Shown here: in pieces, positions 1 through 32,000 of the stretch | Position numbering within the stretch: the stretch's first letter is position 1 | How the letters are laid out: every line of letters starts with the position of its first letter | From: Geobacter metallireducens GS-15 | GTDB taxonomy: Bacteria > Desulfobacterota > Desulfuromonadia > Geobacterales > Geobacteraceae | Direction of reading: 5' to 3' | Length of the DNA stretch: 32,000 nt | NCBI RefSeq assembly: GCF_000012925.1 | Contig: NC_007517.1 | Span: 3,000,001-3,032,000 of the forward strand | Notes under the pieces: generated by a model | Databases searched by the model: none | Seen by the model: the letters and a program-made list of their open reading frames with translations, nothing else | What the model was told of the DNA's origin: nothing | Made by a program: the position numbers and the translations under genes

Positions 1-647
1 AGCACGACTACCGGCCCCTGCGTCTTGGTGTCGCGGGTCATCCGGCTGTACATGCGCTCAGAGGACCCTCTGGACATTGTGTCGGTAATGTTGTTGGCTT
101 CGATGGCCTTGAAAAGATCTTCCAGTTTGTTGCCCGCAAGCGGCTTGCCGCCAACGCCAACTATTTGGTGTCCCTTCCTCAGTCCGGTTTTTTCGATGCC
201 GGCCCCCGGCAGGACCTGGAGCACCCAGATGCCGTCGGCCATGGCGGCAAAGGTGACCCCCGGCAGCCCCACCTTCCGCTTCAGGGCGATCAGCTCCTTC
301 ATCCGCGCCATTTCCGCCTCGACCGCGCCCCGGTCGGCCGCGTCCGGTTTCAGGGCCAGATAGGCGCGATACTCCTTGATGGCCTTGGCCGGTTTGTCCG
401 ACTCGGCGGCCAGCTGCGCCAGGTTGTAGTGGCTGTCGGGCCACGTGGGGGCCAGGGCGGCGGCCGCCTCGAACTCGGCCAGGGCGGCCAGGAAATCAGC
501 CGATTTGTCCGCCTTCTCGATCAGGGCCAGCCCCGCTTTAAAGCGCTCCTTGGCCGCGGCGGGAATCTCCTCCTGGGCCAAGGCCGGCAAAGCGGCCAGC
601 AGGCAGAGAACCGACATAATGACGAGCTGTGGCAGGGTTTTTTTCAT
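1..647 (-). CDS. Exported TPR-like + PDZ-like protein, N-terminal ~215 codons only (3' end lies beyond position 1); paralog of the 1831..2943 product
   Basis: Absent from the ORF track because its stop is outside the window. Manual minus-strand translation from ATG 647..645 stays open to the window edge: MKKTLPQLVIMSVLCLLAALPALAQEEIPAAAKERFKAGLALIEKADKSADF...RKVGLPGVTFAAMADGIWVLQVLPGAGIEKTGLRKGHQIVGVGGKPL... It has a signal peptide. By manual alignment, roughly three quarters of the first ~140 residues are identical to the 1831..2943 product. The RBS context is the same (GAAAGGATCA-N-ATG). Confidence 0.75.
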   Translation of the reverse strand, partial: MKKTLPQLVIMSVLCLLAALPALAQEEIPAAAKERFKAGLALIEKADKSADFLAALAEFEAAAALAPTWPDSHYNLAQLAAESDKPAKAIKEYRAYLALKPDAADRGAVEAEMARMKELIALKRKVGLPGVTFAAMADGIWVLQVLPGAGIEKTGLRKGHQIVGVGGKPLAGNKLEDLFKAIEANNITDTMSRGSSERMYSRMTRDTKTQGPVVV

Positions 648-690
648 GGTTTGATCCTTTCGCGGCCCAGTGGGCGGGACATCTCCGGTT

Positions 691-1818
691 TCAATCGCTG
701 TTACCGTCATTTTTGTGCATCTGCAGCGGGGTAACGACAAAGTACGGGGAGTTGTAATAATCGGCCGGACTTAAATCGATGCCGTGCTCGACCTTGGCCC
801 GGTCAGAGGATTTCGGAAGGAACTTCCCGGCATTTTTAAGCAACGCCCAGTCGGCCTCCGAACAGACCACCTCATCCTTGCCCACCACGCCGTAGTTCGT
901 ATCCCCCCACCAGCTGTTTGCTGTTTTATCGGCGTTTTTCTTGTGCATCTCCATCGCCGCCCGGAAAAGGCCTTCCCCTTCATCGTTCCGCAGCGGTTCA
1001 GCCAGCTTCCCCAGCGTTGCCACGTCCATGCCGCGGTGCCCGTACCTGTTTTGGAAATCAATTTCCGTGATAATGCGCGGCCCCTCGCCCGGCTGGTTGT
1101 CCAGGAAGAGCTTGGTGCCGTTGACCTCCTTCAGATAGATGACCGTATGGGAGGCGAATGATTTGTTCCCCCCGGTGGCGGCGTTGTCCCCCAGGGTGAT
1201 GGGGTTCACCCCCTTCAGGCGACCATCCTCCGGCTCGATAAGGAGCACGTCGCCCGACTGGAGCTGGCTGAAGGTTTTTCCCGGCAACGGCGGCACGTTC
1301 GCCATGAGGGAGCGCTGGATTGCGCCGGCGGTTTTGTTGGGCTCCTGGAGCCTCTGCTGGATAAGCTGCTGCTGTTTCTTCTCCCATGTGGCGTATTGTG
1401 TCTCGAACTCCACCTGCTCCCGTATCGCCTCGATATTCTTGTCGCCGCTTTTCGCCAGGGACAGGGTCCGTTCCAGGCGCCGCAGCACCAGTTCGGCATC
1501 ACTCTTGTTCTTCAGGCTGCGGGACTGCGACGCCTTTGCCTCAGCCAATGCCTTGCCGGCAACCGCTTCGGCCTGGGCGTTCCCCTTCTGTCGGGCGAGT
1601 CCGATAATGGTCTCCGATTTGCTGATCGAGGCGGCGCTCTTCTTGATCGCGTCATCGAATTTCCTGATTTCTGCGACGATCTTTTCCTTCGCGGTTTCAA
1701 GCTTGAAGATCTCGCCGAGCAGTGCGTTGCGGTCCGCGTCGGTCATCCGGGCGTGGGAGACGGAAACAGAGACAAACAAAACAACTACCATGGCTGAACT
1801 GACAAAGAATCGTCCCAT
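691..1818 (-). CDS. Membrane-anchored/exported coiled-coil protein with a C-terminal domain resembling permuted papain-like amidases (YiiX/C92, NlpC/P60 superfamily)
   Basis: 375-aa ORF with RBS AAGGGGA 7 nt upstream. It has an N-terminal hydrophobic anchor (FFVSSAMVVVLFVSVSV) and a ~170-aa heptad-like charged region. The C-terminal motifs appear in the permuted order GDVLLIE ... ASHTVIYL ... VVCSEADW, which matches the GD / SH(T/V)G / YCSE(V)VW order I recall from E. coli YiiX. The domain call is tentative. Confidence 0.7.
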   Translation of the reverse strand: MGRFFVSSAMVVVLFVSVSVSHARMTDADRNALLGEIFKLETAKEKIVAEIRKFDDAIKKSAASISKSETIIGLARQKGNAQAEAVAGKALAEAKASQSRSLKNKSDAELVLRRLERTLSLAKSGDKNIEAIREQVEFETQYATWEKKQQQLIQQRLQEPNKTAGAIQRSLMANVPPLPGKTFSQLQSGDVLLIEPEDGRLKGVNPITLGDNAATGGNKSFASHTVIYLKEVNGTKLFLDNQPGEGPRIITEIDFQNRYGHRGMDVATLGKLAEPLRNDEGEGLFRAAMEMHKKNADKTANSWWGDTNYGVVGKDEVVCSEADWALLKNAGKFLPKSSDRAKVEHGIDLSPADYYNSPYFVVTPLQMHKNDGNSD

Positions 1819-1830
1819 CGGGTTTTCCCC

Positions 1831-2943
1831 TTAATTGGCGGCTACGCCCTGCAAAAGCTCCGCGAGCTTCGCATTGTCGATCCTGCCGGTCGTGGTGGAA
1901 ACGGGACTTCCCCCCTTGTAGACCATCATGGCCGGAACCCCTTTGATAGCCAGCTGGCCGGCGAGCTTCCGGTTCTCATTCACGTTGACATTGACGAACT
2001 TGACCTTGCCGGCATACCTGGCGCTTTGCGCCTCCACGGCCGGGACGAAATCCTGGCAGGGGCCGCAGTCGCTCCCCCAGAAGGTCACCACCACTGGCAG
2101 TCGCTCCTTGATGACTTCATCCTCGAACTCGTCCTCTTCGATCTCGATCACGCTGGAGCGGAACATGCTCTGCTTAAAGAACAGCTTGCCGGTGTCAGTG
2201 GAACCGGGAGAGATGACGGTAAACGCGATGGCCGGCCCCGTTTCCTCCACCGCGTTGCCGGCGGCGTTTGGCTGGGTCGTCCGCATGAACTTCTGGGAGC
2301 GGATGAAGCCCATCTCCGACCTGAATCCGGCCGGTATCTGCCCCGGCTGTTTCTTTTCCTCGCTCTTGGCCGCGGCTACCTTGGCGGACTGGGTCTCAAT
2401 GGCCCGGAAAAACCCGTCCAGCTTTGCTCCCACAACCGATTCACCCTCGACGGCAAGGATCTTGTACCCTTTCCTCAAGAGGGTTTTCCCCACCCTTGAC
2501 CCGGGAGCAAGCTCCATGACCCAGATGCCGTCCGGCATGGCGGCAAAGACGACACCGGGCAGGCCGAGCTTCCGTTTCCGGGCGATCATCTCCTTCATCC
2601 GCGCAATATCCCCTTCCACCGCGGCCCGGTCCGCCGCCTCGGGGGCCAGCGCCAGGTAGGCACGGTACTCATTGATGGCCTTGGCCGGTTTGTCCGTTTC
2701 CGCCGCCACCTTTGCCAGGTTGTAGTGGATGTCGGGCCAGCGGGGAGCAAGGGCGGCGGCCGCCTCGAACTCGTCCATGGCGGCACGGAAACCGGCAGGG
2801 CTGTCCGCCTTTTCGATGATGGCGAAGCCGGCCTTGAAGCGCTCCCGAGCCGCCTCGGGAATTTCCTCCTGGGCCAGGAGAGGCGAAACGGTCAGCAGGG
2901 CGAACAGTGACGTGATGACGAGTTGGCGTATGGCTTTTTTCAT
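1831..2943 (-). CDS. Exported TPR-like / PDZ-like / thioredoxin (CGPC) fusion protein
   Basis: 370-aa ORF with signal peptide MKKAIRQLVITSLFALLTVSPLLAQ. It has a TPR-like helical N-terminus and a PDZ-like segment (GIWVMELAPGSRVGKTLLRKGYKILAVEG). The C-terminus aligns clearly to TrxA: VVVTFWGSDCGPCQDFVPAVE...YAGKVKFVNVNVNEN...IKGVPAMMVYKGG. Its ATG overlaps the stop of the upstream gene (ATGA at 2940-2943). Confidence 0.9.
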   Translation of the reverse strand: MKKAIRQLVITSLFALLTVSPLLAQEEIPEAARERFKAGFAIIEKADSPAGFRAAMDEFEAAAALAPRWPDIHYNLAKVAAETDKPAKAINEYRAYLALAPEAADRAAVEGDIARMKEMIARKRKLGLPGVVFAAMPDGIWVMELAPGSRVGKTLLRKGYKILAVEGESVVGAKLDGFFRAIETQSAKVAAAKSEEKKQPGQIPAGFRSEMGFIRSQKFMRTTQPNAAGNAVEETGPAIAFTVISPGSTDTGKLFFKQSMFRSSVIEIEEDEFEDEVIKERLPVVVTFWGSDCGPCQDFVPAVEAQSARYAGKVKFVNVNVNENRKLAGQLAIKGVPAMMVYKGGSPVSTTTGRIDNAKLAELLQGVAAN

Positions 2944-4001
2944 GGCTGTGATCCTTTCGTGGTCTGGCCGGCTTTCGGCGCCGTGGCCAGCTTGCCCACT
3001 TCGTTCAGGGCGTCGATCTCAAGTTCCAGTTTCTTGACTCCGGCATCGGCCTCGTTCTTGAGGGTGGTGGCCGTATCCAGCTCCTTCAGGGCCTGCGCCA
3101 GGAGATCGTCGGCAACCTCCTTTTCCGCTGGGGGGAGAGTCGTTGCCTGGCTCTTCAGTTCTTCGACCTTTTTCTGTTTTTCGGCCACCTGCTCGGTGGC
3201 GTTCCGCTGTTTTTCCTTTGCCTGCTCGATCATGGGGAGGCGCAGATGCACCTCCTCGATCATGGTCTGATAGAGGCCCATGCGGACTTCAACCGCACCA
3301 TCCGGCATGGGAGGCTCCGGGAACTCCTTGTCGCACCTGGCCATGGACTCCCCGGTGGGTTTCTCAGAAAACTTCCGGTATTCCTCCGCCCGTTTTTCGT
3401 CGCCGGCCGCCAGGGCCCTGGCCACCTGGCCTCCCCAGTAGGCGCTGCACCGCAACTGCCGGAAGGCATGAGAATCACGGCCGGGAGAGCTTGCGTCCAG
3501 CCCCCGTATCCCGGCCAGGAGCTTCTTCTTTTTGTCGGTGAACTCCTGTTTCTTCTGCTGTTCGTACTGGCTCTCCATCTCCCTGATCTGCTGCTCCACC
3601 TTGGCGCGCCATTCGGCCGCGGCCCGTTCCTGGGCCGCTTTCTGTTCGGCGATCTGCTGGGGGGTCGGGCCGGACTGCTGCGACGGAGAAGGGCCATTGA
3701 GCCAGTTGATGAACGCGTTGGCGGCCATGTCGGTTATGGACTGCATGATCTGCAGTTTCATCTGGTTCTTGAAGGAAAGCCCGCTCTTCGGCGACGACCC
3801 GTAGGAGCCGCCGCCGGAGGGCTGATCGCACTCAATGCGCCCTCCCCGGCAGTAACAAGGGATCCCCTGGTCCGCATAAGCCCTGGCCGAGGCCTTGCAG
3901 TCCACCTCGAAACCGGCAAGGGCGGTTTGCGGCCCTGCCGCGGCAGACAGCAACAGCAGGACGACAGGGGTAAGTCGCAGCAATGATCCCAACCGTAACA
4001 T
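2940..4001 (-). CDS. Exported protein with an N-terminal 4-Cys motif, Gly/Ser linker and long Q/E/K/R-rich coiled coil; function unknown
   Basis: 353-aa ORF with a perfect RBS (AAGGAGG) upstream of ATG 4001. Signal peptide is ...LLLLSAAAGPQTALA, followed by FEVDCKASARAYADQGIPCYCRGGRIECDQPSGGGSYG. The charged helical repeats include EQKAAQERAAAEWRAKVEQQIREMESQYEQQKKQE. Confidence 0.8.
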   Translation of the reverse strand: MLRLGSLLRLTPVVLLLLSAAAGPQTALAGFEVDCKASARAYADQGIPCYCRGGRIECDQPSGGGSYGSSPKSGLSFKNQMKLQIMQSITDMAANAFINWLNGPSPSQQSGPTPQQIAEQKAAQERAAAEWRAKVEQQIREMESQYEQQKKQEFTDKKKKLLAGIRGLDASSPGRDSHAFRQLRCSAYWGGQVARALAAGDEKRAEEYRKFSEKPTGESMARCDKEFPEPPMPDGAVEVRMGLYQTMIEEVHLRLPMIEQAKEKQRNATEQVAEKQKKVEELKSQATTLPPAEKEVADDLLAQALKELDTATTLKNEADAGVKKLELEIDALNEVGKLATAPKAGQTTKGSQP

Positions 4002-4012
4002 GATTGACCTCC

Positions 4013-4279
4013 TTACGAGATGGAGCCGGGCTGCCGGCTTGTGGCGTATGCCTCCCAGAGCCGGCTCGGGTCCGCCGCATAGAGTTCCGCATAGCCGCAG
4101 TCACCGCAGATATGGGCATGCAACTCCATGGTTTCAGCCTTCTTGAAGATGAGCGCCCCCGGTTTCCTCTCGATCTGCACAGAAAGGGTGCCGTTCGCAT
4201 ACTCACCGTCGCGGTCGATGACCCGGACATCGTGCATGATCTTGCCGGAGCCGCATTTGGGACATTTTTCGCGTTTCAT
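4013..4279 (-). CDS. Small zinc-ribbon protein (CPKC ... CGDC), no signal peptide
   Basis: 88-aa ORF with RBS GGGAGA. There are two CxxC pairs, at residues ~6-9 and ~58-61 (MKREKCPKCGSGK...HAHICGDCGYAEL). Confidence 0.7.
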   Translation of the reverse strand: MKREKCPKCGSGKIMHDVRVIDRDGEYANGTLSVQIERKPGALIFKKAETMELHAHICGDCGYAELYAADPSRLWEAYATSRQPGSIS

Positions 4280-4298
4280 GGCCGTTCTCCCTGCCGGG

Positions 4299-4643
4299 TC
4301 ATCGGGTCATAAACCAGGCCCATGCCAGAAAAACCCCCGCAAAGAACAGGAGCAACCCCCATGCCAGGAGGCTCGTCCGAGCGCGCCTGGCGGGAAGCGG
4401 CTCTCCAGCCGCATCACCCGCCAGGCGTCCGCGCAGCGCCCAGGCCGACAGCACAAATACGGCCACTCCCGCGCATCCCGCCAGGAGCGCCGGAAGGAGG
4501 CCATCCAGCGCCCCCGGCCTTCGGGTAACGATCACTACCGCCGCCGTGAACCCGATGACCGCCGCGATCCCCCCAGCCAACTTGCCGAGCATTAGCGGCA
4601 GCTGCCTCAGTTCCGCCCTGGCCTGACGCGTTATCTCTCCCAT
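4299..4643 (-). CDS. Small integral membrane protein (about three hydrophobic helices)
   Basis: 114-aa ORF with RBS GGAGGAG. Hydrophobic stretches are GGIAAVIGFTAAVVIV, LLPALLAGCAGVAVFVLSAWAL and LLAWGLLLFFAGVFLAWAWF. Confidence 0.65.
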   Translation of the reverse strand: MGEITRQARAELRQLPLMLGKLAGGIAAVIGFTAAVVIVTRRPGALDGLLPALLAGCAGVAVFVLSAWALRGRLAGDAAGEPLPARRARTSLLAWGLLLFFAGVFLAWAWFMTR

Positions 4644-4694
4644 GGTTCTCCTCCAGCCATTCAGCTGTGCGTATCAGGTTCATCCCGGCTGAAA

Positions 4695-7600
4695 CTACTT
4701 CCCTCCGCCCGCCGCAATGTCCTTGAGCCTCGTCCGCACCTCATCGGAAACGGCCTCATCGGGGTGCGCGGCCAGCCAGCGGGACAGGTTCATCTCCGCG
4801 TATCCCCAATGATCCTTGTATTCATACTCCACCAGACCACAGGTAAGCTGCAGGTCCGGCAGCCGCATCGGCTCGTCGCGCAGGAAGGTCACCCGCACCG
4901 GCATCCCCGGAGTCAGCCGGGCAACGGCAGTTAAAACCTCGTCCACATCCTTCATTCTCTGGGTGTCAAACGCCAGGATGATATCGCCGGCCTTCACCCC
5001 GGCACGCTCGGCGGGGCTTCCCGGCGCAACCGCCTGGACGTAGGCGCCCCCCTCGGCCCTTTTCAGCAGCTTCAGCCCCATCTGCGGCTTCCCCTGCCCC
5101 CCTGCCTGGGGTGGCGACATTTCGGGCACGATATCCACCTGGGCGGGGCGGTAGCCGGCCTCGGACAGCTTGAATGCCTGCACACAGTGCTTATGGACTT
5201 CATATCCCATGTCGTATTGATTCCTTGCCCTGGCCACCAGCTCCCGGACCCTCCCCAGATGGGTGCCGAGGGCCAGCTCCCGTATCGCCGGGTCCTTTGA
5301 ATCGGTGGCCGCCTCCAGGGCCGCATCGTCCTGCTCAAGGGTCCTGATCATGTCCACCGTCCCGAAGAACGACGGCCCCTCGCCAAGGAACATGAGCCGA
5401 CCCTCTCCCGCGCCGATTGAGGCGGTTTCATCCATCTGCTTTATGTAGTCATCCTTCGGGATATCGAAGTATGCCGACGTCGTCAGCTTCTTCCCCGGCC
5501 TGAGGGCGGCCCCCTTCTGCAGCAGCAGGCGCACCATGCGCCGCTGCGCAATCTTGGCCTTGGGGTCCGAACGTTCGTTGAGGGTGTTCAAGGCCACATA
5601 GATCGCGGAGCGTGTCGGGCGGTTCGGCTGCCTCTGGGCCACGGCGGTCGAAGCCCCCTTCTCCAGGAGGAGCTGCATGCATTTTTCCCGACCGGAGAAG
5701 ATGGCGCTGCCAAGAGGGGTGTACTGTCCAATCGAATCAGTCTCGTTCAGGTCTGCCCCTCGCTGGAGGAGAAGCGACAGGATTTCATCTGTGCAGATGC
5801 TGTCGCTCATTTCACTGAGGAGGCTCTGCTTGCCATAACTCATTTCATACCGGAAGTCGGCCCCGTTCTTCAGCAGAAACGCGGCAAAGTCGGCTGAATA
5901 GCTGGACACCAGCGGCGGGCCGCCAGGGAACCGCCGGACGTTGACGTTGGCGCCGCGACGCACCAGCAGTTCGGCCTTGGTCCGCCAGTCGCCAACGTAT
6001 TCGACCATGGTCAGCGGCGATTTCCCCTCCCTGTCGACTGCGTTGGGATTGGCACCCCGCTCCAGAAGCAATTGCACCGCCCGGGCGGAACCGAACTGCA
6101 CGGCTGTGGAAAGGAGCGGTTCGCCGCTCTCGGAGGTGGTGTTGGGATTGAGCCCCTGATCCAGCAGGGCAGTAAGGGTAGCCATGTCATCGTAGCTAAT
6201 GGCTTGCCAGGGGTCCGGCTGTCCGGCAAGCGTGAAGGACCACTCCCCGGCGGGGATGCCATCCACCTCTACCCGCATTCGATAGCGGCCGGGATAGCGG
6301 TTCCCGAGTTCATCGGTAAACCTGTAGTGCACCCCGCCGATCTTCCAGTGGGGAGGAGAGTAACCATTCTCTGTTTTTCCGCCGATGGCGGCAAAGAGCG
6401 GGTCATCGGAACCCTGTGTCACCTGGTAGTTGGCGCTTTTCAGCATGCCGCCGGTCGGCTCATGCCAGGAGACCGTAACCGAATGCCCCCCACGGCTTCG
6501 GGAAAGAGAGGCCTGATCGAATTCGATCCGGGCCACGATGCGCCGCACATCCTTGCGGTCGAAGCTTTCGGCGAATCCCCGGGTATTGTCGAGAGTATCG
6601 CTCTCATAGAAGCTGACGCCGGCAATGGCACAGGGAGGCGCCGCCTCGCCAGGGGCCACGGGCCTCACCGCCAGGTTGAAGCGCCTGAGGTCCGCCAGGT
6701 TGTCGAGGGCCAGCACCCCCAGGGAGGTATTGAACAGCACGTAGAGGGTATCGCCAGCCATGGCCATCCGGTGCCCATACCCCGCCGAGCGCATGATCTC
6801 CAGGGCTCCGCCCTGGCCGGCGAGGACGATCTCCCTGCCGGTGCTGACCACAAGGCCGGCCGGCGTCATGGCCAGCCCCGTCACGGATGCCGAGGGGTGG
6901 GTGTAGTAGGTGCTCTCAGCGCCGTCCTTCACGGAATAGCGGGCGACCGTTCGCCCCTTGGCCACGTAGAGGGCTTCAGCATCGCCCGTAACGGCGGTGA
7001 TGGGCTCGCCCGACTCATAGGCCAGCTCCATGTCGAGGATGCCGCCCCCCTTGAGGGAGCGGAGCAGGTAGAGAGCATGGCGACCACTTCGCGCGTCGAT
7101 GCCGGCACAGTAGACGGTTGTGCCGACGCTGGTCAGGACATCGATTTTGCGCAGGGGTACTTTCGTCACGGGCTGCAGCGCCGCATAGGGTACCCCCTTC
7201 TTGTCCAGGGTTTTCTCCCTGGGCTCGGCGAGGAGCAGCAGATCATTGCCGGCCGACAGGAGGAACACGCCGTTGGAGAGGTGGGTCATCCCTGAGATCG
7301 CGGCTTTCACGGCCACCATGAAGTTTCTGTCGGGGTAGAGCAGGTGGTATGTATCAGAATCACCGCTGAACGCCACAACGGGGGCACCTGCGGCACTGAC
7401 GCTGAAGATGGCGTCGGTTCTGGTCTTTTCCGTGGGGGGGAGCACCCATCGGGGGGCAACCTTAGCCCCCCTGAGGAACAGGAAGGTGGCCTCCGTGAAG
7501 AGGCTGGGCGCGGGCTGCCGCTCCACCGACGGCTTGGGTGCCTGAGGCGTCGGCGGCTTGGGTGCCTGCTGCGACGGTTTGGACACCTGCTGCTTGGGCG

Positions 7601-7706
7601 GCCTGGAGGCAGCCAGCCCCGGCATGCCCAGGAGCAGAGCTAAAATCTGTACCGCTGTTGCCAGCAACGCGGCTTTCCGCCTGATCATTCGCCGAACTGG
7701 ATCCAC
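4695..7706 (-). CDS. Large exported multidomain protein: Pro/Gln-rich linker, beta-rich N-terminal region, ~6-7 ankyrin repeats, C-terminal PDZ domain
   Basis: 1003-aa ORF. The GTG at 7706 is preceded by AAGGGGG. The alternative ATG at 7688 forms an ATGA overlap with the upstream stop. Signal peptide is MIRRKAALLATAVQILALLLGMPGLAAS, followed by the linker PKQQVSKPSQQAPKPPTPQAPKP. ANK repeats include GEPLLSTAVQFGSARAVQLLLERGANPNAVDREGKSPL. The PDZ segment is GAYVQAVAPGSPAERAGVKAGDIILAFD. Confidence 0.9.
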   Translation of the reverse strand: MDPVRRMIRRKAALLATAVQILALLLGMPGLAASRPPKQQVSKPSQQAPKPPTPQAPKPSVERQPAPSLFTEATFLFLRGAKVAPRWVLPPTEKTRTDAIFSVSAAGAPVVAFSGDSDTYHLLYPDRNFMVAVKAAISGMTHLSNGVFLLSAGNDLLLLAEPREKTLDKKGVPYAALQPVTKVPLRKIDVLTSVGTTVYCAGIDARSGRHALYLLRSLKGGGILDMELAYESGEPITAVTGDAEALYVAKGRTVARYSVKDGAESTYYTHPSASVTGLAMTPAGLVVSTGREIVLAGQGGALEIMRSAGYGHRMAMAGDTLYVLFNTSLGVLALDNLADLRRFNLAVRPVAPGEAAPPCAIAGVSFYESDTLDNTRGFAESFDRKDVRRIVARIEFDQASLSRSRGGHSVTVSWHEPTGGMLKSANYQVTQGSDDPLFAAIGGKTENGYSPPHWKIGGVHYRFTDELGNRYPGRYRMRVEVDGIPAGEWSFTLAGQPDPWQAISYDDMATLTALLDQGLNPNTTSESGEPLLSTAVQFGSARAVQLLLERGANPNAVDREGKSPLTMVEYVGDWRTKAELLVRRGANVNVRRFPGGPPLVSSYSADFAAFLLKNGADFRYEMSYGKQSLLSEMSDSICTDEILSLLLQRGADLNETDSIGQYTPLGSAIFSGREKCMQLLLEKGASTAVAQRQPNRPTRSAIYVALNTLNERSDPKAKIAQRRMVRLLLQKGAALRPGKKLTTSAYFDIPKDDYIKQMDETASIGAGEGRLMFLGEGPSFFGTVDMIRTLEQDDAALEAATDSKDPAIRELALGTHLGRVRELVARARNQYDMGYEVHKHCVQAFKLSEAGYRPAQVDIVPEMSPPQAGGQGKPQMGLKLLKRAEGGAYVQAVAPGSPAERAGVKAGDIILAFDTQRMKDVDEVLTAVARLTPGMPVRVTFLRDEPMRLPDLQLTCGLVEYEYKDHWGYAEMNLSRWLAAHPDEAVSDEVRTRLKDIAAGGGK

Positions 7707-9103
7707 GCCTTCACCCCCTTCCGTGATGCGGACAGCTCATCGTTGAAACGCTTCCAGAACCCCTCGGCATCGAAACTGGTGCCGGTCGCGGCCGTCGCAT
7801 CCACCATGAACCGGTTGAGGGCTTGGTAGGCGACCTTCGAATACATCCGCCCCCCCTCCACGGCAAACTCCGCATGGGGCCCCACCGGCTCGGGTATCTT
7901 GGAAATAATCAGATCCGCCGTCTCGGCGCCGGCCGCGGGAGCGCCCCCCTCCCCGGCTTTGACCGCGATGCGCCCCACAGCGAGCATCTTTTCGTAGTAC
8001 CCCTTGAATTTCTCGCCCCGGGCCTCTTCGATGGCGTCGCCGGTCTCCGACTCGATAATCTTCGTGATCTTGTCGGTGAAAAAATCAGCCGCAAACGCCG
8101 TAGTGATGGGATCATCGGGCTGGGACTTCGAATCCGCGGCAGAGGCGAGCCGGCGGTCCGGAGATTTGATGGTCCGCGCCGCATTGGCAGCCGAACTGTC
8201 CTGCTGGAACATCCCCATGACGGAGTTCAGGAGGGTCTTGCTCACCACCCGGGGAAGCGGCAGGCGGAGGCTGTCCCGCTCTTCGTCGGAACGGGGCTGC
8301 CCGGCGGCCATGGCCCACAGCTCGTTGCGCCGGCGCAGTGCCGCATAGAAGGCCTCCGCATCGGCGTCGGAGAGCACCCCATCCTTATTGAGCCTGGCGT
8401 AGAGCACGGCTACCGTTTCCTGTGCCGCCAGATATTCCTGCCATTGCTGCGGGGAAAAGCCGGGGAGTGGGACCACCGGCCGCGGGGCCTGGACCGTCTT
8501 GCTCAGGGGTTTCGCAGCGGGCATGAGCGCAACCAGCTTTCCCATCCGCTGGCGGTACTCTGAGCGCTCCTTCCGCAACTCTTCCTGTCGTTTCAGCTCC
8601 TGCTCGGCGCGGCGCAGGTTTTCCTGGATCACCTTGTCGTTGGGGGACTTGCCCACGGCATTCTTATAAAGCTCCACCGCCTTTGCCCAATCACTCTTCT
8701 CATAGGCCCGGTTCCCCTGCTCATTGAGGTTGAAGGCTTCCTGCTTCCGCTGCCGCTCCTCCTGCTGCCGTGCCTGCTCCCGCTCCTCCTGCCACTGGTT
8801 GATCCGCTCAAACAGGCTCGGGCCGCGTTCGTAACCGCTGTTTCCGCCGTCATCGCCGCCGGAGCCTCCGCACCCGCTGACACACTCCGGGCCGCTAACC
8901 GGCGGGATATACACTGACCCTCCGCCGGTCATGGACCGGAGCTGATCGAAGGCGCCGGCTGACGCCTCCGCAGTGAACGCGGCAGCGGCGCAGAACTGGC
9001 AGGCCGCCAGGAACAGAAGCCCCCGCCCCCTGAGGGTCTTAACTTTAATAAACCTCGTGCCCATAGTCATGGGAGGGCCCCCTCTCCGTGTCTCTCGATT
9101 CAT
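7685..9103 (-). CDS. Exported coiled-coil / TPR-like protein of unknown function
   Basis: 472-aa ORF. The better-supported start may be ATG 9070 (MTMGTRF...), which is preceded by GGAGAGGGGG. Signal peptide is ...LLFLAACQFCAAAAFTAEASA. It is followed by the Cys/Gly motif GPECVSGCGGSGGDDGGNSG and a charged coiled coil (QWQEEREQARQQEERQRKQEA). There is one TPR-like unit (NEQGNRAYEKSDWAKAVELYKNAV). Confidence 0.8.
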   Translation of the reverse strand: MNRETRRGGPPMTMGTRFIKVKTLRGRGLLFLAACQFCAAAAFTAEASAGAFDQLRSMTGGGSVYIPPVSGPECVSGCGGSGGDDGGNSGYERGPSLFERINQWQEEREQARQQEERQRKQEAFNLNEQGNRAYEKSDWAKAVELYKNAVGKSPNDKVIQENLRRAEQELKRQEELRKERSEYRQRMGKLVALMPAAKPLSKTVQAPRPVVPLPGFSPQQWQEYLAAQETVAVLYARLNKDGVLSDADAEAFYAALRRRNELWAMAAGQPRSDEERDSLRLPLPRVVSKTLLNSVMGMFQQDSSAANAARTIKSPDRRLASAADSKSQPDDPITTAFAADFFTDKITKIIESETGDAIEEARGEKFKGYYEKMLAVGRIAVKAGEGGAPAAGAETADLIISKIPEPVGPHAEFAVEGGRMYSKVAYQALNRFMVDATAATGTSFDAEGFWKRFNDELSASRKGVKAWIQFGE

Positions 9104-9854
9104 AGGTGTACCTGCCGCCCGGGAAGAACCTCTGCGTAACCTTCTCGAAAACAGGGAGGAACTCCCGGAATTTTTCCTCTGGGGCGGTGTAGCGCAGGGC
9201 GAAAAACCCCTGCTTCGCGGGGAGCACCACGAACCGCTCCCTGATGGGTATCCTTGTGGCGTTCAAGCCCGGCCGGATATACACACCAGGCTTTACGGGT
9301 CCGCCCGTCCCGCTTTCCCTCGGCGCGTACTCCTTCTTGACACGCTCGAACACCATTCCATCCCTGCCGGCAACCTTCACGGCCGTGACATCCCCGTAAC
9401 TGCTCCCATCAAGGGACACCCCCAAAGCCGGCTGCGCGAAAACCCTGAGGTAGTGGTCCACGGATTTGTACATCAGGTTCCCTTCCGCGTAGTAGAAGAT
9501 GGAGATAGCGACGGAGGGTTCGCCCGGCTCCGGGGCTTTCAGGTGAAAACCGTAGGTCTTTTTCTCCTCATTGCTCAAGCCGAGGCCGGATCCGTAGTTG
9601 TCGACCCGTGACCACTCCGGCGGGATATCGCAGGAGAAGTAGTCTCCCACCTCCACGGTCACAAACCCGTCGGGGTCGGGAATTCCCGGGATCAGCTCGT
9701 GGGGAACCGAATGCGTTAGCGGCAATGCCGAAGAGGGAAGGGAAGTGCCGGCCTGTGCCGGCCCATCCCACACTGCCAGCGCCGCCAGCAAAACCAAGCA
9801 CGGCAGCAGGGCCCGGGGATTGCACCTTTTCGTCACAACTGTCGATGCCTTCAT
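9045..9854 (-). CDS. Exported protein of unknown function
   Basis: 269-aa ORF. Its ATG overlaps the stop of the upstream ANK gene (ATGA at 9851-9854). Signal peptide is ...LLPCLVLLAALAVWDGPAQA. I recognise no motif with confidence. Confidence 0.75.
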   Translation of the reverse strand: MKASTVVTKRCNPRALLPCLVLLAALAVWDGPAQAGTSLPSSALPLTHSVPHELIPGIPDPDGFVTVEVGDYFSCDIPPEWSRVDNYGSGLGLSNEEKKTYGFHLKAPEPGEPSVAISIFYYAEGNLMYKSVDHYLRVFAQPALGVSLDGSSYGDVTAVKVAGRDGMVFERVKKEYAPRESGTGGPVKPGVYIRPGLNATRIPIRERFVVLPAKQGFFALRYTAPEEKFREFLPVFEKVTQRFFPGGRYTYESRDTERGPSHDYGHEVY

Positions 9855-10714
9855 ATCGTGTTTTTCCCCCAGTTCCTGAACAGTTCCACGATCGATGCGA
9901 AGCCGCGCTCCTCCGCCAGTTGCCGGGGGGTTAGCCCTCTGTCGTTCCTGATGGTCGGGTCGGCCCCCCGGGCAAGGAACAGTCTGACGAATTCTTCATA
10001 GCCAAGGCCGACGGCGTAATGGAGTGGCGTGTCGCCGTACCGGCCGGCGATATTGATGTCCGCGCCGCTGTCGAGGATGAGAGTCGCGGCCTCCAGCGCC
10101 TCTGCGGAAACGGCGGCATGGAGCGGTGTGAATCCCTTGTTGTCCGTGATGTTCACATCGGCCCCCTTTTCCAGCAGCAGGCGGACCATCCCGGTGTTGC
10201 CTCTCCGACAGGCCTCCCGCAGGGGGGTATACCAGTAGCTGTTGGCGATGGTCACATCGGCTCCGGCGTCGAGAAGAATCCGAGCAACATCGTCATGCCC
10301 CTCGTGAACGGCGGCAAAGAGGGGGGTGTTCCCCTCGCCATTGACGGCATTCACCCGGGCCCCGGCAGCGAGCAGAATCCGCGTCGCCTCGGCATGGCCG
10401 TAATGGGCCACGTTGTGGAGGAGGGTGATGCGGTACTCCTTGTCCGCGTAGTTGGCATCGGCCCCCTTGGCAAGGAAATCCCCGATGACACCGGCATCGC
10501 CGTATCCCTGGTTGAGGTAGAGGAAGAGCGCTTCCGAGGGGGGGGTCCCCTCCGGTATTTCCAGGGGCTTCAGGACCGGCTCGTACTTCCTGCCGAGGAA
10601 CTGCTCCAGAAGGTCGCCCCCTTCATCGGCGGCAGCCGCCGGACCCGCCGCCACCAGAAGCAGCAGAGCCATCAATACTGTGATTGCACGGAGCATCGTG
10701 GCTGCAATGGTCAT
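9851..10714 (-). CDS. Exported ankyrin-repeat protein (~6-7 ANK repeats)
   Basis: The ORF track gives 9851..10723 with a GTG start. ATG 10714 lies 6-9 nt after AAAGGAGGTG, so I prefer it. The signal peptide ends ...MALLLLVAAGPAAAA. Repeats are of the form TLLHNVAHYGHAEATRILLAAGARVNAVNGEGNTPL. Confidence 0.9.
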   Translation of the reverse strand: MTIAATMLRAITVLMALLLLVAAGPAAAADEGGDLLEQFLGRKYEPVLKPLEIPEGTPPSEALFLYLNQGYGDAGVIGDFLAKGADANYADKEYRITLLHNVAHYGHAEATRILLAAGARVNAVNGEGNTPLFAAVHEGHDDVARILLDAGADVTIANSYWYTPLREACRRGNTGMVRLLLEKGADVNITDNKGFTPLHAAVSAEALEAATLILDSGADINIAGRYGDTPLHYAVGLGYEEFVRLFLARGADPTIRNDRGLTPRQLAEERGFASIVELFRNWGKNTI

Positions 10715-10750
10715 GTCCAGCACCTCCTTTTCGGTCTTACGCTCTGGAAC

Positions 10751-13021
10751 TCACTCCCGCCAAGGAGGAGGCGTAAGCGGCAGCGGTTCATAATCGCCTT
10801 CCCCCTTCCCCTTCACGATCCGCATGGTGACACCCTTCTGCTTTGCGTAGACCTCCATGCGGTACTGGCCACCGAAGGAGGGGCGGCCGAAACCGCGCTC
10901 CGCTTCCATGGCAATCCTGTTCATAAACAGCCGATAGGTGATCTGCATCACCCCATCCTTCACAGAGGGCTCATCGAAGTGGATGGAGTAGAGCCACTCC
11001 GCCTCGGCCCCCAAAAAGACGCAGGCCACGGCGAAGTTATCGAAATCGACGATGGGCGCCGGCTTGTCAAAGGCCCGCTTCCAGAGATCCTCCCACTGGG
11101 TGCGGTCGTCCACCACCGTGATGAACGGCTCCTTCATGGCGGCGTCGTACCCTGTCCAGGACATGCCGGCATAGTCCCGCCCCGCGCCCGCTTTTTCCAG
11201 AAGCTCCAGCATCTTCCGATCGCCCCGCTCCGCAGCCAGGAGCCAGGCGGTTTTTCCGTCCCTGTTCGTGAGGGTGATGTCGGCCCCCTTGGCCAGCAGG
11301 ACCTGGGCCACGGCCGCGTTTCCCTGCCCCGCCGCCATCAGCAGGGCGCTCATCCCCTTGTCGTCCTGGGCGTTGATGTCGGCACCGTGCTCCAGGAGAT
11401 GGCGCACCACCTCGGGGTTGGCGTCGGACCAGTTCCCCGCCTCCAGGATAAGGGGGGTCTTCTGGTAGTAATCCCGGGCGTTCGGGTCGGCCCCCTTCTT
11501 CACCAGAAGCTTAACCATCTCCAGATCGGCCTTGGGAAGGGCCGTGAGGAGCGCATCCTTCACATCGGCCCCCTTGTCGATGAGCCGGGAGGCGAGGGAA
11601 ACGTTACGGGCCTTGATGGCCGCCTGCAAATCGTCGGTACGCACGGTAGCGCCCCGCTCCAAGAGCAGGCGAACGATCCCGTCATGCCCTCCGGCAATGG
11701 CGATAGTCAGCGCCCCCTCGGAATCCTTCCCCAGGATGTTGACATCGCCCCCCCTGGCAAGGAGGGCCTTGACCGTTGCCATATCCCCCTTCTCGCAGGC
11801 ATGCATCAGGGGAGTCTTCCCCCCTTCGTCGACGACATTGACCGGTGCCCCTCTGGCAATGAGGAGCCCGGCGATCTCCGCCGGCCCGTCCTTGATGGCC
11901 ATGGTCAGCAGCGGGGTGCCGCCGATGATGATGTCAGGGTCGGCCCCCCTCTCCAGCAGGAGCCGAACAGACTCCAGATGCTTGTTCATGGCCGCGAAAA
12001 CCAGGGCCGGCCGTCCCAGACTGGAGGCGTTCACGTCGGCCCCCTTGGCCAGGAGGGTCTTGACGACCTCGTCGTGGCCAGTGCTGGCCGCAAACATGAG
12101 GGGAGTGAAATCGGTGCCGTTTTTGGCGTCAATCTGCGCTCCCCTCTTCAGGAGAAGCTCAACCATGTCAGCCCGCCCCATGCTTGCGGCCTGCATGAGG
12201 GCCGTGCTCCCGTTGCCGAAGCGCCCGTTGACGTCGGCACCCTTGTCGAGGACCGCGACTACGTCAGCCGCGTTACCTCTCTTGACGGCGTCGGAGAGGG
12301 GGGTATTCGGCCCGAGAATGGCCAGGTCGGGCCGCTTCGGATCCTTGAGAAGCTGCGACAGGTAGTCGAGCTTCAACTCCTGGGCCAGGGTAATCGCGGT
12401 GTCGCCATCCTTATCCTTTGCGGAGGGATCGGCCCCCTTCCGGAGGAGCGGCCAGACCAGCCTGGCATCCGCGTGCCGCACGGCCCAGATGAGCGCGGTA
12501 CGGCCATATTCGCCCGCGGCATTCACCTCGGCGCCGTGCTTCAGAAGGGCTTCGAGGGTTTCCCGCGGGTCCCCTTCCGGCCCCCTGTGGAAAAACGCTC
12601 CCCTCATGGCAAGAATCAGGGGGGTATCCCCCTTTTTCGTCCAGGCGTTGACATCGGCCCCCTTTCCCAGGAGATAGGCGACGACCTTCGCGTGTCCCTG
12701 CTCGGCGGCATGGAGCAGGGGGGTTTGCTCAAACGCCCCTTTCGCGTCAACCTTCGCGCCGCTTTCCACCAGCAGCCGGACCACCTCCAGACAACCGTTT
12801 TCGGCGGCCAGCGACAGGGGAGTGCTGTCGTTGCGGTCTTTCCGGTCGCGATACGCGGGATTGGCGGCCCATGTGCGCGCCGTTGCCAGATCGCATTCCT
12901 TGGCAGCCGCGTGGAGGGGGGTGTGGTCCATGTCCGGCGGCGGCAGCATGGTCAGGGCAAAGGCCGGGGCCGCCAAGAGCAGCGTTGCGAGCAGAAGGGG
13001 GCCATTCATCCGTATAGTCAT
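10751..13021 (-). CDS. Exported ankyrin-repeat protein (~16 ANK repeats) with a distinct ~140-aa C-terminal domain (PrcB_C-like?)
   Basis: The ORF track start at 13060 has no RBS. ATG 13021 is preceded by AAGGAAGGA and forms an ATGA overlap with the methyltransferase stop, giving MTIRMNGPLLLATLLLAAPAFA. I counted about 16 (K/R)GA(D/x)(V/I/P)(N/D) repeat junctions. The C-terminus reads ...FITVVDDRTQWEDLWKRAFDKPAPIVDFDNFAVACVFLGAE... Confidence 0.9.
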   Translation of the reverse strand: MTIRMNGPLLLATLLLAAPAFALTMLPPPDMDHTPLHAAAKECDLATARTWAANPAYRDRKDRNDSTPLSLAAENGCLEVVRLLVESGAKVDAKGAFEQTPLLHAAEQGHAKVVAYLLGKGADVNAWTKKGDTPLILAMRGAFFHRGPEGDPRETLEALLKHGAEVNAAGEYGRTALIWAVRHADARLVWPLLRKGADPSAKDKDGDTAITLAQELKLDYLSQLLKDPKRPDLAILGPNTPLSDAVKRGNAADVVAVLDKGADVNGRFGNGSTALMQAASMGRADMVELLLKRGAQIDAKNGTDFTPLMFAASTGHDEVVKTLLAKGADVNASSLGRPALVFAAMNKHLESVRLLLERGADPDIIIGGTPLLTMAIKDGPAEIAGLLIARGAPVNVVDEGGKTPLMHACEKGDMATVKALLARGGDVNILGKDSEGALTIAIAGGHDGIVRLLLERGATVRTDDLQAAIKARNVSLASRLIDKGADVKDALLTALPKADLEMVKLLVKKGADPNARDYYQKTPLILEAGNWSDANPEVVRHLLEHGADINAQDDKGMSALLMAAGQGNAAVAQVLLAKGADITLTNRDGKTAWLLAAERGDRKMLELLEKAGAGRDYAGMSWTGYDAAMKEPFITVVDDRTQWEDLWKRAFDKPAPIVDFDNFAVACVFLGAEAEWLYSIHFDEPSVKDGVMQITYRLFMNRIAMEAERGFGRPSFGGQYRMEVYAKQKGVTMRIVKGKGEGDYEPLPLTPPPWRE

Positions 13022-14259
13022 GCTGATCCTTCCTTTTCTATGACAGAGACAGGTTCCCATGGAGGGATGCCGTTCATTTCAGCCATCAGCGCCGGCCGGT
13101 GCGCGTGCTTCACCTCGCTGGGGGAGGCGTCGAGGGCCGCCAGAGCCATTTCGTAATTGAGCCGCGCCGCATCGGCGTTACGGTGCAGGCCGTGGATCCG
13201 CGCACTGTTCCAGTAGACAAAGGGGTTGTCCCGGAAGATGCGGGAGGATTCCCCGAAGCTGTCAAGGGCCTCCCGGTACTCCCCCAGATGGAACTGCTTG
13301 AGCCCCCTGGCGAACACCTTGTCCGCCAGGGACTTCAGGAGCGGTTCGGAGAACACCGTCACCGGCCTCCCCTCGTCCCTCGGCAACTCAACGGTTTTAC
13401 CGGCAAGCACGGCCGAGATGATGGCAATGCCGTCCCGGAGGATTTCCCGATAGGCGTCCCCCTGCCGGCCGGCCCCCTCGGGCCGGGCCTTCAGCATGGC
13501 CAGGAGAGCCCCCTGGAACCGGCTCTCTGCCAGACGGGCGGCAACGGCGCGGCATTTTCCGGCATTGGCATCACTCTTCCCCTTGAGGGTGAAAAACTCA
13601 CGGACGATTTCCGCGCTGTACACGGCAAGCCCCATGGTCTCGGCGGCGTCCCGCTGCAGGGCATCGGCAAGGCGCTTCAGCAGCTCCTCCTGCCCGGCCA
13701 TGACGAGTTCATCTTCGAAGGCGGGAATTTCCTGCATCACGAGCCGCTTCCTCAGTTCGGCCATGAACTCGTGCTGTTTCCGGTCGGCCGGCTTTCGCAG
13801 GATCAGCCGCAGGGAGGGCCGGTTATCCTGATAGAGGAAGGATTCATGGTGCATGAGGGCGAACCCGGCCTCGGCAACCAGCTCCCGCAGCAGTTCCAGG
13901 GGGAAGCAGAACCGGTGCTGCATGCCGGCAGTTTCGGCGCCGTAGAGCCATGTCAGGGCGTCCTCCCGGGCTGTCCGGTCTCCGGCCAGGAAAATCTCGA
14001 AGGAGCGCTCCAGATGTGGCGTTTCAAGGCGGAGCGTCCCACTCGGCCGCAGCACCCGGAAACACTCGGCCAGAAAGTACTTCCCCTTGAAAAACCCGAG
14101 GTGTTCCATAAGCTGCGACGCCACGATCTCGTCAACGGAGGCTGTGTCCAGGCACAGGTCATGGGCCTCCATAATGGCGTCGGCGACAGAATCGCCGCTG
14201 ACGTCGATGTTCAGGTGCCCTTTCAGGTAGGTATGGCCGCAGCCGATGTTCAGTTTCAT
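13018..14259 (-). CDS. Class I SAM-dependent methyltransferase fused to a C-terminal TPR-like helical domain (cytoplasmic)
   Basis: 413-aa ORF. The N-terminus MKLNIGCGHTYLKGHLNIDV...VDEIVASQLMEHL...ECFRVLRPSGTLRLETP matches the Methyltransf_11-type pattern (motif I, then the (E/D)HL and RVL(K/R)PGG motifs). The C-terminal helices include YREALDSFGESSRIFRDNPFVYWNSARIH. There is no signal peptide. Confidence 0.85.
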   Translation of the reverse strand: MKLNIGCGHTYLKGHLNIDVSGDSVADAIMEAHDLCLDTASVDEIVASQLMEHLGFFKGKYFLAECFRVLRPSGTLRLETPHLERSFEIFLAGDRTAREDALTWLYGAETAGMQHRFCFPLELLRELVAEAGFALMHHESFLYQDNRPSLRLILRKPADRKQHEFMAELRKRLVMQEIPAFEDELVMAGQEELLKRLADALQRDAAETMGLAVYSAEIVREFFTLKGKSDANAGKCRAVAARLAESRFQGALLAMLKARPEGAGRQGDAYREILRDGIAIISAVLAGKTVELPRDEGRPVTVFSEPLLKSLADKVFARGLKQFHLGEYREALDSFGESSRIFRDNPFVYWNSARIHGLHRNADAARLNYEMALAALDASPSEVKHAHRPALMAEMNGIPPWEPVSVIEKEGSA

Positions 14260-14262
14260 GGT

Positions 14263-15414
14263 CTACCGGTGGCCGAGAAACGAGTCCCTCAGCCTTTTTT
14301 CATTCCCCCGGGCGCCGAGGGTCGCGAGCCTCCTGCGCGCCTTCAACAGGAGCCGGTACCAGGGGTTTCGCAGCTCTCTCTCGAAAATGTGCTGCTCGAT
14401 CCGGTGGAAGCAGTAGGGATCGTTGTGGAATTCCCCGGTCTTCATGAGGGACATCTCGTTGCATCCCCCCTTGCACGTGGCCAAGTGCGGGCATACGCGG
14501 CAGTTCTCCCCGGCGTCGTCGGCGGTAAAGCCCCGCGAATAGGGGAAAGCCCCGGCGCTCCGCCAGAGATCGCGGACCGACGTCTCCCGCACATTGCCGG
14601 CAATGGTGCTGTCGTCCATGGAGAGGCACCCCTTGATGTTGCCGTTGCTCTGGATGCCGATGACCGACACCCCGGCCTGGCACCCCGTCCACTCACCGGT
14701 CAACGAGATGTTGTCCAGCATCAGGGAGTGGTAGCCCATGTCATGGGCGCCGATGACCGGCATCGCGTGAATCGGGTACGCTTTTCGGGTGGAGGCGATG
14801 AAGAGCCCCACGGAATAGAACTCTTCCTCGTCCAGGAGCAACTCCCGGGGGAATCTCCTTCCCTCGGCCCCGGCCACCTGGATCTGCCACGCAACGTTTT
14901 TCCTCAGCAACTGCTCCCGCAGAGCCGTAAGTTCCGTCAGGTTCATCCTGTGGACCGTGGTGATGACGCTCACCGGCAGTCCCGCCTCCCCTGCCGCCCG
15001 GATGAAATCCCAGGTTTCCCGGAAGGCGCCGCTCCGCCCCCGGATATGGTCGTGGATGGCGGGGGTTGCGGCATCGAGGCTCACGGCAACGGCGCGGGGG
15101 TCCAGTTCCCTGAGCCGCGCGAAGATCTCGGGGTCATGAATCGTCCCGTTGGTGATGACGGAGAGCTCCATGCCGAGCTTCCTGATGAGGCCGGCGATCT
15201 GCCAGAAATCCTTCCTCAGGAGCGGCTCGCCCCCCATGAGGGCAACGCCGAGGCAGCCGGCCTCTTTCAGGTCATGACACAGGGCCACGGCCTCGTCGGT
15301 CGTCAGCTCGTCGGTTCTCCTGCTCCCCGCGCTCGACCCGCAGTGGATGCAGTTCAGGTTGCAGGCCAGGGTAAACTCCCAAACCGCGCATTCGAGGGTA
15401 TAGGCGCCGTTCAC
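14263..15414 (-). CDS. Radical SAM / SPASM-domain enzyme (protein or peptide maturase type), no N-terminal RRE/PqqD domain
   Basis: 383-aa ORF with a GTG start preceded by GGGGTAGG. The radical SAM cluster motif is C18-x3-C22-x2-C25 (ACNLNCIHCG), and a GGEPLL motif is present. The SPASM signature is CQAGVSVIGIQSNGNIKGC (C-x12-G-x4-C) followed by CRVCPHLATCKGGC (C-x2-C-x5-C-x3-C) and a trailing Cys. Confidence 0.92.
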   Translation of the reverse strand: MNGAYTLECAVWEFTLACNLNCIHCGSSAGSRRTDELTTDEAVALCHDLKEAGCLGVALMGGEPLLRKDFWQIAGLIRKLGMELSVITNGTIHDPEIFARLRELDPRAVAVSLDAATPAIHDHIRGRSGAFRETWDFIRAAGEAGLPVSVITTVHRMNLTELTALREQLLRKNVAWQIQVAGAEGRRFPRELLLDEEEFYSVGLFIASTRKAYPIHAMPVIGAHDMGYHSLMLDNISLTGEWTGCQAGVSVIGIQSNGNIKGCLSMDDSTIAGNVRETSVRDLWRSAGAFPYSRGFTADDAGENCRVCPHLATCKGGCNEMSLMKTGEFHNDPYCFHRIEQHIFERELRNPWYRLLLKARRRLATLGARGNEKRLRDSFLGHR

Positions 15415-15426
15415 GACCTACCCCGC

Positions 15427-15894
15427 TCAGCGGGAGAGGTGCCGGAAATCCCGGACGCTCACGGTGTAGTACTTGGTGCCGCAGGGATAACCGGGGAAGG
15501 GACCGCCACAGTCGTCATCGGGAATCACCGGCTCCGCCTGCTGGGCGAGGCACTCCTGTGCGCACTCCTCCCTGGTTTCGAAGGGAACCACGCCTTCGCA
15601 GCCCCCGTAGACGAACTCCTTGCACTCATTGGTCTTCGGGTCAAAATAGTATTTCCAGAACAGGGCCTTGCAGGGACCGCCGTCCGGCTTGAGGCGGCAC
15701 TTCTCCGGCAGCGGCTCCTTGGCCTGGGGTTTTACGTGATCTTGAAGAGGAACCGTGGCATCAGCCTGGGCCGAACCAGTAAAGGCGGAAATGATCAATG
15801 CCATAAGCCCCGACATGCCGATCCTGACGAAGCTCCTGATCTCGCCTTCTCCAAGACCCGCCTTTTTCCCGATTCGAGCAATTTTCCTGTTCAT
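15427..15894 (-). CDS. Exported Kunitz/BPTI-domain protein (predicted trypsin-type serine protease inhibitor, P1 Lys) with a Cys/Asp-containing C-terminal tail
   Basis: The ORF track gives 15427..15918. ATG 15894 (MNRKIARIG...) is preceded by GGGGG 7 nt upstream, so I prefer it. The hydrophobic signal segment ends AFTGSAQA. The domain CRLKPDGGPCKALFWKYYFDPKTNECKEFVYGGCEGVVPFETREECAQEC has Cys spacing 8-15-7-11-3. BPTI has 8-15-7-12-3 ([51 protein letters not shown]). GPCKA and FVYGGC are shared with BPTI. Confidence 0.85.
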   Translation of the reverse strand: MNRKIARIGKKAGLGEGEIRSFVRIGMSGLMALIISAFTGSAQADATVPLQDHVKPQAKEPLPEKCRLKPDGGPCKALFWKYYFDPKTNECKEFVYGGCEGVVPFETREECAQECLAQQAEPVIPDDDCGGPFPGYPCGTKYYTVSVRDFRHLSR

Positions 15895-15986
15895 CTCCAC
15901 ACCCCCGGATTCTGTCATAATTTTCGCCGGCCAAGGTTATATGGTCCTGTATTCCCTATCGGTTCGCGCATTCTTTTCTTGACCGA

Positions 15987-16013
15987 ATTATACGGATTTT
16001 ATCGCTCTGTCAG
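15987..16013 (-). promoter_or_regulatory. Candidate sigma70-type promoter upstream of the Kunitz/rSAM/methyltransferase genes
   Basis: On the minus strand there is a perfect TATAAT at 15992..15987, with CTGACA at 16013..16008. The spacer is only 15 nt, which is suboptimal. The site lies in the 106-130 nt gap between the 16025 stop and the Kunitz start. Confidence 0.3.
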
Positions 16014-16024
16014 TGCTTACGCCG

Positions 16025-16321
16025 CTAATCCTTGAAGAGTAATGTTGCTTTCACGACCTGTTTCCCGTCATGCTCGATTTCGCACACATAGCGCCCCATG
16101 ACGCCGCTGGCCGTGACCAGGGCCTTAGTGGGGGAAGTGCTGTCAAAAAACCGGAAACCGCTTTGCAGCGCCTTCTCTTTCGCAACAGCCAGCAAAGTGC
16201 CGGCAGCCGTTTCGCGGCAGTAGCCGACCAGTTTTTTCTTGGTCCGGTAGCCGTCTGCCACACCGACCAGAAACATCAATATGATAACGGCCAATACCAG
16301 CTTGAAAACTTTCTTCACCAT
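16025..16321 (-). CDS. Small membrane-anchored protein of unknown function
   Basis: The ORF track gives 16025..16327 with a GTG start. The ATG at 16321 follows GGGGGTGG. The N-terminal TM segment is VFKLVLAVIILMFLVGV, followed by a ~70-aa soluble part with 2 Cys. Confidence 0.6.
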   Translation of the reverse strand: MVKKVFKLVLAVIILMFLVGVADGYRTKKKLVGYCRETAAGTLLAVAKEKALQSGFRFFDSTSPTKALVTASGVMGRYVCEIEHDGKQVVKATLLFKD

Positions 16322-16491
16322 ATCCACCCCCGTTGCGGATAACCATGGATTGATCGGATTTTCAAAGACTTTGCAAAAACGGTACCTTTGTCAAATCATC
16401 CCGCCGTGGCAACCAAGTGGATACAGATCACTTCCACCCCCAAAAAGCGCACATACTTGTATGATACGATTTTGTATGATAAACATTTGCC

Positions 16492-17928
16492 ATGCGTTTT
16501 TATAACAGGGAAAAAGAACTTGCCCGCCTAATGGAAATAGCCACCCTCTCGGAAGAGTCGGCCCACCTGGCGGTCATCACCGGCAGGCGCCGGGTCGGCA
16601 AGACCGAACTGATCCGAAAGTTCGCCGAAGGACGGGACGACTTTCTCTATTTCTTCGTGTCGAAGAAAAAACCTCGCGTTCTGCTCGATGAATTCCGGGA
16701 TCTCCTGGCCGCACGGGTGCCGCTGCTGGCCTCGGCATCCTTCGGGAGCTTTGACGATTTCTTCCGCGCTCTTTTCGAAATCACGAAAGAGCGCCCGCTG
16801 TTTATCGTCTTCGACGAGTTCCAGAACTTCCAGCAGGTGGACCCGGCGGTCTTTTCGACGCTCCAGGATCTGTGGGACCGGAACAAGGGCACCATCAAGG
16901 GGACCATCGTCTGCATCGGGTCGGTGCAGACCCTCATGCGCGAGATCTTCGAGGGCGCCAAGGAACCGCTCTTCGGTCGAGTGACCGCCCGGCTCTACGT
17001 GGAGCCCCTGATCCCCGACGTGGTTGCCACAATCCTTGCCGACCACCAGGTTGATGCGGTCAGGCACCTCCCCTTCTTCTTCACCCTCTTCGGCGGCATC
17101 CCCAAATACTATTTCCTGCTCGACCGCTACCGGCTCTTCGGCAAAACTCCGGCGGAGATCATCCGAAAATTCTTCTGCGAGACCGACGCCCTCTTACAGA
17201 ACGAGGGGAAAGACCTCCTGGTGGAGGAGTTCGGCAAGAACTATCATCTCTACTTCTCCATCCTTCAGGTTATCGCCGGCGGCGAGAACCAGATGGCCCG
17301 CATCGCCGACAAGTCGGGGATCAACGTCAACAGCATCAGCAAATACCTCGACGAACTGACCTCCTACTACCAGGTCATCGAGCGACGGCTGCCGGTGACG
17401 GCGACCCGGCAGGAGCAGAAAACCGGCCGCTACTACCTGAAGGATCCGTTGCTCCGTTTCTGGTTCCGGTACATCTACCGCAACCAGAGCCTGATCGAGA
17501 TCGGCGACGAAGAGGGGCTTCTGGGCAAGATCCAGGCAGATCTCTCGACCTTCATGGGGTGGTCGTTCGAGGAGTTGATCCGCGCCATGCTCCTGAAGCG
17601 CAATGACGGCACGGTGGTTCCGTTCGGCTTCACCCGGATCGGCGGATTCTGGACCAAGCGGGGGGATGTGGAGATTGACATCGTGGCGCTCAACGAGGAG
17701 GATGGAGCGATCTTCTTCGGCGAATGCAAGTTGAGCGGCAGCAGGTTCAGCGTGGCCGATGCCCGGCGGCTAAAGGAAAAGGCCAAGGCTGTCCCATGGC
17801 GCACCGGCGACCGGCGGGAGCATTTTGTCCTTTTCTGTATGGACGACCTTGAGAGCGACGCGGAACAGGCCCTTGCCGCCGAAGGGGTCGGCGTCGTAAG
17901 GCTTCGCCAGCTGCTATCGGTGCCATAA
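16492..17928 (+). CDS. AAA ATPase (archaeal-ATPase type, Walker A GRRRVGKT) with C-terminal DUF234 / PD-(D/E)xK-like domain
   Basis: 478-aa ORF. The N-terminus MRFYNREKELARL...LAVITGRRRVGKTELIRKF and the Walker B-like LFIVFDEFQ fit this ATPase type. The C-terminus GDVEIDIVALNEEDGAIFFGECKLS matches the D...(E)xK pattern typical of DUF234. No Shine-Dalgarno is visible upstream of the ATG. Confidence 0.85.
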   Translation: MRFYNREKELARLMEIATLSEESAHLAVITGRRRVGKTELIRKFAEGRDDFLYFFVSKKKPRVLLDEFRDLLAARVPLLASASFGSFDDFFRALFEITKERPLFIVFDEFQNFQQVDPAVFSTLQDLWDRNKGTIKGTIVCIGSVQTLMREIFEGAKEPLFGRVTARLYVEPLIPDVVATILADHQVDAVRHLPFFFTLFGGIPKYYFLLDRYRLFGKTPAEIIRKFFCETDALLQNEGKDLLVEEFGKNYHLYFSILQVIAGGENQMARIADKSGINVNSISKYLDELTSYYQVIERRLPVTATRQEQKTGRYYLKDPLLRFWFRYIYRNQSLIEIGDEEGLLGKIQADLSTFMGWSFEELIRAMLLKRNDGTVVPFGFTRIGGFWTKRGDVEIDIVALNEEDGAIFFGECKLSGSRFSVADARRLKEKAKAVPWRTGDRREHFVLFCMDDLESDAEQALAAEGVGVVRLRQLLSVP

Positions 17929-17954
17929 GATTGAAACCACACAGGGGTGCGTAA

Positions 17955-18185
17955 GACCGCCAGCGGCTGATGGTCGTCGAGACCAAGGGATACCACCTGA
18001 AAAACGACGATACCGACTACAAGGAGAAGCTCCTCGATCTCTGTACGGAAATGTTTCGGTGGGAAAACGTCAAGACTGTGGGAGAACTGGAGCTGGAGTA
18101 TGATGCAAAAACATCCGTCGCCTGCGCCTTGGTGTTTCAGGAGCACTGGCGGACGGAACTGGCTGCGCTTTCGGGCGGGAATTGA
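17955..18185 (+). pseudogene. Remnant of the C-terminal PD-(D/E)xK nuclease domain of a restriction-enzyme/helicase-type protein (5' truncated)
   Basis: The frame opens right after a TAA at 17952 and reads DRQRLMVVETKGYHLKNDDTDYKEKLLDLC... The (V/I)(V/I)ETKG ... K motif is the distal half of the nuclease core I associate with type III Res / DEAD-helicase C-termini. The upstream PD half and the helicase body are missing. There is no RBS. Confidence 0.35.
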
Positions 18186-18243
18186 CGCCGGTCGGCGAAC
18201 TGACTGGAAACCAATCAGAAACACTCCCCATATTATGACCCCT

Positions 18244-18687
18244 TCACCGCCGCCTGATCCGAAAAACCGAGGTAAAGGTGGCGGTCTTCACCCCTTTTTC
18301 GTCAAAGACCTCCGCCACCCCCCTGATGGTCCGCTCGTCTTCCCGGATGGCCTCGGCCCTGGCCGTGACCGTTCCCCCGTGGATGGGGGCATGGAATTTC
18401 AGATTGAGTTCGGTGGTCACGAAGTGGCTCCCTTCGGGGAGCATGCTCTTGATGGCCATGGCCACCGCCGTATCGGCCAGGGCGGTGACGGCGCCGCCGT
18501 GCATGAGCCCCTTTCCCTGGGCGTGTTTCACCTGGAACGGCATGGTGAGGCGCGCCTTCCCCCCCTCGGCCTCCTCGATAGTCATCCCCAGGTATTCCTC
18601 GAAGGGGGCACAGGCGATCCACTCGGGAAGCTCGAAGGGGAGCGCCACATCCTCTCCCATGGGTTCGTCGTAGAGATGCTCGTACAT
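18244..18687 (-). CDS. PaaI-family hotdog-fold thioesterase
   Basis: 147-aa ORF. The motif GLMHGGAVTALADTAVAMA and the overall size are typical of the PaaI/YigI-type 'uncharacterized domain 1' thioesterases. Confidence 0.85.
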   Translation of the reverse strand: MYEHLYDEPMGEDVALPFELPEWIACAPFEEYLGMTIEEAEGGKARLTMPFQVKHAQGKGLMHGGAVTALADTAVAMAIKSMLPEGSHFVTTELNLKFHAPIHGGTVTARAEAIREDERTIRGVAEVFDEKGVKTATFTSVFRIRRR

Positions 18688-18712
18688 GGTCTTTCCTCTC
18701 TCCGTTAGGGCC

Positions 18713-19090
18713 TTACTTGAGCAGTTGGACCTTCACGGCCTCGTCGATGAAGCTCTCCTCGATGGCCTCCCGGACCCAGGCTTCCTTGCTCTTTGCCAGC
18801 ACCCGGGCAACCCCCTCGGCCACGGCCGGGACCGGACTCCAGAGAGCATTGCGAATCTCACGCAGCTCATGGAGGTCTCCCCGGCGCCCGTCGGCCATCT
18901 CGCGGCAGCGGCCGCAGAGAAGGGCCAGGGTCTCCTCTGACGGCTCTTCATCCGGGCGGTAGTCCCAGGGGCGAAGGTCTTCCTTCCCCTCGCACCACTC
19001 GCAGGCAAACCCTGCCCGCTTGGCCAGGGCCTTCCCCAGCGCGCCTATCTGCTCCTGCCGCTCCCTGTTGGCCTGATACCCTTTTGCCAT
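18713..19090 (-). CDS. PhnA-like zinc-ribbon protein
   Basis: 125-aa ORF. The pattern CEWCEGKEDL...LALLCGRCREM...ALWSPVPAVAEGVARVL resembles the short 'PhnA-like' proteins of proteobacteria as I recall them (CxxC...CxxC followed by (M/L)WSxVPAV). The call is from memory only. Confidence 0.55.
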   Translation of the reverse strand: MAKGYQANRERQEQIGALGKALAKRAGFACEWCEGKEDLRPWDYRPDEEPSEETLALLCGRCREMADGRRGDLHELREIRNALWSPVPAVAEGVARVLAKSKEAWVREAIEESFIDEAVKVQLLK

Positions 19091-19101
19091 CGTTCCTGTT
19101 C

Positions 19102-19863
19102 CTATCCCTTCTTGGTCGGCATTTTCTTCCCCAAGAGCGCCATGACCTGCTTCATGTCATCCCACACCTCCCGCTTGCGTTCGGGGTAGCGCACGAGGAA
19201 CGCCGGATGGAACGTGGGCATGAGGGGAATGCCGTGGTAGTCGTGGAACCGCCCCCGGAGGGCGGAGATCGGCTCCTTGGTGGCCAGGAGGGTCTGGGCC
19301 GCAAAGGTACCCAGCGCCACCACGGCCTCGGGACCGATGGCCCGCACCTGCCGGAGCATGAAGGGGGCGCACTGGACGATCTCGTCGTGGTGGGGGTTAC
19401 GGTTCCCCGGCGGGCGGCACTTGAGCACGTTGCAGATGTAGACCTCGTCCCGCGCAAACCCCATTGCCTGGATGATCTTCGTGAGGAGCTGCCCCGCCTC
19501 CCCCACGAAGGGCTCCCCCTTGAGGTCCTCGTCCCTGCCCGGGGCCTCGCCGATGAAGACGAGACGGGCCCGGGGATTGCCGACCCCGAAGACGAGGTTC
19601 GTGCGCTGTTTTCCCAACTGGCAGCGGACGCACTCCCCGAGATCGCGGCGGATATCGTCCAGGGTCTCGCCGGCGGTCGCCGCTTGCGGCTCGGCAACGG
19701 GCGCTGACGAAGCAGGAACTGAAGCGGGAGCGACAGCCTCCGGCGGCGGAACCGGTTGCTCTTCCCGCGACGCCGCGGCCCGGGGAATCTCGTCCACGCC
19801 GGTCTCCTTCAGCTCCTCCAGGTAGCGCCTGAGGGAAGCGATCGTCTCCCCGTCAACGCCCAT
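19102..19863 (-). CDS. Uracil-DNA glycosylase, family 4
   Basis: 253-aa ORF. Motifs seen are [47 protein letters not shown] and PTFHPAF. There is a ~70-aa Ala/Pro-rich N-terminal extension. Confidence 0.9.
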
Positions 19864-20821
19864 GGTGGCAAATTCCTTTACATTTTTCCGACGGTTTCAT
19901 ACCATGATTCCCATGCCTATCCTGCCGATATTTCTGCTCATCATCCTCTTCGTACCCGCCAATGCCTTTGCCTGGGGTGCCGGCATCCACCTCCAGCTCG
20001 GCACTGCCGTCATCAACAACCTCCAGGCCGTGAGCCCCGCCGTAGCGGCCGTCGTCGGCGCCTTCCCCCACGATTTCCTCTACGGCTGCATCGCGGCGGA
20101 CATCACCCTGGGCAAGAAGTTCACCCACTACCTCCAGCACTGCCACCGCTGGCGGATCGGGATGAAGGTCCTGGAGTACGCCTGGAACCCGCCCCAGAAG
20201 GCCTGCGCCTACGGCTACCTCGCGCACCTGGCCGCCGATACCGTGGCCCACAACTACTACGTCCCCGCCAAGACCATGGAGAGTTTCTCCACTCTCACTC
20301 TCAAACACGCCTACTGGGAGATGCGTCTGGAGACCTATGTGGACCAGGAGATATGGGAGACGGGGAAGAAGGTCGCCACGGAAAACTACAAGGCCAACGA
20401 CGCGCTTTTGCGGAACGTCCTCTCGGACACCCTCTTCTCCTTCGGCACCAACAAGCGGATCTTCAATTCGATCCTCCTGGTGAGCCGCCTGGAGAAGTGG
20501 CAGCAGGTGCTCAAGACCCTCTCCGACACCTCCCGGTACACCCTGGAGGAGGACGACCGGAGCGAGTACCTGGACCTGGCAGAGGAGGCGGTGTTCGACT
20601 TCCTGAACCGGCTGGAGGAATCCCGCTACTTCCAGGCCGACCCCACGGGAGAGCGGGCACTTGCCACCGCCGAGGCGGTCAGGAAAAACCTCCGGCTCCT
20701 CTACAACGCCGGCAAGATCACCAAGGAAGATGCCGTCGCCCAGGTGGACGCCATGCGAGCCCGGCTCCGGGAGGCCATCTGGGAGCCGGAAAAGCTCCTC
20801 CAGATACTGTCAAAAGGATAA
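19862..20821 (+). CDS. Exported zinc-dependent phospholipase C / S1-P1 nuclease superfamily protein
   Basis: 319-aa ORF. Predicted signal peptide cleavage at ...VPANAFA|[10 protein letters not shown] leaves an N-terminal Trp, as in Zn-PLC and P1 nuclease. His/Asp-rich motifs are present ([33 protein letters not shown]). An alternative start is ATG 19904. Confidence 0.75.
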
Positions 20822-20941
20822 TCAGAATACAGAATTCAGGAGTCAGAATTCAGGAGAAAGTCCACTCGAACACAAGTTCAGAATGCTGTTGCGCGAATTT
20901 CATTCCGACTTCTGCATTCTGACTCCTGACTCCCGAACCCC
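20822..20941. repeat. Structured repeat element between convergent 3' ends (tandem 14-mers, tandem 7-mers, competing inverted repeats)
   Basis: CAGAATTCAGGAG(T/A) occurs twice in tandem at 20830-20857, and CTGACTC twice at 20919-20932. A perfect 14-bp inverted repeat TCAGGAGTCAGAAT (20836-20849) pairs with 20916-20929. A second 9-bp arm TCAGAATGC (20878-20886) pairs with 20914-20922 and so competes for the same right arm. Confidence 0.6.
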
Positions 20942-22153
20942 CTACTCTTCTCCTCTCATTCCCTGCTTCCGCAGCCCGGCCGCCCGGTCGAGGATAATCG
21001 TCGCCATCTCATCCTTCCCCATGAGGGGGAGTTCCTCGACACGCCCATCCCGGTGGAGGAGCTTGGCGATGTTGGTATCCACGTTGAAACCGGCCCCTGG
21101 CTGGCCGATGTCGTTGGCCACCACCAGGTCCAGGTTCTTGCCGGTCAGCTTCTTCCGGGCATTCTCCACCAAATCGCTGGTTTCGGCGGCAAATCCCACC
21201 AGAACCCGATCCCCCTTCACCCGCCCCACTTCCGCCAGGATGTCGGGGTTTTTCTCCAGCTCCAGCACCATGGCATCGGCTGACTTCTTGATCTTCCCCG
21301 CAGCCCGACTCTTTGGGCAGTAGTCGGCCACGGCCGCCGCCTTGACGATGACGGTGCTCGCCGCGACCCGCTCCATGACCGCGTCGCGCATCTCGGCGGC
21401 GGAGCAGACATGGACCGTCTCGATCCCCCAGGGGTCGTCGAGGCAGGTGGGTCCGGCCACGAGAACCACCTCGGCCCCGCGGCGCCGGGCGGCCCGGGCA
21501 ATGGAGTATCCCATCTTTCCCGACGAGTGGTTGCTGATGAAGCGGACCGGGTCGATCTCCTCCAGGGTCGGGCCAGCGGTCACGAGAACCCGCTCACCAA
21601 CCAGGTCCTGCCGCGTGAGGGCGCAGACCGCCTCCTCCATGATAATGGCCGGGTCCTGGAGCTTCCCCTCCCCCTCCCAACCGCAGGCGAGCATCCCCTT
21701 GACCGGAGCCACGAAGCGATAGCCGTGGCGGCGGAGCTTCTCCTCGTTTTCACGGTAGATGGGATTGGTGCACATGTTCACATTCATGGCCGGGGCAATG
21801 AGGACCGACGCCCTGGTGGCCATGACGGTGGTGGTGAGCATGTCATCGGCGATGCCGCCCGCGATCTTGCCGATGACGTTGGCCGTGGCCGGGGCAATGA
21901 TGAAGAGATCGGCCCGGTCGGCCAGGGCAATGTGGCCGATCTCCCGCTCGGCGATCAGGTTGAAAATCTCCGTGTGGACCGGATTCGCGGTGAGGGTCTG
22001 AAAGGTGAGGGGCCCCACGAATTCCGTGGCCGAGCGGGTCATGATGACGTGGACGTCGGCCCCCGCCTTGGTCAGGAGCCGCACGAGCTCCACCGCCTTG
22101 TAGACGGCTATGCCGCCGGTGACGCCGAGGACGATCTGCTTGCCGTTGAGCAT
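20942..22153 (-). CDS. coaBC: Bifunctional phosphopantothenoylcysteine decarboxylase / phosphopantothenate-cysteine ligase
   Basis: 403-aa ORF. The N-terminal flavoprotein motif is IVLGVTGGIAVYKAVELVRLL. The C-terminal ligase half includes ISNHSSGKMGYSIA and AAAVADY. Length and two-domain order are canonical. Confidence 0.95.
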   Translation of the reverse strand: MLNGKQIVLGVTGGIAVYKAVELVRLLTKAGADVHVIMTRSATEFVGPLTFQTLTANPVHTEIFNLIAEREIGHIALADRADLFIIAPATANVIGKIAGGIADDMLTTTVMATRASVLIAPAMNVNMCTNPIYRENEEKLRRHGYRFVAPVKGMLACGWEGEGKLQDPAIIMEEAVCALTRQDLVGERVLVTAGPTLEEIDPVRFISNHSSGKMGYSIARAARRRGAEVVLVAGPTCLDDPWGIETVHVCSAAEMRDAVMERVAASTVIVKAAAVADYCPKSRAAGKIKKSADAMVLELEKNPDILAEVGRVKGDRVLVGFAAETSDLVENARKKLTGKNLDLVVANDIGQPGAGFNVDTNIAKLLHRDGRVEELPLMGKDEMATIILDRAAGLRKQGMRGEE

Positions 22154-22163
22154 GGATGGTCTC

Positions 22164-22793
22164 CTACCCGTTCAGGTACGGATTGTACAGCTTCTCCCGC
22201 CCGATGGAGCTCGCCTCGCCGTGTCCCGGGAAGACCTGGGTCTCGTCGGGGAGGGGGAGGAGCTTCGTGCGGATGGAGGTTATAAGGGCCTCGTGGGAGG
22301 AGCCGGGGAAATCGGTCCGTCCCACCGACTCGGCAAAGAGGGTGTCCCCGGTGATGACCTTACCCTCCCCTTCCAGGTAGAGACAGCATCCCCCCGGCGT
22401 GTGACCCGGCGTGTGGAAGACCTTCATGGCGCATTTGCCGAAGGTAACCGTCATCCCGTCCTCAAGAAGCTCGTCCGGCGGGGGGGAGTTCGCGGTGGAA
22501 AGGCCGTAGTTGGCCGCCACGTCCGCGGCCCGGGACAGGAAGTGGACGTCATCCCGATGGATCATGAGCCGGCCGCCGGTTGCCTCCAGGACCGCCTTGT
22601 TCCCCCCTATATGGTCGAAGTGGCCGTGGGTGTTGATGACCGTGCGGATGGTGAGGCCAAGAGCCCGGACCCGGTCGAGGATGCGCCCCGCATCGGCGCC
22701 GGGGTCCACCACCACTCCCTCTTTGGTTTCCTCACAGCCGAGGATGAAGCAGTTGACCCCCATGGGGCCGACAACAACGATTTCGAAGATCAT
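22164..22793 (-). CDS. MBL-fold metallo-hydrolase (glyoxalase II-like)
   Basis: The HxHxDH motif is present (THGHFDHIGG), with downstream HTPGHTPG and GD..F. ATG 22793 is preceded by GGGAGA 7 nt upstream. The longer track ORF (to 22832) would run into the intergenic inverted repeat. Confidence 0.9.
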   Translation of the reverse strand: MIFEIVVVGPMGVNCFILGCEETKEGVVVDPGADAGRILDRVRALGLTIRTVINTHGHFDHIGGNKAVLEATGGRLMIHRDDVHFLSRAADVAANYGLSTANSPPPDELLEDGMTVTFGKCAMKVFHTPGHTPGGCCLYLEGEGKVITGDTLFAESVGRTDFPGSSHEALITSIRTKLLPLPDETQVFPGHGEASSIGREKLYNPYLNG

Positions 22794-22826
22794 AGCGGTA
22801 TCTCCCGAGACAGAATACAGTCCGAA

Positions 22827-22965
22827 TAACACGGAGAAACGGAGAGCACGGAGTAAAATCAGGTAATTGTCGAACAGGAACTATCGGACTGATATCGCCT
22901 GTTCGGTTGTTATTAATAACAACTCAACTTTTTGATTTCTCTGTGTTCTCCGTCTCTCCGTGTTA
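22827..22965. repeat. Long imperfect inverted repeat with nested palindromes (MITE/REP-like or structured RNA element)
   Basis: The outer arms 22827-22853 (TAACACGGAGAAACGGAGAGCACGGAG) and 22939-22965 pair over 27 positions, with 1 mismatch and 2 G:T pairs. Inside are CGAACAGG (22871-78) paired with CCTGTTCG (22898-905), and a perfect 18-bp palindrome GTTGTTATTAATAACAAC (22906-22923) followed by TCAACTTTTTGATTTC. Confidence 0.6.
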
Positions 22966-22985
22966 TCAAAATGCTTTTTCAAGGT

Positions 22986-24140
22986 TTATTGGTTGAATAG
23001 ATCGAGATTCTTCCCCTGGAGCTGCTCGAAGGGGTTGTTGTGGAACCCTTTTTTCTTCTGCTCCTCCCCCCGGGGGTGCGGTGCCGGTGCCGCCGGCGAC
23101 TCAGGCGCCGTTGCCGGTTGTTGGGCCGGAGGCTCGGGGGCGGCTCCTTCGGCTTCAGCCTCGGCTGCCTCGTCGTACTCTTCTCCGCAGCTGTAATTCT
23201 CCTTGTAGAAGTAGCGGTCGTAGAGGCGGTGGTAGGAGCTCCAGCGGCTCTGGCTCTCGGCTTCCTTCCGGATGTGGGTCCGGATGCCGTTGATCTTGGA
23301 GTCCAGGTCGTCAAGGTAGTTGAGGATCGTGGCCTCCACGGTCTTGGGGCGCTTGGGTGAGCCGTACTCGTACTGGCCGTGGTGGGAGAGGAGCATGTGT
23401 TTGAGGAGCATGGCCAGCTCCGTGGGGAAACCGGGGATGGCGGCGATCCGCTCCTGCACCATCTCTACGCCGATGGTGATGTGCCCCAGGAGCTTCCCCT
23501 CGTCGGTGTAGTCGAAGGAGCGCTGGTAGGTCATCTCCCGCACCTTCCCCACGTCGTGGAGGAGCGCCCCGGCCACGAGGAGGTCGCGGTTGAGCCCCCC
23601 GTAGAGAGGGATGATGGTGTCCACGAGGCGTGCCACCGCCAGGGAATGCTCCAGGAGCCCCCCCAGGTAGACGTGGTGCATCCCCTTGGCCGCCGGCGCG
23701 ATCCGGTAGAGGGCCATGAGCTCGGCATCACCGAAAAAGGCATCCATGAGGGACTTCAGGTGCGGATCGGTGAAGCTCGCCAGCAACACGGCAAGCTCCT
23801 GCTCCATCTCGCCCACGGGGCGGTCCGATTCGGGAAGAAAGTCGGCCAGCTGCACCCGATCGTCCGGCACCCGCACCAGTTCGGAGATGATGAGCTGCAT
23901 CTTCCCCAGGTAGACGCTGGCCTTGCAACGGATGGCAACGAAGTCGTCCCGGTCAAAGATGGCGGAGAGCTCGTCCACGTTGTCCCAGACCCGCCCCTCG
24001 ATCTCGCCGGTCTTGTCCATGAGCTTCAGCGTCATGTACGGCTTGCCGTTCTTGGCCATGGCCATGATCTTGTCTTTTACGAGAAAGACCGACTCCAGCT
24101 GGTCCCGATCCTTGATGCTGCTCACATACACTTTGTTCAA
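22986..24140 (-). CDS. YhaM-like 3'-5' exoribonuclease family protein (OB-fold + HD domain) with a low-complexity acidic/Pro-Ala C-terminal tail
   Basis: 384-aa ORF with a TTG start that overlaps the upstream stop (TTGA). The OB-like N-terminus is FLVKDKIMAMAKNGKPYMTLKLMDKTGEIEGRVWDN. HD motifs are LLEHSLAVARL and LLHDVGK. The tail reads EEYDEAAEAEAEGAAPEPPAQQPATAPESPAAPAP. Confidence 0.85.
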   Translation of the reverse strand: MNKVYVSSIKDRDQLESVFLVKDKIMAMAKNGKPYMTLKLMDKTGEIEGRVWDNVDELSAIFDRDDFVAIRCKASVYLGKMQLIISELVRVPDDRVQLADFLPESDRPVGEMEQELAVLLASFTDPHLKSLMDAFFGDAELMALYRIAPAAKGMHHVYLGGLLEHSLAVARLVDTIIPLYGGLNRDLLVAGALLHDVGKVREMTYQRSFDYTDEGKLLGHITIGVEMVQERIAAIPGFPTELAMLLKHMLLSHHGQYEYGSPKRPKTVEATILNYLDDLDSKINGIRTHIRKEAESQSRWSSYHRLYDRYFYKENYSCGEEYDEAAEAEAEGAAPEPPAQQPATAPESPAAPAPHPRGEEQKKKGFHNNPFEQLQGKNLDLFNQ

Positions 24141-25738
24141 ATCGCGCTCCTTGTCTCGGCGGTCATCTTCCCTGCAATGATGTCGGCCACCCGGATACCG
24201 TCCAGGGCGGCGCTCATGATTCCCCCGGCGTAGCCGGCTCCTTCACCCGTGGGATAGAGCCCTTGCAGGCTCACCGACTGGCAGTCCTCTCCCCGCACGA
24301 TCCGCACCGGCGCCGAGGTCCGGGTCTCAACGCCGGTAAGGGTCGCCTCGGCGGTGACGAAGCCCCGCATCCTCCGGTCGAAGGTTGGCAGTGCCTCCCG
24401 CAGGGTCCCGGTCACGGCAGCGGGAAGGACGCGGGAGAGGTCGGTTTCCGTTACCCGGGGGCGGTACGAGGAGGATACCCCCTTCCCCCCCTTCATGCCA
24501 AGGAATGAGAGGAGATTCTGGGCCGGGGCCCGGTATCCTCCGCCGCCGGCCTCAAAGGCCCTCCGCTCCCAGTGCCGCTGGAACTCCACCCCTGCCAGGG
24601 GAGAGGAGGAGCCGAAGTCGTCGGGCCCCACGGTGACCACCAGAGCGCTGTTGGCAAAGGGGGTGTTGCGCAGGTGGGCGCTCATGCCGTTGGTGACGAC
24701 GCCCCCCTCTTCGGAGCTTCCCGCCACCACCACGCCGCCGGGGCACATGCAGAATGAGTAGGCCGAGCGGCCGGTGCGCCGGTCGTTATGGGCCAGGGCA
24801 TAGTCCGCCGGGGGCAGGGCCGGGTGATGCCCCTTGCCGTACTGGATCCCGTTGATGAGCTCCTGGGGATGCTCCACCCGCACCCCCATGGCAAAGGGCT
24901 TCGCCTGGAGGTGAACTCCCCGGCGGGCAAGCATTTCGTAAGTATCGCGGGCACTGTGGCCAGGCGCGAGAACGAGAGCATCGGCGGCAATCTCGTCGGT
25001 GCCGTTCACGATCACCGTGCCGACCCGCCCTTCCCGGGAGACGATGTCGGTCACCCTGCTCCGGAAACGGATGTCACACCCGGCGGCCAGGAGCCCCTGC
25101 CTGATGCCCGCCACCACCCGTCGCAGCTGATCGGTCCCCACGTGGGGCTTGGCCAGATGCAGGATCTCCGGCGACGCGCCGAAGTCTACGAACTTTTGGA
25201 GGACGTAGCCGATCCGGGAGTCGTTCACCCGGGTGGTAAGCTTCCCGTCGGAGAAGGTGCCGGCCCCCCCCTCGCCGAACTGGACGTTGCTCTCCGTGTC
25301 CAGCTGGCCCAGGCTCCAGAAGGCCTGCACGTCCCGGGTCCGCTCCTCCACCGGCCGTCCCCGTTCCAGGATGGTGGGGGCAAGGCCGTACTCGGCGAGC
25401 CGAAGGGCCGCAAAAAGCCCCGCCGGCCCCATGCCGACGATGACGATCCGCCCTCCCCCGGCAAGCCGCGGGAAGACCGGCTGCGGCTCCTCTTTCACGG
25501 CCTTCACGTCAGGATCATGGCCATGCCGCACGAGGAACCCCGCCTCATCGAGCAGCCGGCACTGGACGGTGCAGACGATGATTACGCGGGGTTTGCGTCG
25601 GGCGTCGATGCTCTTGCGGACCAGATGCAACGACTGGATATCCCGCTCCGGCACCCCGAAGCGCTCGGCAACCCGCGTACCCAGAACGTCGTCCCCCTCT
25701 CCGGGGGCGAGGACAATGTTTCGTATCAGAATCGGCAT
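24137..25738 (-). CDS. FAD-dependent oxidoreductase (COG2509-type uncharacterized FAD protein)
   Basis: 533-aa ORF. The dinucleotide fold motif is RIVIVGMGPAGLFAALRLAEYG, with GGAGTFSDGKL and a C-terminal GEGAGYAGGI. The N-terminus MPILIRNIVL resembles this family. Confidence 0.85.
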   Translation of the reverse strand: MPILIRNIVLAPGEGDDVLGTRVAERFGVPERDIQSLHLVRKSIDARRKPRVIIVCTVQCRLLDEAGFLVRHGHDPDVKAVKEEPQPVFPRLAGGGRIVIVGMGPAGLFAALRLAEYGLAPTILERGRPVEERTRDVQAFWSLGQLDTESNVQFGEGGAGTFSDGKLTTRVNDSRIGYVLQKFVDFGASPEILHLAKPHVGTDQLRRVVAGIRQGLLAAGCDIRFRSRVTDIVSREGRVGTVIVNGTDEIAADALVLAPGHSARDTYEMLARRGVHLQAKPFAMGVRVEHPQELINGIQYGKGHHPALPPADYALAHNDRRTGRSAYSFCMCPGGVVVAGSSEEGGVVTNGMSAHLRNTPFANSALVVTVGPDDFGSSSPLAGVEFQRHWERRAFEAGGGGYRAPAQNLLSFLGMKGGKGVSSSYRPRVTETDLSRVLPAAVTGTLREALPTFDRRMRGFVTAEATLTGVETRTSAPVRIVRGEDCQSVSLQGLYPTGEGAGYAGGIMSAALDGIRVADIIAGKMTAETRSAI

Positions 25739-25750
25739 CGTATTAATTCG

Positions 25751-25773
25751 TCAAAAGCCCTGAAAAACAGGGC
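25751..25773 (-). terminator. Possible intrinsic terminator or leader hairpin (GCCCTG-TTTTT-CAGGGC followed by TTTT) on the minus strand
   Basis: The 6-bp GC stem lies at 25757-62 / 25768-73 and is followed on the minus strand by TTTTGA. It sits between the kinase stop (25823) and the FAD gene start (25738). Confidence 0.45.
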
Positions 25774-25822
25774 GCCATCATACAAAATCGGGGTGGAAAA
25801 GAAAAGGAGAAAGGGGGCAGGG

Positions 25823-27010
25823 TCAGGAAGGGAGAAGGGGGAGCCTGATGGCAAAGGTGGTGCCGGTTTCGTCGCTCTTCTCCACGGTGATCTTCCCCTG
25901 ATAGGTCTTGACGATGCGGAGCACCACCGCAAGGCCGAGGCCGCTACCGCTGGTCTTGGTGGTGAAGAAGGGATCAAAGATTTTCTTCACATTATCCGGC
26001 GGCATTCCCCTGCCGGTGTCGGAGATCCGGATGATGACCTCCCGGTCGTCATGGTCGAGCAGGACGGCAAGGGTCCCGCCTTCCTGCATCTCGTGGATGG
26101 CGTTCAGGAAAAGGTTGGTGAAGATCTGCTCGATCTCGGAGGGGTCTGCCTGAAAGGGGGGAGGGACACGACGGAAGGCCCTCACCACCTCGATGCCGTA
26201 GAGGGTGGTCTGGGGTCTGAACACCTCCAGGGTGGCATCGATGACCCGGTCGAGCCGCACCTCGCTCAACTGGAAGCGGGGGCGCTTGGACGCATCGAGG
26301 AGCTTGCGCATGATGTCGTCGATCCGGTCCACCTCCTTGAGGATCTTATCGATATAGTCAAGCTTCTCCGGTTCTTCGCAGCCGCTTTTCAGGAGCTGGG
26401 CAAAGAGATTGATGGAGTTGAGGGGATTTCTGATCTCATGGGCCATGCCGGCCGAAAGATACCCCAGCGAAGCGAGCTTCTCCGACTGGACGATTTCCGC
26501 CTGGGCTTTCTGGAGAGCCTCGGTCTTCTCCCGCACCCGTTCCTCCAACTCCCGGTTCCACTCTGCAATCTCGGCCAGAAGCTTATCCCGCTCCGCCATC
26601 AGCTCGCGGTTCCTGAGCTCCACCGCCCTGATCCGCAGGACGCTCTCGATCCGTTCCACCAGATCCTGGTTATTGAAGGGCTTGAGGATGTAATCGGAGG
26701 CGCCGGCCTTCATGAGTTCAACGGCGATCTCCTCGTTTCCCTTGCCGGTGAACATGATGACATAGGTATCGGGGAATCTCTGCCGGATCTGCTTGAGGGC
26801 CGTAAAACCGTCCATGACCGGCATCATGTAGTCGAGGAGCACCAGGCTTGGATGATGCTCCTCCAACTCTTCCAGGCCGACCATGGCGTCCGGAGCGGTG
26901 TAGACCGTGTAACCACGGTTACTGAGGACTATGGAGGTGAGGTCAAGGATTACCTTCTCATCGTCGATGATGAGAATGGTACCCTTAGAGGCGTTAGTTA
27001 CCGTAGTCAT
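25823..27010 (-). CDS. Receiver-domain / histidine kinase fusion (REC-HisKA-HATPase_c), no obvious sensor or TM domain
   Basis: 395-aa ORF. Receiver motifs are ILIIDDEKV and [13 protein letters not shown]. The H-box is [12 protein letters not shown], the N-box LFLNAIHEM, and the G-boxes ISDTGRGM and GSGLGLAV. Confidence 0.9.
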
Positions 27011-27035
27011 GGAGTGGCAAATCTCTTCCTGTCAG

Positions 27036-27069
27036 AATAAAAACAAAGGGCAGCCAAAGCTGCCCTTTG
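27036..27069 (-). terminator. Rho-independent terminator downstream of the usp gene
   Basis: On the minus strand, an 11-bp stem CAAAGGGCAGC / GCTGCCCTTTG (27044-54 / 27059-69) with a 4-nt loop is followed by TTTTTATT. Confidence 0.7.
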
Positions 27070-27099
27070 TCCGCCCTGCATGAAACAGAGCCCACATTA

Positions 27100-27549
27100 C
27101 TACTCTTCGGGGGGGCGGACCGTCATCACCGGACACTTGGCGTTTCTTACCACCCGTTCTGCCGTGCTCCCGAAAAGGAAGTGGTCAATCCCCCGGCGGC
27201 CGTGGGTTCCCATCACGACAAGGGAGGCATTCTCCTCATCAGCCTTCTTGAGAATCTCGTCGTAGGGGATGCCCGACACGATGCTGCTGGTGAAGTTGGC
27301 GTAGTCCTTGAGCTTGGTCCTGCAGAACTTTTCCATCATCTTCTCGGCCGCCGCAACGATCTCTTCTTCGAGCTTCTCAAAGGAGACATGGGGGACGTAG
27401 AAACCACGCAGATCCACTGGTTCGTTGATGACATGCACGACGACAAGCCGCGCGTTGAATTGCCGGGCGAGGGTCAGGGCATGGTCAAAGGCGTACTCCG
27501 AGTTTTCGGAAAAGTCGGTCGGAAAGACAATGGTGGAAAAGGTTTTCAT
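27100..27549 (-). CDS. Universal stress protein (UspA family)
   Basis: 149-aa ORF. Motifs are IVFPTDFSENSEYAF, LVVVHV and LVVMGTHGRRGIDHFLFGSTAERVVRNAKCPVMTV. Confidence 0.9.
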   Translation of the reverse strand: MKTFSTIVFPTDFSENSEYAFDHALTLARQFNARLVVVHVINEPVDLRGFYVPHVSFEKLEEEIVAAAEKMMEKFCRTKLKDYANFTSSIVSGIPYDEILKKADEENASLVVMGTHGRRGIDHFLFGSTAERVVRNAKCPVMTVRPPEE

Positions 27550-27589
27550 TGCTCTACCCCCTGGAGGAATCTGGCTTGAGTGGACAAGA

Positions 27590-27979
27590 TCAGTGGCGGT
27601 GTTCCTTCTCCTTGAAAATCTTCTTCAGGATCGACTTCAGCTCGTCGATCTTGATGGGCTTGTTGATATACTCAAAGGCCCCCAGGTTCATGGCCTCGAT
27701 ATACGACTCAACACCGCCATAGGCAGTAATCATGATGACGTTGCTCGCGGGGAAATTCTTGTTGAGTTCCTTGAGGAAGGTGATGCCGTTCATCTCCGGC
27801 ATATTGATATCGGTGACAATAACGTTCACCTGCCGCTGGTTCAGATAGTTAAGGGCTTCATAGCCATTCGAAACGCTTTCGACTTCGAATCCCTCCCGTT
27901 CGAGAAGTTTCGACAGACCTATCCGGGCATTCTCTTCGTCGTCAACAACCAGTATCCGTTTTTTTGCCTGCTCTGCCAA
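27590..27979 (-). CDS. Single-domain response regulator (CheY-like receiver)
   Basis: 129-aa ORF with a TTG start preceded by GGAG 7 nt upstream. Motifs are ILVVDDEEN, VIVTDINMPEMNG and ITAYG. Confidence 0.9.
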   Translation of the reverse strand: MAEQAKKRILVVDDEENARIGLSKLLEREGFEVESVSNGYEALNYLNQRQVNVIVTDINMPEMNGITFLKELNKNFPASNVIMITAYGGVESYIEAMNLGAFEYINKPIKIDELKSILKKIFKEKEHRH

Positions 27980-28042
27980 TGATAAACTCCGCTTCTGGCG
28001 CGTGGTACGATGAATCTGAGTCTAGCATGGTGTCCCCCCCTG

Positions 28043-28780
28043 TCAAGCAGACGGTTGCAGCGCTTTTTTGCCCGTGGCCACCTGCTGCCGAAGCTTAATG
28101 GCTGTGAGGATCAGGTTGGCAATAATGGAGACAAAGTAGATCTCATCCTCCTGGAACGACTTGATGGAGGTGGTATTGAGATTGATGACTCCATACACCT
28201 CCTTCTTGTCGCTGATGGGAAAGGAGAGCATGGAGTTGTATTTTTCTTCCTGGAGCTCGGAGAAATGCTTGTAACGTGAATCGCGAGAGGCATGGGTAAG
28301 GGATATATGGCTCCCCTCCTTCGCGACGGTGCCGGTGATCCCCTCGCCGATCCTGAGCCGGATCTTGCCAATGAAGGCGGGGTCGAAGCCATGGGTAGCG
28401 GCCAGTACGAGGTCGTCCCCCTCCCGGAGGTAGATGCTGCAGACGCTCACCTTAAGCTGCCCGGCCACCTTTTTCGTCACGTGTTGGAGAACTTCCGGCA
28501 GGTTGAAGTCGGAGGAGACCAGCATGCTGATCTCTTCCAGGGAGATAATCTCCAGATGTTCCCGGTTGGCCCGCTGCATGGTCAGAACCATCTTCCCCTT
28601 TTCACTCTCGACAAAGGGGGTCAAACTCGCCTTCTGGTAGAAGGGATTCACCGTTTTGGCCTTGTCGGGAACGGCCCGGAAATCGGAAAAGCCGCAGACA
28701 CAGGACAGCTTCACCCTGTAGGGATCGATCCGTTCACTCTTCATTACTCTTCCGCACTTTCTGCAGCGTACCATATGCAT
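28043..28780 (-). CDS. GAF-domain protein with an N-terminal zinc-ribbon-like motif
   Basis: 245-aa ORF. The N-terminus is MHMVRCRKCGRVM...LSCVCGF. The GAF pattern is LPEVLQHVTKKVAGQLKVSVCSIYLREGDDLVLAATHG...GEGITGTVAKEG...SMLSFPI...VYGVINL. Confidence 0.8.
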   Translation of the reverse strand: MHMVRCRKCGRVMKSERIDPYRVKLSCVCGFSDFRAVPDKAKTVNPFYQKASLTPFVESEKGKMVLTMQRANREHLEIISLEEISMLVSSDFNLPEVLQHVTKKVAGQLKVSVCSIYLREGDDLVLAATHGFDPAFIGKIRLRIGEGITGTVAKEGSHISLTHASRDSRYKHFSELQEEKYNSMLSFPISDKKEVYGVINLNTTSIKSFQEDEIYFVSIIANLILTAIKLRQQVATGKKALQPSA

Positions 28781-28831
28781 GAAAAACCCTCTCCTTGAAA
28801 TAATCTCCAGTGTGCCGTAGTTTTGCCGAGA

Positions 28832-29674
28832 CTACTGCTCCGCAGTATATTCTGCCGGAAGTGTCACATGGGCGGTTTTGCCTGCCTCTCCGAACGATGG
28901 AAGCACCTTGCCGTTGAATTCGGCCTCCACCCCGCCGGCATTGCCGAGATCGAGCGAAAAAACCCGCTCTCCTTTCCATTCGATCAGATCGCCGGCCTTC
29001 AGGTCGTACTGCTGGGAGACGGCGCCGTCGATGGTTATATCCAGCCAGCAATCCTGGTTCACCTTGAGCTTGAGAACCATCCCACCCGGCTTGGTTGAAG
29101 GAGCGGCCGCTTCCGGGGAAGCTGCCTCAGCGGATTCCGCCGGTGCCTCCTGCAGCTTTGACAGCGGAGCCGCTGCAACCGAGGATAAGGGTGACTGAAC
29201 AGGTGGCGGGGCAAGAAGCACCCTGGCGGGAACCGGCTCGGGCACAGGCCGCACCGGTGCGGGCTCTCTCTGAGGAATAATCGTAGCGGTGACGAGCACC
29301 AGGGCAAGGAGAACCAGGGGAATCATCCAGCGGTTGCGGATTGGGGGGATCGCTACGCGGGCAACAGGCGGCGCCCCTCCCTCGTCCTCCTCCTGCTCCG
29401 TGGCAGGTGCAGGAACCAGTTGCTCCTCGTACCTGGCGACCAAGTCATCCGGAGAGAGTCCCAGGTGCTTTCCGTACACCCGCAGAAACCCCTTTACATA
29501 GGCGGGACTCGGAAGCTTGTCAAAGGATTCCTCTTCGAGGGCGGCAAGATAATTCTTGCCGATGCGGGTGACGCGGGCGGCGTCCTCCCGCGACTCCCCA
29601 CGGGACTCGCGGGTCTCTCGCAGCAGGATACCAATGGATGTTCCCCCTTTCCCGGGGGTGAGCGCGTCAGACAA
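28832..29674 (-). CDS. rodZ: Cytoskeleton protein RodZ (HTH + TM + DUF4115)
   Basis: 280-aa ORF with a TTG start after GAGAGG. The HTH region is IGILLRETRESRGESREDAARVTRIGKNYLAALEEESFDKLPSPAYVKGFLRVYGKHLGL. The TM helix is WMIPLVLLALVLVTATII, followed by a Pro-rich linker. The C-terminal beta domain includes LKLKVNQDCWLDITIDG. It sits directly downstream of a pilW-like gene, as in many proteobacteria. Confidence 0.85.
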   Translation of the reverse strand: MSDALTPGKGGTSIGILLRETRESRGESREDAARVTRIGKNYLAALEEESFDKLPSPAYVKGFLRVYGKHLGLSPDDLVARYEEQLVPAPATEQEEDEGGAPPVARVAIPPIRNRWMIPLVLLALVLVTATIIPQREPAPVRPVPEPVPARVLLAPPPVQSPLSSVAAAPLSKLQEAPAESAEAASPEAAAPSTKPGGMVLKLKVNQDCWLDITIDGAVSQQYDLKAGDLIEWKGERVFSLDLGNAGGVEAEFNGKVLPSFGEAGKTAHVTLPAEYTAEQ

Positions 29675-29683
29675 GTGAACCTC

Positions 29684-30427
29684 TCAGCGCATTGATTCCA
29701 GATATTCCCGGGAAAGACGCCCCTTCTCCGAATCGGGTGCTATCCGGATCGCCTCGCGGAACGCATCGGCTGCAGACACATAGTCTTTACCCTTCAGATG
29801 GGCAAGGGCAAGATAGTAGTATCCGTTCTGATAATTCTTGTTAAGCTCAACGGCCTTGGTGAATTCCTGAATCGCCAGATCGTTGCGGTCCATGGCAAAG
29901 TATACCCGGCCGAGGCCAACCCGGGCGACAATGTTCTGGGGAGAGGTTGCAACCGCCTGACGCAGAATGTCGAGTGACTTCGGATAATCGCCCTTGCCCA
30001 GATAGGCGAGACCGAGGTTAATCCGGGCGTCCTCATGGTTGATGAAGAACAGATCGGCCAGAACCAACGTGAACTGGGCCACGGCATCATCCCACCGCTG
30101 CATCTCCAGGTAGTTCACCCCCAGGTTGTTCCTGGCCTCGGAATAATCGGGCTTCAGCTCGATAGCCCTACGATACTTGAGTTCGGCGAGATCGTACCGT
30201 TTTTTGTAGAAATAGGCGAGGCCGAGGCTGTTCAGGAGGGCGGGATCATCGGGGGTTAGCTTCTCCGCTTCAGCGAGTTCGATAAGGGCACGGGTCGCAT
30301 CGTTTTCCCCTAGATAGGAAAGACCCATTTGAAAGTGATAGGATGCTTGCTTCCGGGAGGCGTCGGTTACGGCACAGGCTGTGAGGGAAAAGAGCGCCAT
30401 GACGATCAGCACAAGTAGACGTTTCAC
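29684..30427 (-). CDS. pilW: TPR-repeat lipoprotein, PilW/PilF-like (type IV pilus biogenesis/stability family)
   Basis: 247-aa ORF with a GTG start after GAGGTG. The lipobox is LFSLTAC. There are about six TPR units (for example YHFQMGLSYLGENDATRALIELAEAEKLTPDD). Size and the position immediately upstream of rodZ fit pilW. Confidence 0.55.
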   Translation of the reverse strand: MKRLLVLIVMALFSLTACAVTDASRKQASYHFQMGLSYLGENDATRALIELAEAEKLTPDDPALLNSLGLAYFYKKRYDLAELKYRRAIELKPDYSEARNNLGVNYLEMQRWDDAVAQFTLVLADLFFINHEDARINLGLAYLGKGDYPKSLDILRQAVATSPQNIVARVGLGRVYFAMDRNDLAIQEFTKAVELNKNYQNGYYYLALAHLKGKDYVSAADAFREAIRIAPDSEKGRLSREYLESMR

Positions 30428-30512
30428 GTTATCACCTCAAGCCGGGAAATTGAAAGCAGAGCTGTCTGTGAGGAGCGAAAACCGGCTCAGAAAGCCTGTT
30501 CACGCCCCGTGA

Positions 30513-30541
30513 ACCGTAACAGATTTGCCTTGTGTTGTCAA
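30513..30541 (-). promoter_or_regulatory. Candidate sigma70 promoter for the pilW-like/rodZ transcription unit
   Basis: On the minus strand, TTGACA lies at 30541..30536, followed by a 17-nt spacer and TACGGT at 30518..30513. A perfect palindrome GTTCACG-CCC-CGTGAAC (30498-30514) abuts/overlaps (2 nt) the -10. Confidence 0.35.
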
Positions 30542-30559
30542 CGCAGGGCGCCGCGCTCC

Positions 30560-31477
30560 CTACCCTCCAGCAAGCCCTTCGAAGTGGGTCAGGGCCTTGA
30601 AACTGCGGTAGCGGTCCTCGATCTCCCGATACTCGAGCCGCTTCAGGCGATTGAGGCTGAAATCCTCCACATTGAACGACGCCATGACACTCCCGAAGAT
30701 GATGGCCTGACGGATTCCCGTCTCGGAGGTGTCACCCGTATTGGCCAGATACCCCATAAAACCGCCGGCAAAGGTGTCGCCGGCCCCGGTCGGATCAAAC
30801 ACGTCCTCAAGGGGAAAGGCCGGAGCGGCAAAGACCGAATGATCGGTGAACATGAGGACGCCGTACTCGCCCCGCTTGATGACCAGGGTTTTTACCCCCA
30901 TGGCGAGAATCTTCCGGGCCGCCTTGGTGAGGTTGGCTTCCTGGGTAAACTGCCGGGCCTCACCTTCGTTAATGATGAAGATATCCACCTTGGCGATGAC
31001 CGCCTTGAGGGCCTCGGGCTTGGAGGAGATCCAGAAGTTCATGGTGTCGCAGGCGATGACCCGCGGCTTCTCCACCTGGCTGAGAACCTCCATCTGGAGT
31101 TCCGGATCGATGTTGGCTAGGAAGAGGAATTCGGCATCACGGTACGCGGCCGGAATCTGCGGTCTGAAGCTCTCGAACACGTTCAGGTGGGTTTCCAGGG
31201 TCTGGGCCTCATTCAGGTCGTAGCCGTACTTCCCCTTCCAGTGGAAGGTCTTTCCCCCTTCCCGGGCAAGACCGCGCAGATCGATATTGCGGGAATTGAG
31301 GAACTCCACGTGCTCCTGGGGGAAGTCCTCTCCCACCACCGCCACAAGGCTCACATCGGTGAAAAAGCTCGCCGACGTCGAGAAATAGGTGGCCGAGCCG
31401 CCAAGAACGTTCTCCACTCTGCCAAAGGGGGTCTCCACTGAATCAAATGCCACGGAACCGACGACGAGTATGCCCAC
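30560..31477 (-). CDS. PfkB-family carbohydrate/nucleoside kinase
   Basis: 305-aa ORF with a GTG start after AAGGAG. The N-terminal motif is ILVVGSVAFD...GGSATY. The PfkB signature DPTGAGDTFAGGF is present. Confidence 0.9.
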   Translation of the reverse strand: MGILVVGSVAFDSVETPFGRVENVLGGSATYFSTSASFFTDVSLVAVVGEDFPQEHVEFLNSRNIDLRGLAREGGKTFHWKGKYGYDLNEAQTLETHLNVFESFRPQIPAAYRDAEFLFLANIDPELQMEVLSQVEKPRVIACDTMNFWISSKPEALKAVIAKVDIFIINEGEARQFTQEANLTKAARKILAMGVKTLVIKRGEYGVLMFTDHSVFAAPAFPLEDVFDPTGAGDTFAGGFMGYLANTGDTSETGIRQAIIFGSVMASFNVEDFSLNRLKRLEYREIEDRYRSFKALTHFEGLAGG

Positions 31478-31507
31478 GGGAATCTCCTTGCTCTCTAGAG
31501 TCTCTTG

Positions 31508-32000
31508 TTAGAGGTACTTGCCGATGATCAGGTCGAGCCGCTCCCTGGCCTCGGCGGGAATGGCGCTGCGGTCGGTGATGATGGCGTAGGTGAGGGCCGA
31601 GGCGCAGGGGCACGCCCGCTCGGCGGAGATCCGCTTCACGGCGTGGCCGATGATGGACTTTGACATGGCGACGTTCTGCCGAATGATTGCCAGGATAGCA
31701 TCCACCGAGACATCGTCGTGGGACTCGTGCCAGCAGTCGTAATCGGTGGAGAGGGCGATGACCCCGTAGCAGATCTCGGCCTCCCGGGCCAGTTTCGCCT
31801 CGGGGATGTTCGTCATGCCGATGACCGAGACGCCGAAGGAGCGGTAGAGGTTCGACTCGGCCCGGGTTGAGAATGCCGGCCCCTCCATGCAGATATAGGT
31901 CCCTCCCCGGTGAACGGTTGCTCCGGCGGCCAAGGCCGCCTCGTACAGCCAGCCGGAGAGATCGGCGCAGACCGGGTCGGCGAACTGCACGTGGGCCACC
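31508..32000 (-). CDS. mtnP: S-methyl-5'-thioadenosine phosphorylase, C-terminal ~164 codons (5' end beyond the window)
   Basis: GGTYICMEGPAFSTRAESNLYRSFGVSVIGMTNIPEAKLAREAEICYGVIALSTDYDCW is the conserved MTAP/PNP-family core. The GTG at 31999 shown in the track is not the real start, because the family is ~290 aa. Confidence 0.85.
   Translation of the reverse strand, partial: VAHVQFADPVCADLSGWLYEAALAAGATVHRGGTYICMEGPAFSTRAESNLYRSFGVSVIGMTNIPEAKLAREAEICYGVIALSTDYDCWHESHDDVSVDAILAIIRQNVAMSKSIIGHAVKRISAERACPCASALTYAIITDRSAIPAEARERLDLIIGKYL

Follow-up and report, generated by a model that had tools for sequence, protein, structure and literature searches.

The 15 genes at one end of the window, a 32,000-nt stretch of DNA from Geobacter metallireducens GS-15, do not, in our reading, encode a 15-gene machine; the functional heart of the cluster is, with reasonable probability, a RiPP-like protein-maturation cassette. 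Comparison of gene neighborhoods indicates that the evolutionarily stable unit is a precursor with a radical SAM (rSAM) enzyme and, optionally, a methyltransferase (MTase), across bacterial and archaeal phyla. By the same comparisons, the dozen other genes, which encode exported repeat proteins, are restricted to this lineage as a set. The precursor/rSAM/MTase module apparently belongs to an undescribed peptide- or protein-modification family. As held in a preliminary description of this DNA, the system has no known name: no NCBIfam equivalog cut-off was reached, and no NCBIfam model matched the precursor (ABB32883).

All 15 ORFs lie on the minus strand and span positions 1 to 16327. The tight layout described previously was recovered, including the four ATGA start/stop overlaps at 13018-13021, 9851-9854, 7685-7688, and 2940-2943; all other intergenic gaps are ≤106 nt. 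The left edge of the window cuts the cluster within g15. Terminator-like sites were not enriched in the cluster (19 versus 15.1 ± 3.5 in shuffles). Using the Kyte-Doolittle 15-residue mean, a crude hydropathy test of export, we found an N-terminal hydrophobic segment in 11 products (1.9 to 3.3) and several transmembrane segments in g10, while g03, g04, and g11 have neither, in agreement with the earlier picture of a mostly exported gene set with four products lacking an export signal. The membership of g01 is unsupported, and this gene may lie outside the operon; it has no counterpart in a relative with 85% identity (L088).

Table 1. Coordinates of genes and precursor segments in the cluster
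Feature	Position	Strand	Basis
g01, first gene (membership doubtful), 98 aa, N-terminal TM	16025..16321	-	only near-identical strains
g02, precursor/substrate candidate, ABB32883, 155 aa	15427..15894	-	Pfam Kunitz_BPTI 53 bits, cut-off 21
g02 leader-like motif MNRKIARIGKKAGLGEGEIRSFVR, residues 1-24, signal-peptide n-region	15823..15894	-	alignment with other precursors
g02 h-region and predicted signal-peptidase I site ...FTGSAQA|D, residues 25-44	15763..15822	-	sequence and hydropathy
g02 Kunitz/BPTI domain, Cys66-Cys115	15550..15699	-	Pfam; six-Cys pattern
g02 C-terminal core CGGPFPGYPCGTKYYTVSVRDF, residues 129-150	15445..15510	-	invariant columns of alignments A2, A6
g03, radical SAM/SPASM maturase, ABB32882, 383 aa	14263..15414	-	Pfam Radical_SAM 102 bits
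g04, methyltransferase and helical-repeat domain, ABB32881, 413 aa	13018..14259	-	Pfam; AF2; Foldseek
g05, exported ankyrin protein, ABB32880, 756 aa	10751..13021	-	Pfam Ank 301 bits
g06, exported ankyrin protein, 287 aa	9851..10714	-	Pfam Ank 149 bits
g07, exported protein, ABB32878, 269 aa, 'lipoprotein'	9045..9854	-	no Pfam/NCBIfam match
g08, exported Q/E/K-rich coiled-coil protein, 461 aa	7685..9070	-	sequence; weak TPR matches
g09, exported, 997 aa: N-terminal region, ANK repeats, C-terminal PDZ	4695..7688	-	Pfam
g10, small multi-TM protein, 114 aa	4299..4643	-	hydropathy; no family match
g11, Zn-ribbon protein of the cytoplasm, 88 aa with two CxxC pairs	4013..4279	-	Pfam, below cut-off
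g12, exported coiled-coil protein, 353 aa	2940..4001	-	sequence; no Pfam/NCBIfam match
g13, exported TPR/PDZ-like/thioredoxin (CGPC), ABB32872, 370 aa	1831..2943	-	Pfam Thioredoxin 77.6 bits
g14, exported coiled-coil protein with C-terminal domain, 375 aa	691..1818	-	no Pfam match for C-terminal 210 aa
g15, exported TPR-PDZ protein, window-edge truncated	1..647	-	Pfam PDZ 27.2 bits

When each GTDB species was represented by one genome, the rSAM profile identified 79 loci; rSAM loci are present in Geobacteraceae, Syntrophia, Nitrospiraceae, Elusimicrobia, Thermoplasmatota, and Asgard. Only 3 of the 15 window proteins recur widely beside the rSAM gene, namely, the MTase (in 69 of 87 loci), the homologue of the Kunitz protein (in 54 of 87), and, by definition, the rSAM enzyme, and unsupervised clustering of neighbors returned the same three families. 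Using an HMM of the precursor core, we found one or more precursors no farther than 4.5 kb away in 65 of 83 non-redundant rSAM loci; precursors near rSAM genes are on the same strand in 99% of cases, at a median distance of 916 nt. The core HMM left the other 18 loci without a detected precursor; the contigs are short in some cases, but several are 20 kb. The full order of 15 genes is restricted to G. metallireducens itself, G. grbiciae, strains resembling G. hydrogenophilus, and a single MAG with 85% rSAM identity. Geobacteraceae at 71 to 72% identity keep only the Kunitz and rSAM genes, with or without the MTase gene, among unrelated neighbors. Contrary to the earlier proposal, the 15 genes are not a single conserved system: as a unit, they are syntenic solely in close Geobacter relatives, and the deeply conserved part is the cassette.

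ABB32883, annotated as 'serine protease inhibitor, Kunitz family' with a start at 15894, comprises, from N to C terminus, a leader, a Sec signal, a linker, a Kunitz domain, and a C-terminal core. A TGACA-15-TATAAT element sits between this gene and g01. All precursors share the leader K-[IL]-x-x-[LI]-G-x-K-x-G-L-x3-[ED]-[VI] and the core [RK]-Y-x-[TAG]-[VI]-[SG]-x-x-D-F. The window leader aligns with those of Elusimicrobia, Syntrophia, and archaeal precursors, in the form K-[IL]-x-x-[LI]-G-x-K-[TL]-G-L-x3-[ED]-[VI]. A leader HMM built from bacteria only matched nine archaeal small ORFs in six loci with E < 0.01 (best, 6e-5), and the bacteria-only core HMM recovered archaeal ORFs with E-values down to 9e-10. 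Within the core, Tyr142, Asp149, and Phe150 are invariant (alignments A2 and A6); the residue preceding the Tyr is Lys or Arg in every bacterial member, and the residue after it is G, Y, F, H, or N across the family.

The Kunitz domain, which the preliminary description had recognized and Pfam confirmed, has the Cys spacing C-x8-C-x15-C-x7-C-x11-C-x3-C, and its reactive loop GPC-K-A gives a P1 Lys, as in BPTI. It occurs only in precursors of Geobacteraceae, Syntrophia, Nitrospiraceae, and similar lineages and is absent from those of Elusimicrobia and archaea; the alignments indicate that it is an insert between the Sec signal sequence and the core. Elusimicrobia precursors are lipoprotein-like, with a lipobox Cys where the window protein has its predicted signal-peptidase site, and Thermoplasmatota loci encode one to five short precursors of 57 to 85 aa each. 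In these short archaeal peptides, the core is at the C terminus; some carry it two to three times in tandem, and in other cases a single ORF holds the leader-core unit twice. The end of the precursor gene and the start of the rSAM gene share 11 nt in the Syntrophus (L006), Syntrophorhabdaceae (L008), and Nitrospiraceae (L011) loci and in L089; in the window, the two genes are 12 nt apart. In the AF2 model of ABB32883, pLDDT is 71 to 85 in the Kunitz region and 48 to 60 in the tail, which is predicted to be unstructured. The C-terminal core is the likely site of modification, and ABB32883 the likely substrate of the rSAM enzyme. A substrate role for the Kunitz protein was missing from the preliminary description.

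The rSAM/SPASM assignment of g03 held up, with a SPASM match of 29.7 bits (cut-off, 21.5) in addition to Radical_SAM. ABB32882 has CX3CX2C at C18/C22/C25 and the full set of seven SPASM Cys (C245, C263, C305, C308, C314, C318, and C335); these cluster Cys are invariant in the orthologue alignment (A1). It has no N-terminal RRE domain. Orthologues in bacteria and archaea are 45 to 94% identical to it. The very high conservation of the enzyme between archaea and bacteria (45 to 70%) would be equally compatible with a conserved small-molecule or cofactor role. The best NCBIfam matches of all 16 orthologues tested are to the peptide maturases TIGR03913 and TIGR04103 (1e-57 to 1e-59), followed by the next-best family at 1e-45. 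ABB32882 itself scored 195 bits with TIGR03913 and 189 bits with TIGR04103, which we take to be the same as IPR026482; compared with cut-offs of 725 and 592, these scores place it outside every curated maturase family and make a transfer of chemistry from the nearest family weak. Splicease-like rSAM enzymes were reportedly surveyed in Scott et al. 2022 (Chem), where the clade of ABB32882 may already be listed. The tyramine splicease PlpX is assigned to IPR026482 (PMC11002830). PlpX-type spliceases are the curated rSAM families nearest to ABB32882, with scores far below cut-off.

For g04, the proposed MTase-TPR fusion was borne out by a Methyltransf_11 match (22.5 bits; cut-off, 21.2) and by the AF2 model (pLDDT, 91.5), in which residues 1 to 155 of ABB32881 form a minimal class-I SAM-MTase fold and residues 160 to 395 are all-alpha and TPR-like, with weak TPR matches in Pfam. 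Foldseek against the PDB returned the SAM-MTases 3sm3, 3l8d, and 2p8j (E about 1e-5), and N4, G6, G8, N17, and D19 are invariant in the family. The MTase gene is directly downstream of the rSAM gene in 64 to 69 loci, typically with a 4-nt overlap. Its presence follows the core type: all 33 bacterial loci with a [RK]-Y-[YFH]-T-V-S core have it, and all 13 with a KYG[AG]VG core lack it. The family can do without the MTase, since the gene is missing from the Kunitz-type loci found in Syntrophia and similar lineages.

The remaining 11 to 12 genes form a lineage-restricted neighborhood with a plausible accessory role. The ankyrin repeats previously put at about 30 were found in the three proteins g05, g06, and g09 (Ank_2, 57 bits, and Ank, 53 bits, in g09), with about 20 detected singly and about 30 plausible from region length. 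Two of three proposed PDZ segments were found, in g09 (PDZ_2, 52.9 bits) and g15; that in g13 reached only E = 0.14 and is suggested by paralogy to g15 (65.6% identity over 186 aa). The thioredoxin domain of g13 was confirmed. TPR signals are present in g13 and g15 and weak in g08 and g04. The Zn_ribbon_13 match of g11 (E = 2e-4) is below the Pfam cut-off. Two domain suggestions were unsupported: the conserved non-ANK C-terminal domain of g05 (~150 aa; alignment A5), proposed to be PrcB_C-like, matched neither Pfam (E ≤ 10) nor PDB sequences (E ≤ 1) with four orthologues included, and the C-terminal 210 aa of g14, proposed to be a permuted papain-like domain, had no Pfam match at E ≤ 10.

In three other lineages (Syntrophus, Syntrophorhabdaceae, and Nitrospiraceae), Kunitz-type cassettes again have exported ANK, TPR, and g07-like proteins nearby. 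Orthologues of g05 in L006 and L008 (40 to 42% identity over 660 to 739 aa) lie <10 kb from Kunitz-rSAM pairs, and two exported TPR proteins in L006 are 33 to 37% identical to the N-terminal TPR module of g13. In L011, an ANK protein 48% identical to g06 lies 5 kb from the cassette, and a g07 homologue (28% identity) adjoins the ANK gene; a second g07 homologue lies 8 kb from the rSAM gene in Elusimicrobia L018 (33% identity). Conservation of g08 and g09 is confined to close Geobacter relatives. These recurring neighbors, together with a serpin that L008 encodes 1.4 kb away from its cassette, lend some support to a periplasmic scaffold controlling proteolysis, one of two functions suggested earlier and compatible with our data. 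The other, 'eukaryote-like' effectors against grazers, is unsupported: the ANK proteins have Sec-type N termini, and the locus contains neither a secretion system nor an effector signal.

We infer the following order of events, with a leader embedded in the signal peptide. The leader (residues 1 to 24), probably helical, would form the n-region of the Sec signal of the Kunitz protein, ahead of the hydrophobic core and of an assumed AQA|D signal-peptidase site. We assume that the rSAM enzyme, having no RRE domain, recognizes the leader directly while the Kunitz protein is still cytoplasmic; it would then radically modify the unstructured core ...GTK-Y-YTVSVRDF, centered on Tyr142, and the co-translated MTase/helical-repeat protein would methylate the same tail. 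Upon Sec export, signal peptidase would remove signal and leader in one cut, and the Kunitz domain, with trypsin-type specificity, would fold and oxidize in the periplasm. The end product would inhibit trypsin-like serine proteases in the periplasm and carry a chemical modification on its tail; the accessory ANK, TPR, PDZ, thioredoxin, and coiled-coil proteins plausibly bind, oxidize, or position either this inhibitor or the proteases that it targets. We retain the earlier suggestion that the rSAM/SPASM enzyme and MTase probably act as cytoplasmic maturases of an exported product. The rSAM/SPASM enzymes anSME and QhpD modify proteins ahead of periplasmic export and provide a precedent; for the window cassette, the proposed modification is drawn from genomic context.

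As for the chemistry, our preferred candidate, itself rather unlikely, is splicease-type excision of a tyramine equivalent from X-Tyr. Spliceases use X-Y-G, whereas the window core reads K-Y-Y, and a Tyr-based cross-link or epimerization is about equally possible. Spliceotide ketoamides are known inhibitors of Ser and Cys proteases (PMC11626197, PMC9811515). If the splicease reading is true, the resulting alpha-keto-beta-Lys/Arg amide would be a second warhead against trypsin-type proteases.

Fifteen ORFs (g01-g15), all on the minus strand, fill positions 1-16327 of the window, and the gaps between them are ≤106 nt apart from four ATGA overlaps, the positions of which the preliminary description had given exactly. 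Terminator-like sites were not enriched in the cluster, Rfam and tRNA scans of the window were both empty, and a hydropathy check identified an N-terminal hydrophobic segment in 11 of the products. Using Pfam, we recovered several domains that had been read from the sequence, i.e., ankyrin (ANK) repeats in three proteins, the CGPC thioredoxin and Kunitz/BPTI domains, the radical SAM (rSAM) plus SPASM enzyme, and the Methyltransf_11-type enzyme (MTase); of the three PDZ segments described, two were confirmed, while the third is only weakly PDZ-like (E = 0.14). Two further calls were not supported by these searches and were set aside, provisionally so in the case of g14. The C-terminus of the large ANK protein (g05, ANK-756), said to be PrcB_C-like (PF14343), had no Pfam match at E ≤ 10 in the window domain or in three orthologs and no PDB sequence match at E ≤ 1, and the C-terminus of g14, for which a permuted papain-like domain had been suggested, had no Pfam match, to a papain-like/NlpC-P60 peptidase family or any other, at E ≤ 10. 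At the same threshold, Pfam gave no match for the C-terminus of g08, the N-terminus of g09, and the 269-aa exported protein g07. The profile searches that had been proposed as a check (Pfam and NCBIfam, all 15 products) returned no pathway-level family and assigned none of the genes to a described pathway.

A cTGACA-15 nt-TATAAT element, which the consensus scan missed because its spacer is 15 nt, lies upstream of the Kunitz gene (g02), and the operon may start at this gene. The small ORF g01, on the far side of the element, is doubtful as a member of the unit: it was found only in near-identical strains and is missing from the relative with 85% rSAM identity. At the other end, the left copy of a pair of paralogous TPR-PDZ genes (g13 and g15) is cut by the window edge, and the cluster therefore extends beyond the window. 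Exact look-up of g13 returned only a 3.5-kb contig and that of g14 no record. Beyond the cluster, an ATPase_2/DUF234 protein is encoded divergently from it and a Zn-dependent phospholipase C homolog (PF00882, 81.6 bits) lies further on; the window from 16.5 to 32 kb otherwise contains ordinary housekeeping and two-component genes.

Orthologs of the rSAM enzyme (g03) at 45-94% identity are present in many lineages, and scanning one genome per species with an rSAM profile gave 79 loci, which belong to Geobacteraceae, Nitrospiraceae, Syntrophus, Smithellaceae, ~50 Elusimicrobia, and ~23 Thermoplasmatota plus Asgard archaea. When all 15 window proteins were searched against the fetched rSAM loci, only three recurred broadly near the rSAM gene, i.e., the rSAM enzyme itself, the MTase (g04), and homologs of the Kunitz protein. 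Unsupervised clustering of all neighbor ORFs gave the same three families and no further conserved biosynthetic genes around the rSAM gene. The MTase gene was found in 69 of 87 loci, directly downstream of the rSAM gene and usually with a 4-nt overlap, and a Kunitz-protein homolog in 54 of the 87. Based on an iterated HMM of the precursor core, 65 of 83 non-redundant loci have at least one precursor gene within 4.5 kb of the rSAM gene (99% co-oriented with it; median distance, 916 nt), while the HMM detected none in 18 of the 83. The 15-gene order is kept in close relatives only, i.e., G. grbiciae, G. hydrogenophilus-like strains, and a MAG at 85% rSAM identity (L088); in Geobacteraceae at 71-72% rSAM identity, the Kunitz and rSAM genes (and the MTase gene) are kept and the neighbors are unrelated. 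Thus, the gene-neighborhood comparison suggested in the preliminary description bore out synteny of the 15 genes among close relatives but broad recurrence for these three families alone. We find partial support only for a 15-gene envelope system as first described; the three-gene cassette is the sharper object and the better one to test.

That all 15 genes constitute one dedicated envelope machine, i.e., a periplasmic or surface scaffold that controls or resists proteolysis and of which one component is matured by the rSAM enzyme and the MTase, is in our view unlikely. The tight packing with ATGA overlaps and the 11 products that look exported hold up and fit such a machine, as does the full gene order in G. 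grbiciae, the G. hydrogenophilus-like strains, and L088; this order does not extend outside close relatives. Moreover, the Kunitz-rSAM pairs of Syntrophus, Syntrophorhabdaceae, and Nitrospiraceae have genes for exported ANK (40-48% identity), g07-like, and TPR proteins within 10 kb, in differing arrangements. Orthologs of ANK-756 (40-42% identity over 660-739 aa, a stretch that takes in its unique C-terminal domain) are found 8 kb upstream of the pair in a Syntrophus locus (L006) and 3.5 kb downstream of it in a Syntrophorhabdaceae locus (L008). The Syntrophus locus also has two exported TPR proteins resembling the N-termini of g13 and g15, and in a Nitrospiraceae locus (L011), a g07-like protein adjoins an exported ANK protein 48% identical to g06, the 287-aa ANK protein of the window, and an exported TPR protein is encoded there too. 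A periplasmic CGPC thioredoxin could, speculatively, serve the three Kunitz disulfides, and it is a similar speculation that the PDZ domains bind C-terminal tails. Against a single machine, the cassette lacks accessory genes within 10 kb in L009, L010, and L089 (the loci at 71-72% rSAM identity) and in L013, L014, and L015; the ~50 Elusimicrobia and ~23 archaeal loci have none; 8 of the 12 accessory genes have no homolog in any fetched locus outside close relatives; and no accessory protein matches a known machine. Because these eight lack counterparts beyond close relatives and most cassette loci have no accessory gene at all, we consider the accessory genes a lineage-restricted neighborhood. 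They are outside the conserved cassette, yet not entirely random neighbors, and their products may interact with the inhibitor.

Several other genes near the cassette were observed in the same loci. A serpin is encoded 1.4 kb downstream of the cassette in the Syntrophorhabdaceae locus, and a VIT-VWA protein, which has the domain pair of inter-alpha-trypsin-inhibitor heavy chains, 2 kb downstream in the Syntrophus locus. These two loci share a 170-aa multi-TM protein directly after the ANK ortholog and a Cys-rich small secreted protein, both without a window counterpart. In the Nitrospiraceae locus, a second rSAM/SPASM-like gene, longer than the first (455 aa), separates the Kunitz-rSAM pair from the g07-like, ANK, and TPR genes.

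It is highly improbable that the locus is a set of eukaryote-like ANK, TPR, and Kunitz proteins used against protozoan grazers or other eukaryotic hosts. Eukaryotes do have ANK repeats and Kunitz domains more often, and NCBIfam returned matches to Legionella Ank effectors, but the matches arise through the repeats only and are far below cut-off. The Sec-type N-termini of the ANK proteins point to the periplasm, the window contains no secretion system or effector-delivery signal, and the Kunitz protein has as its conserved partner a cytoplasmic rSAM enzyme that also occurs in free-living archaea with neither Kunitz nor ANK genes. A reading of the ANK proteins as T4SS effectors was rejected on the same two observations, the repeat-only matches and the Sec-type N-termini.

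The aligned precursors share a universal N-terminal motif, K-[IL]-x-x-[LI]-G-x-K-[TL]-G-L-x3-[ED]-[VI] (the leader), and a universal C-terminal motif, [RK]-Y-x-[TAG]-[VI]-[SG]-x-x-D-F (the core), which is preceded in Geobacter and Elusimicrobia by C-G-P-[YF]-P-G-Y-P-C-G. The alignment identifies the Kunitz domain as an insert that is present only in the Geobacteraceae, Syntrophia, and Nitrospiraceae versions, and it is the sole inserted domain among the 11 precursor sequences read, which include most of those >120 aa. In bacterial precursors, the leader motif is followed by a hydrophobic segment that ends in AQA↓D, a predicted signal-peptidase site, in Geobacter and in a lipobox Cys in Elusimicrobia. 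The precursors of Thermoplasmatota are ORFs of 57-85 aa in which leader and core flank only ~20 residues; they occur in 1-5 copies per locus. In some, the core is repeated in tandem, twice or three times (core of the three-core precursors, D-[VL]-Y-K-A-G-T-x-Y-G-T-[VI]-S), and in others two leader-core units are fused into a single ORF. These archaeal ORFs were recovered by HMMs for which only bacterial sequences had been used, the core HMM with E-values down to 9e-10 (23 matches in 14 of 23 archaeal loci) and the leader HMM with E-values down to 6e-5. Thorarchaeota precursors have a TM segment between leader and core, as in bacteria; the other archaeal precursors lack it. In Smithellaceae, a second Kunitz-domain protein is encoded 2 kb upstream; it has no leader and no C-terminal core and therefore looks like a plain inhibitor paralog.

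Neither Pfam nor NCBIfam has a model for these precursors. An exhaustive profile search of 1.84 billion representatives returned only 48 precursor clusters, all of 53-159 aa, a word-indexed search with the precursor returned only 41 homologs, and a metagenome scan with the Kunitz-type precursor profile found no more than 13 loci, most of them short. With a conserved leader and core, a variable region between them, and an adjacent maturase, the family has the features of RiPP-type precursors; judged from the alignments, this pattern appears to be the architecture of a ribosomally synthesized, post-translationally modified product (RiPP), which would here be extended to a folded, exported protein. 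The Kunitz domain of the window protein scores 53 bits against PF00014 (cut-off, 21), with the spacing C-x8-C-x15-C-x7-C-x11-C-x3-C and a GPC-K-A loop with a P1 Lys, as in BPTI. The AF2 model has the hairpin-plus-helix fold in this region (pLDDT 71-85), and the tail is predicted to be unstructured (pLDDT 48-60). We predict that the protein is inhibitory and periplasmic.

Features of the window and of the fetched cassette loci
Feature	Sequence	Coordinates	Strand	Remarks
Paralogous exported TPR-PDZ(-thioredoxin) pair	Window	1-647, 1831-2943	Minus	65.6% identity over 186 aa; one gene between
MTase (g04)	Window	13018-14259	Minus	Identical product ABB32881
rSAM/SPASM enzyme (g03)	Window	14263-15414	Minus	Identical product ABB32882
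Kunitz protein (g02)	Window	15427-15894	Minus	155 aa; identical product ABB32883
ANK protein	Window		Minus	Identical product ABB32880
Thioredoxin protein	Window		Minus	Identical product ABB32872
cTGACA-15 nt-TATAAT element	Window	15987-16013	Minus	Between g01 stop (16025) and Kunitz start (15894)
Small ORF g01	Window	16025-16321	Minus	
ATPase_2/DUF234 protein	Window	16492-17928	Plus	
Zn-dependent phospholipase C homolog	Window	19862-20821	Plus	
Archaeal multi-unit precursors	L065; L076; L062; L073	12188-12442; 7397-7651; 11288-11656; 8415-8795		Three tandem cores or two fused leader-core units
Thorarchaeota precursors	L085	11059-11454, 11548-11961		
Second rSAM/SPASM-like gene	L011	12901-14268		
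Second Kunitz-domain protein	L015	7503-7874		
Serpin	L008	12530-13741		
VIT-VWA protein	L006	13105-15474		
Multi-TM protein	L006; L008	2000-2518; 16937-17449		50% identity
Cys-rich small secreted protein	L006; L008	12372-12785; 17479-17781		55% identity

The rSAM enzyme belongs to the rSAM/SPASM proteins (PF04055, 102.4 bits, cut-off 29.5; PF13186, 29.7 bits, cut-off 21.5). Among 16 orthologs, C18, C22, and C25 of the CX3CX2C motif and the seven SPASM residues C245, C263, C305, C308, C314, C318, and C335 are invariant. The protein begins directly with the rSAM core and therefore has no RRE domain. The best NCBIfam matches of all 16 orthologs, nearly full length and at 1e-57 to 1e-59, are TIGR03913 (GDL-motif peptide maturase) and TIGR04103 (Nif11-class maturase 3), the latter of which we take to be IPR026482. 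The next-best families are the heme-pathway enzymes AhbD (1e-45) and NirJ, and the solved structures nearest in sequence are SkfB, PqqE, and SuiB. The scores of the window enzyme are far below the cut-off for TIGR03913 (194.7 bits versus 591.75) and, in the second-best family, TIGR04103 (189.1 bits versus 725), and on this score it lies outside the PlpX family; PlpX, the tyramine splicease, has been placed in IPR026482 (PMC11002830). The rSAM family has no curated name, and it spans at least six phyla across two domains.

Because bacterial and archaeal enzymes are unusually similar (45-70% identity), we considered whether the substrate of the rSAM enzyme and the MTase is a small molecule or cofactor, with the adjacent small proteins unrelated or only carriers or regulators. 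The heme-pathway enzymes among the next-best matches and the loci in which the core HMM detected no precursor also fit this idea, which we nevertheless consider very unlikely: the leader-plus-core peptides are encoded in the same orientation as the rSAM gene, frequently overlapping it, the archaeal precursors occur in multiple copies and with multiple cores, which is a signature of ribosomal substrates, and the genes around the rSAM gene include no other conserved biosynthetic ones. That bacterial precursors are exported or lipid-anchored speaks against a PQQ- or mycofactocin-like cofactor, which we consider unlikely.

The MTase scores 22.5 bits against PF08241 (cut-off, 21.2), and its AF2 model has a pLDDT of 91.5. 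Residues 1-155 form a minimal class I SAM-MTase fold, in which the usual helices between strands 1-2-3 are missing (Foldseek matches to 3sm3, 3l8d, and 2p8j at E ~1e-5), and residues 160-395 form an all-alpha repeat domain. G6 and G8 of the Gly-rich motif I and D19, the acidic residue of motif II, are invariant in 30 homologs. Sequence and model support that the protein is a class I SAM-dependent methyltransferase with predicted activity. The MTase gene is present in 33 of 33 bacterial loci with an [RK]-Y-[YFH]-T-V-S core and absent from 13 of 13 loci with a K-Y-G-[AG]-V-G core; thus, its presence tracks the bacterial core type strictly. In archaea, a Y-G core was identified in 13 loci, and 10 of these have the gene. 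The Geobacter precursor is a hybrid, with the Kunitz insert of the K-Y-G-[AG]-V-G group and the core and MTase of the [RK]-Y-[YFH]-T-V-S group.

For maturation of the RiPP-type precursor, we propose that the leader is located in the n-region of the signal peptide, that the cytoplasmic rSAM enzyme would bind it there and modify the unstructured tail around the invariant Tyr142, and that the MTase would then methylate the tail. Upon Sec export, signal peptidase would remove signal and leader together, and the Kunitz domain with its six Cys residues, GPC-K-A loop, and P1 Lys would fold in the periplasm. Protein modification by an rSAM/SPASM enzyme ahead of export has established precedents in anSME and QhpD.

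For the reaction on the core, two possibilities have to be weighed. In tyramine splicing, C8H9NO (135.07 Da) is lost and an alpha-keto-beta-amide is formed; a true splicease would convert Lys141-Tyr142 to an alpha-keto-beta-lysine amide, and export would yield a two-headed inhibitor of trypsin-like proteases with a Kunitz loop and a ketoamide. The nearly full-length best matches of all 16 orthologs to TIGR03913 and TIGR04103 are in favor of this reaction, as is the X-Y-G motif, which every archaeal core identified and the Syntrophia-type cores contain. All bacterial members have Lys or Arg as X, which matches the specificity of the Kunitz P1 Lys; ketoamides are protease-inhibitor pharmacophores, and Ser and Cys proteases are inhibited by those of spliceotides (PMC11626197, PMC9811515). 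Proteins can be splicease substrates, and type II spliceases have, like the enzyme here, no RRE partner; a leader helix binds them directly (PMC11414181). However, the core in the window reads K-Y-Y-T-V-S, that of Elusimicrobia R-Y-[YFH], and that of some members K-Y-N, the scores are far below the equivalog cut-offs, a methyltransferase has no role in known splicing, and splicing chemistry does not explain the invariant Asp at +7 and Phe at +8. On balance, we find a true splicease doubtful. The cores of two precursors (P0252 and P0254), W-x-N-Y-P-A-G-[TA]-K-Y-N-T-[AV]-S-P-x-D-F, have Asn after the invariant Tyr and no Cys pair and widen the range of residues tolerated at this position.

Alternatively, the rSAM enzyme may install an intramolecular cross-link or an epimerization in the core that stabilizes the tail against proteolysis or creates a binding epitope; candidates are a C-C or C-O bond from the Tyr to a side chain (cyclophane/ryptide type), a Cys thioether in the CGPxPGYPCG loop, and D-Val/Ile as with YydG. 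Characterized SPASM peptide maturases mostly make cross-links, the sequence relatives with solved structures are SkfB, PqqE, and SuiB, and the Tyr, [VI], Asp, and Phe residues of the core are invariant at fixed spacing. A conserved Cys pair is added in Geobacter and Elusimicrobia cores, but Cys is absent from archaeal and Syntrophia-type cores, the closest match is not a curated cross-linking family, and no partner residue is singled out for the Tyr. We regard this chemistry as possible, if tentatively so, and, taken as classes, a Tyr cross-link or epimerization and a splicease-type reaction as about equally possible. Because many cores have no Cys, a thioether is not the family-wide reaction. 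Sacti- or ranthipeptide formation as the family chemistry was rejected on this ground; the best sactisynthase family, StsB, scores 107 bits versus a cut-off of 625.

Spliceotide systems (type I, PlpX/PlpY/PlpA; type II, RhaX/RhaA) are similar to the cassette in that an rSAM/SPASM gene adjoins a precursor with leader and Tyr core, their rSAM families (TIGR04103 and TIGR03913) are the nearest curated ones, type II systems likewise have no separate RRE, their products are protease inhibitors, and X-Y-G is shared with the archaeal and Syntrophia-type cores. They differ in that the window core has K-Y-Y instead of X-Y-G, the cassette enzyme scores 189-195 bits versus cut-offs of 725 and 592, and the cassette precursors are unrelated to Nif11 or NHLP leaders; unlike spliceotides, the cassette has a leader inside a Sec or lipoprotein signal peptide, a folded Kunitz insert, a methyltransferase partner, and archaeal members. 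anSME is likewise a cytoplasmic rSAM/SPASM enzyme that modifies a short motif of a full-size, signal-peptide-bearing protein before export, and its structure (4k36) weakly matches the SPASM region of the cassette enzyme (E = 1e-7). However, anSME directly reads C/S-x-P-x-R in place of a leader, the formylglycine it makes is part of an enzyme active site, and its sulfatase substrates have no sequence relationship to the cassette precursors. The rSAM/SPASM enzyme QhpD similarly acts in the cytoplasm, ahead of transfer to the periplasm, on a small Cys-containing protein, QhpC, the gamma subunit of quinohemoprotein amine dehydrogenase, the N-terminal leader of which is removed later; QhpD makes Cys thioethers and the leader of its substrate has a subtilisin-like protease and transporter of its own for removal, whereas Cys is not conserved in the cassette family and signal peptidase is the presumed leader protease.

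The canonical domain with six Cys, GPCKA loop, and P1 Lys is shared with BPTI and other Kunitz inhibitors, but we know of no Kunitz protein with a RiPP-type leader and core or an rSAM pairing. The usual periplasmic serine-protease inhibitor of Gram-negative bacteria is ecotin, and the Kunitz protein is likewise predicted to be periplasmic. The rSAM/SPASM "with lipoprotein" family of Bacteroidota (TIGR04133) has the same pairing of an rSAM enzyme with a small lipoprotein, and Elusimicrobia precursors are lipoprotein-like; the cassette enzyme scores 126 bits against this family, versus a cut-off of 425, and we detected no precursor similarity. The literature searched, which did not extend to the survey of Scott et al. 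2022 (Chem), where the clade may be listed, contained no paper joining Kunitz, radical SAM, and SPASM, none naming TIGR04103 or TIGR03913, and nothing useful on Kunitz and Geobacter, G. metallireducens and ankyrin, or the GDL motif; together with Pfam and NCBIfam, it thus held no description of the cassette system. By score and motif, the locus falls outside the splicease family, and it also falls outside the sacti- and ranthipeptides. By analogy, it appears to work like a RiPP or protein-maturation system that resembles type II spliceotides and, in its timing relative to export, anSME and QhpD.

These observations reframe what looked like a mystery 15-gene system around three genes, with which experiments are best begun, the ANK, TPR, and PDZ proteins being candidate partners. 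For a cultivable model organism, they name a specific candidate substrate and its enzyme that can be tested together, ABB32883 and ABB32882, along with the methyltransferase ABB32881. More speculatively, and we consider the whole of it rather improbable, one highly conserved rSAM/SPASM enzyme would rewrite a Tyr-centered C-terminal motif in a family of ribosomal products of bacteria and archaea, while the precursor would have evolved from a free 57-aa peptide in archaea to a lipoprotein in Elusimicrobia and a folded, Sec-exported Kunitz inhibitor in Geobacter and Syntrophia, with the leader absorbed into the signal peptide and signal peptidase as the leader protease; in its strongest version, the product would be a Lys/Arg-derived alpha-ketoamide. 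If the proposed maturation is correct, it would represent an unusual RiPP logic on a folded exported protein, and the leader inside the signal peptide bears on the order in time of leader-dependent maturation and Sec export. According to reviews, native products of spliceotide systems have never been isolated (PMC9811515), and if the chemistry is splicease-like, the locus offers a native spliced product. Should the ketoamide version hold, G. metallireducens would make a natural inhibitor of trypsin-like proteases with two warheads, and this would be the first spliced protein that could be isolated in native form from a host that is cultivable and genetically tractable.

Follow-up and report, generated by a model that had tools for sequence, protein, structure and literature searches.

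Which protein do the enzymes encoded beside a Kunitz-type gene in Geobacter metallireducens GS-15 act on, and where? The window (the whole stretch of DNA analysed, 32,000 nt; contig NC_007517.1, positions 3,000,001 to 3,032,000) carries on its minus strand three tightly packed genes for a Kunitz protein, a radical SAM/SPASM enzyme and a class I methyltransferase. An earlier note on this DNA had proposed protein-level maturation of the Kunitz product before export. After comparing 102 related loci, we consider the trio to be probably a RiPP-type maturation cassette, with the Kunitz protein itself as precursor, a reading drawn from sequence conservation.

The gene trio and its two enzymes

The compact layout described in the earlier note was confirmed. 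The Kunitz stop codon (TGA) lies 12 nt from the GTG start of the radical SAM gene, whose TAG stop lies 3 nt from the methyltransferase ATG, and the methyltransferase stop shares ATGA with the start of a gene for a signal-peptide-bearing 769-aa ANK protein. By inspection, signal peptides are present on the Kunitz protein (SAQA before D) and the 769-aa ANK protein (APAFA before L) and on neither enzyme, again as noted. We placed the Kunitz start at Met9 of the longest ORF, following the alignment of ~18–19 homologues. Feature coordinates are given in Table 1.

Table 1. Features of the Kunitz/radical SAM/methyltransferase locus (window coordinates; candidate sites and roles are predictions).
Feature	Position	Strand	Description and basis
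Precursor (Kunitz) gene	15427..15894	-	155 aa; leader, Sec signal, Kunitz domain and C-terminal core; ORF
Leader-like n-region MNRKIARIGKKAGLGEGEIRSFVR, residues 1-24	15823..15894	-	Leader HMM
Hydrophobic signal segment ending AQA, residues 25-44	15763..15822	-	Inspection; presumed signal peptidase I site
Kunitz/BPTI domain, residues 66-115	15550..15699	-	Pfam; six Cys, GPCKA reactive loop
Core motif YPCGTKYYTVSVRDF, residues 136-150	15445..15489	-	Core consensus; proposed modification site
Radical SAM/SPASM gene	14263..15414	-	383 aa, without N-terminal RRE; Pfam Radical_SAM and SPASM
CxxxCxxC radical SAM cluster motif, C18, C22, C25	15340..15363	-	Invariant in homologue alignment
SPASM auxiliary-cluster Cys C245, C263, C305, C308, C314, C318, C335	14410..14682	-	7/7 invariant, 11 homologues; Pfam SPASM
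Methyltransferase gene	13018..14259	-	ORF
Class I SAM-dependent methyltransferase domain, residues 1-155	13795..14259	-	Pfam Methyltransf_11/23; AlphaFold/Foldseek
All-helical C-terminal domain, residues 161-396	13072..13779	-	AlphaFold; last ~80 residues TPR-like; candidate docking module

The trio is a conserved functional unit, as its adjacency recurs across related loci. All three genes adjoin one another in three loci (L001–L003), and the Kunitz–radical SAM adjacency is found in Geobacteraceae, Syntrophus and Syntrophorhabdaceae, the two genes overlapping by 11 nt in three cases (L015–L017). The radical SAM–methyltransferase pair is present in 54 of 100 related loci, archaeal ones among them, and in Elusimicrobia the gene order is radical SAM, methyltransferase, partner. 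Since the Syntrophus-type Kunitz loci lack the methyltransferase, we regard it as accessory. According to the co-occurrence counts, the gene linkage is far beyond chance.

The radical SAM enzyme carries the cluster motif (C18-x3-C22-x2-C25; Pfam Radical_SAM, 102 bits) and the complete SPASM motif (C245-x12-G-x4-C263 and C305-x2-C308-x5-C314-x3-C318, plus C335; 29.7 bits vs a cut-off of 21.5) that had been read from the sequence, the latter invariant in homologues down to 48% identity. The absence of an N-terminal RRE was likewise borne out: in profile alignments, residues 4–16 fall at residues 100–135 of SkfB, SuiB and CteB, which together with PqqE and anSME are the closest solved structures. 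Every NCBIfam cut-off was missed, with TIGR03913 scoring best. Among NCBIfam models and PDB entries combined, the best relatives are SPASM enzymes that modify peptides (GDL-motif and Nif11 maturases, MftC, SkfB, PqqE and SuiB). This family assignment, a check that the earlier note had suggested, excludes the cofactor and heme families, and the AhbD, NirJ, PqqE and MftC models score far under their cut-offs.

The methyltransferase had been described as a fusion with TPR repeats. Its catalytic domain stands (Methyltransf_11, 22.5 vs 21.2 bits), and the AlphaFold model (pLDDT 89) matches class I methyltransferases in Foldseek with probability 1.0, all matches being generic; the TPR assignment reaches only sub-threshold scores (TPR_2, 16.1 bits at residues 316–344; 25.9–26.4 bits in homologues vs a cut-off of 27). 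Residues 161–396 are modelled as helices with pLDDT mostly >90. Most archaeal homologues keep this domain, their tblastn alignments spanning query residues 1 to ~400, and ~320-aa Elusimicrobia forms lack its distal part. Conservation is concentrated in the catalytic domain, where residues 1–133 hold 37 of the 39 invariant columns of a 21-sequence alignment. The helical, TPR-like part is still a plausible candidate for a substrate-docking module.

Leader and core across the precursor family

Comparison of the 102 loci shows that the enzyme pair accompanies genes for small precursors, many of them arranged in tandem or encoding the core more than once. Common to these precursors are an N-terminal leader of roughly IGxKxGLxxxEI and a C-terminal core with the consensus Y-[PK]-x-G-[TG]-x-Y-x-T-[VI]-S-x-[KR]-D-F; none of the Pfam and NCBIfam models covers them. 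At a domain E ≤ 1e-3, we found 87 core-bearing ORFs in 49 of 100 loci (the window itself counted), of which 84 share the strand of the radical SAM gene and lie a median of 184 nt from it. The same core HMM matched 0 of 13,360 reversed ORFs. A leader HMM seeded with 12 sequences recovered non-seed partners adjacent to the radical SAM gene in nine loci, with five copies in one of them, and the leader motif also heads short precursors without a TM segment. Precursors in four loci (L047, L048, L056, L076) do not have it, so leader dependence is not universal. The canonical core was undetectable in about a third of the long-flank loci; in some of these a second hydrophobic stretch precedes a variant core, Y[GN]V[FYW]S[RK], and others show nothing obvious in its place.

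The architecture around the two motifs varies by lineage. Archaeal precursors are mostly short peptides. Elusimicrobia partners have no Kunitz domain and consist of the leader, a lipobox Cys at the signal-equivalent place, a linker and a tail that shares 72% identity across 25 residues. Tandem arrays of 2–5 precursors occur in six loci, and in four loci a single leader is followed by 2–4 repeated cores per peptide. Conservation across loci is limited to the radical SAM enzyme, the methyltransferase and the precursors and does not extend to any protease or transporter. These peptides form a widespread and apparently undescribed family, the predicted substrates of the radical SAM/methyltransferase pair.

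The Geobacter Kunitz protein belongs to this series, with 49 bits to the leader HMM and 34.8 bits to the core HMM; in its clade, leader and core are separated by a Sec signal segment followed by a Kunitz domain. Its tyrosine-rich, 15-residue core YPCGTKYYTVSVRDF agrees at all positions with the consensus derived from 85 unique core instances, and Y142, D149 and F150 are invariant within the Kunitz clade. The inhibitor domain is canonical (Pfam Kunitz_BPTI, 53 bits vs a cut-off of 21, E = 3.9e-14; P1 Lys), and C, G, K and A of its loop are invariant or almost so. In the AlphaFold model, pLDDT reaches 70–77 in the Kunitz domain only; the low values of leader and tail are consistent with peptide-like segments.

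Core and enzyme also disappear together. None of three Kunitz homologues without the core has an intact radical SAM enzyme of the same family. In one of these loci (L100), the Kunitz core and radical SAM residues 1–106 are missing together, a single deletion having taken both the core and the cluster-binding region of the enzyme. No radical SAM enzyme of the family was found with the other two (L101, L102).

Substrate, proposed maturation and competing readings

The earlier note favoured the Kunitz protein as substrate, and with both family leader and core it remains the best candidate; very probably, it is the substrate. Neither leader nor core occurs in the other options that had been named, the ANK proteins and the 100-aa protein encoded upstream. 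A different picture emerges for the site of modification. The folded inhibitor domain is not the target, because most partners of the enzyme family have no Kunitz domain, and conservation lies in the leader and core instead of in the Asp/Cys tail that had been suggested. A better description than protein-level maturation is that a leader and a core of RiPP type have been grafted onto a protein, one on either side of its Sec signal and Kunitz domain.

Our best guess for the chemistry, based on the Tyr that aligns in every core instance, is a cross-link at this residue followed by methylation. In the cytoplasm, the unfolded pre-protein would be held by its leader, perhaps by the helical, TPR-like domain of the methyltransferase, because the radical SAM enzyme has no RRE. 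The radical SAM/SPASM enzyme would then oxidatively modify the core, most likely cross-linking Tyr142 to a nearby side chain. On canonical cores the methyltransferase would act next, with Thr/Ser at +2 or Tyr at −6 as candidate acceptors. A methyltransferase accompanies 21 of 22 loci with T/S at +2 and none of five with G/A (Fisher p = 7e-5, uncorrected for phylogeny, with two or three lineages involved and confounded with loss of Tyr −6). Upon Sec export, signal peptidase I would cleave after AQA and remove leader and signal in one cut, making a dedicated protease or transporter unnecessary, and in the periplasm the Kunitz domain would fold with its three disulfides, the modified C-terminal tail attached. 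Here, then, a modification system of the peptide type seems to act on the tail of a protein that is exported and folded.

Four other readings were weighed. The leader, which like both enzymes stays in the cytoplasm, might be the modified or regulatory part, and the C-terminal motif a sorting, anchoring or binding tag used after export and untouched by the radical SAM enzyme. The position of the motif at the extreme C-terminus, as in sorting signals, and the basic residues that follow it in many archaeal forms fit such a tag. This is nevertheless unlikely: multi-core peptides repeat the core 2–4 times behind one leader, leaderless precursors (e.g., MKKKEHVEP..YKSGGxYGTISIKDF) still adjoin the radical SAM gene, L100 lost its core, and not its leader, along with the radical SAM active site, and a sortase-like partner is not conserved at the loci.

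Somewhat more doubtful is that the core becomes a Tyr-derived redox-active or quinone-like moiety, carrier-tethered or released, as in PQQ and mycofactocin. PqqE and MftC act on a conserved Tyr near the precursor C-terminus, both are among the scoring relatives of the enzyme (101 and 135 bits, respectively), and the core offers two conserved Tyr and a Lys/Arg. Yet those scores fall far short of the cut-offs, partners of the PqqB/C/D/F or MftB/D/E type are not conserved at the loci, and repeated cores and tandem arrays better suit peptide products.

We give still less credence to the chemistry of the earlier note, in which the radical SAM enzyme forms QhpD-like Cys-to-Asp/Glu thioethers, or acts in some other way on the inhibitor domain in its folded state or on the DDDCGG...C segment, before the methyltransferase methylates the product. 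SPASM enzymes that modify proteins before export are known (QhpD and anSME, the latter a PDB relative), and Geobacter and Elusimicrobia tails share [DN]-C-G-(G)-P-x-P-G-Y-P-C. However, both Cys and the acidic run are absent from the Syntrophus and Syntrophorhabdaceae Kunitz partners, whose genes still overlap the radical SAM gene; L026, L029 and almost every short precursor lack them as well, which makes a thioether of this kind unlikely. Moreover, the Kunitz Cys are required for the three disulfides.

Least probable by our estimate is a small molecule or cofactor as the substrate (cf. AhbD, NirJ, MoaA), with small-gene adjacency reflecting co-regulation only: the AhbD, NirJ2 and NirJ matches (E 1e-42 to 1e-34), the missing RRE and the unusually high conservation of the enzyme (48–60% identity among Geobacter, Elusimicrobia and archaea) are outweighed by scores 3–4 fold under the curated cut-offs, by the lack of conserved tetrapyrrole or cofactor genes nearby, by the tight, strand-specific linkage to core-bearing ORFs in several phyla and two domains of life, and by the joint loss in L100.

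Comparison with known systems

The top-scoring curated models are TIGR03913 (GDL-motif peptide-associated radical SAM/SPASM maturase; 195 bits, cut-off 592) and TIGR04103 (Nif11-class peptide radical SAM maturase 3; 189 bits, cut-off 725). Both align near full length from the first residues of the enzyme and are therefore RRE-less too, whereas the GDL motif and the Nif11 leader are both missing from the precursors described here.

The maturases that cross-link aromatic residues (PqqE/PqqA, MftC/MftA, SuiB/streptide and the 3-residue cyclophane, or triceptide, enzymes) share with our system a radical SAM core with a 7-Cys SPASM domain and precursors whose N-terminal leader is followed, at the C-terminus, by a core that contains a conserved Tyr and is in some cases repeated. 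They count among the closest relatives by HMM and PDB comparison, but the enzyme misses every curated family cut-off. Our system has no fused RRE and no conserved PqqD/MftB-like gene nearby; none of the precursor models in Pfam or NCBIfam fits the core Y-x5-Y-x-T-[VI]-S-x-K-D-F, and the sole conserved partner is a dedicated methyltransferase with a helical, TPR-like domain.

TvgB and TigE, radical SAM cyclopropyl synthases of the SPASM class, modify short repeated cores (TVGG/TIGSVS) with a conserved Thr-Val/Ile, and their family is defined by an N-terminal RRE and a GYW motif that ligates auxiliary cluster I (PMC10878394). The core described here likewise contains T-[VI]-S, whereas the enzyme has GYH at residues 227–229 and no RRE. 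One weak PDB match of the enzyme (E = 2e-4) may be TigE.

In the QhpD/QhpC and anSME/sulfatase systems, a cytoplasmic SPASM enzyme modifies a periplasm-bound polypeptide, which can be a sizeable protein, as we propose for the export-bound Kunitz protein. However, the thioether-forming residues of QhpC (Cys with Asp/Glu) are not conserved here, the Kunitz protein has no sulfatase C/S-x-P-x-R motif, and QhpC depends on a dedicated protease and ABC exporter, whose genes are not conserved at our loci.

Bufferins and oxazolins, RiPPs modified by MNIOs, rely on an MNIO with a DUF2063 partner instead of a radical SAM/SPASM enzyme with a methyltransferase, and their targets are Cys, whereas the core here is Tyr-centred. 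The separate conserved leader motif before the hydrophobic segment, present also in precursors without a signal segment, sets our family apart as well. What the two have in common is the use of Sec or lipoprotein signal peptides in place of a classical cleavable leader, precursors that are in part protein-sized or domain-fused, and a modification that has to precede Sec export.

A compact cassette and its two enzymes

The Kunitz, radical SAM/SPASM (rSAM) and methyltransferase (MT) genes lie head-to-tail on the minus strand, separated by gaps of 12 nt and 3 nt, and an ATGA overlap joins the MT stop codon to the start of the downstream, signal-peptide-bearing ANK gene. The MT is 100% identical to GeomeDRAFT_0417, and G. 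hydrogenophilus (locus L001) keeps the same gene order with an rSAM identity of 94%. ORF coordinates and profile matches thereby reproduce what an earlier note had read from the sequence, namely three packed genes with these spacings and motifs. Promoter and terminator counts in the window were not above those of shuffled sequence and so set no operon boundaries, and an Rfam search of the window returned no RNA family. Coordinates in the window and in related loci or contigs (L handles) are collected in the table.

Features of the cassette, its surroundings and related loci
Feature	Locus	Coordinates	Strand	Remarks
Kunitz protein	window	15427-15894	-	155 aa; start common to 18 homologues
rSAM/SPASM enzyme	window	14263-15414	-	383 aa
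MT	window	13018-14259	-	413 aa
ANK769	window	10751-13060	-	769 aa; signal peptide
ANK/PDZ protein	window	4695-7706	-	1003 aa; ANK repeats, C-terminal PDZ; 73% identity in L001
Antisense ORF	window	10019-13156	+	1045 aa
Antisense ORF	window	13099-16035	+	978 aa
DUF234/ATPase_2 gene	window	16492-17928	+	archaeal-type ATPase domain
Core-less Kunitz/rSAM remnant fusion	L100	5992-7156
Kunitz gene and neighbours	L101	1644-6309		Nitrospiraceae MAG; neighbours match window 7685-10723
Serpin gene	L016	8530-9741
Serpin gene	L017	6406-7617
Serpin gene	L102	6578-7789
Different radical SAM gene	L102	1794-4993
B12-binding-domain radical SAM protein	L039	4105-5421		~460 aa
Archaeal tandem variants	L010	8879-9985
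Archaeal tandem variants	L011	6759-8639
Archaeal tandem variants	L067	5128-5932
Archaeal tandem variants	L079	3254-4467
Archaeal tandem variants	L063	5410-5988
Partner without core	L006	6735-6926		Elusimicrobia; 63 aa

Several other features surround the cassette. The two long antisense ORFs that span it lack independent support and are shadow ORFs, which are typical of high-GC coding DNA. The DUF234/ATPase_2 gene on the opposite strand found no homologue by tblastn in the G. hydrogenophilus locus, though flanking genes are otherwise kept there, and is probably an insertion. ANK769, missing from that otherwise syntenic locus, is a variable insertion outside the conserved cassette.

The rSAM enzyme belongs to the Radical SAM superfamily (PF04055; 102.4 bits against a Pfam gathering cut-off of 29.5), and its [4Fe-4S] cluster motif C18-x3-C22-x2-C25 is invariant in the alignment of rSAM homologues. 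Its SPASM domain (PF13186 / TIGR04085-type; 29.7 bits against 21.5) has the C-terminal 7-Cys motif C-x9-15-G-x4-C ... C-x2-C-x5-C-x3-C ... C, with all seven Cys invariant across 11 homologues. RRE-fused enzymes carry a winged-helix RRE/PqqD-like domain of ~90-130 residues N-terminal to the radical SAM core; here no N-terminal RRE was found, the cluster motif beginning at residue 18 and leaving no room, and in profile alignment residues 4-16 meet residues 100-135 of SkfB, SuiB and CteB. Pfam scores and invariant Cys thus bear out the earlier claim of CxxxCxxC at residues 18-25 with a complete SPASM motif, as cluster position and profile alignment do for the claimed lack of an N-terminal RRE/PqqD domain.

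Membership in a curated NCBIfam family required a whole-protein score no lower than the curated cut-off. None of the best 25 of 72 matching families reached it, and the remaining 47 score lower. TIGR03913 (194.7 bits against 591.75) and TIGR04103 (189 against 725), both peptide maturases, came first and second, the models for AhbD, NirJ, MftC and PqqE scored below these two and below their own cut-offs, and NirJ1/NirJ2, GeoRSP, Scm and ACGX are among the equivalogs whose cut-off the enzyme fails. The assignment proposed in the earlier note therefore gives no fitting curated family among these 25; because no cut-off was reached and AhbD, NirJ, MftC and PqqE score lower still, the enzyme does not fall into a family whose substrate is known and unrelated. 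Its own family is large and unusually conserved, with more than 1,600 clusters at E <= 1e-20; the Geobacter enzyme shares ~60% identity with the Elusimicrobia homologues and 48-50% with those of Thermoplasmata and Nanohalarchaeota MAGs.

The partner enzyme is a class I SAM-dependent MT (Methyltransf_11, 22.5 bits against 21.2), a class recognized by a Rossmann-like fold, a SAM loop rich in Gly and an acidic residue that follows strand 2. The aligned homologues of this MT all share G6-C7-G8 and D19, and the MT family numbers ~189 clusters (50% identity) at E <= 1e-30. The AlphaFold model of the MT (pLDDT 89) matches class I MTs in Foldseek with probability 1.0, and these matches are generic class I MTs that give no clue to the acceptor. 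In the model, the C-terminal 240 residues are all-helical and the last part is TPR-like, with paired helices over residues 305-396. When TPR repeats are defined as 34-residue helix-turn-helix units above Pfam cut-offs, TPR_2 remains sub-threshold in the window MT (16.1 bits against 27), with 25.9-26.4 bits in the homologues P0175 and P0181.

A precursor family defined by its two ends

The Kunitz protein carries a canonical six-Cys Kunitz/BPTI domain (PF00014; 53 bits against 21) with spacing C-x8-C-x15-C-x7-C-x11-C-x3-C and a GPCKA loop with Lys at P1, and is a predicted inhibitor. Kunitz, rSAM and MT are kept together in three Geobacteraceae loci, while the Syntrophus and Syntrophorhabdaceae loci lack the MT, and their Kunitz gene runs 11 nt past the start of the rSAM gene. 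The co-occurrence proposed in the earlier note was thus recovered as a recurrent Kunitz-rSAM linkage, but not in Elusimicrobia, where the order is rSAM, MT, partner and the partner has no Kunitz domain. That partner shares the same N-terminal ~25 residues, followed by a lipobox, a linker of low complexity and a Geobacter-like tail (72% identity to the Geobacter tail over 25 residues); the conserved partner features are therefore both protein ends and not the Kunitz domain.

Scanning metagenome contigs brought in 80 further loci, in which small genes adjoin rSAM and MT, often as tandem arrays of 2-5. Their products begin with a leader (approximately IGxKxGLxxxEI; for example FQLxKIGKELGLSKKEINxV), usually continue with a hydrophobic segment and end in a core of about 15 residues centred on a Tyr (for example TYPSGTKYSTVKIKDF). 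Variants include TM-less precursors of 47-70 residues, precursors in which a single leader precedes 2-4 copies of YK[SA]G[GT]xYGT[IV]SxKD[IVF], and leaderless short peptides. For seven precursor variants, a Pfam/NCBIfam search returned no model even at E <= 10. Co-occurrence was counted over 100 loci including the window, leaving out the Kunitz-homologue loci L100-L102. A core HMM (domain E <= 1e-3) detected 87 core-bearing ORFs in 49 of the 100 loci, 84 of them on the rSAM strand and 82 within 2 kb of the rSAM gene (median distance 184 nt), and matched 0 of 13,360 reversed ORFs. Of the 50 loci flanked by 1.5 kb or more on each side, 32 contain a core and 38 an MT. Clustering of all locus ORFs found only rSAM, MT and precursors to be conserved, and no conserved protease or transporter gene.

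The 85 unique cores give the consensus [TV]-Y-[PK]-[SA]-G-[TG]-x-Y-[GS]-T-[VI]-[SK]-[IP]-[KR]-D-F, in which the invariance of the central Tyr is partly by construction, as this residue anchored the alignment. The Geobacter tail YPCGTKYYTVSVRDF agrees with it at every position, and Y142 (the central Tyr), D149 and F150 are invariant in the Kunitz clade; the AlphaFold model of this precursor has low confidence outside the Kunitz domain. In several loci scored as core-less, a variant precursor keeps the family leader, has a second hydrophobic segment and carries Y[GN]V[FYW]S[RK] at its C-terminus. Tandem variants in five archaeal loci likewise have this leader and two hydrophobic segments, with YP[FY] between them and Y[GN]V[FYW]S[RK] replacing the ...KDF core. 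One Elusimicrobia partner (L006) ends after leader, hydrophobic segment and lipobox, and its gene may be a precursor gene that has been disrupted. In 8 related loci there is a B12-binding-domain radical SAM protein, and many archaeal loci hold 2-3 SPASM enzyme paralogues; some family members may therefore receive additional modifications.

We use RiPP for a ribosomal precursor with a recognition region and a core modified by co-encoded enzymes. At the level of sequence, the genetic hallmarks are there: a leader with a core, peptides with several cores, precursor genes in tandem and close linkage. The genetic architecture of the cassette is that of a RiPP system in which the Kunitz protein bears leader and core. 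The central proposal of the earlier note, that the Kunitz protein is the substrate, is accordingly probably right, and the underlying family is the more interesting result. The target sites and chemistry that the note had proposed, an Asp/Cys tail modified in the manner of QhpD, found no support: QhpD-type thioethers join conserved Cys and Asp/Glu partners in the substrate, Cys and acidic residues of the tail show no conservation and are missing from many partners still linked to rSAM, and no QhpD model was seen among the best 25 of 72 NCBIfam matches. The alternative substrates it had named, an ANK protein or the upstream 100-aa protein, match neither the leader nor the core HMM, and neither ANK769 nor the 100-aa protein is conserved with the cassette.

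Natural losses and the origin of the Kunitz-linked form

The core is missing from three Kunitz homologues (L100, L101 and L102). In L100, the leader is kept and a single deletion has removed the core together with rSAM residues 1-106, including the cluster motif, fusing the core-less Kunitz gene to a SPASM-only rSAM remnant. Leader, core and rSAM are all absent from L101, and the L102 homologue has a plain signal peptide with neither a core nor an rSAM of the cassette family. In a neighbour-joining tree, the Kunitz-linked rSAMs form one clade, whose sister is the lipoprotein/linker clade. Both lie within a large radiation of enzymes that accompany short precursors; this nested position therefore identifies the Kunitz domain as a derived insertion.

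The surroundings of these genes also recur. The leaderless, core-less Kunitz gene of L101 lies beside homologues of the 290-aa ANK (45% identity), 269-aa and 472-aa proteins of the window, rSAM and MT being absent, and Kunitz and exported ANK proteins may therefore constitute a conserved neighbourhood of their own that does not depend on the maturation cassette. Serpin genes lie 1-3 kb from Kunitz-type genes in three loci, one of which (L016) additionally encodes an ANK protein of 763 aa, so that two protease-inhibitor families and ANK proteins form a recurring pairing. The Kunitz/serpin pair of L102 is preceded, 1-4 kb upstream, by a radical SAM gene different from that of the cassette and, after it, a peptide with a match to Pfam PF27846 (tSAM_targ_Cxxx_rpt); these seem to make up an unrelated, neighbouring maturation system.

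Proposed maturation and relation to known systems

The MT is present in 21 of 22 loci with Thr/Ser at core position +2, counted from the central Tyr, and in 0 of 5 with Gly/Ala there (Fisher p = 7e-5, from two or three lineages only); these five MT-less loci also miss the Tyr at -6. From this covariation we infer that the canonical core is the substrate of the MT. Given that the rSAM lacks an RRE, a reasonable candidate for the leader-binding module is the conserved helical/TPR-like MT domain. The core would be modified in the cytoplasm on the unfolded pre-protein, with the leader held by this candidate domain and the MT acting on the canonical core. The most likely radical target would be the Tyr aligned in all core instances, a lead that comes from analogy with PqqE, MftC and Arg-Tyr- and cyclophane-forming enzymes. 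Sec export and cleavage after AQA would then take off leader and signal in one step, which would explain the absence of a dedicated protease or exporter; in Elusimicrobia, the lipobox would play the same removal role.

A plausible, tentative reading is that these loci encode an undescribed radical-SAM-modified ribosomal class of Bacteria and Archaea. One Tyr-centred core would occur as a free peptide, a multi-core peptide, a lipoprotein tail or, in Geobacter and relatives, a Kunitz inhibitor tail; the leader would lie within the Sec/lipoprotein n-region, general signal peptidases would replace a leader protease, and the modified core would be a portable functional tag on exported proteins. In open-access text, we found no account of a Kunitz/rSAM/MT system or of the core. 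If confirmed, this would be a new rSAM/SPASM RiPP family extending over Desulfobacterota, Elusimicrobiota, Thermoplasmata and DPANN-type archaea, in which a Sec signal and a folded domain can be placed between the leader and core of a RiPP, an arrangement that blurs the border separating peptide natural products from the post-translational modification of proteins; it would also be a second, mechanistically different Sec-coupled RiPP maturation besides that of the MNIO bufferins. In practical terms, it offers a minimal three-gene system, in the genetically amenable G. metallireducens, with which to discover a new radical SAM reaction, a possible enzymatic handle to tag the C-termini of exported proteins, and a functional lead on bacterial Kunitz inhibitors, a very rare group.

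Among known systems, the cyclopropyl synthases TvgB/TigE have a GYW motif, whose Tyr is a ligand of auxiliary cluster I, and an N-terminal RRE (PMC10878394); despite T-[VI] in the core, the cassette rSAM has GYH, not GYW, and no RRE. The RRE-fused maturases of the SkfB, SuiB, CteB and TigE type likewise carry their own N-terminal RRE, unlike the cassette enzyme. Precursors with Sec signals have their only documented parallel in the MNIO bufferin/oxazolin group, where the feature was called highly unusual (PMC12452194). Bufferin-like systems combine a Sec or lipoprotein signal precursor with an MNIO and a DUF2063 partner; the cassette has neither an MNIO nor a DUF2063 gene, its enzymes being rSAM and MT, and the signal-like segment seen by inspection in the Kunitz and Elusimicrobia precursors is a likeness in logic only. 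The cassette works like rSAM/SPASM RiPP pathways, yet stands outside every curated family compared. It differs from them in its precursor family, in an MT partner that stands in for the RRE protein, in a leader integrated into export signals and in a folded inhibitor domain inserted between leader and core.

Follow-up and report, generated by a model that had tools for sequence, protein, structure and literature searches.

Few bacterial Kunitz domains have been described, and in the literature searched only one has been functionally tested. The stretch of Geobacter metallireducens GS-15 DNA analysed here (32,000 nucleotides in all, hereafter the window) encodes such a domain. The original prediction was a secreted serine-protease inhibitor. 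That description was apt in so far as a Kunitz domain with a predicted export signal does occur in Geobacter, but it was incomplete, overlooking that the scaffold around the domain is linked to a radical SAM (rSAM) gene. We regard an exported Kunitz precursor tailored by the rSAM enzyme as the best explanation of the whole, with a probability of roughly two in three.

A Kunitz domain within a proposed four-part precursor

The gene lies on the minus strand, which the original prediction had left unstated when it reported what is indeed a real open reading frame. Counted from the first ATG, this frame (15427..15918) encodes 163 amino acids. The coordinates first given, 15427..15894, correspond to a start at MNRKIARIGKK, which most aligned homologues use and which has a G-rich stretch 7 nt 5' of it; the protein is then 155 amino acids long. 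A scan for sigma-70 promoters and terminators near the gene yielded nothing informative. The protein's layout is best explained as a precursor with four parts: a charged n-region, a Sec h-region, a Kunitz domain with a P1 Lys, and a 22-residue Tyr-rich C-terminal motif.

The Kunitz/BPTI domain is genuine, its similarity to the family far exceeding chance. A check against the Pfam profile PF00014 returned an E value of 3.9e-14 and 53 bits (gathering cut-off 21) across profile positions 2–52 of 53, while an NCBIfam scan of the same protein gave no match. From Cys1 to Cys6 the domain spans 15550..15699 on the minus strand (amino acids 66–115 of 155), where the peptide quoted originally, CRLKPDGGPCKALFWKYYFDPKTNECKEFVYGGCEGVVPFETREECAQEC, was found. 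A recount of the Cys spacing gave 8-15-7-11-3, against 8-15-7-12-3 in BPTI, and both GPCKA, the loop that carries the P1 Lys (amino acid 76), and FVYGGC are there. None of the six Cys varies among 28 aligned homologues, and their positions in the sequence should allow the three canonical disulfides to form. The one-residue deletion relative to BPTI is also real: a gap follows the fourth Cys in each of 108 alignments to Kunitz sequences of the PDB (E <= 1e-3), among them SmCI, TFPI, boophilin, textilinin and BPTI.

The predicted fold agrees with this assignment. Superposition of the AF2 model on TFPI, BPTI and APPI gave an rmsd of 1.4–1.7 Å, and Foldseek comparison of the model with TFPI, textilinin, APPI and BPTI gave target TM scores of 0.73–0.84 over the same rmsd range (1.4–1.7 Å). 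Confidence within the Kunitz domain is 70–83 (pLDDT), with helices at residues 72–75 and 116–123 and strands at 87–93 and 98–104.

The 11 residues between the fourth and fifth Cys, with G[VT]VPFET, recur in most of the other bacterial Kunitz proteins retrieved and characterise the greater part of a bacterial subfamily. A variable, poorly conserved linker precedes the domain (15700..15762, minus strand) and ends in LPEK; it extends the bacterial Kunitz module at its N-terminus, and about half of the stand-alone bacterial Kunitz proteins (P0031, P0033, P0036, P0040 and P0042) have an LPE[KR]C junction. The GC3 of the Kunitz segment is 0.82, within the host range. Recent transfer from an animal does not fit this host-like GC3 and the shared spacing with G[VT]VPFET. 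The window DNA is 88–92% identical to that of Geobacter hydrogenophilus and, given this match and the host-like GC3, we ruled out recent horizontal transfer or contamination.

The P1 Lys and P1' Ala (C-K-A) are invariant in the 28 aligned homologues, which fits a canonical trypsin-type inhibitor, and a periplasmic or secreted trypsin-type serine-protease inhibitor is a plausible prediction from the sequence. No trypsin-fold protease gene was recognised within the operon by Pfam. The domain might instead be non-inhibitory, serving for binding or in a toxin-like manner (as dendrotoxins and mambaquaretin do) or shielding the precursor or its tail against proteolysis during maturation. Foldseek matches do include mambaquaretin, calcicludine and dendrotoxin, one family member (P0187) has Gln at P1, and clostripain-like C11 peptidases occur in two related clusters. 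However, the GPCKA loop with its unvarying C-K-A is that of BPTI, a serpin gene adjoins a related bacterial Kunitz gene, and another bacterial Kunitz protein inhibits FXa and FXIa (PMC11511053). We consider a non-inhibitory role improbable.

The Kunitz gene is paired with a radical SAM/SPASM gene

Twelve nucleotides past the Kunitz stop begins the gene for a radical SAM/SPASM enzyme of 383 amino acids (14263..15414, minus strand), which had gone unnoticed when the context was first read. Pfam matches to Radical_SAM (3.8e-29) and SPASM (7.9e-7) identify it; the radical SAM domain starts at residue 13, and the translation contains both the CX3CX2C motif (C18, C22 and C25) and a complete seven-Cys SPASM set (C245, C263, C305, C308, C314, C318 and C335). 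The closest NCBIfam models are peptide maturases, and the protein falls under the cut-off of every equivalog compared, namely TIGR03913 (GDL-motif), TIGR04103 (Nif11-3), MftC, PqqE, SkfB and TIGR04133 (rSAM_w_lipo), with best scores of 194.7 against 591.75 and 189.1 against 725. Pfam and NCBIfam searches found no PqqD/RRE leader-binding domain in this enzyme or in the neighbouring methyltransferase-like protein. An RRE is missing from many rSAM maturases, so its absence is not disqualifying.

The methyltransferase-like protein (413 amino acids; 13018..14259, minus strand) has weak matches to Methyltransf_11/23. An N-terminal class I methyltransferase fold (MKLNIGCG...) is followed by about 270 C-terminal residues without an assigned function, and the protein has no sequence relative in the PDB. 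Its gene accompanies the rSAM gene in Geobacteraceae, Elusimicrobia and archaeal loci and is missing from one Geobacteraceae-type locus (L007). Further along the minus strand (4695..13060), Pfam recognised Ank and PDZ domains in a block that encodes Ank proteins of 769 and 290 amino acids, proteins of 269 and 472 amino acids, and an Ank and PDZ protein of 1003 amino acids. This block is syntenic in L001 and L002, is represented by a single Ank protein in L010, gives way to TPR proteins in L008 and L009, and is absent from L007. Because it varies between loci in this way, we take it to be lineage-specific and outside the conserved core.

The pairing of the Kunitz-tail and rSAM genes, by comparison, is kept. 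The two genes adjoin in all eight distinct sampled loci in which the Kunitz domain and tail are intact (the window, L001, L007, L008, L010, L012, L013 and L014), where the rSAM proteins are 71–94% identical and the other neighbours differ. In L004, which encodes P0027, a single deletion took the tail together with rSAM residues 1–106. We had considered P0027 as a case of a tail lost where there is no rSAM, and rejected it when tblastn showed its neighbour to be an N-terminally truncated rSAM remnant. Another locus, L028, contains fragments of both the rSAM and the methyltransferase-like genes. Control bacterial Kunitz proteins that have neither leader nor tail (P0033 and P0034) have no rSAM neighbour. 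Across lineages, the pairing was found in 8 Geobacteraceae-type loci, 5 Elusimicrobia loci and 2 archaeal loci that bear the tail motif.

The tail and n-region define a wider family

After Cys6 the protein continues for 40 residues, not the 35 first counted. A variable acidic linker, LAQQAEPVIPDDD (15511..15549, minus strand; conservation 0.43), leads into the family-defining C-terminal motif CGGPFPGYPCGTKYYTVSVRDF (15445..15510, minus strand), whose consensus is CGPYPGYPCGT[KR]Y[YF]TVSxxDF. Across 106 parsed members, tail residues Y7, Y13, D20 and F21 never vary, although the parse pattern itself demands an acidic-aromatic pair and the two Tyr; a pattern-free alignment likewise has the tail as its best-conserved element, with a value of 0.90 in the Kunitz-less part of the family. 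AF2 confidence for this segment is low (about 55), and it is predicted to be disordered. We presume the motif to be the site of modification by the rSAM enzyme, possibly also by the methyltransferase-like protein.

A tail with Cys and Asp residues had been noted originally and does exist, but it is not unique to this protein, being shared with a Kunitz-less family of about 105 amino acids. The two extra Cys, also mentioned there, are dispensable within the family: the first is replaced in 23 of the 106 members and the second in 11 of the 106, and the tail Cys are absent from divergent members and from the archaeal repeats. As the tail Cys are not conserved, we rejected thioether chemistry (sacti-, ranthi- or QhpC-like) linking these Cys to the Asp cluster as a universal modification. 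Splicease-like XYG chemistry was rejected as a general one, Y-G occurring only in subgroups (KYGAIG and YYGTVS) and the main group having Y-Y/F-T.

At the other end of the protein, the long charged n-region, MNRKIARIGKKAGLGEGEIRSFVRI (amino acids 1–25; 15820..15894, minus strand), is as real as first described, with 25 residues before the h-region; it is a conserved family element, however, not a peculiarity of one protein. It is conserved in the 28 Kunitz-bearing homologues, and 43 Kunitz-less members show little or no variation at its K3, T11, G12 and E17. An HMM built from Kunitz proteins alone matches positions 3–64 of the Elusimicrobia proteins with a domain E value of 7.7e-14, and conservation across the n-region is 0.59–0.67, compared with 0.43–0.50 for the linkers. 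This pattern suggests a leader-like recognition element. The signal-peptide h-region and likely SPase I site follow (amino acids 26–44, GMSGLMALIISAFTGSAQA then DA; 15763..15819, minus strand). Hydropathy peaks at amino acids 25–39 (KD 1.88), AF2 predicts a helix over the h-region, and the SAQA/D site, of AxA type, was read from the sequence. The n-region and h-region could instead remain together as an uncleaved membrane anchor. Of 79 Kunitz-less relatives, 77 have a lipobox Cys at the equivalent position; of 27 Kunitz forms, none has a lipobox.

A profile search for the family recovered 207 clusters, and the Kunitz domain is absent from 79 of the 106 parsed members. These Kunitz-free proteins are mostly Elusimicrobia lipoproteins of about 105 amino acids, and rSAM orthologues 60% identical to that of the window, together with the methyltransferase-like gene, lie within about 1–3 kb of them. 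Four of the five Elusimicrobia loci (L016, L018, L026 and L027) have the n-region and tail with no Kunitz domain; the copy in the fifth (L017) is truncated and retains the n-region only. An xseA-xseB-FtsJ/S4 neighbourhood was present in all four Elusimicrobia loci whose flanks were examined. Pfam and NCBIfam scans placed the Kunitz-less and archaeal precursors in no curated family, and when 1.84 billion representatives were searched by profile for further cargo domains, Kunitz was the only one recovered. The best explanation is that the n-region, h-region and tail define an uncurated, rSAM-partnered family of small exported proteins.

These relatives bear on the simplest alternative, in which the protein is an ordinary secreted Kunitz inhibitor, the rSAM and methyltransferase-like proteins act elsewhere, the n-region is simply a long signal peptide, and the tail is no more than an extension without order. 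The Kunitz identity with its P1 Lys, the existence of stand-alone bacterial Kunitz proteins with normal signal peptides, the predicted disorder of the tail and the lack of an RRE in the rSAM enzyme are all in keeping with it. Yet the rSAM adjacency persists across divergent neighbourhoods and phyla, the n-region and tail stand beside orthologous rSAMs even where there is no Kunitz domain, no part of the family is better conserved than the tail, and the tail and the rSAM N-terminus were lost jointly in L004. Nor does the core cassette hold any other conserved candidate substrate. An ordinary inhibitor is therefore, in our judgement, a very unlikely description of the whole protein.

The archaeal relatives extend the pairing further. 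Archaeal rSAMs are 42–50% identical to the Geobacter enzyme, and precursor-like ORFs with them carry the tail motif. One such ORF (in L020, a Thermoplasmatales cluster) has a leader-like N-terminus, no TM segment and three tandem tail repeats (tail HMM E 9e-6); another (in L024), immediately upstream of the rSAM gene, combines a leader-like segment, a TM segment and RYGGINIEDF. A leader-only HMM from bacterial members gave no significant match to the archaeal ORFs, with an E value of 0.39 in a Geobacter-biased run and none at E <= 1 in the 106-member run, so that leader homology beyond bacteria is only suggestive. A mixed-seed leader HMM was discounted as proof of such homology, being circular for L020 and L021.

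A second alternative would have the tail serve in binding, anchoring or sorting, for instance by attachment to an envelope component, with the rSAM and methyltransferase-like proteins modifying the leader or another partner and the Kunitz domain displayed at the surface. Kunitz-less relatives that are lipoproteins with little beyond linker and tail would suit this role, and the housekeeping-like xseA-xseB-FtsJ/S4 setting in Elusimicrobia hints at an envelope function, not a diffusible natural product. Against it, the tail lacks a hydrophobic segment of the kind found in known C-terminal sorting signals, and the L020 protein, with its leader-like N-terminus and tandem cores but no TM segment, is laid out in the classic manner of a precursor for a modified peptide. 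We think an anchoring tail unlikely on the whole, and it would be compatible with a modification that is needed for anchoring.

Proposed maturation and export

For the rSAM-tailored precursor that we favour, we infer the substrate relationship, order of events, cleavage and inhibition as follows. In Geobacteraceae, a Kunitz module of bacterial type (LPEKC...EC) would have entered the scaffold, with the signal peptide before it and the tail after it. In the cytoplasm, the rSAM/SPASM enzyme, perhaps together with the methyltransferase-like protein, would modify the still-unfolded C-terminal motif; the change would map to the tail segment GYPCGTKYYTVSVRDF, and the likeliest site involves the invariant Tyr and Asp-Phe residues. 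Sec would then export the precursor, with signal peptidase removing leader and signal peptide together at the AQA site, and, once in the periplasm, the Kunitz domain would close the three disulfides. Maturation would thus yield a periplasmic or extracellular trypsin-type inhibitor bearing a modified C-terminal peptide.

A broader proposition is that the family represents an unrecognised class of exported polypeptides modified by rSAM/SPASM enzymes (with the methyltransferase-like protein), in which the leader, taken to be recognised by the maturase, runs on into a Sec or lipoprotein signal and the core is Y-P-x-G-T-[KR]-Y-x-T-V-S-x-x-D-F, a class that would also occur in Thermoplasmatales and would have captured a Kunitz domain in Geobacteraceae. 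On this we are evenly balanced.

Comparison with known systems

The Kunitz domain itself appears to be a new member of a known family, and its rSAM-linked architecture appears to be new; literature searches on Kunitz together with radical SAM, and on SPASM together with Elusimicrobia, returned nothing relevant. What sets the architecture apart is a folded, disulfide-rich inhibitor inside a precursor scaffold that is tied genetically to an rSAM/SPASM enzyme, the scaffold occurring in bacteria and archaea. It also accounts for an unannotated lipoprotein family that lies beside the same rSAM and methyltransferase-like genes in every Elusimicrobia locus examined. If the tail is modified, it would constitute a family of rSAM substrates that is new, as is its core motif and probably its chemistry on Tyr/Asp, on a route that joins tailoring in the cytoplasm, guided by a leader, with export by Sec or as a lipoprotein, in a directly testable system of three genes and a 155-amino-acid substrate. 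The protein would then be the first BPTI-family protease inhibitor with RiPP-type tailoring, its tail serving as a warhead, anchor or cofactor made by radical SAM chemistry.

Among known Kunitz proteins (PF00014, MEROPS I2; for example, BPTI, TFPI KD1, textilinin-1 and SmCI), the Geobacter domain shares the six Cys in an 8-15-7-x-3 arrangement and, with BPTI, GPCKA and FVYGGC. It is 38–49% identical to metazoan Kunitz domains, on which its predicted fold superposes at 1.4–1.7 Å, but it differs from them in its bacterial host, in the 11 residues with G[VT]VPFET between the fourth and fifth Cys, and in its position between a leader and signal and an rSAM-associated tail. A bacterial parallel is F6W77 of Acinetobacter baumannii, a secreted exotoxin with five Kunitz domains whose inhibition of serine proteases (FXa and FXIa) has been shown by experiment (PMC11511053). 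Both are bacterial proteins with Kunitz domains of animal type, and the Geobacter protein is likewise predicted to be secreted. F6W77, however, has its Kunitz domains in tandem with Arg at P1 and comes from a pathogen, and neither an rSAM partner nor an n-region of leader type nor a tail has been reported for it.

Anaerobic sulfatase-maturating enzymes (anSME/AtsB) and QhpD, likewise of the rSAM/SPASM type, modify their protein substrates ahead of export, acting on a C/S-x-P-x-R motif (anSME) or forming Cys-Asp/Glu thioethers (QhpD on QhpC). The AtsB-sulfatase and QhpD-QhpC pairs thus resemble the route proposed here in coupling cytoplasmic modification by an rSAM/SPASM enzyme to subsequent export. 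The Geobacter system differs in its substrate motif, in tail Cys that are dispensable, and in sequence, its rSAM belonging to neither group by NCBIfam.

The layout also resembles that of precursors matured by rSAM/SPASM enzymes (PqqA/PqqE, MftA/MftC, SkfA/SkfB, TIGR03913 and TIGR04103), in which a small precursor gene likewise sits beside the gene for an rSAM whose SPASM domain is complete and the precursor combines conserved elements at both ends, one N-terminal and the other a C-terminal core motif. The cores on which PQQ and mycofactocin chemistry takes place contain Tyr. Compared with precursors of the PqqA, MftA and SkfA type and their enzymes, the Geobacter rSAM has no RRE and scores far below the equivalog cut-offs, while precursors of the present family carry a predicted Sec or lipoprotein signal on the leader and the Geobacter one has, between leader and core, a folded disulfide domain of 50 amino acids.

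The Kunitz domain and its origin

The longest reading of the Kunitz open reading frame covers 15427..15918 on the minus strand, the original prediction having given no strand. A second ATG (15894; MNRKIARIGKK...) is the start in most aligned homologues and yields a 155-aa protein, in agreement with the predicted interval of 15427..15894. In the translated Kunitz segment (residues 66–115, window 15550..15699; CRLKPDGGPCKALFWKYYFDPKTNECKEFVYGGCEGVVPFETREECAQEC) we found the 8-15-7-11-3 cysteine spacing and the GPCKA and FVYGGC motifs that had been described. The Pfam search proposed as a check returned Kunitz_BPTI with an E value of 3.9e-14 (53 bits; cut-off 21), and phmmer matched 108 Kunitz sequences in the PDB (top: SmCI, TFPI, boophilin and textilinin), with one single gap after Cys4 in each alignment. 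An AF2 model built from 28 homologues had moderate overall confidence (mean pLDDT 61; 70–83 in the Kunitz segment), and Foldseek superposed this segment on BPTI, TFPI KD1, textilinin and APPI (target TM 0.73–0.84, rmsd 1.4–1.7 Å). Profile, PDB and structural searches thus confirm the canonical Kunitz domain; Cys6 is followed by a tail of 40 residues rather than the 35 first reported. Judged from sequence, the invariant C-K-A reactive loop argues for a working trypsin-type inhibitor. Few bacterial Kunitz peptides are known, and inhibition of FXa and FXIa has been shown for one bacterial Kunitz protein (PMC11511053).

Automated database annotation already records this domain in Geobacter, and its presence is not new by itself: the related protein P0027 is named 'BPTI/Kunitz domain-containing protein'. 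The UniRef name of P0009 (L001 10001..10486), 'Proteinase inhibitor I4 serpin', is a mis-annotation, as this protein has a Kunitz domain and no serpin domain.

Contamination or recent import was ruled out by DNA identity of 88–92% between the window (GC 61.6%) and Geobacter hydrogenophilus DSM 13691, together with a GC3 of 0.82 in the Kunitz segment, within the range of the other operon genes (0.76–0.87). The Kunitz region is therefore resident bacterial DNA. The same subtype occurs in other environmental bacterial proteins (P0031–P0042; Nitrospiraceae and others). These have P1 Lys; roughly half also show an LPE[KR]C junction, most combine 11-residue C4–C5 spacing with G[VT]VPFET, and their N-termini are ordinary signal peptides or other domains. 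The single-residue deletion noted originally is real and common to most of these relatives, and it therefore characterises a subfamily of bacterial Kunitz domains that behaves as a mobile module. One stand-alone Kunitz gene (P0036, locus L029) is immediately followed by a serpin gene. At 1–3 kb upstream of P0036 (L029 1..5789) is a radical SAM gene distinct from that of the window, accompanied by a 'tSAM_targ_Cxxx_rpt' peptide, so that a Kunitz gene neighbours a radical SAM system in a second instance unrelated to the first.

Linkage to a radical SAM/SPASM enzyme

The next gene, which begins 12 nt downstream of the Kunitz stop, encodes a 383-aa radical SAM/SPASM protein (rSAM; 14263..15414, minus strand), with CX3CX2C at C18/C22/C25, the full seven-Cys SPASM set and Pfam matches to Radical_SAM (3.8e-29) and SPASM (7.9e-7). 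Among NCBIfam models it scored highest against peptide maturases (TIGR03913, GDL-motif maturase; TIGR04103, Nif11 maturase 3); every score was far under cut-off, and NCBIfam offered no equivalog for rSAM. Sequence relatives in the PDB are SkfB, BlsE, PqqE and SuiB. A 413-aa methyltransferase-like gene (MT; 13018..14259, minus strand) starts 3 nt beyond rSAM, followed on the same strand by a block (4695..13060) in which Pfam identified three ankyrin-repeat proteins (769, 290 and 1003 aa, the last with a C-terminal HtrA-like PDZ domain), with 269-aa and 472-aa ORFs without family. The eukaryote-like repeat density of this block is unusual for Geobacter. Still on the minus strand but further along, a 370-aa protein whose C-terminal part is a thioredoxin domain (1831..2943), flanked by family-less ORFs (691..1818 and 2940..4001), could be relevant to Kunitz disulfide handling or unrelated. 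Upstream and divergent is an ATPase_2/DUF234 (archaeal-type ATPase) gene (16492..17928, plus strand), a neighbour kept in L001/L002. A 978-aa open frame antisense to the MT, rSAM and Kunitz genes (13099..16035, plus strand) is almost certainly a high-GC artefact.

The Kunitz protein has about 30 full-length homologues, nearly all metagenomic or from Geobacteraceae MAGs. An orthologous rSAM (71–94% identity) directly follows every intact-tail Kunitz gene with enough contig (window, L001/L002, L007, L008/L009, L010/L011, L012, L013 and L014). Beyond the pair come MT and ankyrin proteins in the window and L001/L002, MT and one ankyrin protein in L010, and MT and TPR proteins replacing ankyrin proteins in L008/L009; L007 has the pair and nothing else in common. 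Bacterial Kunitz genes without the n-region (the charged start of the protein) and tail, serving as negative controls (P0034, P0033), had no rSAM neighbour. Decayed loci were also informative. In L004–L006, one single deletion removed the Kunitz tail and rSAM residues 1–106, taking tail and CX3CX2C region together and leaving an rSAM remnant (residues 107–383; L004 10323..11153, also in L005 and L006) that overlaps the tail-less P0027 ORF. L028 has a degenerate Kunitz gene followed by rSAM and MT fragments.

A family sharing the n-region and tail

A genome scan for rSAM relatives revealed 60%-identical orthologues in Elusimicrobia, with ORFs of ~105 aa about 1–3 kb away, after an MT-like gene. 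An HMM built from Kunitz proteins alone matched the intact ORFs in two pieces, positions 3–64 (n-region and h-region) and 113–153 (tail), skipping the Kunitz part. The rSAM–MT–precursor order recurs in two further Elusimicrobia loci (L026, L027). Upstream in these and in L016 and L017 there is an FtsJ/S4 methyltransferase gene, and flanks that are long enough continue past it to exonuclease VII genes.

A Kunitz-free profile retrieved 207 clusters. Among 106 parsed members, 79 were without Kunitz, 77 of these having a lipobox Cys after the h-region; the 27 with Kunitz had none. In the parsed members, the two Tyr and the Asp-Phe of the consensus tail, CGPYPGYPCGT[KR]Y[YF]TVSxxDF, are invariant; the parsing pattern presupposed two Tyr and an acidic–aromatic pair, and independent support comes from a separate alignment. 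Conservation was highest in the tail (0.90), followed by the n-region (0.67) and linker (0.44). Some divergent members have neither tail Cys (for example, NYPAGTKYNTASPKDF). When 1.84 billion representatives were searched exhaustively with a profile, only 52 clusters emerged, all small, and none contained a cargo domain besides Kunitz. In a Myxococcota MAG (L025 246..2727), two tandem rSAM paralogues (40–42% identity) precede a 127-aa lipoprotein ending ...CGYKSPTKYAVLDPSSIVNA, a distant tail variant without the long n-region.

Archaeal relatives

Thermoplasmatales and DPANN-type MAGs encode rSAMs 42–50% identical to that of the window. The Thermoplasmatales locus L020 (4358..9695) has three rSAM/SPASM paralogues and, among them, an 85-aa precursor-like ORF (5606..5863). 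This ORF has a leader-like N-terminus, lacks a TM segment and carries YKAGTxYGT[VI]SxxD[VF] three times in tandem; the bacterial tail HMM matched it (E 9e-6) among 1432 ORFs. Clostripain-family C11 peptidases are also encoded here (7070..8599) and in L017. The L020 genes have the look of a full cluster for a modified peptide, one that appears undescribed. At L024, a 79-aa ORF directly upstream of rSAM combines a leader-like segment, a TM segment and GERYGGINIEDF, its end resembling short-tail Geobacter-type variants (SKYGAIGIGDF). The DPANN-type loci (L021–L023; L021 3526..7020) have an MT-like gene, 3–5 tandem membrane proteins and then rSAM; the tandem proteins are paralogous, ~120 aa and two-TM, with a GYP[FY]AGG motif and Y[ND]VY C-terminus. 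A leader model from bacterial sequences alone gave no statistically supported homology to the archaeal ORFs, and leader homology is suggestive only.

Proposed architecture and maturation

Our preferred reading of the Kunitz protein is a chimera in which a bacterial Kunitz module has entered an rSAM/SPASM-partnered precursor, between its signal peptide and its C-terminal core. We rate the whole as a probable rSAM-matured precursor with unusual architecture. No Pfam or NCBIfam model covers the leader/tail family, and our literature search found no description of it or of its rSAM link, and nothing linking Kunitz domains to radical SAM enzymes.

Cys-based thioethers are out as a universal reaction because the tail Cys are dispensable. 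Since Tyr, [KR]-Tyr and Asp-Phe are invariant, we speculate that the chemistry may be Tyr-centred (C–C or C–O) or may modify Asp or a position close to it. Our proposal, drawn from gene linkage, conservation and known rSAM/SPASM precedents, is that the tail would be modified in the cytoplasm with the n-region as guide. Sec export would follow, with leader and signal peptide cut off at AQA|DA, and disulfide formation and protease inhibition would take place last, outside the cytoplasm. rSAM/SPASM enzymes are known to act on polypeptides before export, as anSME does with sulfatases and QhpD with QhpC; we propose likewise for the Kunitz protein.
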